47,549 bases of DNA, taken from the NCBI GenBank assembly GCA_014729025.1, contig WJKP01000031.1, positions 1 to 47,549 on the forward strand. Reading direction: 5' to 3'. This stretch comes from Candidatus Buchananbacteria bacterium (GTDB taxonomy: Bacteria; Patescibacteriota; Patescibacteriia; CAIXNZ01). The notes under the pieces were generated by a model, which saw only the letters and a program-made list of their open reading frames with translations, ran no database searches and was not told the origin of the DNA. A program made the translations under genes and the position numbers. Positions 1 to 47,549 of the stretch are shown here, piece after piece (the stretch's first letter is position 1; each line of letters starts with the position of its first letter).

Positions 1-2152
1 CTAAAATTATTACTTCGGCTGTCTCATAATAATTAAAAGTTATATAATTCTTAAATACAGATATATCCCCTGAACTTATTATTCCATCAAAATCCAAATC
101 ACCACAATTATCAGGTGGAGCACTCCCCGTAACCATTTGTTTTAAAATTTCCAAATCCTGTCCATTAACTTGAAAATTATACACCAAATCACCCATTAAC
201 CCGACACAAAAAGGATTATGATTTAAAAAATTATTATCCAAAACATTAACCTCTATATCAGAGACTAACATACCGTTATAATTTGGATCAGTACTATTAA
301 CGGCATGACTAATTGTTCTTTGTTCCAAACCTTCCACATATTCATCATCTATAGCTGTTACGGTAATTGTTTGCGGGGTGTCCCAATTTAAAGGCGTAAA
401 TGTTACAGTATCACTTGAAGCTGTCATCTGATCACTGGCATAACTTAAATTCACAGTCACATCTGATGAAGGTGCTGAATTTAAAACCAAACTATACTGA
501 TCTGTTATGCCTCCTTCAATTATCCTGGTAATATCAGCTGATTCATAAATAGTTATCCCGGCCTGATCATTATCAGCTATTTGCACATTAACATTGGGTA
601 TTTTAAGAGCATTAAAATCAAGGTCTAAACTGGCTGCGCTATGGGTTATCAGGCTATAATGTTCGCCTTCTGCCACTGCGTCATCTACTGCTTTAATTTT
701 AATGGTTTGAGCTGAAGGCGCTACTCCGCCGGTAAAAGTAATTGTACCTCCATTAGGGATTAAAACATCAGACCCATCATACAACTCAATTTGGCTGTTA
801 GTATAATTAAAAGTAATTACCACATCATTTGTCGGTGTTGATGATAAATTTATACCATAACTATCTTCAATCCCCTGTTCACTGACAAAACTATTATTTT
901 CATTCTCAATGACATTAACTCCTTTGTTGCGTAAAAATGAAAAACTATTATTCATTGGTTTAAGCGGGCTATAACTATGAACATTTTCACCTTTATTCAA
1001 ACTGATAATATCCGCTTTGCCGTCACTGTCAAAATCAGCTGATAAAATATAATACGGGCCGGCTCCAACATTAAAACCGGTCAAAGCCCCAAAGGTTAAA
1101 TCACCGTTACCCGGTAAAACTGAAACAGTATTGGCAAAAAAATCAGTTACTGCCACATCTTGATTGCCATCATTATTATAATCCCTTGCTATTAAACCAA
1201 CTGAACGCTGGCTTAAATTATAATAATTAGTGTTCAATAAGGTAAAACTACCGGTTCCGTCATTATCTAAAAGATATAATCTTGATTGTTGTGCAAATAG
1301 ATCAATAGCCGTAACTGCCAAATCCAAATCAGCATCATTATCAAAATCAGCGGCTGTTACTGATTTAACTCTCCATATAGGCGTTGGCTGAGAAACCGGA
1401 GCATTAAAAGTACTGTCACCATTACCAAAATTAATTGATAAAGAATTACCAGTATTTGTAAGCCCACTATTAACAATAATTAAATCTAAATTAGTGTCAT
1501 TATCCAAATCAGCGCTAACAATTTGCATTGGCGATACTCCGCAATTATAATTAGTGGGCGCGCTAAAACCGCCTGTTCCATCATTTAATAATATGGAAAA
1601 ATTATCATCTAATTCATTAGTGACGGCTAAGTCATAATTGCCGTCTTTATCAAAATCTTCTGAGATAATATAACTTGGCCTTGTTCCGGCAGTATAAATT
1701 GTTGGATCCAAACTAAAAACACCACTGCCGTTATTTAATAAAATCCTAACATTATCATCAATATAATTTACTACGGCCAAGTCCAAATCAGTATCATTGT
1801 CAAAATCACCAGTTGCTACTGATAACGGTCCAATTCCCCCGCTCTGATAATGGACAGCCTCTTTAAAAGTAGCGTCTCCGTTATTTAATGAAACTGAAAC
1901 ATAAGACGCCCGGAAATTAACCACTGCCAAATCAAGATTACCATCATTATCAAAATCACCTTCAATTGCATGCCTCGGATCATCCAAAACATAATATTCA
2001 TCTGCTTCGGTAAAAGGATAAGCCCCGGTATTATTAACAAAATATGGCTGGCTTAAACTTAGACCAAAAATAAAAAAAGCCAATACAAAAATCAGCTTAA
2101 TTTTATTATTAAAAAATTTCCAAAAAAGTAATTTTCTTAATTTTTTATTCAT
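1..2152 (-). CDS. Large surface/adhesin-like protein, partial (runs off window start): N-terminal hydrophobic anchor, ~7 FG-GAP/VCBS repeats, two Calx-beta-like domains, dockerin-like Ca-binding pair
   Basis: Not in ORF track. Manual translation from ATG at 2152 gives MNKKLRKLLFWKFFNNKIKLIFVLAFFIFGLSLSQP..., repeated (G/A)DFDNDGxLDLAVxN motifs, TFTPLNWDTPQTITVTAIDD, and GDLVYNFQVNGQD...GDLDFDGIISSGD. The frame stays open to position 2. Confidence 0.85.
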   Translation of the reverse strand, partial: MNKKLRKLLFWKFFNNKIKLIFVLAFFIFGLSLSQPYFVNNTGAYPFTEADEYYVLDDPRHAIEGDFDNDGNLDLAVVNFRASYVSVSLNNGDATFKEAVHYQSGGIGPLSVATGDFDNDTDLDLAVVNYIDDNVRILLNNGSGVFSLDPTIYTAGTRPSYIISEDFDKDGNYDLAVTNELDDNFSILLNDGTGGFSAPTNYNCGVSPMQIVSADLDNDTNLDLIIVNSGLTNTGNSLSINFGNGDSTFNAPVSQPTPIWRVKSVTAADFDNDADLDLAVTAIDLFAQQSRLYLLDNDGTGSFTLLNTNYYNLSQRSVGLIARDYNNDGNQDVAVTDFFANTVSVLPGNGDLTFGALTGFNVGAGPYYILSADFDSDGKADIISLNKGENVHSYSPLKPMNNSFSFLRNKGVNVIENENNSFVSEQGIEDSYGINLSSTPTNDVVITFNYTNSQIELYDGSDVLIPNGGTITFTGGVAPSAQTIKIKAVDDAVAEGEHYSLITHSAASLDLDFNALKIPNVNVQIADNDQAGITIYESADITRIIEGGITDQYSLVLNSAPSSDVTVNLSYASDQMTASSDTVTFTPLNWDTPQTITVTAIDDEYVEGLEQRTISHAVNSTDPNYNGMLVSDIEVNVLDNNFLNHNPFCVGLMGDLVYNFQVNGQDLEILKQMVTGSAPPDNCGDLDFDGIISSGDISVFKNYITFNYYETAEVIIL

Positions 2153-2228
2153 TTATCTTGAAATATATCTTATTATTATAATTTTACAATATTTTATAAT
2201 ATTTAACAAATAAAAACTGTCGAAAGAC

Positions 2229-2257
2229 TTGCTTATTTTTATTATTTATGCTATACT
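2229..2257 (+). promoter_or_regulatory. sigma70-type promoter for rpmE
   Basis: TTGCTT-17 nt-TATACT with TG extension. Confidence 0.6.
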
Positions 2258-2372
2258 CTTTTTATAATCTTAAAAAAGAATAATACTGAAACACGATTAA
2301 TGCCTAATGCTCCCTTTGGGAATACCAAATATAAAAGCGATAAAAATCAGTGGTTCAGATAAAAAATAAACT

Positions 2373-2660
2373 ATGAAAAAAGAGATCCATCCCAAATATA
2401 ATAAAAAAGCCAAAGTAATTTGCGCTTGTGGCAATGAATTTACAGTCGGTTCAACAGTTCCGGAAATCCATGTTGAGCTTTGTTCAGAGTGTCATCCTTT
2501 TTATACTGGTAAGCAAAAACTTGTTGACACCGCCGGTCGTGTTGATCGTTTTAAAGAAAGGACTGCCAAACAAGCTGCTGCTGCCAAAGACAGAAAAGGT
2601 AAAAAAGTTAAAAAAGCTGCTCAAGCGAAAAAAAAGGCTAAAAAAGAAGACAAAAAATAA
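2373..2660 (+). CDS. rpmE: 50S ribosomal protein bL31 (Zn-ribbon type) with Lys/Ala-rich tail
   Basis: [13 protein letters not shown]...[19 protein letters not shown]. Confidence 0.97.
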
Positions 2661-2681
2661 CTTTTTACATTTTAAAATATA

Positions 2682-2709
2682 TAAAAACCCCGCTATTTTG
2701 GGGTTTTTA
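2682..2709 (+). terminator. Intrinsic terminator after rpmE
   Basis: aaaaacccc-gctatttt-ggggttttt. Confidence 0.75.
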
Positions 2710-2753
2710 TAGTATAATAAATATAACTAAAGTTAATAGCTATTTATCAAAAC

Positions 2754-3791
2754 ATGAATCAAAAATATAAAAAAATAAAAGAACAATATCAAAAATTAGA
2801 AAAGCAGATTCAAGATCCCGCTATTGTTTCTGATACTCAAAAATATAAAAAAATCAGCCAAGAATTTGCTGAATATAAAGATATTCATGAAAAAATTCAA
2901 CGTTTAGAAAAAATTGATAAGGCGATTAACGAAGCCCAAGAATCATTACAAATTGATGAACTTAAAGAGTTTGCCCTGGAAGAATTAGATAAATTAGAAG
3001 CTGAAAAAGAAAAGTTGGGAAATGAAATAAAACAATTTTTAAAACCCAAAGACCCTAATAACAAAAAAGATGTTATTATGGAAATCAGGGCCGGTGCCGG
3101 CGGTGACGAATCAGCCTTATTTGCTGCTGACTTATTTCGTATGTATTCAAAATATGCTGAGAATAAAAACTGGCAAGTTAAAATGCTATCAGCTAATAAA
3201 ATAGGCATTGGTGGATTTAAAGAAGTTATTTTTGAAATAACCGGCCACAATGTTTATGCGACCATGAAATATGAAAGCGGTGTTCATCGTGTACAACGGG
3301 TACCAGAAACAGAAAAAAGCGGTCGGGTTCATACTTCAACAGCCACAGTCGCGGTTTTACCAATGGCTGAAGAAATTGAATTTAAAATAGATCCAAAAGA
3401 TTTAAGAATTGATACTTTTTGTGCTGGCGGACATGGCGGTCAAAGCGTTAACACTACTTATTCTGCTGTTAGAATTACTCATTTACCGACTAATACTGTT
3501 GTCTCCTGCCAAGATGAAAGATCACAATTACAAAACAAAGAAAAAGCCATGCAAATCCTGCGTTCGCGTTTATTAGCCTTGGAAGAAGAAAAAAAACAAC
3601 AAGAAATCGGAGCTGATCGCAAATCACAAGTTGGCATGGGCATGCGGGCTGAAAAAATCAGAACTTATAATTTTCCTCAAGATAGAATAACTGATCACCG
3701 CATTAAAAATAGCTGGAATAATATTCAAACTATTTTAGACGGTGATTTAGATCAAATCATTGATATACTCAAAGAATCAAATCTAGAATAA
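2754..3791 (+). CDS. prfA: Peptide chain release factor 1
   Basis: GGQ motif, RVQRVPETE (PxT), [11 protein letters not shown]. Confidence 0.97.
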
Positions 3792-4649
3792 ATGACAATT
3801 AAAAAAATGATCTCAACTTATTCCCAAAAACTAAACTCTTTTAGTCCTGTTTTAGATATTGAAATTTTACTGGCCAAAACTTTAAATAAAAACAAGGAAT
3901 ATTTATACACTTATCCTGACAAAAAATTAACAGACAAACAATTGGCAAAATTTGAAAAATTATTCAAACGCCGAAGCAAGGGTGAGCCAATTGCCTATAT
4001 CCTTGGGTATCAGGAATTTTTTAATTTAAAATTTAACGTTAATCAACATGTTTTAATTCCCCGCCCTGAAACAGAAATTTTAGTTGAAGCAGTCATTAAA
4101 TATATCTCGAATCTCAAATCTTCAACCTCAATCCTAGATATTGGCGTAGGTTCAGGCGCTGTAATTATTTCCTTAGCTAAAAACATTAAAAATGCCCAGC
4201 TTTACGGCACTGATGTTTCAGCTAAAGCTTTAAACATTGCCAAACAAAACGCAAAAACTCATCAGGCAAAAATTAAATTTTACCAAGGCAATTTACTGGA
4301 ACAAATCCCACCTAAACTCAAATCTCAATACTCAAACTTAATCATAACCGCCAATCTACCTTATCTGGACAAACAAGAAAAAAACTTACTACCTTTTTCT
4401 TCAACTACCAGCCTTAAATTTGAACCTAAAATCGCCTGGGATGGCGGAACTGACGGTTTAAACTATTTTCGAAAATTTTTCACACAAATAGACGATTTAA
4501 AACTAAAACCTAAAGCGATTTTTCTGGAAATCGGTCATCAGCAAGCTACTGCAATTAAAAAGTTAATTCCTCTTTCCCTTGCTAAATACTCTTTACTGAT
4601 CAAAAAAGATTTATGTGGATTTGAGCGAGTTTTAATTATTAAGCAATAA
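3792..4649 (+). CDS. prmC: Release factor glutamine methyltransferase
   Basis: GEPIAYI, LIPRPETE, LDIGVGSG, NLPY; directly follows prfA. Confidence 0.95.
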   Translation: MTIKKMISTYSQKLNSFSPVLDIEILLAKTLNKNKEYLYTYPDKKLTDKQLAKFEKLFKRRSKGEPIAYILGYQEFFNLKFNVNQHVLIPRPETEILVEAVIKYISNLKSSTSILDIGVGSGAVIISLAKNIKNAQLYGTDVSAKALNIAKQNAKTHQAKIKFYQGNLLEQIPPKLKSQYSNLIITANLPYLDKQEKNLLPFSSTTSLKFEPKIAWDGGTDGLNYFRKFFTQIDDLKLKPKAIFLEIGHQQATAIKKLIPLSLAKYSLLIKKDLCGFERVLIIKQ

Positions 4650-4650
4650 A

Positions 4651-4682
4651 AAAATCTCCTCGTTTTATCTGCGAAGAGATTT
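4651..4682. terminator. Probable bidirectional terminator between prmC and the convergent orphan
   Basis: aaatctc...gagattt imperfect inverted repeat. Confidence 0.5.
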
Positions 4683-5133
4683 AAAAATGTTCAGGTTTAA
4701 CATCATCCGCTTCAAAGGGTATCACCCTGAGATGAAGCAAAGATTTAAACTTTTTGCCAGTCTCAACCATGGCCTTGGCTTCCATATACTTAATTAAACG
4801 ATGCAAATCCATTTTTTGAACCTTTTCACTGGCTTGAGTAAATTCTACTTTTTTATACCTTTGCTCTCTTTCCCCAATATTAATATCATCGTTTAAAAGA
4901 GCATTAATTGTCAACTTAACTTTATCGCCAACCGGCATTATTTTTAAACTGACAATACTTAATTTAGAAGTCTTTAATTGCCTGGTGCAAACAAATAAAG
5001 CTTCGATAAACAAATCGCTTAAATTTATGGCAAACTCCCCTTCGACTATTGCCGGGATTTCACAAATATTGATTGCTTTATCCTCTAAAGGAACGAGATT
5101 GACAACAATATTAACATGAAATTGTTTATGCAC
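4681..5133 (-). CDS. Hypothetical protein (SD-led, GTG start)
   Basis: 150-aa ORF preceded by AAGGAGGTGAT. Confidence 0.75.
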   Translation of the reverse strand: MHKQFHVNIVVNLVPLEDKAINICEIPAIVEGEFAINLSDLFIEALFVCTRQLKTSKLSIVSLKIMPVGDKVKLTINALLNDDINIGEREQRYKKVEFTQASEKVQKMDLHRLIKYMEAKAMVETGKKFKSLLHLRVIPFEADDVKPEHF

Positions 5134-5139
5134 GAATCA

Positions 5140-5469
5140 TCACCTCCTTTTTATTTTTTTCTTACTTTTTTTGCACTTACTATTCCAATTGGCCTGAATT
5201 AACTGTTTAACTTTCAAAATATTATCAGTATAAATATAAAACTCTTGAATTGTACCAGCACCACTGACCACCAGTTTTAAACCAGAACCGTTTTCCTGCA
5301 GTTTATATCTAGCAAGACTACTACCTCCCCTGCCAGCTTTATTTTTAATAAAACCAAGTGATATTTTATAAACCAAATCACTATTATTCAAAACTTTTAT
5401 TAATGTTTCAGCAGGCTCTATTACTGTAGTATGCGAACCAGTAAACTTACCTCCGGCAAAAGTTGGCAT
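5140..5469 (-). CDS. DUF2103-like small basic protein (SD-led)
   Basis: GGKFTGSHTTVIE, LGFIK, GAGTIQE resemble DUF2103. Start moved to ATG 5469, behind AAGGAGGTGA. Confidence 0.65.
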   Translation of the reverse strand: MPTFAGGKFTGSHTTVIEPAETLIKVLNNSDLVYKISLGFIKNKAGRGGSSLARYKLQENGSGLKLVVSGAGTIQEFYIYTDNILKVKQLIQANWNSKCKKSKKKIKRR

Positions 5470-5499
5470 AAAGCTCACCTCCTTTAAATTTAATATTTA

Positions 5500-5528
5500 A
5501 AATTAGCATAAAATATTATTTTTGTCAA
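5500..5528 (-). promoter_or_regulatory. sigma70-type promoter for the 5469/5133 pair
   Basis: TTGACA-17 nt-TAATTT with TG extension. Confidence 0.65.
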
Positions 5529-5553
5529 TTTTTAAAAAGGATAATCTCAAAGA

Positions 5554-5802
5554 TTATCCTTTTTTGATAGTAATAAGCTCAACTTCGCAATTGTCGCCAA
5601 AACATCCTATCAAAGTTTGATAATTTACAGGCTTACCATTAAGCAATAATTGTTTTTCTTGTCTGGCAATTGCCTGCATTTCATTAAAAGAAAACAAATG
5701 CCCGACTTCTTCATCCGCATAAACAATTTTCCTATAGATTTCTTCCCCATCTTCTTTAACAATAACGTTTACCATTGGATCATCAGGCCGACAATCAGAC
5801 AC
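5554..5802 (-). CDS. Small protein, possible beta-grasp (ThiS/MoaD/ubiquitin-like) fold (SD-led, GTG start)
   Basis: AGGAGGTG SD; LLLNGKPVNYQTLI...DNCEVELITIKKG pattern; the stop lies in hairpin aaaaaggataatct/agattatccttttt. Confidence 0.6.
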   Translation of the reverse strand: MSDCRPDDPMVNVIVKEDGEEIYRKIVYADEEVGHLFSFNEMQAIARQEKQLLLNGKPVNYQTLIGCFGDNCEVELITIKKG

Positions 5803-5837
5803 AATACACCTCCTGATTAAATTCTCTTTTTGATTAT

Positions 5838-6869
5838 TTAATATCTTAAATAATCCTCATCAGGAATAACCTGTATCCAAGTTATTCCCCCATTAAAAAT
5901 AATTTCATTGTTATTATTATCATAATAAATTGTTCTTTTATCTTCTGCTTCTTTTACCCACCTACTTTCAATTGTTTCACCATCTCTAAATACCCAAGCT
6001 TGCCCCTCGCCAATAGTTGTAATTCTTTTACGTCCAACATTGTCCAAAATAACCATATCATTAACTTGAACTATAATATTTTTAGCTTTTATCCATTCAC
6101 CGTCAGTCATTTGCTGTATATCATTATATTGATAACGGATATAATTATTTTCTTCACGATTATATTTCCAATCTACCCGATAATAATCATTAGTATATAA
6201 AAGTGTAATATCCTTGACTTGTTCGGGCCGATCATCTAAATCTTTATCTTTTTTATACTGCCACATCTGATAATCAGCCGGCTCTTTTAAATCTTTATCA
6301 GTTAAAGCCTTCTGAATTAATTCAGAAGAAGTATAAACATTATGAGGCGCATAGCGCCATTTATTGTCACGCCAATAATATTGGTAATTGAAAAATTGAT
6401 CTAAATTAATTAAATCGTACTGGCCACTAGCTAAAAGTCTTAAAGCCTCAGGTGCTCCCCCGACATGCATATAAACCGGTTCAAATGGTTCGATCCAATC
6501 TAAATAATACGGGCGAGCCGAACGAACAGGACCTATTTTTTCTATATCTTTATCATTGGCATAAATAGCCACAAAACGAGTTATTGACGCCTCGGTAATT
6601 GCTTCTATTACCAAATCCGCCCTATCTAACCCTGAAAGAGGCCAAGCATCAGCAGCATTTTCAATCATAATTGCCACTGGATATAAATTTTCATTTTCTG
6701 CCAGCTTTATTTCTGCTCCGTTAATTTTACGTCTGAGCAAGTCTTCTGTTTTTGGACGAAAAATATTTTCCGGATCAGTCACTTCATAATTTAAAATTCT
6801 GGCCAATGAACAGCCACTAAGTAAAAAAATTATAAGAATAAAAATGCTTAAATAAATTATTTTTTTCAT
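5838..6869 (-). CDS. DUF3048 (YerB-like) lipoprotein
   Basis: Lipobox LSGC; PVAIMIEN, ITRFVA, IGPVRSARPY, APHNVY. Start refined to MKKIIYL. Confidence 0.85.
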   Translation of the reverse strand: MKKIIYLSIFILIIFLLSGCSLARILNYEVTDPENIFRPKTEDLLRRKINGAEIKLAENENLYPVAIMIENAADAWPLSGLDRADLVIEAITEASITRFVAIYANDKDIEKIGPVRSARPYYLDWIEPFEPVYMHVGGAPEALRLLASGQYDLINLDQFFNYQYYWRDNKWRYAPHNVYTSSELIQKALTDKDLKEPADYQMWQYKKDKDLDDRPEQVKDITLLYTNDYYRVDWKYNREENNYIRYQYNDIQQMTDGEWIKAKNIIVQVNDMVILDNVGRKRITTIGEGQAWVFRDGETIESRWVKEAEDKRTIYYDNNNNEIIFNGGITWIQVIPDEDYLRY

Positions 6870-6889
6870 TTGTTTTTTTATTAAATAAA

Positions 6890-6922
6890 TACGCCCCATA
6901 ATCATTATAACTCATGGGGCAT
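6890..6922 (-). terminator. Hairpin after rplY
   Basis: gccccat...atggggc inverted repeat. Confidence 0.55.
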
Positions 6923-6938
6923 ATTTTATAAAATTATA

Positions 6939-7637
6939 TTATTTTCCTGTTTGCTCGTTTGACTCGGCTTCTTTGACTTCTTCAGATTTTTCCGGTGCTT
7001 TTTCAGCTTCCTCTGCTGTCTCGGCTGCAGCTTCTTCTCCTTCAACTGGTGCTGGCTTTTCTTCTTCCTCTTCTTCTTTTGGCTGAGAAACCAAAACAAC
7101 AAGCTCATCCTCGTCAGCAGTAAACTTAATTCCTTCCGGCACATTTAAATCTTTAATATGAATGGCATCTGAATATGTTTTTAAACTTGATAAATCTACT
7201 TGAATTTTCTCAACCTTTTCTAAGTCTTTAGGCAGACATCTAATTTCTACTTCATCAAAACTTTTAACCAAAATACCGCCTAATTCTTTAACTGCTGGCG
7301 CTTCACCAGTAAATTCCAATTCAACCTCTGTTGTAATTTTCTTACCTTCTTTAATTTCATAAAAATCAATATGAATAATATCCCCGGTCAAAGGGTCTGT
7401 TTGATAATCTTGAATTAAAATTTTAACCGGAGCCTCATCATTAATTTGTAAATCAATCAAGCTACTCGAACCGGCTTGATTATAAATTTTCCAAAATTCG
7501 TTTTTATTAACCGCCAAATTTTTATTTTCAATATCCGGACCATATAAAACAGCGGGGATTAACTCTTTTTCACGTAATTGATTAACCTCTTTACCGGTTA
7601 TTTCTCTTGATTGTGCTTTAAGTAAATAAGTTGCCAT
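6939..7637 (-). CDS. rplY: 50S ribosomal protein bL25/Ctc with acidic tail
   Basis: LREKELIPAVLYG, IIHIDFY, GGIL. Start refined to MATYLLKAQ. Confidence 0.95.
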   Translation of the reverse strand: MATYLLKAQSREITGKEVNQLREKELIPAVLYGPDIENKNLAVNKNEFWKIYNQAGSSSLIDLQINDEAPVKILIQDYQTDPLTGDIIHIDFYEIKEGKKITTEVELEFTGEAPAVKELGGILVKSFDEVEIRCLPKDLEKVEKIQVDLSSLKTYSDAIHIKDLNVPEGIKFTADEDELVVLVSQPKEEEEEEKPAPVEGEEAAAETAEEAEKAPEKSEEVKEAESNEQTGK

Positions 7638-7706
7638 AATTTTAATCTTTATATAAAATGCAAAATCCAAAATTTCGCATATTTGTTTATTAAATTTTAA
7701 TAATTT

Positions 7707-8057
7707 CTATTTAATTAACTGTTTTACAATATTTTTTTTTGTTTTACTTGCCAAAGCTTGATGTATCTCAATAATATCATCGGCTCTTAATTTAAGCTTA
7801 TTTTTAAATTGAAAAACATCATCAAAAGTCAAATCAGTAATCAAACCAACCGAGCTTAAACCATTAGCAGTTTTTGTCAATAAAGCCAAAATAAACCCCT
7901 GACAATTATTACATTGAATATGAATCAACTGACTATCATCACGATCATCAATAATTTTAGCCTTAACCGGATTTAAATCTGATTCACAAAACGGACAATA
8001 AGCAATCATACTGACATCTTCATCTGAAAAATAAGGGTATTTATCAAAATTTTCCAT
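7707..8057 (-). CDS. Hypothetical Zn-ribbon protein
   Basis: CPFC...CNNC, GLITDLT; upstream TTGACA-17-TAAGAT. Confidence 0.8.
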   Translation of the reverse strand: MENFDKYPYFSDEDVSMIAYCPFCESDLNPVKAKIIDDRDDSQLIHIQCNNCQGFILALLTKTANGLSSVGLITDLTFDDVFQFKNKLKLRADDIIEIHQALASKTKKNIVKQLIK

Positions 8058-8115
8058 AATTTGTAATAATTTATAAAAGTATCTTAAATAATTTTTATAA
8101 ATTTGTCAACTTTAA

Positions 8116-9219
8116 TTAGTTTCTAACAGCGATTGATTCTATTAAACCGATTAAAATCATATTGGCAATCAAGGAACTACCGCCATAACTAATAAACGGC
8201 AAAGTAATGCCAGTAATTGGTAAAAGCCCCAAATTTCCGCTAATATTAACTACTAATTGACTAAAAAATAAAATACATACCGAAACAATTAAATATAAAG
8301 CAAAATTATTATGTGTTTTTTTAGCCAATTTAATCAAACGATAAAATAAAAAACCAAATAAAGCTAAAAGTAAAATTATACCTGCCAAGCCTAATTCTTC
8401 AGCTAAAACAGCAAATATAAAATCGGTCTGACTCTCCGGTAGAAATTTTAACTGGCTTTGGGAACCCAAAGCCAAGCCTTTACCAAAAATCTTACCAGAA
8501 CCAATCGCAATCATTGCCTGCGTAATATTATAACCACTCCCCAATGGATCAGAAGATGGCTCAAGAAAAACCAAAACTCTTTCTTTTTGATAATCTTGAA
8601 AAATAAAAAACCATAAAATCAAACTACTAATAACCAATAATACTACGATAAATAATAAGTGACTCTTTTTTATACCGGTTAATAATATCAAGCCTACCCA
8701 AATTGTAAATAATATTAAAGCTGAACCAAAATCAGGCTGTAAAACAATTAAAGCCATTAATAAAATAACGCCCAGGCTGCTTAAAATCAAATATTTTAAT
8801 TGACTTATATATTTAGCCTTATCAGAAAAAAACTTACTTAAAAAAATAATCAAAAATATTTTCACAAATTCAACTGGCTGAAAAGAAAAAAAACCAAAAT
8901 CAAACCAGCCAGTGGTACCCCTGATGGTTTTACCAAAAAACAAAACCGCAATCAATAAACCAGCGCCAATAATATATAAGGGCCAATTGAATTTTATTAA
9001 AATACGATAATCAAAAAATACAGCTAAAGTAAAAATGATAAAAATGCCTAAAATAAAAAAAACTATTTGTTTATTGAAATTTAATAAATTTTGCGCACTT
9101 TGACTACCGATAGCCACACTATAAAGCAAAGTCAAGCCTAAAATTATTAAAAAACAAATAGTAATAAATAAAAGCCAATCAAATTTTTTAAAAAATAAAT
9201 TTATTTTTTTAAATTTCAT
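8116..9219 (-). CDS. rodA: Rod shape-determining SEDS protein
   Basis: FQPVEFVK, QPDFGSA, DPLGSGY, LPESQTDFIF, GITLPFISYGGSS. Confidence 0.93.
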   Translation of the reverse strand: MKFKKINLFFKKFDWLLFITICFLIILGLTLLYSVAIGSQSAQNLLNFNKQIVFFILGIFIIFTLAVFFDYRILIKFNWPLYIIGAGLLIAVLFFGKTIRGTTGWFDFGFFSFQPVEFVKIFLIIFLSKFFSDKAKYISQLKYLILSSLGVILLMALIVLQPDFGSALILFTIWVGLILLTGIKKSHLLFIVVLLVISSLILWFFIFQDYQKERVLVFLEPSSDPLGSGYNITQAMIAIGSGKIFGKGLALGSQSQLKFLPESQTDFIFAVLAEELGLAGIILLLALFGFLFYRLIKLAKKTHNNFALYLIVSVCILFFSQLVVNISGNLGLLPITGITLPFISYGGSSLIANMILIGLIESIAVRN

Positions 9220-9239
9220 AAAAAAAACTCTAGCCCCAA

Positions 9240-10082
9240 CTAAAAATCCAAATAAACATCGTCATCCAAAATATTAACCTCTGGAACCACTTCGACACTG
9301 GTAATTCTCGGCAACGACTGAAAAAAAGTTGATTCTAATTTTTTTGACTGATTATTTTTTAAAGCACCTGAAGAAATCTGATTAATAGCGACTATATTAT
9401 CAGCTGATTTTAAAAGTATCAAAAGTTTGATATTTTTATAATTATAAGCCGTATTATTATAAACAGTAAAAAGCACTCGACTAACTGGCAATTCCTGACC
9501 AACACCTAATTCTGAAGCTGGGACATATTCAACATTTTGAATATCAAATCTTAATCTTAACCTTTGCAAACTAACATAATCAATTTCTTTTTGCCAGACA
9601 ACATTTGATAAATCCAAACGAGAAGCCAAATCACCATCGGGCACAGATAAATCCACCAATCTTTTTGTTTCACCAGGTAAAATAAAACTGCTTCTTGTCT
9701 CAGTTAATTCATCGTTAACTTGAAATTTATAATTAAAACTAGCCCACCATTGAACATTTGGATTGGCTATTTCCACCATTAAATCATAATTTTCATTATT
9801 TGGTAAAACTTTAATCTGACCGACCTGAATATCTTGCGGTAAATTAGCTACTCTCAAATTAGGATAATCCTGATTAATTGTCTCTATATTATTAAGCATT
9901 ACCTGATATTCGCTCCGATAAATGTACAAATTAAAAACTAATAAATAAATTAAATAGATTGCCAATAAAGCATTAACAATAATTAAAACTATTATTAAAA
10001 TCCTTTTTAATAATAGTTTATTGGTTACATACCAATAAGCTAATTTAAGGCTTTTCTCAGACATTGGTTTTCCATCAACCAT
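9240..10082 (-). CDS. Hypothetical single-pass membrane protein
   Basis: 280-aa ORF, N-terminal TM then beta-rich ectodomain; upstream TTTACT-17-TATAAT. Confidence 0.8.
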   Translation of the reverse strand: MVDGKPMSEKSLKLAYWYVTNKLLLKRILIIVLIIVNALLAIYLIYLLVFNLYIYRSEYQVMLNNIETINQDYPNLRVANLPQDIQVGQIKVLPNNENYDLMVEIANPNVQWWASFNYKFQVNDELTETRSSFILPGETKRLVDLSVPDGDLASRLDLSNVVWQKEIDYVSLQRLRLRFDIQNVEYVPASELGVGQELPVSRVLFTVYNNTAYNYKNIKLLILLKSADNIVAINQISSGALKNNQSKKLESTFFQSLPRITSVEVVPEVNILDDDVYLDF

Positions 10083-10150
10083 AATTGTTATATAAATAAT
10101 TTTATAAATAAATTATAGCATTTTTAAATTTTTAAGTAAAAATATTTTGC

Positions 10151-10179
10151 TTGAATTAATCTGCAAGGAATGCTATAAT
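10151..10179 (+). promoter_or_regulatory. gyrB promoter
   Basis: TTGAAT-17 nt-TATAAT with TG; it lies inside the ORF-track N-terminal extension, which argues for a later start. Confidence 0.65.
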
Positions 10180-10236
10180 AATCACAACAAAGCGATTATA
10201 CACAGTCGCTTATTATCTTTATTAATCAAAAAAATA

Positions 10237-12336
10237 ATGGCTAAAAAAAACACAAAACCAGCTAAAAAAGCTGCAAAAAAAATATCAAAGCCCAAAACTA
10301 AAACAAGCCAAAAGACTAAAAAAACAGATGAATATGGGGCTAAACAAATTACTGTTTTAGAAGGTTTAGAACCTGTACGCAAAAGACCGGGCATGTATAT
10401 TGGTAATACTGCCGAAGCTGGACTACATCATTTAATCTGGGAAGTTGTTGATAATGGTATTGATGAAGCCATGGCTGGTTTTTGTGATCAAATTATTGTA
10501 ACATTAACCGCAGATGGCATGGTTTCTGTTGCTGATAACGGTCGTGGTATTCCTGTTGAAAAACATAAAGCAACAAAAAAATCAGCCTTGGAAACAGTTT
10601 TAACCAAACTTCATGCTGGAGGTAAATTTGGTGAAGGAGGTTATAAAGTTTCAGGTGGCTTACATGGTGTCGGTGTTTCTGTGGTTAATGCTTTATCAGA
10701 ATATCTTAAAGCCGAAGTCAAAAGAAACAACAAATTATGGGAACAAGAATATAAAAGAGGTAAACCATTAAAAAACGTAAAGGCAATAAGAAACGTACAC
10801 GGTAGCGGTACTAGAATAACTTTTAAACCCGACCCTCAAATTTTCACAACCACAGAATTCAATCTAAAAACTATTATTAAACATCTAAGGCAGCAAGCTT
10901 ACCTGACCAAAGGTATAAAAATAATTATCAGAGATGAAAGAAATCCTAAAGATAAACAAGAATATACTTTTTATTTTGAAGGCGGTATTGCTTCTTATGT
11001 CAGATACTTAAACCATAAAAAAGATCCTAAACACGATAATATTTTCTATATTCAGAAAGCAGCTGAAGATATTCAAGTGGAAATCTCTTTGCAGTATGTT
11101 GATGAGTTCAATGAAACAACCTTTACTTTTGCCAATAATATTTATACTGTTGAAGGCGGTATGCACTTAATTGGTTTTAAAACAGCCCTAACCAGAACTT
11201 TGAATAATTTTGCCAGGTCCAAAAACATTTTAAAAGAAAAAGATGAGAATTTAACTGGTGACGATACTCGTGAAGGTTTAACTGCGATTGTCAGTGTGAA
11301 ATTAAAAGACCCGCAATTTGAAGGTCAAACAAAAGCCAAACTAGGCAATGCTGAAGTTAAATCAATTGTTGATAATATTATGGCTGAATATTTTGGTATT
11401 TTCTTGGAAGAACATCCACGTGATGCCGAAGCAATTATTGGCCGTTGTCTTCTAGCAGCTAAAGCCCGCTTAGCAGCCAAAAGCGCCCGGGAAACTATCT
11501 TGCGTAAAGGCGCTTTGGACGGATTTGCTTTACCTGGAAAATTAGCTGATTGTTCTTCTAAAAATGCCGATAATACCGAGTTATACATAGTAGAGGGTGA
11601 TTCAGCTGGCGGTTCTGCCAAACAAGGCCGTGACCGAGGATTTCAAGCAATCCTGCCTTTACGCGGTAAAATTTTAAATGTGGAAAGAGCGAGAATTGAT
11701 AAAATGTTAGCTAATAATGAATTAAAATCATTGATTATTGCTTTAGGCACTAATATTGGTGAACAATTTAATATCGAAGATTTACGTTATAATAAAATTA
11801 TTATCATGACCGATGCTGATGTTGACGGTGCCCATATTAAAACTTTATTATTAACTTTATTTTACAGATATTTTCCTGAACTGATTAAAAAAGGGCGTGT
11901 TTTTGTAGCCAAACCACCGCTTTACAGTGTTGGTAAAGGTAAAGAATCCCGTTACGCCTACTCGGACGATGAAAAAAATCAAATAATCGCTGAGATCGAA
12001 AAAGAAAAAGAAAAAAAAGCCAAACAAAAAGGTAAAATAATTGAGGAAACTGAAGAAAAAGAAGAAAAACTCGAATCAACTAAAGATGTTGAAGAAATAG
12101 AAACAAAATCAGGATTTAAAATAAATATTCAACGATATAAAGGTTTGGGTGAAATGAATCCCGATCAGCTTTGGCAAACTACCATGGATCCACAACACAG
12201 GGTGATGAAAAAAATTAACATTGAAGACGCTGCCAAAGCCGATGAAATTTTTGAAATCTTAATGGGTAATGAAGTGGAAAACAGAAAAAGATTTATTCAA
12301 GCCCGAGCTCAATCAGTCAAAAATCTAGACGTTTAA
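10237..12336 (+). CDS. gyrB: DNA gyrase subunit B
   Basis: LEGLEPVRKRPGMYIG, SGGLHGVG, VEGDSAGG, MTDADVDG, QRYKGLGEM. Start refined to MAKK. Confidence 0.96.
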   Translation: MAKKNTKPAKKAAKKISKPKTKTSQKTKKTDEYGAKQITVLEGLEPVRKRPGMYIGNTAEAGLHHLIWEVVDNGIDEAMAGFCDQIIVTLTADGMVSVADNGRGIPVEKHKATKKSALETVLTKLHAGGKFGEGGYKVSGGLHGVGVSVVNALSEYLKAEVKRNNKLWEQEYKRGKPLKNVKAIRNVHGSGTRITFKPDPQIFTTTEFNLKTIIKHLRQQAYLTKGIKIIIRDERNPKDKQEYTFYFEGGIASYVRYLNHKKDPKHDNIFYIQKAAEDIQVEISLQYVDEFNETTFTFANNIYTVEGGMHLIGFKTALTRTLNNFARSKNILKEKDENLTGDDTREGLTAIVSVKLKDPQFEGQTKAKLGNAEVKSIVDNIMAEYFGIFLEEHPRDAEAIIGRCLLAAKARLAAKSARETILRKGALDGFALPGKLADCSSKNADNTELYIVEGDSAGGSAKQGRDRGFQAILPLRGKILNVERARIDKMLANNELKSLIIALGTNIGEQFNIEDLRYNKIIIMTDADVDGAHIKTLLLTLFYRYFPELIKKGRVFVAKPPLYSVGKGKESRYAYSDDEKNQIIAEIEKEKEKKAKQKGKIIEETEEKEEKLESTKDVEEIETKSGFKINIQRYKGLGEMNPDQLWQTTMDPQHRVMKKINIEDAAKADEIFEILMGNEVENRKRFIQARAQSVKNLDV

Positions 12337-12352
12337 TCCTAATAAAATAAAA

Positions 12353-12390
12353 AAAAGAGCCTTCTTATAAAAAGAGGGCTCTTTTGTTTT
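12353..12390. terminator. Bidirectional terminator after gyrB
   Basis: aaaagagccttctt/aagagggctctttt with A/T tails on both sides. Confidence 0.75.
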
Positions 12391-12413
12391 TTTACTTTGC
12401 CTGACTTTAAAAA

Positions 12414-12557
12414 TCAATCAAGCAAAGCCAAACCTTCATCAGCTAAAATCAGTTCCCAGCAAGAAATCAAATATTGATTAATTTCTTGAATATCCCGAGC
12501 TATCTCTTGACTCAAACTATCGGCTTTTTCAAGTAGCGTATTTACTTCTCTTCTCAT
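12414..12557 (-). CDS. 47-aa hypothetical protein (SD-led; not in ORF track)
   Basis: MRREVNTLLEKADSLSQEIARDIQEINQYLISCWELILADEGLALLD, preceded by AAGGAGGAG just after the upstream stop. Confidence 0.65.
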   Translation of the reverse strand: MRREVNTLLEKADSLSQEIARDIQEINQYLISCWELILADEGLALLD

Positions 12558-12569
12558 TCTTCTCCTCCT

Positions 12570-12848
12570 TTAGTCTTGTTTTGCACCTTCCAGCTCCAAA
12601 ATAGTCAACAGCTCTTCACTGCCATCAGCATAAACCAATTTTAAACGCCCGCCTTGTTTGTGGTGTTTAAAGAGCATAAAAAATAATTTTAGAGCTGTTC
12701 TGACTAAAAAAGATAGAGAAAGTCCCAGCTCTGTAATCATTTCTTCATAACAACCTATTTCACCTCGCCCTAAACGCACTGTCACTGTTCGCCTATCCAA
12801 TTCCCGATTTGATTTACTTTTCCCGCTTTTCGCCTCAGCTTTTTGCAT
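12570..12848 (-). CDS. Ribbon-helix-helix (CopG-like) DNA-binding protein (SD-led)
   Basis: RTVTVRL strand, then helix-GLSLSFLVRTAL helix; AAGGAGG SD. Confidence 0.65.
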   Translation of the reverse strand: MQKAEAKSGKSKSNRELDRRTVTVRLGRGEIGCYEEMITELGLSLSFLVRTALKLFFMLFKHHKQGGRLKLVYADGSEELLTILELEGAKQD

Positions 12849-12935
12849 AATTCGCCTCCTTGGTTATTAAAACAATACAAAACATAAATCAACTACTATT
12901 AGTAAAACATTTTAAATTACAAATGTAAATAAGAA

Positions 12936-12970
12936 TGAAAAGCGGGCGGATTTCAAAGAAATCCGCCCGC
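12936..12970 (-). terminator. Terminator after the C1 peptidase
   Basis: 13-bp perfect stem gcgggcggatttc/gaaatccgcccgc followed by TTTT on the minus strand. Confidence 0.8.
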
Positions 12971-12979
12971 CAAGTATTT

Positions 12980-13942
12980 TTAAAAAGGTGAGCCAAACAT
13001 ATCCTTGAGCCATTCGGGCCAATTTTCGTACCATTGTTCCACACAAGTCTTTTTGTAAAGATCTTTGGTGCCTTTCGCGTCAACAGCTGACCAGCAGGAA
13101 AAGCATTTCCTGCGGAAAAACTCGTAAGGCAGCCAGCCGTAACCGCGTACACCCCAGTCCCTACCCCAGCTGTTACGAATCAAAAAAGCTTGCAATTCGT
13201 CGTGCCAGCCAACAATCAAGGTCGCATGGGCACCGATCGGTCTTTCGCCTGGCTGGGGCATTTCAATCTTGCCATCACGACCGACCCAACGCCAGTTTTC
13301 GTAAACATAAGTGGCAATTGGCAAGGGCCCGTAGGTTAAAATGGCCTGTTTGACATTATCAATGGAACGAGGATGCACTGCGGCATAAGCGGAAATCTTA
13401 TAATTTACCAAAATTTCTTGCAATTTTTTATCGTCTTTTTTAGGCTCATGAGTAAGCTGGCTAAACTCTCGTTCTGGCAAGCAACCTCTTTTTTGGAGCA
13501 ATTTTAAACCGGCATGGACATGAAGTCCGTCACGACCAGAATCAGCCAAACCAGCCAATTCCCTGGCTTCTTCATAAAGCCATTCTTCGCTAAAATCAAG
13601 ATGCTTGACTAATTCCATATAAACAAAATAATCAATCAAAGCGCTCAGGCTATAAGCAGTGCACCAAGGCATTTGGCCTTGATGTTCAATACGTGGCATT
13701 TTCTTGCGCAGATCAAAACGAACCTGTCTTTTTTGCTCATTAAGATCTGGTACCGCTGTTGGCATAAGCTTGAACAAGCCAGCTCTGTCGCCATAATCGA
13801 TTTCAATTAATGGTACATTGCTTTTAAACCTCAGCTTAAAATCACGCGGATCAACTGGATCTTTTAAGACCGAGGGGTCAAGCAACATGCGCTTAAATGA
13901 ATTAAGCGACAAATCTTTTACAGGAACAGCCGAATTGCCCAT
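12980..13942 (-). CDS. Papain-like C1A cysteine peptidase (SD-led, GC-richer than flanks)
   Basis: QGQMPWCTAYS (Cys), GAHATLIVGW (His), IRNSWG (Asn), DPRDF; AAGGAGG SD. Confidence 0.9.
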   Translation of the reverse strand: MGNSAVPVKDLSLNSFKRMLLDPSVLKDPVDPRDFKLRFKSNVPLIEIDYGDRAGLFKLMPTAVPDLNEQKRQVRFDLRKKMPRIEHQGQMPWCTAYSLSALIDYFVYMELVKHLDFSEEWLYEEARELAGLADSGRDGLHVHAGLKLLQKRGCLPEREFSQLTHEPKKDDKKLQEILVNYKISAYAAVHPRSIDNVKQAILTYGPLPIATYVYENWRWVGRDGKIEMPQPGERPIGAHATLIVGWHDELQAFLIRNSWGRDWGVRGYGWLPYEFFRRKCFSCWSAVDAKGTKDLYKKTCVEQWYENWPEWLKDMFGSPF

Positions 13943-14002
13943 TATTATTCCCTCCTTTTGGTTTGTTGGTTCTTTTTAATTGCCAATGTACTTTAATTTT
14001 GC

Positions 14003-14067
14003 AAATTAACATAATTCAATCTAAAAGTCAAGTTTAAACTTGACAAATCTTGGATATAGTATAAAAT
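14003..14067. promoter_or_regulatory. Back-to-back promoters (peptidase on minus, secE operon on plus)
   Basis: Minus TTGACT-17-TAATTT (14031-14003); plus TTGACA-16-TAAAAT (14040-14067). Confidence 0.6.
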
Positions 14068-14202
14068 ATAATTATAAACAAGACCTGGCAAGGGTCTTTT
14101 TAAAATAGATTTTCACGAAAACAAGAATATTTTACCAACATACTAAATTCTTAATATTCGTACATTCGTATTTATTAGTAATTTAGTAAATTATAAAAAT
14201 TT

Positions 14203-14397
14203 ATGAAAAATCCTATTAAAAAATTGATTCAGTATATTAAAGACTCTATTACTGAATTAAAAAAAGTTACCTGGCCCACTAAAAAAGAAACCACTAATTA
14301 TACTTTATTAGTAATCGGCATTAGCTTAGCAGTAGCAGCTTTCATTGGTATTATTGATTATATTTTGGCTTTGGGTGTTGAACAAATAATTAAATAA
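14203..14397 (+). CDS. secE: Preprotein translocase SecE
   Basis: ELKKVTWPT plus one TM, upstream of nusG. Confidence 0.95.
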   Translation: MKNPIKKLIQYIKDSITELKKVTWPTKKETTNYTLLVIGISLAVAAFIGIIDYILALGVEQIIK

Positions 14398-14420
14398 AAA
14401 CAAATTTAACCATAAAACCT

Positions 14421-14963
14421 ATGGCAAAACAAATATCAAGAGGTAAAAGATGGTATGTGATTCACACTTATTCTGGTTATGAAGAAAGTGTAGCTGATAA
14501 TTTAAAACAAAGAATTGAAACAATGGATATGGAAGATAAAATTTTTGATGTTGTTATTCCTACAGAAAAAAAGATTAAAATAAAAAACGGTAAAAGAAAA
14601 ACAGTAATAGAAAAAGTTTATCCCGGTTATTTAATGGTTCAAATGATTGTAACTGATGATTCCTGGTATGTTGTTCGTAATACACCAAATGTAACTGGTT
14701 TTGTCGGTTCAGGTACCACCCCGACCCCGGTTTCTGAAGCAGAAGTTAAAGAATTATTCAAAAGAATGGGGCAAGAAGAGCCTAAGTTTAAAATTGATGT
14801 TTCCGAAGGTTCCCCAGTTAAAATTGTTGACGGCCCCTTCAAAGGTTTTGAGGGCAAAGTTACTGATATTGATGAAGCTCGCGGAAAAGTTAAAATTTTG
14901 GTTTCTATGTTTGGCCGTGAAACCCCAGTCGAGCTTGACTTCTTACAAATAAAAAAGATATAA
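14421..14963 (+). CDS. nusG: Transcription factor NusG
   Basis: WYVIHTYSGYE, VRNTPNVTGFVG, KOW, FGRETPVEL. Confidence 0.97.
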   Translation: MAKQISRGKRWYVIHTYSGYEESVADNLKQRIETMDMEDKIFDVVIPTEKKIKIKNGKRKTVIEKVYPGYLMVQMIVTDDSWYVVRNTPNVTGFVGSGTTPTPVSEAEVKELFKRMGQEEPKFKIDVSEGSPVKIVDGPFKGFEGKVTDIDEARGKVKILVSMFGRETPVELDFLQIKKI

Positions 14964-15037
14964 TTGGTCCAGGCTTGGTTAATAAAACTGCTAAGGCTTG
15001 ATTGACCACCCAATCAAACTATCAATAATTAAAATTT

Positions 15038-15463
15038 ATGCCAAAAGAAATACTAACAACATTAAAATTACAAATCCCTGCCGGACAAGCCAATCCGGCA
15101 CCGCCTGTTGGCCCTGCGCTAGGTCAGCATGGTTTAAATATTCAGGATTTTTGCAGTCAATTTAATGAAGCAACAAAAGATAAAAGCGGTGATATTATTC
15201 CGGTTGAAATCACAGTATATGAAGACCGTTCATTTGACTTTAAATTAAAAACACCACCTGCTTCAGCTTTATTAAAAAAAGCTGCCGGCATAAAAAGCGG
15301 TTCAGGGAAACCTTTACAAGAAAAAGTCGGTAAAGTAAGCAAAGCCCAAATTCGTGAAATAGCAGAAATCAAACTACCTGATTTAAATACAGATGATCTT
15401 GAAGCTGCTACAAAAATTATTGAAGGTACTGCCCGGCAAATGGGTTTAACTGTTGAAGGTTAA
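15038..15463 (+). CDS. rplK: 50S ribosomal protein uL11
   Basis: [17 protein letters not shown]. Confidence 0.98.
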
Positions 15464-15490
15464 AATTATTAAAAAATAAATATTAAAAGT

Positions 15491-15519
15491 GTGGAAGCTT
15501 AATTAAGCGTTTGCACCAC
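15491..15519 (+). promoter_or_regulatory. uL1-binding autoregulatory RNA site
   Basis: GTGGAAGC...GCACCAC resembles the GTGGGAG...ACCAC L1 site found between rplK and rplA. Confidence 0.7.
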
Positions 15520-15547
15520 GCAATACACTACTACCCCTTATTAAATT

Positions 15548-15577
15548 AACTGATGTATTGCGTGCATCAGTTTTTTT
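15548..15577 (+). terminator. Conditional terminator upstream of rplA
   Basis: aactgatgta-ttgcg-tgcatcagtt plus T run; an 11-bp competing helix forms with 15517-15527. Confidence 0.7.
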
Positions 15578-15615
15578 AATTTAAAAAATTAATTAATAAT
15601 AAAATTTTTAAAATT

Positions 15616-16305
15616 ATGTCTAATAAAGCGCATTCACAAAGATTTATGGAATTAAAAGATAAAATTGATAAAAATACTGCTTATCCACTTGAAGAAGCCA
15701 TCAAACTTGCTAAAGAAACATCAACTACCAAATTCGATGCTTCTATTGAAGTTGCGATAAAAACCGGCATTGATCCTAAAAAAAGCGATCAACAAATCAG
15801 ATCAACTGTTTTAATGCCTCATGGGACTGGTAAAAAAATAAAAATAGCAGTCATTGCACCACCGGCCAAACAAAAAGAAGCCAAAGAAGCAGGGGCTGAT
15901 ATTATCGGTGGCGAAGAATTAATTGATAAAATAGCTAAAACTAAAAAAATAGATTTTGATGTTTTAATTACTGTACCGGAAATGATGAAAGATTTGGCAA
16001 AAATCGCTAAAATTCTAGGCCCCAAAGGCTTAATGCCTAATCCTAAAACAGAGACCGTGACACCTAATATCAAAAAGACGGTTAAAGATTTAGCCAAAGG
16101 TAAAGTCAGTTTTAAAAATGATGATACAGGTAATATTCATATAGCAATCGGGAAAGCCTCTTTTGACGATAAAAAACTAATTGAAAATTTTCAAGCTTTT
16201 ATGGACGCCTTACAAAAATCTAAGCCAGACTCGATCAAAGGTACTTTTATTAAAAAAATAGTTATTTCTTCTTCAATGGGACCTGGCATTCAAGTCCAAA
16301 TTTAG
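15616..16305 (+). CDS. rplA: 50S ribosomal protein uL1
   Basis: KFDASIE, PHGTGK, ILGPKGLMPNPK, SSMGPG. Confidence 0.98.
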   Translation: MSNKAHSQRFMELKDKIDKNTAYPLEEAIKLAKETSTTKFDASIEVAIKTGIDPKKSDQQIRSTVLMPHGTGKKIKIAVIAPPAKQKEAKEAGADIIGGEELIDKIAKTKKIDFDVLITVPEMMKDLAKIAKILGPKGLMPNPKTETVTPNIKKTVKDLAKGKVSFKNDDTGNIHIAIGKASFDDKKLIENFQAFMDALQKSKPDSIKGTFIKKIVISSSMGPGIQVQI

Positions 16306-16346
16306 TTATAATGTAAATATATAATTTTATTATTAAATTAAATTTT

Positions 16347-16634
16347 ATGGATTTTGAAAAGCCTAGAGCACAAGAACAAAAACAAGCAGTTTATACGACT
16401 GAAAAATCAAGTGTTTCTTGGGCCGAAGGTACTCAAGTTTGGGTAGTCGTAGAAAAACAGCCAGATAATGCCTATGTTGTTAGAGCTGAATTTGATGATC
16501 CACAAAAAAGTATTGAAGATTGGCTTGATATTTTACCGACTTCCCAAGCAAATGTTGAGTCTAAAGAAGAAGCAAAAAGAATAGCCGATCAAATGATGGT
16601 TGACAGAGAAAAATGGCCAACTGATATGAGCTAA
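16347..16634 (+). CDS. Hypothetical acidic protein
   Basis: 95-aa ORF followed by hairpin aaaaatactgaa/ttcagtattttt (about 16644-16673). Confidence 0.75.
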   Translation: MDFEKPRAQEQKQAVYTTEKSSVSWAEGTQVWVVVEKQPDNAYVVRAEFDDPQKSIEDWLDILPTSQANVESKEEAKRIADQMMVDREKWPTDMS

Positions 16635-16751
16635 TAAAATAACAAAAATACTGAAATTAAATTCAGTATTTTTTGTTTGCAGTTTTATGAAGCTTTTGTT
16701 AAAATAGAATAGCAAAAGCCCTATAAACTAATTGTAATAAGCTAAATTTAT

Positions 16752-17282
16752 ATGAAAGCCAAAATTCTTCTAGACTATGATGAGCTTAAAAAATTTGTAG
16801 AAGCTCATAAAACCTTACAACAAAAAGTGGTTTGCACGATTGGCTCTTGGGATATGCTACATATCGGCCATCTACGCTACTTAATTAATGCTAAAAATAA
16901 GGGAGATATATTAATTGTCGGCACTGATTCCGATGCAGCTATTAAACGCTATAAAAATGAATATCGCCCAATTATACCGCAAGATGAACGCATGGAAATG
17001 CTGTCATATCAGGACTGTGTTGATTATATTACTTTAATTGATGATGTTGACGAAAAAGGTGCCTGGAATTATGAATTATTAAAAATAATTCAACCTGATA
17101 TTTATGTTTGTATTGACGAAAGTTACCCCGAAGAACAAAAACAAAATATCAGAAAATATGTTAATGAATTAATTGAATTACCCCGTCAAGCTGAAAAAAC
17201 TTCCACGACTGATATTATTGAAAAAACTTTTAAAAGTCATTTGGCTCAAATTAATAACATTATTAAAGAAAAAAAACAATGA
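16752..17282 (+). CDS. HIGH-motif cytidylyl/adenylyltransferase (TagD/RfaE domain II-like)
   Basis: GSWDMLHIGH, LIVGTDSD, RPIIPQDER, STTDII. Confidence 0.88.
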   Translation: MKAKILLDYDELKKFVEAHKTLQQKVVCTIGSWDMLHIGHLRYLINAKNKGDILIVGTDSDAAIKRYKNEYRPIIPQDERMEMLSYQDCVDYITLIDDVDEKGAWNYELLKIIQPDIYVCIDESYPEEQKQNIRKYVNELIELPRQAEKTSTTDIIEKTFKSHLAQINNIIKEKKQ

Positions 17283-18100
17283 AAATAATCGGTACATTTA
17301 CTATTTTACATAAAGGCTATTTGGATATCCTTGAAAAATATCCCGATGCTGATATTTATATTTTAAATAATGAATTAGTTAAAGAATTAACCGACTTGGA
17401 AAAAGATATACGCAAAATTAACAATGATCAAATTATCACTTTAATCTCTGCGCTTAAAAAAAATGTGGAGATTCTAGACAAAGAGTTATTAAAAAAACTA
17501 AAAAAATCAGATGACCATATTATTGTTATTTCTGATCCAATTACTGATAATTTAATCAGAGAATACTTAAATGATTATCCCAAATTAATCATTGAATCAG
17601 GCTTTTTATATCATAAATCAGCAGATGTTAAAACCGAAGAAAAAGAAACTGCCGATCCCAGCCAATATACGAAAGCTGATATTAATTACATGAAAGAAGC
17701 TTATAAAGTTGCCAATGAATCAGGCTGCTGGTGGCGCCAAATCGCTTCTATCCTGGTTAAAGACGGCAAAATATTATACAAAGGCTGCAATGAAATGCTT
17801 CCCAATAAAGACGAGTGTTATCGCATCGGTTGTATCAGGGATCATATTAAACCAGGTGAAAAAATGGATTTTTGCTCAGCTATTCATTCAGAAGTAAATG
17901 TTATTACCCGGGCAGCCAAAGACGGTGTCTCAACCAAAGACGCTGATCTTTATGTAACCGCCTTCCCTTGCCCCCGTTGCGCTAAAGTAATCGCTCAGTC
18001 AGGCATTAGAAGGGTCTTTTTCAATCAAGGCTGGTCAAATTTTGACGGCGAACGAGTGCTTAAAGGTGCTGGTGTGAAATTAATTAAAATTGATTTATAA
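17279..18100 (+). CDS. dCMP deaminase-family protein with an extra N-terminal domain
   Basis: HSE and PCPRC zinc motifs; N-terminus GTFTILHKGY. Confidence 0.85.
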   Translation: MKIIGTFTILHKGYLDILEKYPDADIYILNNELVKELTDLEKDIRKINNDQIITLISALKKNVEILDKELLKKLKKSDDHIIVISDPITDNLIREYLNDYPKLIIESGFLYHKSADVKTEEKETADPSQYTKADINYMKEAYKVANESGCWWRQIASILVKDGKILYKGCNEMLPNKDECYRIGCIRDHIKPGEKMDFCSAIHSEVNVITRAAKDGVSTKDADLYVTAFPCPRCAKVIAQSGIRRVFFNQGWSNFDGERVLKGAGVKLIKIDL

Positions 18101-18102
18101 TT

Positions 18103-18552
18103 ATGACTAAAAATAAAGCAGGTATTGTCAAACGTTTTGCCAAAAACAAAGATTATAAAAATACTTTGGAAAAAATTAAAAAAACCGACAAATGCCCGTT
18201 TTGTCCTGAAAATTTCAAATACCATAAAAAACCAATCTTAAAAAAATACAATGGTTGGCTGGCAACAGCCAATTCCTGGCCATACAAGGATACGGCATAT
18301 CATTTTATTTTTATTCCAGAAAAACATCTGGAAAATTTCTCAGATTTAACTGATAAAGATTTTCAGGCTGTCAAATATTTAGTTAGCTGGGTAATTAATA
18401 AATACAAAATTAAAGGCGGCGGGCTGACTTTACGTTTTGGCAAACAAGATTATACGGGTGCAACAGTTTCCCATTTGCATTTCCACTTAATTGTCCCACA
18501 ATTAAAACCAAAAACAAAATTAGCCAAAACAGTTAATTTCCCTATTGGTTAA
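18103..18552 (+). CDS. HIT-family nucleotide hydrolase
   Basis: CPFC, NSWPY, HLHFH triad. Confidence 0.88.
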   Translation: MTKNKAGIVKRFAKNKDYKNTLEKIKKTDKCPFCPENFKYHKKPILKKYNGWLATANSWPYKDTAYHFIFIPEKHLENFSDLTDKDFQAVKYLVSWVINKYKIKGGGLTLRFGKQDYTGATVSHLHFHLIVPQLKPKTKLAKTVNFPIG

Positions 18553-18558
18553 AAAAAT

Positions 18559-20025
18559 ATGCAAAATTGGCCGATTCATTTTAAAGATAAATTAATTATA
18601 GGCAATGCCGAAGCTGAAATCGGTATTGTTTGTTTATGGACACCTGTTAATCAAATAATTGATTATATTGATAAAAATAGTTTTGCTTTGGCTGGCCAGC
18701 TTTATTCCAAAGAAGGTATTAATTATATTATTCGTAATATTTTGGCTAATCCTAGAATTCGCTTATTAATCATTTGCGGTGAGGAAAGAGTCGGGAGTGG
18801 CCAGGCTTTAATTAATTTAATTGACAAAGGCGTAAATCAGGATAATCAGATTTTAGAAACTGAAAATTGTCAAATTCATAAAGAAATTCCACTGCAAGCT
18901 ATTGAGCTTTTTAGAAAAAATGTAAAATATGAAAATTTAATCAATATTTATGAGCCGACTCAAATAAACAGGACCGTAGAAAATTATCAACCACAAAATA
19001 CTGACTGGGCTACCCCACAAATTTTTCCTGAAGCTAAAATAGAATTTGACGGTGTTATGCCGACTGATCAATCTGTTTTTAAAATACGCAAAAAATATGC
19101 AGGTGAAGCCTGGCTGGAGATTATAAAAAAAATCATGAAATTCGGAACAATCAGAGAATCCTTTCATGGCAATAATTGTAAAGAGCTATTTAATATTGCG
19201 GCTGTTATTACTAATGAAAATCCTGATAATTTTAAAATATTTGATTATTTCCAGATCACAGAAAAAGATATCAAAGATTACATTCCTAAAATCATGACTG
19301 GAGACAAAGGAACTGCTGACTATACTTATGGTGAAAGACTCTGGAATTTTCCTAAAATTGAAGGGCAAAATTATAAATATAATCAGGCTGAAGACGTTAT
19401 TATTGACTATTTATCACGATACCCTACTGACCGGGCAGCCTGCGCAGTTATTTTTGGGATTCAGGATCATACAGCCAAAAGTTCACCGTGTATGTGTTTT
19501 TTGCAAGCCACTAATGTTAACGATAAGCTGGATTTAACTGCTTATTTTCGTTCTCATGATATTTTTAGTGGCTGGTTATTGAATATTTTTGCTTTGCGAA
19601 CTTTACAAAAACATATTGGCGATAAATTAAACTGGCCATTGGGCAATTTAACTGTTTATTCAAATTGCGCACATATTTATGATAATAATTGGCAAATTGC
19701 TCAGGAAATGATAAGTAAATATGGTCAACAGTTGGATTGCACATCAGATCCTAGAGGTTATTTAGTTATTTCCATTGATAATCAAAAAATAATTGCTAAA
19801 CATGTTTCCCCTAATGGCAAAACATTGCAGGAATTCCGTCAAGACGGATTAGCAGAAAAAGCCGCCATGGAGATGTACAATCAATTAATCTTGGCTGATG
19901 TTGTTTCTTTAGTTTCACATGCTTTTGATCTGGGCACAGAATTACAAAAAGCTGAAATTGCCATTAAGCAAAAATTGAATTATATCCAAGATCAACCATT
20001 AAATTTTAATAAAAATGAAAGTTAA
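18559..20025 (+). CDS. Thymidylate synthase-like protein fused to an N-terminal MtrA-like domain and a C-terminal DUF4346-like domain
   Basis: GINYIIRNILANPRIRLLIICG (MtrA-like); YTYGERL, SPC, FRSHD, N, AHIY (TS); DPRGY...HAFDLGTELQKAE...YIQD (DUF4346-like). Confidence 0.82.
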   Translation: MQNWPIHFKDKLIIGNAEAEIGIVCLWTPVNQIIDYIDKNSFALAGQLYSKEGINYIIRNILANPRIRLLIICGEERVGSGQALINLIDKGVNQDNQILETENCQIHKEIPLQAIELFRKNVKYENLINIYEPTQINRTVENYQPQNTDWATPQIFPEAKIEFDGVMPTDQSVFKIRKKYAGEAWLEIIKKIMKFGTIRESFHGNNCKELFNIAAVITNENPDNFKIFDYFQITEKDIKDYIPKIMTGDKGTADYTYGERLWNFPKIEGQNYKYNQAEDVIIDYLSRYPTDRAACAVIFGIQDHTAKSSPCMCFLQATNVNDKLDLTAYFRSHDIFSGWLLNIFALRTLQKHIGDKLNWPLGNLTVYSNCAHIYDNNWQIAQEMISKYGQQLDCTSDPRGYLVISIDNQKIIAKHVSPNGKTLQEFRQDGLAEKAAMEMYNQLILADVVSLVSHAFDLGTELQKAEIAIKQKLNYIQDQPLNFNKNES

Positions 20026-20443
20026 AATAACCAGAATAGACAAATCTTTACCATTACCAGAATACCAAACCAAAGGTTCAGTAGCTTTTGATTTATATTC
20101 CAGAATTAATTTGGAAATAAAACCTCAAGAAATAGCATTGATCCCAACCAATTTAATCATTCAGACCCCGAGAAATTATATGTTATTAATTGCTTCCCGC
20201 AGTTCTAATCCCCAAAAATTAGGGTTATTAAAACCTCATGGTATTGGCATTATTGATCAAGATTATTGCGGGTCTGAAGATGAAATTAAAGTCCAAGTTA
20301 TGAATTTTATTGATAAATCTGTTAATATAAAAAAAGGACAAAGAATTGGCCAAGCTACTTTTGTTAAAATAAATAAAGCTAATTGGCAAGAGATAGATAA
20401 AATAAATAAAAAATCACGTGGCGGTTTTGGCTCAACTGGCTAA
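20015..20443 (+). CDS. dut: Trimeric dUTPase
   Basis: AFDL, RSS, GIIDQDY, RIGQ, RGGFGSTG. Confidence 0.93.
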   Translation: MKVKITRIDKSLPLPEYQTKGSVAFDLYSRINLEIKPQEIALIPTNLIIQTPRNYMLLIASRSSNPQKLGLLKPHGIGIIDQDYCGSEDEIKVQVMNFIDKSVNIKKGQRIGQATFVKINKANWQEIDKINKKSRGGFGSTG

Positions 20444-20493
20444 AATCAGCTAATTTTGTTAAAATATTATTAATTAACAAATAAAATTATCAT

Positions 20494-21108
20494 ATGATTA
20501 ATCAACCCTCAAAAGGTAAATTTATTGTACTTTATGGTGTCAATAATCTTGGCAAAACAACTCAAGCCAAATTATTGGTTGAAAATTTGATTATTCAATT
20601 AAGCAAAAAGGCTGAATATATAAAATATCCTGTTTATAAATTACAACCATCAGGTCCGGAAATTTATAATTATTTAAAACAAGGCAATCCTCATGATCTT
20701 ACCCCTAGAGAGTTTCAGTTCGTACAAATTTTAAACCGAACGCAATATGAACCTACTTTAAAAGAAAAACTTGATCAGGGTATTTGGGTAGTAGCTGAAG
20801 ATTATACCGGCACTGGAATTGCCTGGGGGATGGCCACTGGTGTAAATAAAAATTTACTTTACACAATGAATTCCCATTTACTAAATGAAGATCTGGGTAT
20901 TTTATTTAAAGGAGAACCATTCCCAGAAAATCTGGATAAAAATAATCTTCATGAAACTGATCCCGCTTTATTAAAAAAGACTAAAATGATTTTTGAAAAC
21001 ATTGCTAAAGATTTTGGCTGGGAAACTATTAATGCCAATCAAAGCAAAGAAGATGTCCAAAAAGAAATACTACAAATAGTTAAAAATAAAATCAGTTATT
21101 TAGAATAA
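20494..21108 (+). CDS. tmk: Thymidylate kinase-like protein (divergent motifs)
   Basis: FIVLYGVNNLGKTTQ P-loop, KYP, VVAEDY; follows dut. Confidence 0.75.
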   Translation: MINQPSKGKFIVLYGVNNLGKTTQAKLLVENLIIQLSKKAEYIKYPVYKLQPSGPEIYNYLKQGNPHDLTPREFQFVQILNRTQYEPTLKEKLDQGIWVVAEDYTGTGIAWGMATGVNKNLLYTMNSHLLNEDLGILFKGEPFPENLDKNNLHETDPALLKKTKMIFENIAKDFGWETINANQSKEDVQKEILQIVKNKISYLE

Positions 21109-21129
21109 TTATTAAAATTAATATCTTTT

Positions 21130-21870
21130 ATGAAAAACGAGCTAGTCTCTATTTCAGAAATAATTAAGCAAGGCTGGGAGCTTTATATTGCCAATTTGCA
21201 AAATTTTTTATTGCCGATCGCCCTAATGTTAATTTTGCCGATTATTATTACTATTCTTGAGTATTATAACTATTTTAATTTAATTTTATTTATCTTTATT
21301 TTGACTATCAGTATATTTATCAGTCTTTGGATCTCAGTATTTTTAATAGAATTAATCAATAAAACCCATAATAAAGAAAAATTTGACATTAAAAATCTTT
21401 ATAATATTGCTTTTCAAAAAATACCTTCTTATTTATGGGTTAGCTTTTTAACGGGCTTGGCTACAATACTAGGGCTTTTTCTTTTAATTATTCCTTTTAT
21501 TATTTTTTCTGTCTGGTTTGCTTTTGCTCCATATATTAATGTTCTTGAAAATAAAAACAATAAAGGCTGGCTAGCGCTTAAAAACAGCCGCGAACTTGTC
21601 AGAGGTTATTGGGGAAAAACTTTTTGGCGTTTATTATTACCGCCTTTATTCGTTTATTTAATTGTTATGATTATAATTATTGGCTTAACTTATGCAATGA
21701 CCGGTGGCGAAGTTGATTTAGCCACACCGAATTCCTCAGCCAACCTGATACTTAATGGCTTAACTACTGTTATTTTTTCTTTTTTAAGTCCTTTATTTAT
21801 TGCTTTTGTCATAATCCTATATAACAACTTAAAACAAGTTAAATCAAGACAGAATAAAAAATCAGCCTAA
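21130..21870 (+). CDS. Integral membrane protein (DUF975/glycerophosphodiesterase membrane-domain-like)
   Basis: About 6 TM; GLFLLIIP, ALKNSRELVRGYWGKTFWR. Confidence 0.75.
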   Translation: MKNELVSISEIIKQGWELYIANLQNFLLPIALMLILPIIITILEYYNYFNLILFIFILTISIFISLWISVFLIELINKTHNKEKFDIKNLYNIAFQKIPSYLWVSFLTGLATILGLFLLIIPFIIFSVWFAFAPYINVLENKNNKGWLALKNSRELVRGYWGKTFWRLLLPPLFVYLIVMIIIIGLTYAMTGGEVDLATPNSSANLILNGLTTVIFSFLSPLFIAFVIILYNNLKQVKSRQNKKSA

Positions 21871-21906
21871 AAATTTATAATCATTAGAAAAAATAAAAAA
21901 TTAAAT

Positions 21907-23451
21907 ATGGAATTACAAACAATTATCGGCCTAGAAATTCATGTTCAATTAAAAACCAAGACAAAAATGTTTTGTGCTTGTGATAACCATGGTGAAAATA
22001 AACCTCCTAATTCTTGTATTTGTCCCGTCTGTTTGGGTCATCCCGGTGTTTTACCTGTTGCCAATAAGCAGGCTATTAGCTGGTCAGCTTTAACTTCTTT
22101 AGCTTTAAATTGTAAAATTGCTCAATATTCCAAATTTGATCGTAAACATTATTATTACCCTGACCTACCCAAGGCTTATCAAATATCACAATTGGATCAG
22201 CCAATTGGCGGTAATGGCCATTTATATATTTTAAATCCCGAAACTAATGAAGAAGAAAAAATACGCATTAATAGGCTACATTTAGAAGAAGACGCCGCTA
22301 AATTACAACATGATAATACTAAAAAATATAGTCTAATAGATTTTAACCGTGGCGGCACGCCTTTAATGGAAATCGTTACCGAGCCTGATATAAAAAATTC
22401 GGCTCAAGCCAAATTATTTTTGCAAGAATTACGCCAAATCATGCGCTATCTGGGAATTTCCAATGCTGATATGGAAAAAGGTCACCTGCGCTGTGATGCC
22501 AATATATCCCTAAAACCACCAAAAGAAAACAAATATTATCCTAAAACTGAAATAAAAAATCTTAATTCTTTTAAAATGGTTGAAAAGGCTTTGGAGTATG
22601 AGATTTCACGTCAGACAAAACTTTGGCTGGAAGGCAACCCGCCTCAAGAGCAAACTACTCGAGGCTGGAAAGATAATAAAGGGATTACCGAAGAACAAAG
22701 ATCAAAAGAAGAAGCCAATGATTATCGTTATTTTCCTGAACCAGATATACCTCCGATTCATTTTCTAATTGCACCGGATAAAAAATGTGATAAGGGCCAA
22801 ATCGCTATCGATATTGACTGCTTAAAATCAGAATTACCAGAACTGCCCGATACCAAAAGAAAAAGATTTATGGCTGAATATGACTTGAACTATGATGATG
22901 TTAAAATTTTAACCGAAGAAAAATATCGTGCTGATTTTACTGAACAGGTTTTTTCCGAACTGGAGAATTGGCTTGATAATATTATAGAAAAAGCAATTAA
23001 TAAAAAAGATTTTTGGGAAAAAAACAAACCCCAATTAGTTAAATTAACCAGTAATTGGTTGATTAATTATCTTTTGCCAATACTTGAAACTGAAGATTTG
23101 AAAATAAAAAATATTAAAATGACACCTGAAAATATGGCCGAACTGATTACTTTATTATTTGTTAAAAAAATAAATACCACCACAGCCAATAAAATGCTCG
23201 TAGAAATGGTTAAAACAGGCGCTGATCCTTCACATTTAATTAAAGACAAAAATCTGGGACAAATTTCCGATACCGGCGAATTGGAAAAAATAATAGAAAA
23301 AGTAATCAAAGATAACGCTCAACCAGTACAAGACTATGAAAACGGCAAAGAAAAAGCTTTACAGGCCTTGGTTGGTAAAGTCATGGCTCAATCAAAAGGC
23401 AAGGCTAACCCGGAAATTGTCTTGGATCTATTAAAAAAGAAATTAAAATAA
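21907..23451 (+). CDS. gatB: Asp/Glu-tRNA amidotransferase subunit B
   Basis: IGLEIHVQL, FDRKHYYYPDLPKAYQISQ, LEEDA, DYRYFPEPD. Confidence 0.97.
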   Translation: MELQTIIGLEIHVQLKTKTKMFCACDNHGENKPPNSCICPVCLGHPGVLPVANKQAISWSALTSLALNCKIAQYSKFDRKHYYYPDLPKAYQISQLDQPIGGNGHLYILNPETNEEEKIRINRLHLEEDAAKLQHDNTKKYSLIDFNRGGTPLMEIVTEPDIKNSAQAKLFLQELRQIMRYLGISNADMEKGHLRCDANISLKPPKENKYYPKTEIKNLNSFKMVEKALEYEISRQTKLWLEGNPPQEQTTRGWKDNKGITEEQRSKEEANDYRYFPEPDIPPIHFLIAPDKKCDKGQIAIDIDCLKSELPELPDTKRKRFMAEYDLNYDDVKILTEEKYRADFTEQVFSELENWLDNIIEKAINKKDFWEKNKPQLVKLTSNWLINYLLPILETEDLKIKNIKMTPENMAELITLLFVKKINTTTANKMLVEMVKTGADPSHLIKDKNLGQISDTGELEKIIEKVIKDNAQPVQDYENGKEKALQALVGKVMAQSKGKANPEIVLDLLKKKLK

Positions 23452-23452
23452 C

Positions 23453-23694
23453 ATGTCCGACCAAAATAAACGAAAAAAAATTATTGATATTTTTAATGAA
23501 TTTTATAGGAAAATTAATAAAATTGAAGCTGATAAAAAAAAACTAGAAGCCAACTTACAAACTGAGCAGGATCAACTAAAACTAAGCGAGAAAAAAAGTC
23601 AAAACAAGTAATCAAAATCCTTAATAATTATTTTAAAAAAATTAATAAAATTGAGAAACAAAAAAATAATATTTTAAAAAAATATAATTATTAA
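23453..23694 (+). pseudogene. Small two-repeat helical protein split by a -1 frameshift (frame 0 ORF 23453-23611; continuation to 23694)
   Basis: KKIIDIFNEFYRKINKIEADKK in frame 0 and KQVIKILNNYFKKINKIEKQKN in the -1 frame. Confidence 0.5.
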
Positions 23695-23704
23695 TAATAA
23701 AAAT

Positions 23705-24484
23705 ATGCCAGAACCACGCTGGGAACAAAAAACCGCTGAAACAAAAATAACAATGCCGCCTGATCTTTTAAATAAAAGTCCGGAGGAATTTGATGAATGG
23801 ATAGCCGAACAAGCTGGCCAAGCAGTTAATAAAGGGTTTCAAGTTTTAACCGATTTAGAAACATTAAAGAAAAAAATACCGGTTGATAGCTCTAAGCAAA
23901 AAAAGGCCGAAGAATTAACAGCCGAAACAACAAAGGCAACCGAAGAATTACAAAAAGATTTGACCGCAGTCGGAGTTGAGCCTGAGAAAGCTGAGGGCTG
24001 GACAGCTGATCGTATTGCTAAATTAAGAAAAAAAATAGAAACAAGAAAAGATGCTGAAGAAAGACAAGAAAGGTTAAAAAAATTAGGTGAAGTAAGAGCG
24101 CGTCTGGTCTCCAAAGATCAAGAATTCATGTCAAAATTGGGTGAGCTTGATGCTTCAGAAATAACGGGACAGCAAGAAAAACAAATCCAAGAAATGGATA
24201 AAGCCATAGAAGCAGAATTTAAAAAAACCGAGTTAACAGAAGCAGAAAAAATGCAACTTTTATATCAACTGCCTAATTTTTTGGAAGCTAAAAAGAAATT
24301 ACTAGATTTTCAAAAAGATCGACTTTTACAGCAAAAAGAAACTGTTAAAAAAAGGTATAAAAGTGGCGCTTTGCAGCCTGATATTTTACCAGGCGGTAAA
24401 AAACGTTATTCCCGATTAATTATGATAGATAAAAAACTACAAGACGTAGATCAAGAACTAGAAAAATATAATCTAGCAGCATAA
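23705..24484 (+). CDS. Hypothetical coiled-coil protein
   Basis: 259-aa E/K-rich helical ORF. Confidence 0.8.
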   Translation: MPEPRWEQKTAETKITMPPDLLNKSPEEFDEWIAEQAGQAVNKGFQVLTDLETLKKKIPVDSSKQKKAEELTAETTKATEELQKDLTAVGVEPEKAEGWTADRIAKLRKKIETRKDAEERQERLKKLGEVRARLVSKDQEFMSKLGELDASEITGQQEKQIQEMDKAIEAEFKKTELTEAEKMQLLYQLPNFLEAKKKLLDFQKDRLLQQKETVKKRYKSGALQPDILPGGKKRYSRLIMIDKKLQDVDQELEKYNLAA

Positions 24485-24490
24485 CATACT

Positions 24491-24518
24491 AAAAACAGCC
24501 TATTAAAAGGCTGTTTTT
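24491..24518. terminator. Bidirectional terminator
   Basis: aaaaacagcct-attaaa-aggctgttttt between convergent genes. Confidence 0.8.
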
Positions 24519-25407
24519 ATTTTAACCACTGAATAACTTTCTTTTTTATTTTATTATAATCGTTTTCCCAAATAATTTCATTATCTTTTTTAAACCAGGT
24601 CATTTGTCTCTTGGCATAATGATTAATCTCCAGCTCAAGTCGCTCCAACATTTCGTCTTTAGTTATTAAACCTCTTAAATAGCGGGTAATCCAACGATAT
24701 TCAAGTCCAAAATACTCCAACCTTTGCCAGGCTACACCTTGTTCATGCAACCTCTTAACTTCAGCTATCATCCCCTGTCGTATTCTGGCCAATAAACGAT
24801 CGTGCATTCGTTCTTTTAATTCATCTTTACTCCGTTTAACACCTATTTTCAAAACATCATATTGCTTTTTTTTAATATATTGAGGTACTGGCTGGCCAGT
24901 CTTTATAATAATCTCTAATGCCCGGATTAGACGTCTTTTATTATAAGCATCAATATTAGCTGCTCGTTGCGGATCTAATTTTTTAAGCTTATTAAAAAGT
25001 TGTTTAGTGTTTAATTGATCTAATTTTTTACGTAACTGAGAATCAGGCTTGGTTGTTTCAGGTAAACCATAAAGCAAAGCATCAACCCAAAACATAGTAC
25101 CTCCGCAAATAATCGGCAGTTTATTTTTTTTATTAATTTGTTTGATAGCTTTACTGGCATCTTGGACAAACTTATTGACATTATAATCAGTTTTAGGTGA
25201 AACTACGTCCAAAAGATAATGCTTAATTCCCTGCATTTCTTTTTTAGTTATTTTACCTGTACCAATATCCATACCTTTATAAACTTGACGCGAATCAGCT
25301 GATATGACTTCGCCATTAAAATCTTTGGCCAGTTTAATAGACAAACTGGTTTTACCACTAGAAGTGGGACCAACAACAACTAAGAGTTTTGATAATTTTA
25401 TTGACAT
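24517..25407 (-). CDS. miaA: tRNA dimethylallyltransferase
   Basis: GPTSSGKT, ISADSRQVYKGMDIGTGK, YAKRQMTW. Confidence 0.96.
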   Translation of the reverse strand: MSIKLSKLLVVVGPTSSGKTSLSIKLAKDFNGEVISADSRQVYKGMDIGTGKITKKEMQGIKHYLLDVVSPKTDYNVNKFVQDASKAIKQINKKNKLPIICGGTMFWVDALLYGLPETTKPDSQLRKKLDQLNTKQLFNKLKKLDPQRAANIDAYNKRRLIRALEIIIKTGQPVPQYIKKKQYDVLKIGVKRSKDELKERMHDRLLARIRQGMIAEVKRLHEQGVAWQRLEYFGLEYRWITRYLRGLITKDEMLERLELEINHYAKRQMTWFKKDNEIIWENDYNKIKKKVIQWLK

Positions 25408-25462
25408 AAGGAAATATATATATTAATTTATTTATAATAATCGTATCCAAATAGGAGGGAAG

Positions 25463-25696
25463 ATGAAAATCACTTTTGGGTTATGTTTATTTTATCTGTT
25501 ATTCGGGCATTACCTAGCAATGAGTGGCATCAAATTATTGCAGAAAGACAACCCAATCAAAAGCAGGTTCTGGAGAATTATTTCATATGAAATAATGGCA
25601 ATTCTCTGGCTACCAATCATCGCAGCTTACATTGGCCTCATATGTATAATATATACAACGCTTATCTGTTGCGTAATTATACTAATACCGTATTAG
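25463..25696 (+). CDS. Small membrane protein (SD-led orphan)
   Basis: AGGAGG SD; hydrophobic; promoter TTGACA(25401)-17-TAATTT. Confidence 0.7.
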   Translation: MKITFGLCLFYLLFGHYLAMSGIKLLQKDNPIKSRFWRIISYEIMAILWLPIIAAYIGLICIIYTTLICCVIILIPY

Positions 25697-25726
25697 TCAA
25701 TACGAGATAATCTAATCAAAAATCCA

Positions 25727-25800
25727 GCTTAAACTAATTTCCCCTACCAGTCCGAAGCACAGAGCTCGGACTGGTTTTATTATTTGACATATTGACATAT
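25727..25800. repeat. Diverged copy of the miaB 3' end (26211-26283) containing a terminator hairpin
   Basis: gcttaaacta-atttcccc..agtccgaagc..agctcggact vs gcttaaactaaatttcccc..agcccgaagc..agctcgggct. Confidence 0.75.
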
Positions 25801-25871
25801 ATTAAAATTCGTTTTATTTTATAATTAAGAATCAAAAGGCAAAATACCTTTTAAAAAACAAGGAGGACGAG

Positions 25872-26192
25872 ATGATTTACTTAGGAATTGGTATTTATTT
25901 GGGCATTGGTATTTTTTTCACAATAGTAATGTGGCTTAATTTCGCGACCCACTGCAAAAAGTACTTTCGGTTAGCGATTTTCGCTGTCATTATCACGCTG
26001 ACTTGGGGCTACTTTTTCATCGCCTTTGGTGTGGGCGCCTTGGGGGATTTGATTTCTAATCTAACCACGAAAAAGGAGCCGTTTTTGAGCAAAATTCCAA
26101 TTGCTCTTTATCTACTCTTACTGAACAAGATGTATCAAAGCCTTTATGGCGTTTGGGGAGGACAATTTCTGAATAATGCCGAGACGCCATAG
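25872..26192 (+). CDS. Small membrane protein (SD-led orphan)
   Basis: AAGGAGG SD; hydrophobic; promoter TTGACA(25792)-17-TATTTT. Confidence 0.7.
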   Translation: MIYLGIGIYLGIGIFFTIVMWLNFATHCKKYFRLAIFAVIITLTWGYFFIAFGVGALGDLISNLTTKKEPFLSKIPIALYLLLLNKMYQSLYGVWGGQFLNNAETP

Positions 26193-26212
26193 ATAACTCA
26201 AAACAACAACGC

Positions 26213-27493
26213 TTAAACTAAATTTCCCCATAGCCCGAAGCTTTCAGCTCGGGCTATTTTTATTTTAACAAATTTACCTAATAAATCTTTATTTGATTTA
26301 AATTTTACTACTTTAAATGTTCGGGTCTTGCCTAGCCAATATTCGCTCTTTTTAGCATCAACTAAAACTTCTAAGGTCTCTCCTACTAATTTCTGATTAT
26401 TAGCTAAGGCTGTTTTAGATAAAATAACAGTCAAAACTTTATCACGACGTTTTTTTTCAGCCTTACTGACATTATCCTTTAATCTAGCTGCGACTGTTTC
26501 CTGCCGTGGTGAATATTGATTAATATAAGCCATATCAAATTTAATCTCCTCAAATAACTTACACGTATTTTTAAATTGCTCTTTGGTTTCGCCTGGGAAA
26601 CCGACGATAATATCAGTTGAAATAGCTGCATTGGGAATTTGTTGCCTGATTTTTTTAATCAAATTTTTATAATGAGCAACAGTGTATCCCCTGTTCATTT
26701 TTTTTAAAATCTGATCATCACCGGACTGAATCGGTAAATTTATATACTCGGTTATTTTATCGTATTTAGTAATAACTTTTATCAGCTTATCTGAAAGATC
26801 CTTGGGATGACTGGTTAAAAATCTGATCCAAAATTTACCTGTCAATTTGGCTATTTGTTCTAATAAGTCAGGAAAATCTTTAATTGATTCTGAACTTTGA
26901 ATTTTGAGCTTAGGGCTATAGGAATTAACATTTTGGCCTAGTAAAAAAATTTCCTTATAGCCATTTTTTATTAAACCTTTAACTTCAGAAATAATTTCCT
27001 GTGGTGACCTGGACTCTTCCCTGCCACGCACATAAGGCACTACACAATAAGAACAATAATTATTACAGCCTGTCATAATCGGCACATAAGCTGTAAAACT
27101 TGATTCATATTGAGGCTTAATTGAAAAATAAGTTTCAATTTTATCCTGCTCACTTTTTTTATTCAATAGTTTGGGCAACCCTGGCAAATCTTTTATATTC
27201 AAAAAAACATCAATATCTTTTAAGCGTTTAATTGATTCTTTACGCAAAGCCATGCAACCAGTTAATACAATTTTAAGCTGTGGGTTATGAGCTTTGAGTT
27301 TTTTTATCTGGCGCATTAACCCATAAACCCGATCTTCAGCTGACTGACGAACCGAACAAGTAACTAAAATTATTAAATCAGCCTGATCTATTGTTTTTGT
27401 TGCTTTATACCCGATTGACTGCAAAAGTGATGCTACTCGCTCAGCATCACTTTTATTCATCTGACAACCGTATATTTTAATGAAGTATTTCAT
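26213..27493 (-). CDS. miaB: tRNA-2-methylthio-N6-dimethylallyladenosine synthase
   Basis: GCQMNKSD, TCSVRQSAE, CNNYCSYC, DIIVGFPGET, TRAM domain. Confidence 0.95.
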   Translation of the reverse strand: MKYFIKIYGCQMNKSDAERVASLLQSIGYKATKTIDQADLIILVTCSVRQSAEDRVYGLMRQIKKLKAHNPQLKIVLTGCMALRKESIKRLKDIDVFLNIKDLPGLPKLLNKKSEQDKIETYFSIKPQYESSFTAYVPIMTGCNNYCSYCVVPYVRGREESRSPQEIISEVKGLIKNGYKEIFLLGQNVNSYSPKLKIQSSESIKDFPDLLEQIAKLTGKFWIRFLTSHPKDLSDKLIKVITKYDKITEYINLPIQSGDDQILKKMNRGYTVAHYKNLIKKIRQQIPNAAISTDIIVGFPGETKEQFKNTCKLFEEIKFDMAYINQYSPRQETVAARLKDNVSKAEKKRRDKVLTVILSKTALANNQKLVGETLEVLVDAKKSEYWLGKTRTFKVVKFKSNKDLLGKFVKIKIARAESFGLWGNLV

Positions 27494-27502
27494 TTACTCA
27501 AA

Positions 27503-29275
27503 TTAATCAATAATTTTATCCTCAATTTCTTGTTTAATTTCATTAATAAAATCATCCACTTGCTTGCCCCCTAAATCTCCCTTGCTTCTTTGCCTAACCG
27601 CGACCTTATTATCTTTAACTTCTTTTTCACCAATTATCAATAAATAAGGTATTTTTTCTTGCTCACCTTTACGAATCTTTTTACCTAAAGTTTCTGAAGA
27701 ATCATCCAATTCTACCCTAATATTTTCTTTGTCTAATTTAGCCTGAACTTCTTTTGTATAATCTAAAAATTTATCTGAAACCGGTAATAATTTAACCTGT
27801 ACAGGACTTAACCATAAAGGGAAAATACCGGCAAAATGTTCTATTAATAAAACCAAAAACCTTTCATAGGAACCCAAAATAGCCCGATGAACCATAACTG
27901 GATTAATATTCTCCCCTTTTTCATTAGTAAAAGCCAGTTCAAATCTTTGGGGAGTAGCAAAATCAACCTGAACCGTTGGAATTTGTATTTCTTTACCAAT
28001 AGCATCTTTAAACATGAAATCCAATTTGGGGCCATATAAAGCTGCTTCACCTTCTATTTTCTTGGCATCCAAACCCATTTCATCAGAAACTTCTTGAAGC
28101 ATTTGTTCACATTTATCCCAATCTTCTTCAATGCCAATATATTTACTAAAATCACTATAATCTCTAACTGATAATGAGACCCAATGACTTCCCCATAAAC
28201 CCAAAACGTCATAAAAATCTTTTATAATATTTATCATGTTTTTAACTTCTTCTTTTACCTGATCTACTCGGCAAAAAGAATGGCCGTCTTCTACTGTAAT
28301 AGCATAAACTCTGCCTAAACCACCTATTTCACCAGCTTTTTCAGCCCTATATTGTTTTTCAGATTCCATATATCTTACAGGTAAATCCCTATAAGAACGG
28401 ATTTTAGAAGCATAAATCTGAGTTTGATGCGGGCATTGAACTGGTTTTAAAACAAAATCATGTCCGCTTTTGGAAGTAACATGAAATAATTCATCCGCAA
28501 ATTTATCAGCATGACCGGAAATTTTATATAAATCCAACTTAGCTAAATGAGGAGTCATTACTTTTTTAAAACCATAAGAATGACAAACCTCTTCAATATA
28601 TTTTTTTAATTCATCAATAATAGCAACGCCCCTTGGAGTAAACAAAGGCAAGCCTGGGCCAACTAAATCTGAAAAAACAAATAAATCCAACTCTTTACCT
28701 ATTTTGCGATGATCTCTTTCAGCTGCGGCTTTAAGCAAATTCAAATATTCCTCAAGTTCTTCTTTTGACTGAAAGGCCGTCCCATAAATTCTCTGTAGCA
28801 TTTTATTGTTTTCATCACCACGCCAGTAAGCGCCTGCCACTTTCATTAATTTAAAAGGTCCGATTTTATTGGTTGATTCAACATGCGGACCAGAACATAA
28901 ATCTTCAAAAATATCACCTAACTTATAAAAAGTTACAGTTTTCTTGTCTTTTTCTGTGCCTAATTCTTTAATTAATTCCAGTTTATATGGCTGGTCTTTC
29001 ATTTTTGTTAAAGCTTCATTAATCGTTACATCTTCTTGAATAAAATTTAAATTTTGCTTTATAATATGTTTCATTTTTTTTTCGATTTTCGGCAAATCAT
29101 CTTCAGAAATAGTTTGTTTACCTAAATCAAAATCATAATAAAACCCGTCTTCTATTGTCGGACCAATCGCAAATTTAACTTGATCGCCATAAAGTTGTTT
29201 AACAGCAGCTGCCATAACATGAGCTGCTGAATGTCTCATAACATCCAATTTTGATTCGTTTTTTTCTTTTTTCAT
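27503..29275 (-). CDS. thrS: Threonine--tRNA ligase (lacks the N-terminal TGS domain)
   Basis: RHSAAH, DLCSGPH, GAYWRGD, RDHRKIG, ALYGPKLD, VHRAILGS. Confidence 0.96.
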   Translation of the reverse strand: MKKEKNESKLDVMRHSAAHVMAAAVKQLYGDQVKFAIGPTIEDGFYYDFDLGKQTISEDDLPKIEKKMKHIIKQNLNFIQEDVTINEALTKMKDQPYKLELIKELGTEKDKKTVTFYKLGDIFEDLCSGPHVESTNKIGPFKLMKVAGAYWRGDENNKMLQRIYGTAFQSKEELEEYLNLLKAAAERDHRKIGKELDLFVFSDLVGPGLPLFTPRGVAIIDELKKYIEEVCHSYGFKKVMTPHLAKLDLYKISGHADKFADELFHVTSKSGHDFVLKPVQCPHQTQIYASKIRSYRDLPVRYMESEKQYRAEKAGEIGGLGRVYAITVEDGHSFCRVDQVKEEVKNMINIIKDFYDVLGLWGSHWVSLSVRDYSDFSKYIGIEEDWDKCEQMLQEVSDEMGLDAKKIEGEAALYGPKLDFMFKDAIGKEIQIPTVQVDFATPQRFELAFTNEKGENINPVMVHRAILGSYERFLVLLIEHFAGIFPLWLSPVQVKLLPVSDKFLDYTKEVQAKLDKENIRVELDDSSETLGKKIRKGEQEKIPYLLIIGEKEVKDNKVAVRQRSKGDLGGKQVDDFINEIKQEIEDKIID

Positions 29276-29311
29276 ATAATTAAACTTATTAATTATTTAA
29301 ATTAATTATTT

Positions 29312-29520
29312 AAAAATGGGCCCCAATCAGACAAATAAATAAATTTATCGTCTTGGGACCCATTTTTATAGGCGTTTCCACCCAAGTTCCTTTCGAAAAA
29401 AATATCCGAAAGACACCTTAATTATTATCTCGGCAAAACTTAGCAAGCACCTTACGGCTGACTTGAACCATTAAAAATGGTTAAACAGTTGGTAGCTGTT
29501 TCAATCACTTTTAGAGATAA
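29312..29520 (-). ncRNA. T-box riboswitch (Thr), transcriptional, with ultra-short Stem I
   Basis: Antiterminator CTTGGG-TGGAAAC-GCCTAT..ATGGGT-CCCAAG; overlapping terminator with T run; CCGTAA Stem IIA-like motif; ACC in the 5' hairpin loop; upstream of thrS. Confidence 0.85.
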
Positions 29521-29524
29521 TTAA

Positions 29525-29553
29525 ATAATAAAATATATTATTATTAATGTCAA
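29525..29553 (-). promoter_or_regulatory. thrS promoter
   Basis: TTGACA-17 nt-TATTAT. Confidence 0.7.
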
Positions 29554-29556
29554 ATA

Positions 29557-30687
29557 CTATTGAGCGATCTTGATTATTATATGATCCTGAAAATATGGTA
29601 CTTTTTTTATCCAACTCGGGAAAAAACCAATATCAACACTTTCAATACCTTCAAAATTTTCTAAATAGGCTCTGATTTCAGCCGGTTTTAGTTTGATTAA
29701 TTTATCAGATGCCAATATCTCACTGTCTTCACTTATTATAGTAACACCTTTTATTGTACTACTAACTTGCACTAATTGATTTTCCAAATCATATTTTTCA
29801 ATTTCATAAATCAAACTATCTTTATTGGTAACAACCAAATCTTTATCTAACGGCACCAAACTTTCCAACGTTTTTTGAGCAAAATTTTGGACTGGTTGCT
29901 CATCAAACATTACTCCAACAACCCTGAGTGTTAAATTTATTGTATATTCATCAATTTCTTCACCCACTTGATTTGACAATTCTTGCTCAACAATTTCTTT
30001 TGTTAAAATTTTAGTTTTATCAACATTTTCTTCTTTGAAAATTTGGCGGGATAATTCCCCAGTAAAATCCTCTATTGCCTGATCAATTTCTTCTTGTGAA
30101 ATAGCCTTAACTGTAACTCCTTCCGCGACAAAATCATTTTCCGCTTCAGCATAAACAAATTCTTGCAATGTTTGACTTAAACCAGGAATAGCAAATTCAG
30201 TATCCGCTGTAGCCAAGGGCTGGTTAGGATCATCAGGGTAAACTTCTGTTACTATACTGCCACCAGCTGGCACATTAACTCTATTTTGTAATCTAAATAA
30301 TACGTCTTCAGGAGTTAATAAACGAGTAGTAGCCACTAAAACTTGGTCACGCGATAAATCATTATAAATCCTCACTTGCCCCACCACATCCTCAAAAACT
30401 TGCTTAGTTCCAGTAGTTTCAAAAGTTTTTTCTCCTGTTAAAGTTTCATTGACTATTTGACCCAAAAAAATTCCCTCTTTGGCATCAACCAATTCCGGAT
30501 CCTCGACAATCACAAAATTAAAATCAGTTTGAATTTCTTGGGCTTTAGGATAAACAGTAATATACGCGTAACTTAAAGTAAAATAAAAAATCACGGCAAT
30601 TAAAATTAAAGTTAGAATAATAAAACTAATTGCTATTTTTTTATAAATATTAAGCGGTGGATTAATTGAACTTTTGCGTCTAGGCAT
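29557..30687 (-). CDS. Membrane-anchored hypothetical protein (weak baseplate-J-like pattern)
   Basis: N-terminal TM; GQVRIYN...LVATTRLLT...FRL...VPAGG...IPGL. Confidence 0.7.
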   Translation of the reverse strand: MPRRKSSINPPLNIYKKIAISFIILTLILIAVIFYFTLSYAYITVYPKAQEIQTDFNFVIVEDPELVDAKEGIFLGQIVNETLTGEKTFETTGTKQVFEDVVGQVRIYNDLSRDQVLVATTRLLTPEDVLFRLQNRVNVPAGGSIVTEVYPDDPNQPLATADTEFAIPGLSQTLQEFVYAEAENDFVAEGVTVKAISQEEIDQAIEDFTGELSRQIFKEENVDKTKILTKEIVEQELSNQVGEEIDEYTINLTLRVVGVMFDEQPVQNFAQKTLESLVPLDKDLVVTNKDSLIYEIEKYDLENQLVQVSSTIKGVTIISEDSEILASDKLIKLKPAEIRAYLENFEGIESVDIGFFPSWIKKVPYFQDHIIIKIAQ

Positions 30688-30751
30688 AATTTTATTTTTA
30701 TTTAATTAAGTTAATTTTATTATAACAAATTTTATTTATTTATTGAAGTTT

Positions 30752-33700
30752 TTAAATCAATTTAACAAAACGCACTTCGCTCAAACTATTTAATTCTTTT
30801 TGTAAAACAGGATCTTCAAAATCAGCACAAAAACTGGTTTCGATTTTCTTGAACCGTTCATTATTGATCGGTACAGCTAAATAAACCTTATTTTGCCCCG
30901 ATGTTTTACTTAAAAGATTGTTTAATTTTGAAATTGTTTCAGCTGTAATAACTTTTTTAAAAAATATAAAAAAATTTTTACCTTGATTTTGTATTTGCGT
31001 ATTAACTTTCTTTAATTTACTTTTTAATTCTGATAATATTTCTAAACTCAAAATTTTGACTTCATTACAAATAACCTTACATTCCCCATCTTTTTGGGAA
31101 ACCGTACCACTAACAATAACCACATTATCTTCCGCCCAATTTTCTTTTGTTTGAGTATAAACACTGGGAAAAACAATTATTTCCAAACTGTCATAAGTAT
31201 CTTCAATATTAACAAAAAGCATCATGTCGCCTTTTTGAGTAATTACTTTTTTAATATTATTAATAACACCAGCTATTCTAATATTGCCTATGCCTAAACC
31301 TTTTTTAATACTATGAGTTGTAAAAACATAATCCTTTAATTCTTCCTGATAATCGCTGAAGGGATGATCAGAAATGTAAAGACCTAATAATTCTTTTTCC
31401 CAAGCTAACGCGTCCTTTTTATTAACTGGCTCAAATTTTTCTAATTGTAAATTATATTTAACAGTCTCTTCAGTCAAAGCAAATAGACTATCTTGGCAAC
31501 TATTTTCCTGGGAATTAATAATTTTTATAAAATTTAATAATTTATCCATATTCATTAACATTTCATAACGGTCTCCGAATTGATCCAGTGCACCACTTTT
31601 AATTAAACTTTCCAGTGATTTTTTATTTAAATCTTTATCATTAATTCTTGATAAAAAATCTTCCAAGCTTTCAAACCGGCCGTTGGCCTTTCTTTCATGA
31701 ATAATCGCTTTAGTTAAATTTAAACCGACATTTTTTATGGCTGATAAACCGAATCGAATACGTGGTTTACCCTGCTTTAAACTCTCAGCTACAACAGTAA
31801 AACGAGTGTAACTTTCATTGATATCAGGCGGCAAAACTTCTATGCCCATTGCGCGGCATTCATTTACTTCCAACGCCACCCTTTCAATATTGTCCAGGTC
31901 AGAAGTTAATAAGGCGGCCATAAATTCTACTGGATAATTGGCTTTTAAATAAGCTGTCTGATAAGCAATTAAAGCATAACAAGCGGCATGAGAACGATTA
32001 AAACCATATCCTGCAAAAGGCTCAATAAAAGCAAAAACTTGTTTAGCAGTTTTTTTATCAATATTGTTTTTTAAACAACCATCAATAAATTTATTTTTTT
32101 GTTCAATTAATAATTTCTTAATTTTTTTACCAACCGCTTTTCTCAAAACATCGGCCTCAGCCAAAGTAAACCCAGCCAAAGAACGGGCAATCTCCATTAA
32201 TTGTTCCTGATAAATAGCGATCCCACTGGTTTTGGATAAAATTGGTTCTAATTTTTCATGTAAATAACTGGGGTTAGTTTTGCCATGTTTATTACTAATA
32301 TATTGAGGGATTAATTCCATGGGCCCTGGACGATACAAGGCAACCATAGCAATAATATCTTCAAATTCATTTGGTTTTAATAATTTTAAATATCTTTTCA
32401 TGCCACCTGATTCCAACTGGAAGACACCGGTTGTTTCTCCTTTTTGTAAAAGTTGATAAGTTTTTTTATCTTCTAACTCCAAATAATCAATATTAATTTT
32501 TTTCTCATGAATTTTTTCAATATTTTCTAAAGTATTTTCAATAATAGTTAAATTGCGTAAACCGAGAAAATCCATCTTTAAAATACCTAAATCTTCAACG
32601 GGATGTAAAGAATATTGAGAAACAATAGCATTATCTCCGCTTGAAGAATATTGTAAAGGCACAAAATTTGTTAACGAAGCCGGTGTAATCAAAACGCCAC
32701 AAGCATGAGTTGAAGCGTGACGGCAAACACCTTCTAATTTAATGGCATTATCAATAATTTCTTTGCATTCTTGATTATTTTTATATTCTTCTTTTAATTC
32801 CGCTACTTTTTCTAAAGCATCATCCAATTTCATATTCATGGGAATCATTTTGGCAATTTTATCACAATATCCGTACGCCACATCCAAAGCACGGCCGACA
32901 TCACGAACTGCTGCACGAGCAGCCATAGTCCCAAAAGTAATTATCTGAGAAACATGTCTTTTCCCATATTTTTCCTCAACATAATGAATCACGTCTTCAC
33001 GACGAACATCGGCAAAATCAGTATCAATATCAGGCATGGAAATACGATCGGGGTTCAAAAATCTTTCAAAAATTAAATCATAAGCCAAAGGTCCGATATT
33101 GGTAATTTTTGTTAAATACGCAACCAAAGAACCGGCAGCCGAACCTCTGCCTGGACCGACTACAATCCCGTTTTCCTTAGCCCAAATAATAAAATCTGCC
33201 ACAATTAAAAAATACGAGGCAAAACCAGTTTTGGCGATAACTGATAGCTCGTATTCCAAACGATCCAAGATGTCTTTTTTCTTAAATTCTTGGCTTAATG
33301 ATTTAGTTAATATTTTATTTTCATCAACTTGCCAGTTAAAATCAGATTTTAATTCACCACCATAACGTTCAACCAATCCCTGATAACAAATCTTTTTTAG
33401 ATATTGATCGTCTGTTTGACCTGCTGGCACCTCAAAATCCGGCAAAATATTTTTACCAAACTCCAATTCAACATTACATAATTCAGCTATTTTTTCAGTA
33501 TTACTAATTGCTTCGGGATAATCTTTGAAATCTTTAATCATTTGTTTTGTTGAACGTAATGAAAAATCATCATGCATCATTGTCATGCGGTTGGTCTCTG
33601 CTATTTTTCGATTAGTCTGAATGCATAATAAGATATCCTGAGCCTTGGCATCTTCAGTATTAAGATAATGGGTATCATTCGTTGCGACCAAGCCTAAATT

Positions 33701-34294
33701 ATACTTTTTGGCTAATTTAACTAATTTTTCATTAGCGATAGCCTGTTTGGGTTCATTAGGATGATGTTGTATTTCCAAATAAAAATTATCTTTGCCAAAA
33801 ATATCTAAATATTTTTGCAAAACAGTTTCTGTTTTTTTATCGTCTTTATAAGTTAAAATGGCATTTGGTATTTCTCCTTTTAAACAAGCTGACAAAGCGA
33901 TCAAACCTTCATGATATCTTTCCAATATTTCAAAATCTATCCTAGGCTTATAATAAAAACCATCCAAATAAGCTTTTGAAACAAGTTTTAATAAATTTTG
34001 ATAACCAGTATTATTTTTAGCTAAAAGCACTAAATGATAATTTTCTTCATCAATATTGGCTCGCTTATTTAAAATACCATAAGGCGCCATATAAGTTTCC
34101 ACACCCAAAATAGGCTTTATCCCAGCTTTTTTCGCCTTTTGATAAAACTCAATAATACCATACATTGAACCATGGTCAGTTAAAGCCATAGCCGGCATAC
34201 CATCTGCCTTAGCTTTATCAATCAAATCATCAATTTTAGCCATGCCGTCAAGCAAACTGTAATGGCTATGAATATGTAATGGGACAAACTTCAT
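30752..34294 (-). CDS. dnaE: DNA polymerase III alpha subunit
   Basis: LHIHSHYSLLDG, GPGRGSAAGS, MPDIDTDF, GYGFNRSH. Confidence 0.97.
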   Translation of the reverse strand: MKFVPLHIHSHYSLLDGMAKIDDLIDKAKADGMPAMALTDHGSMYGIIEFYQKAKKAGIKPILGVETYMAPYGILNKRANIDEENYHLVLLAKNNTGYQNLLKLVSKAYLDGFYYKPRIDFEILERYHEGLIALSACLKGEIPNAILTYKDDKKTETVLQKYLDIFGKDNFYLEIQHHPNEPKQAIANEKLVKLAKKYNLGLVATNDTHYLNTEDAKAQDILLCIQTNRKIAETNRMTMMHDDFSLRSTKQMIKDFKDYPEAISNTEKIAELCNVELEFGKNILPDFEVPAGQTDDQYLKKICYQGLVERYGGELKSDFNWQVDENKILTKSLSQEFKKKDILDRLEYELSVIAKTGFASYFLIVADFIIWAKENGIVVGPGRGSAAGSLVAYLTKITNIGPLAYDLIFERFLNPDRISMPDIDTDFADVRREDVIHYVEEKYGKRHVSQIITFGTMAARAAVRDVGRALDVAYGYCDKIAKMIPMNMKLDDALEKVAELKEEYKNNQECKEIIDNAIKLEGVCRHASTHACGVLITPASLTNFVPLQYSSSGDNAIVSQYSLHPVEDLGILKMDFLGLRNLTIIENTLENIEKIHEKKINIDYLELEDKKTYQLLQKGETTGVFQLESGGMKRYLKLLKPNEFEDIIAMVALYRPGPMELIPQYISNKHGKTNPSYLHEKLEPILSKTSGIAIYQEQLMEIARSLAGFTLAEADVLRKAVGKKIKKLLIEQKNKFIDGCLKNNIDKKTAKQVFAFIEPFAGYGFNRSHAACYALIAYQTAYLKANYPVEFMAALLTSDLDNIERVALEVNECRAMGIEVLPPDINESYTRFTVVAESLKQGKPRIRFGLSAIKNVGLNLTKAIIHERKANGRFESLEDFLSRINDKDLNKKSLESLIKSGALDQFGDRYEMLMNMDKLLNFIKIINSQENSCQDSLFALTEETVKYNLQLEKFEPVNKKDALAWEKELLGLYISDHPFSDYQEELKDYVFTTHSIKKGLGIGNIRIAGVINNIKKVITQKGDMMLFVNIEDTYDSLEIIVFPSVYTQTKENWAEDNVVIVSGTVSQKDGECKVICNEVKILSLEILSELKSKLKKVNTQIQNQGKNFFIFFKKVITAETISKLNNLLSKTSGQNKVYLAVPINNERFKKIETSFCADFEDPVLQKELNSLSEVRFVKLI

Positions 34295-34361
34295 ATATAA
34301 TTACAAATTAAACTTATCCCAATTAAACAAATAGGGGTATATTAAAATTATATCGTAAAAA

Positions 34362-35816
34362 TTAACCTTTAACAACGCCTAAGGGATACATTTGAGCGAC
34401 TTTTTGAGCTAAACCAGCCTGAACCACTATTTCAACTACATTATCAATATCTTTATAAGCCAATGGCGCTTCTTCAGCTATATCTGACAATGACGGGCAA
34501 CGGATCAAAATACCCCGTTTAGCTAATTCTTCTTTAATTTGTTTACCAGAAACTTGTTTTTTGGCTGACGAACGAGACATTCTACGACCAGCTCCATGAC
34601 AAACCGAACCAAAAGTTTCCTCTTCGGCCTGTTTAGTTCCAGCTAAAATAAAAGATGAAGTTCCCATGCTGCCTGGTATAAGAATAGGCTGTCCCACTTT
34701 TTTATAATCTTTTGGTATGTGCGGATTATTTGGACCAAATCCCCGCGTTGCCCCTTTGCGATGCAAACAAATTTCAACTTCTTGATCTTCAATCTTATAT
34801 TTTTCCTTTTTGGCCATATTATGCGCTACATCATAAACTAACTGTAAATCTGATTTATCTTTAAAATCACTACCTAATTCTTCTTCAAAAACTTGCCTGG
34901 TTAAATATGTAAGATATTGACGATTATTCCAAGCAAAATTAGCAGCTGCGTTCATTGCTGTAAAATAATCCTTACCTTCTTGAGAATTTAATGGAGCGTA
35001 AATCAATTCGCGATCAGGTAAATCCAAATCCCATTCTTTTATCTTTTTATTTAATTTTTTAATATAATCAGTACAAACCTGATGGCCAAATCCTCTAGAA
35101 CCAGTATGAATCATGACAACAATTTGATCTTCAAAAAGCCCAAAAACTTCAGCAATTTCTTTATTAAAAATTTTGGCTACATACTGAACTTCTAAAAAAT
35201 GGTTACCAGAACCCAATGTGCCAATTTGATCATGACCTCTTTTTTTAGCTTGCTCAGACACCTTATCAGGATCAGCTGATTTAAGACAACCGTTTTCTTC
35301 ACAATGCTCTTTATCTTTTTCAGAAGCAATACCCTTTTTTATTGCCCAATCAATACCTTCACTTAAAACTTGGTTCAATTCTTTTTGATTGACTGATAAT
35401 TTGCCGCTTTTACCCAAGCCGCTCGGCACTGTTTCGTATAAAGCGTTGATTAATTTTTCAAATTTGGGTTCTAATTCTGATTTGGTAATCTGACTGGTTA
35501 AAAATCTAACACCGCAATTAATATCATAACCGACGCCGCCTGGTGAAATAACTCCCCCATCCCATTTAAGCGCGGCAACTCCGCCAATCGGAAAACCATA
35601 GCCTTGATGAATATCAGGCATAGCTAATGAATACTTTAAAATACCTGGTAAAGTCGCCACATTAACAGCCTGCTCCAATGAACGGTCTTCAGTAATTAAA
35701 TCGAACATTTTTTCATTAGTATAAACGCGCACCGGCACATTCATATCTTTACGATAATCCTTGGGGATTTCATAAAGATAATCTAAAATTTTGTTTAAAT
35801 TATCTTTATTAGCCAT
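34362..35816 (-). CDS. rtcB: RNA ligase RtcB
   Basis: MPDIHQGYGFPIG, DINCG, GSGNHF, HNMAK, HRKGAT, HGAGR. Confidence 0.96.
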   Translation of the reverse strand: MANKDNLNKILDYLYEIPKDYRKDMNVPVRVYTNEKMFDLITEDRSLEQAVNVATLPGILKYSLAMPDIHQGYGFPIGGVAALKWDGGVISPGGVGYDINCGVRFLTSQITKSELEPKFEKLINALYETVPSGLGKSGKLSVNQKELNQVLSEGIDWAIKKGIASEKDKEHCEENGCLKSADPDKVSEQAKKRGHDQIGTLGSGNHFLEVQYVAKIFNKEIAEVFGLFEDQIVVMIHTGSRGFGHQVCTDYIKKLNKKIKEWDLDLPDRELIYAPLNSQEGKDYFTAMNAAANFAWNNRQYLTYLTRQVFEEELGSDFKDKSDLQLVYDVAHNMAKKEKYKIEDQEVEICLHRKGATRGFGPNNPHIPKDYKKVGQPILIPGSMGTSSFILAGTKQAEEETFGSVCHGAGRRMSRSSAKKQVSGKQIKEELAKRGILIRCPSLSDIAEEAPLAYKDIDNVVEIVVQAGLAQKVAQMYPLGVVKG

Positions 35817-35833
35817 AATTTAATTATTAATTT

Positions 35834-36241
35834 TTAAATATCAAAAACAACTTCAGCAATCCATTGGTTATCTTTCTCTTTAATAACTAAATCATTATAA
35901 GTCACGGCTTTAATATCTAATTTAATCTTTTCAACTTTATATCCTGCAATCGTGGCTTTAAGTTCTAGGTCCTTAAAAATTAATTCAAATTTATTATAAA
36001 TTTCATCATTAGTATCACTTAAATAAAGTAATTCGCTTAAAAAATCTACCAAAAGCGACTGCAAATCAACAGAATCAATCCTAATTTCTCTTTTAATAGG
36101 CTGATCTTTTAATAAGCTTTCATTATCAATCATATTATCAAACATACCTTTAGCCATATTAACAAATACTTCTTTTTTATCTTTACCAAAAGCGCGAATT
36201 TTTAAATCAGCCGTATGTTCCAAATTTTCATATTGCTCCAT
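35834..36241 (-). CDS. Archease
   Basis: EHTAD, IKAVTY, C-terminal VFDI; adjacent to rtcB. Confidence 0.93.
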   Translation of the reverse strand: MEQYENLEHTADLKIRAFGKDKKEVFVNMAKGMFDNMIDNESLLKDQPIKREIRIDSVDLQSLLVDFLSELLYLSDTNDEIYNKFELIFKDLELKATIAGYKVEKIKLDIKAVTYNDLVIKEKDNQWIAEVVFDI

Positions 36242-36244
36242 AAA

Positions 36245-37081
36245 CTAAACTATTAAAAAATAAGCTAAAAATCCAAGCAAGGTGCCCAAAATTATGGGCG
36301 GTAAACCTGGCATGGGTGCTCTTTTTTTCTGAGTAATAAATAAAATATAAAGAAAAACAAAACCGCAAACTGCGCCTAGCGCAGTCAATAAAGCAGTTAA
36401 TTGGCTAATTTTTAAACTGGAAACAACCAAAATAGCTGGTAAGGCTAAATCTCCAGTACCTAAAAACATAAATTCAATTGAGGGACTAACTGTTTTTGTT
36501 TTCTTAAATAAAGATTTAAAACTTTGCGGGATAATTAAAGAAAAATGGACCTTAGCCTTAGCTATACCACTAAACATTTTGACCATGTGTTTTGTTTTAT
36601 AAACCGCCCAAAAATCATAAATAGCCAAAAATAATAAAATTAAAATTACAGCCGAAGGCATAAAATTTAAGCCAAAAATCACGGCAATCGCACTGACGGC
36701 CAACACAATTATGACATTATGAATAAAAATATTACGATAAAAAGCCCAAGATAGTAAAAGAAATGCCACAACATATAAAAAATTGGGCCAATCAAAAAAA
36801 GCCTGGCTAAAAAATAAAAGTCCTTCAATAATTGCCAAATAAAATAACCCTTGTATCAGCCAAGGTTTTTTAAAATATTTTAAAATTACTAATAAAATAA
36901 CTGTTGCCACAATAAACATGATTATAAACTGCCAGGCTGACAAGCCTTCGGCTGATGCCGAAGTCTGAGTAGGGGCTTTTTGTAACAAACTCAAAGCAAC
37001 GCCAATTGATAAATACATGGTAAAGGCAAATAAAAAAAGCTCAAACAAAAAACTAAAATTGAAAAAATATCTTAATTTCAT
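36245..37081 (-). CDS. Presenilin/SPP-type (A22, GxGD) intramembrane aspartyl protease
   Basis: About 9 TM; IYDFWAVYKTKHM (YD), LGTGD, PGLP. Confidence 0.85.
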   Translation of the reverse strand: MKLRYFFNFSFLFELFLFAFTMYLSIGVALSLLQKAPTQTSASAEGLSAWQFIIMFIVATVILLVILKYFKKPWLIQGLFYLAIIEGLLFFSQAFFDWPNFLYVVAFLLLSWAFYRNIFIHNVIIVLAVSAIAVIFGLNFMPSAVILILLFLAIYDFWAVYKTKHMVKMFSGIAKAKVHFSLIIPQSFKSLFKKTKTVSPSIEFMFLGTGDLALPAILVVSSLKISQLTALLTALGAVCGFVFLYILFITQKKRAPMPGLPPIILGTLLGFLAYFLIV

Positions 37082-37087
37082 ATTTTT

Positions 37088-37118
37088 ATTATAACATTAA
37101 TCAAAAGAATGGTATAAT
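37088..37118. promoter_or_regulatory. Divergent extended -10 promoters
   Basis: Minus TGtTATAAT ends 6 nt before ATG 37081 (leaderless geometry); plus TGgTATAAT at 37110-37118. Confidence 0.55.
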
Positions 37119-37151
37119 AAAAAAACCCCCTCTTAATATAAATAAGGGAAA

Positions 37152-37394
37152 TAAGTAAAATTTATAAAACTTGACTATGCTAGTTTTAGGCCTAATGCAT
37201 AATCATGTATTTAGCCATTTAAACCTTCCTTGATGTTAAAACTTGAAGGTAGAGCACTAAATAAATTTAGTAGATTCTGCTCTTTTTCTGCAGATAAAAA
37301 AAATCTCAAATACCAGATTTACATAATTATTTATCTTTGTTTCACCTGGTCTTCGCCCTCAGCCCTAGCATAGTCAAACTCTAAATTTATCTTA
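37152..37394 (+). ncRNA. Unassigned multibranch structured RNA or leader
   Basis: 13-bp perfect closing stem 37171-37183/37365-37377 enclosing at least four hairpins. Confidence 0.5.
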
Positions 37395-37425
37395 ATCAAT
37401 TTAAATATTCTGAACAATAAATATT

Positions 37426-38193
37426 ATGGAAATAATTGAAGATCACAAAAAATATTATTTTATAATTTTTATTATTGTTTTTTTAATAACAGTTTTTATT
37501 GCTTCTTTTTCCTGGGCTTATAATCCTGATGTTTATCTTGACGATGACAAGGATGGCTTAAGCAATTATCAGGAAAAAGCTATTTATCAAACTTTTTGGT
37601 ATGATGCTGATAGTGATAAAGACGGCTATAATGACGGGCTTGAAGTCGCTAATGGTTATTCACCAAAACAAGCAAAGCTCAAGATGCGTGAAGCCGATAC
37701 TGATAATGACGGCTTAAATGATGCCTGGGAAATAAAATTGGGCACTAATTTAATGCTTCGTGATACTGATAATGATGGCTATTTAGACAGTACTGAAATT
37801 TATAACAATTATTCACCGACTGATTCTCAAGCGACTCAAATAAACAAACGAATTGAGGTTAGTACAACCGATTTAAATTTAAAATTTTTTATTAATGATA
37901 TTTTGGTAGACACCTTTCCTGTTTCTACTGGCAAACCAACAACACCAACGCCGTTGGGTGAATTTAAAATAATTGCCAAATATCCAATCAAACATTACAA
38001 TAATCTACCAAATACCAAATGGAATATGCATTTTGCCACTGTTAATGGCTTACGTTATTACATTCACGGTGCTTACTGGCATGATAAATTTGGCCAGGAA
38101 ACAGTTTCTGGAGGATGTGTTAATGTCCGTTACGAAGATATGGAACCGTTTTATAATCTAACTTCTATTGGTACTCCAGTAATTATTAATTAA
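37426..38193 (+). CDS. L,D-transpeptidase (YkuD) with Ca-binding DxDxDG repeats
   Basis: N-terminal TM; four DxDxDG(L/Y) repeats; PVSTG, TPLG, IHG, SGGCVN. Confidence 0.88.
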   Translation: MEIIEDHKKYYFIIFIIVFLITVFIASFSWAYNPDVYLDDDKDGLSNYQEKAIYQTFWYDADSDKDGYNDGLEVANGYSPKQAKLKMREADTDNDGLNDAWEIKLGTNLMLRDTDNDGYLDSTEIYNNYSPTDSQATQINKRIEVSTTDLNLKFFINDILVDTFPVSTGKPTTPTPLGEFKIIAKYPIKHYNNLPNTKWNMHFATVNGLRYYIHGAYWHDKFGQETVSGGCVNVRYEDMEPFYNLTSIGTPVIIN

Positions 38194-38205
38194 TAATTAA
38201 AATAT

Positions 38206-38853
38206 ATGACTTTTAAAAATCACCAAGAAGCCGGACAAAAACTGGCTCAAGAATTAAAAGAATTTAAAAATCAAAAAGATACAATTATTATTGCTTTGCC
38301 ACGCGGTGGCGTAGTAAATGCTTTTGAAATTGCCAAAGAATTAAACTTACCCCTTGATTTAGTCGTACCTCGTAAAATTGGTGCGCCTGGCCATGAAGAA
38401 TATGCAATTGGCGCTATCACTGAAAGTGGTGAAGGAATTTTTAATCAATCAGCCATTGATTCTCTTAATATTGGTCAAGAATATTTGAATAAAAAAATTA
38501 CTGAAGAAAAAAAAGAAGCCGAACGTCGTTTAAAAACTTATCGCCCGGATCGCCCAGCCTTGAATTTAAAAAATAAAACAGTAATTATTGTTGATGACGG
38601 CATTGCGACTGGTTTAACAATGCAAGCTGCCATTAAATCAGTTAAAGAAAAACAACCTAAAAAAATAATTGTTGCCGTACCGGTTTCAGCTAAAGATTCA
38701 TTAAAAAAAATAAAAGAATTGGTTGATCAAGTCATTTGTCTGCATACGCCATTCTTTTTTGGTGCTGTTGGTGCTTTTTATGAAACTTTTGAACAAACTC
38801 CTGATGAAAAAGTTATTGAATTAATGGCCAAATCAAAAAATTTTGGTAAATAA
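38206..38853 (+). CDS. Phosphoribosyltransferase-family protein
   Basis: ALPRGGV, RKIGAP, IIVDDGIATG. Confidence 0.9.
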   Translation: MTFKNHQEAGQKLAQELKEFKNQKDTIIIALPRGGVVNAFEIAKELNLPLDLVVPRKIGAPGHEEYAIGAITESGEGIFNQSAIDSLNIGQEYLNKKITEEKKEAERRLKTYRPDRPALNLKNKTVIIVDDGIATGLTMQAAIKSVKEKQPKKIIVAVPVSAKDSLKKIKELVDQVICLHTPFFFGAVGAFYETFEQTPDEKVIELMAKSKNFGK

Positions 38854-38891
38854 TTTTACGCTAAAATTATCTGAAGTGTAATCTCAAAATT

Positions 38892-39782
38892 ATGTATTTA
38901 TTTTCATTACCTAACACAAAAAATTTAGCCAAGAAAATTTACCCAAAAACTAAATTTAATTTAGGTGAATATGACAAAAAATTATTTAGCAACGGTGAAA
39001 TTTATTTGCAAATAAAAAATAGGGTTCGAGGAAAGACTGTGCATATTTTAGGCTCAACTTATCTGCCCCATGATAATCTTATTGAATTTTTAATTTTAAT
39101 TAATGCGCTTAAAGAAAATGGCGCTAAAAAAATCACGGCCATAATTCCTTATTTTAGCTATGCCCGCCAGGATAAAATTGACCAGCCAGGCTCACCAATT
39201 GCTGCCAAATTAATCGCAGGTTTATTTAAAAAAGCCGGAGTCAATCAATTTGTGACTATTGATATTCACAGTAAAAGAAATCAAAAATTTTTAGGCCCTG
39301 ATTTAACAAATTTAAATCCTTTAAATATGTTTGCTGATCATATTAGAAAAAATATCAGTTTAACAAATACTATTATAGTCGCACCTGATAATGGCGCTAA
39401 ACCACGCGCTAAAAAATTAGCCAAGCTATTAAATAATTTACCGGTTTTAGTACTGCAAAAAACAAGACCGAAACAAAATGTTGCCAAAATTTTGGAATTT
39501 AAAAAAAATATAGCCGGCAAAAATATTATTATGACTGACGATATGATAGATACTGCCGGTACTATAACTGCAGCTTGTCAGCAACTAAAAAGACATAAAG
39601 TGAAAAATATTCATATTTTTGCTACGCATGGCATTTTATCAGATCCGGCTATTAAAAGAATCCAAAAAGCACCAATTAAAAAAGTTATAATTACTGACAC
39701 TTATCCGATACCCAAAGCAAAACAAATTAAAAAAATAAAAATCTTGCCAATTACGCCTTTATTAATTAAACACTTCAAATAA
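38892..39782 (+). CDS. prs: Ribose-phosphate pyrophosphokinase
   Basis: FSNGE, PYFSYARQD, DIHS, APDNG, DDMIDTAGT. Confidence 0.93.
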   Translation: MYLFSLPNTKNLAKKIYPKTKFNLGEYDKKLFSNGEIYLQIKNRVRGKTVHILGSTYLPHDNLIEFLILINALKENGAKKITAIIPYFSYARQDKIDQPGSPIAAKLIAGLFKKAGVNQFVTIDIHSKRNQKFLGPDLTNLNPLNMFADHIRKNISLTNTIIVAPDNGAKPRAKKLAKLLNNLPVLVLQKTRPKQNVAKILEFKKNIAGKNIIMTDDMIDTAGTITAACQQLKRHKVKNIHIFATHGILSDPAIKRIQKAPIKKVIITDTYPIPKAKQIKKIKILPITPLLIKHFK

Positions 39783-39807
39783 CTTATAAAAATTAAAAAA
39801 GAGAGTA

Positions 39808-40791
39808 TTACTCTCTTTTTTTTAACAAATCATAAAGTATAGAAGCAATGGTAAAAGAATTATGCCTGATTAAAGCGCGGGTCAAATTATCACCTTTAAC
39901 TTTATGAGGAATTTTTTGACTAAGTAAATTTTTACCTAAAAATTTTGTCTTACGATCCTGAAAATCTTGTTCTGAAAATTCTACTGGATATTCACCTTCT
40001 TGAGCATAAGACAGCAAAAAATCTTCAGCCGGTTTTTGATTATTGTATATCACATAATCAAAAACTTCGTTTTGCCCCATATACTTTTCCAAAAGACAAA
40101 TAAAATCAATTATTCGAAAACCATGAGTATGATTCTTTTGAGTCATTAGGTTACAAATATAAACCTTAATAGCGCGGGAATCATTAATCGCGTCGCTAAT
40201 ATTTTCTACCAGCAAATTGGGTAAAATACTGGTATAAATATCACCGGGACAGATAACAATTAAATCACTGGCTAAAATCCGCTCGATTGCCCGCTGATTA
40301 GCCGAAGGATAAGGTTCAAAACTAATAGATTCAATCGGCTGATTTTTCAAATCAATTTGATGTTCACCGATAATCACCTGACCGTCAGGTGTTTTTGCTA
40401 CCAAACGAACATCGTCCAAAGTTACTGGGATAACTTCGCCTTTAACCTGCAATAATTCTCCGGCTCTTTGCAAAGCAGTTTCAAAATCATCAGTAATTTG
40501 CTGCAAAGCAGTAATAAATAAATTGCCAAAACTTTGCCCGGCTAAGCTGCCTTCTGTAAAACGATGATTAAAAAGTTGACGCCAAATATCTTCTGAATGA
40601 GATAAAGCAACCAAGCATTGCCGGACATCACCAGGCGGTAAAGCGCCCAATTCATCACGTAAGACTCCGGTTGATCCGCCGTCATCAGCCATGGCCACAA
40701 TTGCAGCCAAATCTAAATCCGGATAATTTCTTAAACCGGTTAAAATTGTATAAGAACCAGTACCACCGCCAATAACAGTTATTTTTTTCAA
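39808..40791 (-). CDS. yvcK: YvcK/GlmR (CofD-like) gluconeogenesis/cell-wall factor (SD-led, TTG start)
   Basis: IGGGTG, DDGGSTG, PPGDVRQCL, PGDIYTSILPNL; AAGGAGGTGA SD; own TTGACA-17-TAAATT promoter (40854-40826). Confidence 0.88.
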   Translation of the reverse strand: MKKITVIGGGTGSYTILTGLRNYPDLDLAAIVAMADDGGSTGVLRDELGALPPGDVRQCLVALSHSEDIWRQLFNHRFTEGSLAGQSFGNLFITALQQITDDFETALQRAGELLQVKGEVIPVTLDDVRLVAKTPDGQVIIGEHQIDLKNQPIESISFEPYPSANQRAIERILASDLIVICPGDIYTSILPNLLVENISDAINDSRAIKVYICNLMTQKNHTHGFRIIDFICLLEKYMGQNEVFDYVIYNNQKPAEDFLLSYAQEGEYPVEFSEQDFQDRKTKFLGKNLLSQKIPHKVKGDNLTRALIRHNSFTIASILYDLLKKRE

Positions 40792-40834
40792 TCCGCTCAC
40801 CTCCTTATAAAAATTTTATTATTTTAATTTAATA

Positions 40835-41617
40835 TTAAATTAAATTTTTGTCAACCTGATTAATTATTTGCCCTTCTTTTAGCCAAGACCAATATTTTTT
40901 CGGTATTAATTTCTTAGCCAATTTAGTGTTTTTACGTTCCGGAATAAAATTGGCCTGATAAAAAACTTCCCAAAATTTATCAAAATTATCTTTGGTAATC
41001 TGCAAATCAAATTTATTAGTGGCTAATTGATATAATTGATGCTGATAAAGAAAATAAACTGTTTTAGATGTTTTAATTAATAAATTATAACCAAAATATT
41101 TATTTTTAAAATTATTGATTACCAAATCACCCACCTGGCTATCCTCTTCAAAATAAGCCAATAAAAATTTTTCTTTACCTCTTTCAATTGGAATAAAACG
41201 AATGAACCCTAATGCGCGATGAATGTCGCTTTTTACTTGGCCGGTTAGATTAAGTAAATCCTTAGCTTCATTTGAAGTTTTATTATTAACATAAATTAAT
41301 CCGAATTTTAAAGCCTGACGAATTGTTTCAATGATTAATTTATATTTAAATTGTTTCCAATGCCGTAAAGCCAATTCAATTGTATTTTTAAATTGCCGAA
41401 ATTGTTCATCTTGATTTTTAAACCAATTAATTTTACCAAACTTCTGATTGTGCTGATCTAAAATTTCTTTCCAGTTTAACCTTTCTATCTCAATAAATTC
41501 TTCCGCCTGGAATAAATCATCCGGTTCATTTTGAGAACTTAAATAATAGCCGGTTAAATTACCGTATAAAACCGCATAAAAAATAGATTCAAATTTGTCT
41601 TTAAATTTTATGATCAT
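40835..41617 (-). CDS. DUF4130/TIGR03915-like probable DNA metabolism protein
   Basis: HRALGFIRF, FWEVFY...IPERKN...PKKYW; follows the radical SAM gene. Confidence 0.8.
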   Translation of the reverse strand: MIIKFKDKFESIFYAVLYGNLTGYYLSSQNEPDDLFQAEEFIEIERLNWKEILDQHNQKFGKINWFKNQDEQFRQFKNTIELALRHWKQFKYKLIIETIRQALKFGLIYVNNKTSNEAKDLLNLTGQVKSDIHRALGFIRFIPIERGKEKFLLAYFEEDSQVGDLVINNFKNKYFGYNLLIKTSKTVYFLYQHQLYQLATNKFDLQITKDNFDKFWEVFYQANFIPERKNTKLAKKLIPKKYWSWLKEGQIINQVDKNLI

Positions 41618-41622
41618 AATAT

Positions 41623-42840
41623 TTATAAAGCAAAAGCTAATTGCTCTTGATTTTGATTGGGTAATAAACTGTTTTCACCCAAAATCGGCAGAATTTTATT
41701 ATTAAAACTGGCCTGACCAAAATATTTTCCCTTTATTAAAATGAAATTTACAGCCCGTTTTAAAACCACGCCGATATTTTTAAGTTCTTCAAGGCTGGTA
41801 ATATGGAAATCTTTTCTGAGTTTGATGATTCGTCTGGCACTAATTTCACCAATACCCGGAATACGTAGTAAAGCCCGATACGACGCTTTATTAATTTCTA
41901 TTGGAAACTTATCTAAATTAAGTATTGCCCAAGCCATTTTGGGATCAAAATCAAGCGGTAAATTACCAGTCTGATCAAAAGGTAATTCCTGAAAAGCAAA
42001 ACCATAACGGCGCATCAACCAATCAGCCTGATAAAGCCGACTCTCTCTTTTCAAAGAAACTGGTTCTTTGACCGGTAAATTGCTGGCCTGATTAACAGGT
42101 ATAAAAGCCGAATAATATATCCGGCACAAATTAACTTTTTGATAAAGCCAGGCTGAAGTAGTAATAATTTCCCGATCATTTTCCCCTGAAGCTCCGATTA
42201 TCATTTGAGTAGTCTGGCCAGCCGGAATTTTTGTTTTATCATTTTTAATAATTTTTTTCATGCTTAACATTGGCGCTATTAAATCATGTTTAAAATCTTT
42301 TTCCGGACAAATTAATTCCAATTTATTGGTTGTGGGACATTCCAAATTAATACTCATACGATTGGCCAAAACAGCCCCCTTATTAATTAAGCCTGGCGAA
42401 ACACCTGGTAAAACTTTTAAATGTATATAACCGCGAAACTGATATTCAAAACGTAAAATTTCTATAACTTTTATCATTCTTTCCATTGTTTCTTCTGAGT
42501 TTTTATAAATACCAGAAGTTAAAAATAAACCCTCAACATAATTTCGTTTATAAAACTGAATAAAAAGGTCGGCCAACTCTCTTTCCCCAAAACAAGTCTT
42601 GAGCCGATCATTACTTTTACGATTAATACAGTATAAACAATCATTAATGCATTGATTGGTTAAAAGTACTTTAAATAAAGATATACAACGACCATCAGGC
42701 GTAAAAGAATGACAAACCCCCATACGAGACATATTACCAAAACCTTTACTCCCCCAATTTGACTGGCTACAAGCAGAAGAAGCACAAACATCGTATTTAG
42801 CAGCGTCGGTTAAAATTTTTAATTTATTTAAAATTTCCAT
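41623..42840 (-). CDS. Putative DNA modification/repair radical SAM protein (TIGR03916-like) with HhH
   Basis: AAKYDV, DGRCISLFK, CINDCLYC, RLYQADWL, IPGIG. Confidence 0.9.
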   Translation of the reverse strand: MEILNKLKILTDAAKYDVCASSACSQSNWGSKGFGNMSRMGVCHSFTPDGRCISLFKVLLTNQCINDCLYCINRKSNDRLKTCFGERELADLFIQFYKRNYVEGLFLTSGIYKNSEETMERMIKVIEILRFEYQFRGYIHLKVLPGVSPGLINKGAVLANRMSINLECPTTNKLELICPEKDFKHDLIAPMLSMKKIIKNDKTKIPAGQTTQMIIGASGENDREIITTSAWLYQKVNLCRIYYSAFIPVNQASNLPVKEPVSLKRESRLYQADWLMRRYGFAFQELPFDQTGNLPLDFDPKMAWAILNLDKFPIEINKASYRALLRIPGIGEISARRIIKLRKDFHITSLEELKNIGVVLKRAVNFILIKGKYFGQASFNNKILPILGENSLLPNQNQEQLAFAL

Positions 42841-43094
42841 AAATCAGCAATATTTTAAAATTAATTTCGGCTGGATTGATCAACCGTCAGAGCCCATAAC
42901 TTCTTACAGTTTTAATCCAGCCGAATTACCAACTTTTAGTTTTGCTTCCTATTTTAAAAAAAATAGGTTATATTTTTTTATTATTTAATTTTTAAACTTG
43001 GGTCACAAGTACTTATCAAGTCAAAAAAACGACAAATTAATTTACGATAAATGGATTTTTGTTTTCTGGACATATTGTTTTTAGTTAATAATTA

Positions 43095-43291
43095 TTGCAA
43101 AATATTTAAAATGATTTATAATAATAAAAGAGGGCTTAAGCTTTTAAGTTCTTCTGTCTCTTGTAACAGCAAGAGACAATAAATACACCAAGAACAGACT
43201 CACTCCATTCTATTGGGGTGAGTTTTGTTTAGAAGATACTAGCTTACTAAAATCCGACTCACCCCAAACAGATCAGAGTATATTAATAATT
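43095..43291. other. Hairpin-rich intergenic element downstream of lexA (candidate sRNA or attenuator)
   Basis: Plus TTGCAA-16-TATAAT, three hairpins, and the repeated gactcacYcca unit. Confidence 0.45.
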
Positions 43292-43300
43292 AAATTTTAA

Positions 43301-43912
43301 TTAAGCAGGATTAAATTTGCGAATAACTGCCCTAACCACTCCTTGCACCAAAACGTCTTTTGCGTAAATCGGTTTCATACTAGAATTAGCTGGTTGCAAC
43401 TTTATTCGATTAGATTCCTTATAAAACTTTTTTAAGGTAGCAAAACTGTTATCCAATAAAGCAACAACAACCTGTCCATTACGTGGACTGGAATTTTCTT
43501 CAACTATCACATAATCACCGTCATAAATACCTTCATCAATCATTGACTGGCCCTTAACTCGTAAAACATAAGATTTAGCTTCATCTTTGATAAAATCAAT
43601 GGGTACGGCAATTTGCTCACGCTCCTCTACCGCTTCAATTGGCTGACCAGCAGTAATTAAACCAGCCAAAGAAAGAAAAATTGCCTCAGCTTTTTCATCA
43701 TCAATTAATTCAATAGAACGTGCTTCATTGGGATCAATTTTTAAATAACCTTTATTTTGTAAAGCTTGCACATGTTCTGCTACGGTTGCTGTTGAAGATA
43801 AATTAAAATGCTGTCCAATTTCCCGGTAACTAGGCGCATAACCATAGTCATCAATAAAATCATTAATAAAATCTAAAATTTCTTTTTGTCTTTTTGTTAA
43901 ATTTTCACTCAT
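43301..43912 (-). CDS. lexA: SOS repressor LexA
   Basis: LTKRQKEILDFI, PSYREI, AG cleavage site, GQSM serine, TLKKF lysine. Confidence 0.96.
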   Translation of the reverse strand: MSENLTKRQKEILDFINDFIDDYGYAPSYREIGQHFNLSSTATVAEHVQALQNKGYLKIDPNEARSIELIDDEKAEAIFLSLAGLITAGQPIEAVEEREQIAVPIDFIKDEAKSYVLRVKGQSMIDEGIYDGDYVIVEENSSPRNGQVVVALLDNSFATLKKFYKESNRIKLQPANSSMKPIYAKDVLVQGVVRAVIRKFNPA

Positions 43913-43931
43913 ATTTTTAATATTAATTAAT

Positions 43932-43994
43932 AAACCGAAAACAAACCGAACAAATCATACTTTAATAATATACCGAACATAAACCGAATGTCAA
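43932..43994 (-). promoter_or_regulatory. lexA promoter with two direct-repeat operator candidates
   Basis: TTGACA 43994-43989; ACCGAA at 43934, 43945, 43972 and 43983 (11-nt period pairs). Confidence 0.7.
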
Positions 43995-44000
43995 GCCTAG

Positions 44001-44009
44001 TTATCCACA
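44001..44009 (+). promoter_or_regulatory. DnaA box
   Basis: Perfect TTATCCACA. Confidence 0.5.
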
Positions 44010-44013
44010 AATT

Positions 44014-44041
44014 AAAAAACCGACTATTTAGCCGGCTTTTT
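44014..44041 (-). terminator. Terminator after the DUF389 gene
   Basis: Minus aaaaagccggcta-aa-tagtcggtttttt. Confidence 0.7.
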
Positions 44042-44079
44042 AATTTCCCTCTCCTACAAATTTTAATATTATAAAAAAT

Positions 44080-44778
44080 CTATTTATTATTTCCATTTTT
44101 AGCTTCCGCAAGTTCTTTAGCTTCTTCCTTTAATTCTTTTTGAACAGCCTTTTTCTCAGGATAAAAACCCAACAAAGAAAAAACTATCAAGCTGCCCAAT
44201 AAAACCCCCAATAAATTAGCTAAAAATAATTCAAGTGAACCTGATAATACATGTAAATTCCAAAAAGAAATACCAATACCAATTACGACCAAAGGCGGCA
44301 ATAAAGCTATAGCAACCGCTACTCCGACCATTCTTTCAGAAAATTCATCTTTTGAGGTAGTAAAAGCAGCTGCGATACCTGACGCCACAGCTACCCCAAA
44401 ATACATATAATTAGAAAACATTCTGGCAATAATTTCATCATTAAGTTCTTTATTAATTACGAAAAATGAAATAACAACCGAAATAGCAACAACAAATAAA
44501 ATTGATGCGCCCAAAACTTTTAAAGATCTGGCTATTAATTTGGGATTAGCCATACTAATCCCCATACTAATAGCTAAAATTGGTGATAATAAAGGAGTTA
44601 CAATCATACCACCAATTACAATCGCAACATTATTCATTAAAATCCCAAAAGTCGTTATTATGGCTGAAACAATTAAAATTAAAAAAAAGGCGTGAGTTGG
44701 TGAACTTGATTCAATTAATTTTTCTATGGTGTCTCTTTTTTGTTTAGAAGTCAGTTTTAACAATTCAATTTTAGGCAT
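44080..44778 (-). CDS. DUF389/TIGR00341-like membrane protein
   Basis: IVIGGMIVTPLLSPI, GVAVAIALLPPL, LFLAN. Confidence 0.85.
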   Translation of the reverse strand: MPKIELLKLTSKQKRDTIEKLIESSSPTHAFFLILIVSAIITTFGILMNNVAIVIGGMIVTPLLSPILAISMGISMANPKLIARSLKVLGASILFVVAISVVISFFVINKELNDEIIARMFSNYMYFGVAVASGIAAAFTTSKDEFSERMVGVAVAIALLPPLVVIGIGISFWNLHVLSGSLELFLANLLGVLLGSLIVFSLLGFYPEKKAVQKELKEEAKELAEAKNGNNK

Positions 44779-44919
44779 AAAGTAATTATTATAAATTAAT
44801 TTATTACTAATCTAATTATAGCAAAATATTTTAAAATATTCAAAGCTTGATTTGGCATTTTTTATTTGTTAAGCTAAGATATAAGTTCCAATGCCTATTT
44901 AAATGTAAAGGAGGGAAAA

Positions 44920-45120
44920 ATGGCTAAAAAGAATAAAAAGCAAAAGACAAAAAGAGCTTGCTTAAGATGCGATCGCGAATTTATGTCAGATGGTATTTAT
45001 AATCGCATCTGCCCTAACTGCCGAGAAGCAAATTCCAATATCGGCATAATGGAACCTCATGAACAATTAAATTATCCTGGCTGGGGGGTAAGCAGAAGAT
45101 CTCTTTCAGACGAATCATAA
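44920..45120 (+). CDS. Small Zn-finger protein (SD-led)
   Basis: RACLRC...NRICPNC; AAGGAGG SD; TTGATT-17-TAAGCT promoter; terminator aaaacttccc/gggaagtttt. Confidence 0.75.
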   Translation: MAKKNKKQKTKRACLRCDREFMSDGIYNRICPNCREANSNIGIMEPHEQLNYPGWGVSRRSLSDES

Positions 45121-45142
45121 AACTTCCCGTTAAGGGAAGTTT

Positions 45143-46813
45143 TTATTTATTTAATTTTTTTAATTGACCCTTATTAAATATTAAAATATCCAATCTATCT
45201 TGTTCAAGTAATTGCAAATATTCATTCTGCAAATAAAAACGAATTTGGCTGGACGTATAATTATCATAATCATAACCCCATAATTCAAATACATAATTAT
45301 CCTTATATTTAGTCGGCAGACCAGTCACCCAATTGCCTTGATCAAAAGTTTCTGCCAACCAACCACCGGTCGGATACGAGCCCCAATATAAAATTTTCTG
45401 ATGCATATTTTGCCTTGTTAAATACAAATAAACTTGAAGTGTCTTGCCTTCAAATTGATAATTCGGATAATATAATCTGATAGCCAAATCAACAGCATTG
45501 CGAAACACCTGGGCGCCTTCCAAATTATCAGGCAAACTAATAAATAATAAAGTTTTATTTTGTTCATTTAAATTAATTACCTGGTGAAAATCTTGCTTAA
45601 TAACTTTTTCAGTTAATTGTCCTGCCAAATGCCAGGTGTAATTTTTATTTATTAAAGAAACAGAGAAATAAACCAGCAAACCAATAATCGCAAGATTGCG
45701 TAAAAATTTATCTTTTTTAATTTGCCAAATCAATAAACTCAATAAAATGCAAAAAACCACCGAAGGTAAATAATTATAACGTTCGCCTTCATTGGTAAAA
45801 TGGCCAAAAGCCAGAGGTAAAACAGGTAAAATTAAAATAATATAAAAATCCAGCAAAAAAGCCAGTTTAAATTTATATTTTCTTAAAACCAATAAAATCA
45901 AACTAACAATTAAAATTAATAATAAAATAAAAAATAATTTATTGGCCATAAAATAATCAGTCAATAAAATCCGCAAATCGCCATAAAAAAATAAATTAGT
46001 CAATAAAGCCACCAACATTTTAAAAATTTCAGTCAAATTAATTCTAAAAGTTTCCTCAGCATAATAACCGAAAAATAAACCAATTGCCCAATATCTGGCT
46101 AATAAATAAAATAATAAAATTGCAAAATAACCAATTACTCTGGTAATAATTTCTCGTAAAAAAAAATTGTTTTTACTTATTCCTTCATACAATTCCCAAA
46201 CTAAAATTAATAACGGCAAAGTAATGGCCAGTTCCTTGGTTAAAATTGCAATTATAAAACTTAGAATTGAAATAACAAGAAAATAAAACTTTTCTTTTTT
46301 ACGAAATAAAATATATAAATAAAAAGACAATAAATAAAAAAAAGCGGCTAATGGATCGCCCACTGCGGCTATCCAAATAATTGCCTCGCTATGATTGGGT
46401 AAAATAGCAAAAAACAAAGCTGCCAAAATCGCAACTTTATTTTTTTCTTTATAATTTTCAAATAAGGTCAAAGTCAATAAATAAATTAAAAAACAAACAC
46501 CAATATGAAAAATTAAATTAATTAAATGGTAACCAAGAGGATTTAAGCCAAATAAATTATAAGCTAAACTAAAAATCAAATTAAACATGGGCCGATAGCT
46601 GCCGCCCACGCCCTGCTCGCCAAAATAATTAGCTGAAAAATAATCAAGCAAAGAATACTGGCTGGTTTTGGTTGAATAAATCCAGTCAAAATCATCAGAC
46701 AAGAAGAAATCATTTAAATTAATTGCAAAAAAAGCTAGATTTAGCAAAATTAGACCTAAAAACAACCAAATATGAATTTTATTTATTTTTAACCCCACTC
46801 TTGACAAAATCAT
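45143..46813 (-). CDS. Multi-pass GT-C-type glycosyltransferase-like membrane protein
   Basis: SDD, YRP, YHLINL..H, HSEAIIWI, KE, ERYNYLP motifs; start uncertain. Confidence 0.8.
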   Translation of the reverse strand: MILSRVGLKINKIHIWLFLGLILLNLAFFAINLNDFFLSDDFDWIYSTKTSQYSLLDYFSANYFGEQGVGGSYRPMFNLIFSLAYNLFGLNPLGYHLINLIFHIGVCFLIYLLTLTLFENYKEKNKVAILAALFFAILPNHSEAIIWIAAVGDPLAAFFYLLSFYLYILFRKKEKFYFLVISILSFIIAILTKELAITLPLLILVWELYEGISKNNFFLREIITRVIGYFAILLFYLLARYWAIGLFFGYYAEETFRINLTEIFKMLVALLTNLFFYGDLRILLTDYFMANKLFFILLLILIVSLILLVLRKYKFKLAFLLDFYIILILPVLPLAFGHFTNEGERYNYLPSVVFCILLSLLIWQIKKDKFLRNLAIIGLLVYFSVSLINKNYTWHLAGQLTEKVIKQDFHQVINLNEQNKTLLFISLPDNLEGAQVFRNAVDLAIRLYYPNYQFEGKTLQVYLYLTRQNMHQKILYWGSYPTGGWLAETFDQGNWVTGLPTKYKDNYVFELWGYDYDNYTSSQIRFYLQNEYLQLLEQDRLDILIFNKGQLKKLNK

Positions 46814-46829
46814 AATAATATGTTATAAT
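46801..46829 (+). promoter_or_regulatory. Consensus sigma70 promoter
   Basis: TTGACA-17 nt-TATAAT with TG. Confidence 0.8.
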
Positions 46830-46850
46830 TATAAAAAGGATAAGTTAAGG

Positions 46851-46967
46851 CCCAGCCTCGCATTGGGCGAGGTGGCTGGGAGCTACACTGGCTCTTTGGC
46901 AAATGTCGGGGAACCGACAACAAATTACTCCGCTCGGAAGAGTGAGTAACCTTTCCCGGAAGGGAAA
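46851..46967 (+). ncRNA. GC-rich five-hairpin leader or sRNA with three GGAA tetraloops
   Basis: Hairpins at 46851-46880, 46880-46894, 46904-46919, 46925-46949 and 46952-46967. Confidence 0.5.
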
Positions 46968-46980
46968 AAAGGAGAAGAAA

Positions 46981-47400
46981 ATGTTGGAAAAAATCAAAAA
47001 ATCGACGATGGCGGTTATTACAGGAGTAATCCAGTTGAACAGCTGCTATGATAAGCAGCGTCATAAAATCAAGACACTGGAGTCATCGTTGAATAAACTC
47101 GGAAACCCGGGCTTTACTTTTGAAGACCCGGAACCGTTTTACCAAGACGCCGAAGATGAATTTTATTTAATCTTCATCTTCGGCACAATCCGATGGACGA
47201 CTCTGGATGCTGACACTGGCTATTCCAGTAGCTTATCGGATATTTCACTCAGCATGGTAGAACCGATTCTAGGTCGTCTTCCAAGCTTCCTAGAAGCCTA
47301 CCAAAAGGATCTGGAAAAAACGGAAGAAGAAAACAAAATGAGCCTGGAACGGCTCAGCGAAGTCGTTGAAGCGCTCAACGCCGTCTTCAGCGACAAATAA
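46981..47400 (+). CDS. Hypothetical protein (SD-led, GC-richer)
   Basis: AAGGAG SD before ATG 46981; 139 aa; terminator gcgagga/tcctcgc-tttttt follows. Confidence 0.7.
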   Translation: MLEKIKKSTMAVITGVIQLNSCYDKQRHKIKTLESSLNKLGNPGFTFEDPEPFYQDAEDEFYLIFIFGTIRWTTLDADTGYSSSLSDISLSMVEPILGRLPSFLEAYQKDLEKTEEENKMSLERLSEVVEALNAVFSDK

Positions 47401-47549
47401 GCTCCACGGGTCCGCGAGGAACCTTTAATCCTCGCTTTTTTATTTGTTAAAATTCTGAAATTATGTTTATTATTTTGCCAATTTATAATATTATTGACAA
47501 TGTGTTTTAAATTTGTTATAACCTTCTGATCATACATATCCTAATTATA

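Follow-up and report, generated by a model that had tools for sequence, protein, structure and literature searches.

The window, i.e. the whole 47,549-nt stretch analysed here, belongs to a 61-contig metagenome assembly (G000) of a tiny uncultured bacterium; gene models and starts come from our own ORF caller rather than from a standard gene finder. The first-pass annotation had pointed to eleven strong-SD starts in it, and all are present as described, with AGGAGG 4-9 nt before the start in ten of them and AAGGAGA at 46981. The three non-ATG starts, GTG at 5133 and 5802 and TTG at 40791, are likewise as reported. The features are as follows.

4681..5152, minus strand: SD-led orphan gene, 150 aa, GTG start at 5133, leader AAGGAGGTGATG; no Pfam match
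5140..5487, minus strand: SD-led DUF2103-like gene, 109 aa, ATG at 5469, leader AAGGAGGTGAGC; PF09876, E 5e-7
5554..5816, minus strand: SD-led orphan gene, 82 aa, GTG at 5802, leader CAGGAGGTGT; no Pfam match
12414..12572, minus strand: SD-led ORF, 47 aa, ATG at 12557, leader AAAGGAGGAGA
12570..12863, minus strand: SD-led orphan gene, 92 aa, ATG at 12848, leader CAAGGAGGCGA
12980..13958, minus strand: SD-led papain-family (C1) peptidase gene, 320 aa, ATG at 13942, leader AAAGGAGGGAA; PF00112, E 3.8e-13; 44% GC
14203..16305, plus strand: SD-less example, the secE-nusG-rplK-rplA cluster (names from the first-pass annotation), A/T-rich leaders ending T-ATG at every start
25450..25696, plus strand: SD-led orphan ORF, 77 aa, ATG at 25463, leader TAGGAGGGAAG; no Pfam match
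25859..26192, plus strand: SD-led orphan ORF, 106 aa, ATG at 25872, leader CAAGGAGGACG; no Pfam match
39808..40808, minus strand: SD-led CofD/YvcK-family gene, 327 aa, TTG at 40791, leader TAAGGAGGTGAGC; PF01933, E 1e-88
44906..45120, plus strand: SD-led gene, 66 aa, ATG at 44920, leader AAAGGAGGGAAAA; PHROG 13335 of unknown function
46964..47400, plus strand: possible ORF of uncertain gene status, 139 aa, ATG at 46981, AAGGAGA; no Pfam match, absent from our gene set

Window orthologs in the sister genome (G001) and in G004 and G008 retain the SD at 27-95% identity. The SD of the gene at 5133 sits within the 3' end of the upstream gene, and its orthologs carry AGGAGGTGATG in G001 (82% identity) and AGGGGGTGATG in G004 (27%). 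The DUF2103-like gene keeps its SD in G001 and G004; among 200 other genomes of the class it is present in just one (G034), where it is also SD-led. Orthologs of the 47-aa ORF at 12557, 43-51% identical in G001, G004 and G008, all have GGAGG before the ATG, and those of the gene at 12848 retain AGGAGGCG in G001 (95%) and G008 (68%). The place in G001 that corresponds to the gene at 5802 is a contig break. Of interest is the C1 peptidase, which has a true ortholog only in G001 (89%). In 201 genomes of the class a full-length match was found only in G000, next to three weak and partial ones, to domains within giant proteins, and in a set of 5.8 billion proteins the best other relatives show 76%, 42% and then at most 33% identity. 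The ORFs at 25463, with atypical codon usage, and 25872 were missed by a codon-score caller. A BLASTP search of the CofD/YvcK protein against our gene models of an independently assembled, 16-contig genome of another genus (G002) gave no match; the 66-aa gene has a partial reciprocal best hit there. The ORF at 46981 overlaps an opposite-strand ORF (46810-47064) and is the only one of the eleven whose motif is a Watson-Crick match to the native 16S tail.

Core genes had been described as SD-less with T-ATG starts, and none of the 40 non-SD gene models in the window has an SD, while 33 have T at -1. In 30 related genomes, the secE, nusG, rplK and rplA starts show T at -1 in 56 of 56 cases within the family and in 49 of 58 from other families (105 of 114), with a single SD-like leader, that of G035 rplA, judged by eye. 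AGGAGG occurs 13 times in the window, ten times directly upstream of a start codon. The total is not above that of shuffled sequences (mean 8.6; 13 reached in 11 of 100 shuffles), and thus the signal is one of placement rather than count. The description of the SD-led genes as short, GC-richer orphans also holds, as eight of the eleven have no Pfam family and the 13-14 kb bin has 43.7% GC vs approximately 32% overall.

Is this split a property of the genome? With GGAGG 3-11 nt upstream of the start as criterion, 158-175 of approximately 1080 genes in our ORF models of G000 (~15%) are SD-led and the remaining ~85% are not; class sizes are 158 of 1084 in G000 and 169 of 913 in G002. Our caller had shifted 45 starts downstream onto an SD, and a chance SD-like match is found at ~1.8% of deep internal start candidates. 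Duplex energies between positions -20 to -3 and the 16S tail, proposed earlier as a check, are bimodal rather than unimodal: of 1031 ORF models, 93 reach -11 kcal/mol or lower (five in the in-gene control), just five fall between -11 and -9, and those above -9 resemble background. Genome-wide, 173 of 309 AGGAGG copies have a start 3-11 nt downstream that opens an ORF of at least 30 aa, compared with 17 of 168 for AGGAGC, 25 of 198 for AGGAGT and 16 of 309 for CCTCCT; the share for one-letter AGGAGG variants is 10-13%. AGGAGG-N4-9-ATG is found at 8-20 times the reversed control in 14 of 14 family genomes. Two initiation classes are confirmed as real, bimodal, heritable and common to the whole family. 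A literature search found no description of such a two-class split for Patescibacteria.

A chimeric metagenome bin or mis-called starts could in principle mimic two classes. The assembly is fragmented into 61 contigs, starts are from our own caller, and SD-led genes make up a large share of some short contigs (C26, six of eight; C38, four of seven; C12, 14 of 26). SD-led genes are, however, interspersed with core genes on the same contigs, including the window, and the same places are occupied in four other assemblies. The independently assembled G002 is split in the same manner, and the motif placement statistics are independent of how genes were called. An artefact is hardly credible.

The first-pass annotation had suggested looking at the 16S 3' end for CCUCC and at the presence of bS21. 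The tail is retained, but as a variant: it reads GGACCATCTCCTTTCT in eight of eight family genomes that have a tail, with the anti-SD UCUCC in place of CCUCC. A divergent rpsU, located by tblastn (G000:C1:19825-20040), is present; its profile matches PDB bS21 at E 3e-9, although a Pfam search of G000 misses it. The rpsU leader, AAAGGAGAUGG, is the exact complement of the family's variant tail. Within the family, ten of ten genomes have GGAGA in the rpsU leader; no leader read outside it does. The predicted duplex is -17.3 kcal/mol with the native tail vs -9.7 with the canonical one, and rpsU is the top-ranked gene in G002. This covariation is confined to one clade and so represents one evolutionary event; G033, of a separate lineage with a C-to-U tail, keeps GGAGG before rpsU. 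The accessory SDs pair with the native tail at a mean of -10.4 kcal/mol, and most fit the canonical tail better than the native one (152 of 158 in G000, 157 of 169 in G002). Native-type AGGAGA before starts is barely or not enriched (18% and 15% vs 10-15% in controls). A G-to-A change would be expected had the SDs evolved under the native tail and AT-biased mutation; GGAGG was retained instead.

SD-led genes are short and differ from SD-less genes in many ways. GC3 is 0.327 vs 0.244 in G000 and 0.526 vs 0.425 in G002, and cysteine content is 2.0% vs 1.0% in both genomes. A Pfam match was obtained for 43 of 168 SD-led genes (26%) vs 89 of 140 length-matched non-SD genes (64%). Their 5' ends are GC-richer and form more stable folds. 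The notion of units with their own promoter and terminator, often antisense, is borne out as a tendency: promoter-like sites are found at 16-21% of SD-led genes vs 8-10%, terminator-like hairpins at 25% vs 13%, an antisense position relative to both neighbours at 33 of 143 vs 33 of 819 SD-less genes, and the upstream gap is 126 nt vs 45 nt. SD-led runs are mostly single genes (78 of 110 of length 1). The set includes pyrimidine and purine operons (pyrB/C/D/F and pur genes), an IS110 transposase and ParB. The remark that no phage gene is nearby extends genome-wide, as 0 of 150 SD-led proteins match PHROG head, tail, connector or lysis families.

Could these be cassettes meant to be read by foreign ribosomes with a canonical anti-SD, e.g. 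those of a host cell after DNA transfer? This earlier suggestion found no direct support, the one hint being the better canonical-tail fit of the SDs; near-consensus sigma-70-like promoters, twice as frequent at SD-led genes, would also suit it. Yet metabolic enzymes such as those of the pyr and pur genes make sense only in the carrying cell, wobble pairing with the native tail still reaches about -10 kcal/mol, and SD-led genes are fixed at syntenic chromosomal sites. We know of no mechanism for such transfer to a host in Patescibacteria. The idea is very improbable.

Passive import deserves more weight, i.e. recent transfers from SD-using donors with a canonical anti-SD, whose SDs, promoters and composition would be unselected, decaying relics. 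Composition and codon use are atypical, and the better fit to the canonical tail is what such donors would leave. Distribution is patchy: reciprocal best hits in G002 were found for 20 of 158 SD-led vs 555 of 926 SD-less genes, and the C1 peptidase and DUF2103-like genes are near-absent among class genomes. The biosynthetic operons, IS110 transposase and ParB could be read the same way, as biosynthetic operons are uncommon in Patescibacteria. Inheritance argues otherwise. SD status is concordant in 17 of the 20 SD-led and 542 of the 555 SD-less ortholog pairs (Fisher p 7e-22), and 16 of the 17 SD-SD pairs are syntenic, at 25-62% protein identity; the first-pass annotation had asked whether SD-led families are inherited vertically with their SD, and syntenic orthologs indeed keep it. 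Window orthologs do so down to 27% identity. GC3 in the 16 syntenic SD-led pairs is 0.347 and 0.576, and in equally diverged SD-less orthologs 0.24 and 0.434. The excess is of the same size in two genomes 9 points apart in base composition, which rules out a fixed signature of the donor. Where SD-less genes lack orthologs, their GC3 is the native one (0.244). For the one gene tested, the C1 peptidase, no close donor was found among the 5.8 billion proteins, and the lack of phage structural families also speaks against import. Since SDs are conserved in such diverged syntenic orthologs and both genomes retain the GC3 excess, the SDs are maintained features, not decaying relics.

Foreign acquisition, the alternative named earlier, thus stands as to patchiness, accessory character and atypical composition, but not as to its expected course; near-identical donors together with SD decay are not what was found. 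Recent import in its simple form falls short as an explanation of the SD-led set, is largely refuted for the conserved subset, and as an account of the whole is improbable. The genes do resemble horizontally acquired genes or islets in atypical composition, patchiness, own promoters and terminators, and insertion between core genes. They differ from islets in being mostly single genes with almost no mobility genes and no identifiable donor (one gene tested), and in the SD and GC3 excess that remain unameliorated in syntenic orthologs. The persistence of this excess in diverged syntenic pairs was not predicted by the model of two regimes outlined below.

How might SD-less genes be read? Their leaders are A-rich and G-poor, and U occupies -1 in 78% and 73% of them (n=496 and n=469). 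The corresponding shares are 22% and 10% for SD-led genes and 32% ahead of internal Met codons. The initiator tRNA has A at position 37. Pairing of U(-1) with A37 was demonstrated in Escherichia coli (Hollerer and Jeschek, 2023; PMC10018350; Esposito et al., 2003, cited therein), where it is a modest modulator. The likeness to this extended (quadruplet) codon-anticodon pairing lies in a U directly before AUG and A37. Relative to E. coli as portrayed in that account, the difference is one of extent: because U(-1) is so frequent in SD-less starts, and in core starts across the class, and is avoided in SD-led genes, it seems to belong to the principal start signal.

The reading favoured here, held as somewhat probable, is that two stably inherited translation-initiation regimes coexist within one genome. 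In the first, approximately 85% of genes, including all recognisable housekeeping and many lineage-specific ones, would start independently of an SD from G-poor, A-rich leaders with U at -1, most likely by helix extension through A37. In the second, approximately 15% (~160 genes) would rely on a strong GGAGG 4-9 nt upstream pairing with the cell's own 16S tail, the last G forming a G.U wobble because the family tail reads CCAUCUCCUUU. These genes make up the flexible part of the genome, short, richer in GC and cysteine, fast-evolving, patchy and mostly without known family, often single-gene units with promoter- and terminator-like signals and frequently antisense to neighbours. Selection would keep their SDs; with more GC and more structure at the 5' end, they are probably barred from the A/U-rich, SD-independent route. 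The sole core-gene exception is rpsU, whose 11-nt SD is complementary to the variant tail by Watson-Crick pairs throughout. By analogy, this match suggests that bS21 feeds back on its own synthesis as in Flavobacteriia.

A further step, the 'distinct ribosome state' of the first-pass annotation, is possible but doubtful. Ribosomes with bS21 would mask the tail and read SD-less genes only, and those lacking bS21 would expose it and read SD-led mRNAs; the perfect match of rpsU would win the competition and close a feedback loop, and the ~160 wobble-matched genes would form a regulon that rises when bS21 is limiting. If so, SD-led translation should increase under bS21 shortage, e.g. in a given growth state or life stage. 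The divergent bS21 with its complementary leader counts in favour of this idea; gating itself is plausible by analogy. The set-up is Flavobacteriia-like: the core lacks SDs, the anti-SD is kept in variant form, and rpsU has an extended SD that complements it exactly and that, at the paired base, departs from the rpsU leaders of canonical-tail relatives. The same covariation, with an alternative anti-SD also carrying C1535U, is described in the available text of Jha et al. (2021; PMC7797042). Extended-SD rpsU leaders are common across the class (approximately 13 of 18 non-family leaders read). Only rpsU has been re-tuned to the variant tail and the accessory SDs are one step weaker, which fits a hierarchy with rpsU on top. 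However, against the bS21 chain of F. johnsoniae the CPR bS21 profile reaches E 0.27 only (other bS21 chains ~1e-9), Flavobacteriia have essentially rpsU alone with a strong SD, not 15% of genes, whole pyrimidine and purine operons would be oddly entrusted to a minority ribosome, and an internal SD avoidance test gave a non-specific signal.

For the two regimes themselves, Bacteroidia offer a close comparison. As portrayed in the available portions of Jha et al. (2021), McNutt et al. (2023; PMC9976891) and Naeem et al. (2026; PMC13000453), they share the SD-less core, an anti-SD kept in the 16S tail, A-rich leaders, an extended SD on rpsU, and tail C1535U with an exactly complementary rpsU leader, a natural covariation. 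Relative to that portrayal, the present lineage belongs to the phylum Patescibacteria, has a bS21 too divergent for Pfam in G000, carries a strong SD of canonical rather than native motif on ~15% of genes, and has its strongest leader signal in U at -1 rather than in A at -3 or -6. Within Parcubacteria, a group lacking anti-SD CCTCCT, a lack linked to uL1 loss, is described in the available text of Tsurumaki et al. (2022; PMC9297842), where SD helices are supposed not to form in such lineages. By that description the present family would be counted in the group, since its tail reads TCTCCT, not CCTCCT, and its core genes also lack SDs. Here, however, the tail is altered by one core base and should pair with GGAGG by wobble and perfectly with the rpsU leader; judged from sequence, the ~160 genes and rpsU argue that SD helices do form. 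As to the uL1 loss, a gene named rplA by the first-pass annotation alone lies in the window.

All eleven SD sites that the first-pass annotation had assigned to the window read as claimed, and an SD is present in none of the 40 other genes there. Names such as prfA, gyrB and secE are taken from that annotation; Pfam confirms miaA, a MiaB-like enzyme, RtcB, archease, LexA and others, and Rfam and tRNA scans of the window gave no matches. The 13 copies of AGGAGG in the window are not unusual by count (the shuffle mean is 8.6, and 13 was reached in 11 of 100 shuffles); what is unusual is their placement, with 10 of the 13 lying 4-9 nt upstream of a start codon. The source genome, G000, is small and has a single 16S gene (1.08 Mb in 61 contigs, of which the window is the whole of C19, 47.5 kb; about 32% GC, rated 97% complete; relatives have genomes of 0.5-1.5 Mb). 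A look for public sequencing runs over positions 4600-14400 of the window, RNA included, found none listed. Throughout G000, 173 of 309 AGGAGG copies are followed at 3-11 nt by the start of an ORF of at least 30 aa, compared with 17 of 168 for AGGAGC, 25 of 198 for AGGAGT and 16 of 309 for the complement; for AGGAGA the figure is 44 of 246.

The annotation took the genes to fall into two initiation classes, and pairing energies agree. Calculated for positions -20 to -3 against a 16S tail, with an assumed position of the mature 16S 3' end, duplex energy is bimodal over 1031 G000 models: 93 lie at -11 kcal/mol or below and only 5 in the range from -11 to -9, the remainder resembling background. 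An in-gene control gives 5 at -11 kcal/mol or below, and SD-less genes are distributed at or below that control. The ORF models are home-made, chosen by codon log-odds under a greedy non-overlap rule, and the 1043 of them span 85% of the genome. A strict definition requires GGAGG to end 3-11 nt ahead of the start; two versions of it class 175 of 1082 and 158 of 1084 genes as SD-led, counts that are approximate because 45 starts were shifted to an SD and chance SD-like matches occur at 1.8% of deep start candidates. Taking, for each gene, whichever 5' candidate start has the best SD added about 70 genes, near the chance level of 1.8% per candidate, and these were excluded. One site in the window is of a different type. 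Two ORFs overlap there on opposite strands between 46810 and 47400 (46810-47064, minus; 46903 or 46981-47400, plus), neither with a family match, and the plus-strand ORF has the only GGAGA-type leader among the eleven.

The two classes differ in more than their start signals, as listed here (GC3, third-codon-position GC).

Properties of SD-led and SD-less genes in G000
Median length: SD-led about 130 aa; SD-less about 240 aa
GC3: SD-led 0.33; SD-less 0.24
Cys content: SD-led 2.0%; SD-less 1.0%
Pfam match at E 1e-3 or better: SD-led 43/168; length-matched SD-less 89/140
Antisense to both neighbours: SD-led 33/143; SD-less 33/819
Median upstream gap: SD-led 126 nt; SD-less 45 nt
Near-consensus sigma-70-like promoter: SD-led 16%; SD-less 8%
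Terminator-like hairpin after stop: SD-led 25%; SD-less 13%

GC is higher in SD-led genes at all three codon positions, and their 5' regions are GC-richer with more stable folds. SD-less genes that have no ortholog in G002, a genome from another genus of the family, show a GC3 of 0.244, the same as conserved SD-less genes; thus the compositional shift tracks the SD and not poor conservation. Of the 110 small runs that the SD-led genes form, 78 hold one gene, 20 hold two, 9 three, 2 four and 1 five. Their Pfam matches include pyrB, pyrC, pyrD, pyrF, several pur genes and aminotransferases, together with GGDEF, PilZ, HD and receiver domains, ParB, an IS110 transposase, a C1 peptidase and CofD/YvcK. 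A pyrimidine-biosynthesis run on contig C53 (L072:18266-19949 and L073:5-4106) is SD-led throughout and consists of OMP decarboxylase, dihydroorotate dehydrogenase, a dihydroorotase-like gene and aspartate carbamoyltransferase. The SD-less control sample includes a bacteriorhodopsin-like protein (PF01036, E 3e-23; contig C59, L086:2939-3553).

How are the SD-less genes started? Among conserved SD-less ATG genes of G000 (n=496), position -1 is U in 78%, A in 14%, C in 7% and G in 1%; in the same leaders A stands at -6 to -4 in 57-59%, and G makes up 1-6% over the last dozen positions. U precedes 32% of internal Met codons, and in the SD-led class A (60%) is commoner at -1 than U (22%). G002 has U at -1 in 73% of SD-less vs 10% of SD-led genes, and 33 of 40 SD-less genes in the window have T there. 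The U(-1) rule is class-wide: at the starts of secE, nusG, rplK and rplA across 30 related genomes, T is found at -1 in 56 of 56 family and 49 of 58 other-family cases, and only one of the printed leaders of these four genes appears SD-like by eye. Accounts of Bacteroidia, by contrast, stress A at -3 and -6 (PMC6847099, in excerpt). Excerpts of PMC10018350 report experimental support in E. coli for pairing of U(-1) with A37, and both sequence features of such a putative initiation are present in G000, U being enriched at -1 and A directly following the CAU anticodon of the initiator tRNA (G000:C29:580-653, reading ...CAU-A-A). Leaderless transcription, considered as the basis of SD-less starts, was dropped on reading within-operon leaders; the secE-nusG gap is 23 nt, and A/T boxes end 2-4 nt before the ATG. 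The initiator-type tRNA-Met itself reads ...GAGG-CC-CAU-AA-CCUC..., with C as the base 5' of the anticodon (ARAGORN anticodon position) and an A:U pair in the anticodon stem at the place of the usual third G:C pair. U33 is near-universal 5' of the anticodon, and bacterial initiators usually have that third G:C pair.

Are the SD-led genes foreign? Simple acquisition was the alternative named in the first-pass annotation, and like recent horizontal islands these genes have an atypical composition and a patchy distribution. Such islands also have adjacent mobility genes, close donor relatives and decaying signals. The SD-led set itself holds, among 150 proteins, one transposase and one ParB as mobility-type genes; 22 of the 150 match PHROG families, none of them head, tail, connector or lysis families. 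A donor was sought for the C1 peptidase only, and its relatives among 5.8 billion proteins reach 76%, 42% and then at most 33% identity. The one true ortholog of the peptidase is in the sister genome, G001, whose contig was the only match in a search of genome contigs; 201 class genomes yielded G000 itself and three weak partial matches. That sister contig (L185) is publicly titled uncultured Gammaproteobacteria bacterium, yet has 87-89% DNA identity to G000, and the title is probably a labelling error.

Decay of the SD is likewise not what the orthologs show. G002 (893 kb, 16 contigs, 41% GC), taken through the same pipeline with adjacent pieces rejoined, has 169 SD-led genes of 913, with a GC3 of 0.526 vs 0.425 for SD-less genes; the SD-led excess in GC3 is 0.08-0.10. 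Of the G000 genes, 20 of the 158 SD-led and 555 of the 926 SD-less ones have a reciprocal best match in G002, at median identities of 41% and 62%. Among these pairs 17 are SD-led in both genomes, so that 17 of 20 orthologs keep the SD, 542 are SD-less in both, and 3 and 13 are discordant (Fisher p 7e-22); most of the 13 are apparently spurious starts, called at internal TTG or GTG codons of the GC-richer genome. Orthologous core genes flank 16 of the 17 SD-SD pairs, pyrF being the sole non-syntenic one. The syntenic pairs have protein identities of 25-62% and GC3 values of 0.347 and 0.576 in the two genomes, where 99 SD-less orthologs at 50% identity or less have 0.24 and 0.434. The annotation had asked whether SD-led families keep their SD in relatives, and in the window the 150-aa orphan, the DUF2103-like gene, the 47-aa ORF and the 92-aa gene all do, with orthologs at 27-95% identity in G001 or in two other relatives, G004 and G008. 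One other class genome of 200 has the DUF2103-like gene, there preceded by GGGAGG-5-GTG, and BLASTP of CofD/YvcK against the home-made G002 gene models gave no match. Across the family, AGGAGG-N4-9-ATG occurs at 8-20 times a reversed control in all 14 genomes (111-260 sites each), and at mostly 1-4 times, in several about 1, in 27 other-family genomes; these relatives are kin, not independent samples, and G002 is the one further genome analysed in full. For the conserved subset these results contradict import as a purely passive process, and such import gives no account of a GC3 offset that is equal at 32% and at 41% genomic GC. The data support two heritable initiation regimes read within one cell, an SD-independent default with a U(-1)/A-rich context and an SD-dependent regime of flexible, fast-evolving genes.

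What would the SDs pair with? The annotation had proposed checking the 16S 3' end for CCUCC. An anti-SD is indeed kept, but its core is UCUCC, and GGAGG therefore pairs via a terminal G.U. The G000 tail is GGACCATCTCCTTTCT, and ...GGACCAUCUCCUUUCU, a one-base variant of the CCUCC core (variant tail CCAUCUCC), is found in all eight family genomes with an assembled tail. Tails of 13 other-family genomes read GGATCACCTCCTTTC in 10 and ..ATCTCC in 3. The presence of bS21, also raised by the annotation, was established by tblastn with a 72-aa ORF of the sister genome, which located a divergent bS21 gene at G000:C1:19825-20040 (97% identity) and overturned an absence call drawn from the Pfam model alone. 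That model (PF01165) has no match in G000, is sub-threshold in 8 of 13 family genomes (19.5-22.8 bits, cut-off 27) and is clear in other families. A profile of seven bS21-like proteins, with an invariant C-terminal YLKKIGK, finds PDB bS21 chains at E 3e-9.

The leader of the bS21 gene, rpsU, is AAAGGAGATGG in G000, G001 and G002, and forms 11 of 11 Watson-Crick pairs with CCAUCUCCUUU; duplex energy is predicted at -17.3 kcal/mol for the native tail vs -9.7 for the canonical one, and no other G002 gene is predicted to bind the native tail as strongly as rpsU. Every one of the 10 leaders from the family has GGAGA, a motif seen in no leader read from other families; of those, about 13 of 18 have G(A/G)GGTG(A). 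In G033, a separate lineage with a C-to-U tail, the rpsU leader keeps AAAGGAGGTGG, uncompensated. Covariation of rpsU and tail lies within one clade and thus counts as one evolutionary event. On these sequence grounds the anti-SD is probably functional, with rpsU as the one gene tuned to it. The genes for bS18 and bS6 were located, with SD-less leaders and U(-1); bS6 (G000:C21:1972-2589) is a 205-aa protein with long acidic N- and C-terminal extensions around a 90-residue S6 domain. In G002, prfB (G002:C4:46430-47561) has retained its site for programmed +1 frameshifting, CTT TGA C, preceded at 3 nt by GGGAG; G000 prfB (G000:C59:46885-47950) reads through in a single frame, with CTT GAA at the corresponding place.

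The accessory SDs have not been re-tuned to the tail of their own ribosomes. Pairing is better with the canonical than with the native tail for 152 of 158 SD-led genes in G000 and 157 of 169 in G002 (mean energies -13.2 vs -10.4 kcal/mol in G000 and -12.5 vs -9.95 kcal/mol in G002). Next to AGGAGT and AGGAGC, of which 10-15% precede starts, AGGAGA shows hardly any enrichment there in G000 (18%) and none in G002 (15%). The base after GGAGGTG (A:G 16:1 in G000, 8:3 in G002) fits the canonical tail but is not significant on an A-rich background. That the final G of the SD is kept in an AT-rich genome, at 25-62% protein identity, implies selection, or renewal by gene flow from canonical-tail lineages. 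Internal GGAGG is depleted to 0.65 and 0.73 of expectation in a synonymous-codon shuffle; unrelated controls are equally depleted (CCTCC 0.40-0.46, GAGAG 0.58, GGTGG 0.73), so the depletion is not specific to SD-like motifs and bears on neither a free nor a hidden tail. The annotation also suggested that the SD-led genes may be intended for a host ribosome; only the fit of their SDs to a canonical tail favours this, and the ordinary metabolic operons within the SD-led class contradict it.

The arrangement resembles the SD-blind translation of Bacteroidia in several respects. In both, SDs are absent from housekeeping genes, the 16S tail keeps an anti-SD (here a variant), and rpsU carries an extended SD complementary to its own tail and covarying with it (here in a single clade); excerpts of PMC7797042 describe the same rpsU/tail arrangement in Flavobacteriia, with covariation in species that have a C1535U tail. 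The difference is that rpsU is essentially the sole strong-SD gene in Bacteroidia, whereas in G000 158-175 other genes have GGAGG at SD spacing; for the native-type GGAGA, with no clear enrichment elsewhere, the rpsU-only feature nearly holds. In Bacteroidia the tail is sequestered by bS21 (Tyr54), bS18 (Lys37, Phe50, Asn56) and the bS6 C-terminal helix. From this parallel it is reasonable to suppose that bS21 may hide the tail in G000 as well, which would make the SD-led set the ribosome-state regulon proposed in the annotation, though we regard this as less likely than not; the divergent bS21 profile matches the F. johnsoniae chain (7jil_z) only weakly, at E 0.27, and the tyrosines cannot be equated. 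Under such a scheme bS21-bearing ribosomes would read only the 'private' U(-1)/A-rich start code of the core genome, and bS21-free ribosomes, with the variant anti-SD exposed, would read some 160 SD-led accessory genes (15% of the genome) as a regulon. Through the C1535U change, shared by the whole family, all the accessory genes would have been detuned together, with rpsU compensating as the only gene re-tuned to the variant tail and thereby standing on top of the hierarchy. bS21 occupancy as a switch between two gene sets, governed by rpsU, is a tentative idea, and the odds are rather against it. The signature itself, the same tail position mutated and a matching rpsU leader in unrelated ultra-small Patescibacteria, suggests that the bS21 circuit is ancient or convergent.

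So far, Bacteroidia alone have given a worked-out picture of SD-poor translation under bS21 feedback. New against that picture is a sizeable heritable accessory class with strong SDs of the canonical motif, not of the own tail, whose distinct composition persists over long divergence. Among the papers searched, none describes SD-led accessory genes, the U(-1) rule or rpsU covariation in Patescibacteria or CPR. In the excerpted text of Tsurumaki 2022 (PMC9297842), Parcubacteria with tails in which CCTCCT is undetectable are counted as lacking the anti-SD motif, and the SD helix is supposed not to form. The G000 family, with TCTCCT, qualifies literally, but the GGAGG enriched and conserved before about 160 genes and the 11-nt rpsU complement would argue for helices, and published claims of Parcubacteria 'lacking' an anti-SD need qualifying. 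One genome with two initiation codes is a concrete case that can be tested. Gene finders with a single start model will mis-call starts in one class, and presence of an SD could mark out the flexible gene pool of such genomes at little cost. Two intergenic stretches in the window (about 5463-5565 and 14103-14199) match many contigs in G001, G004 and G008 at 73-97% identity, which suggests a dispersed repeat or shared regulatory element adjoining SD-led units.
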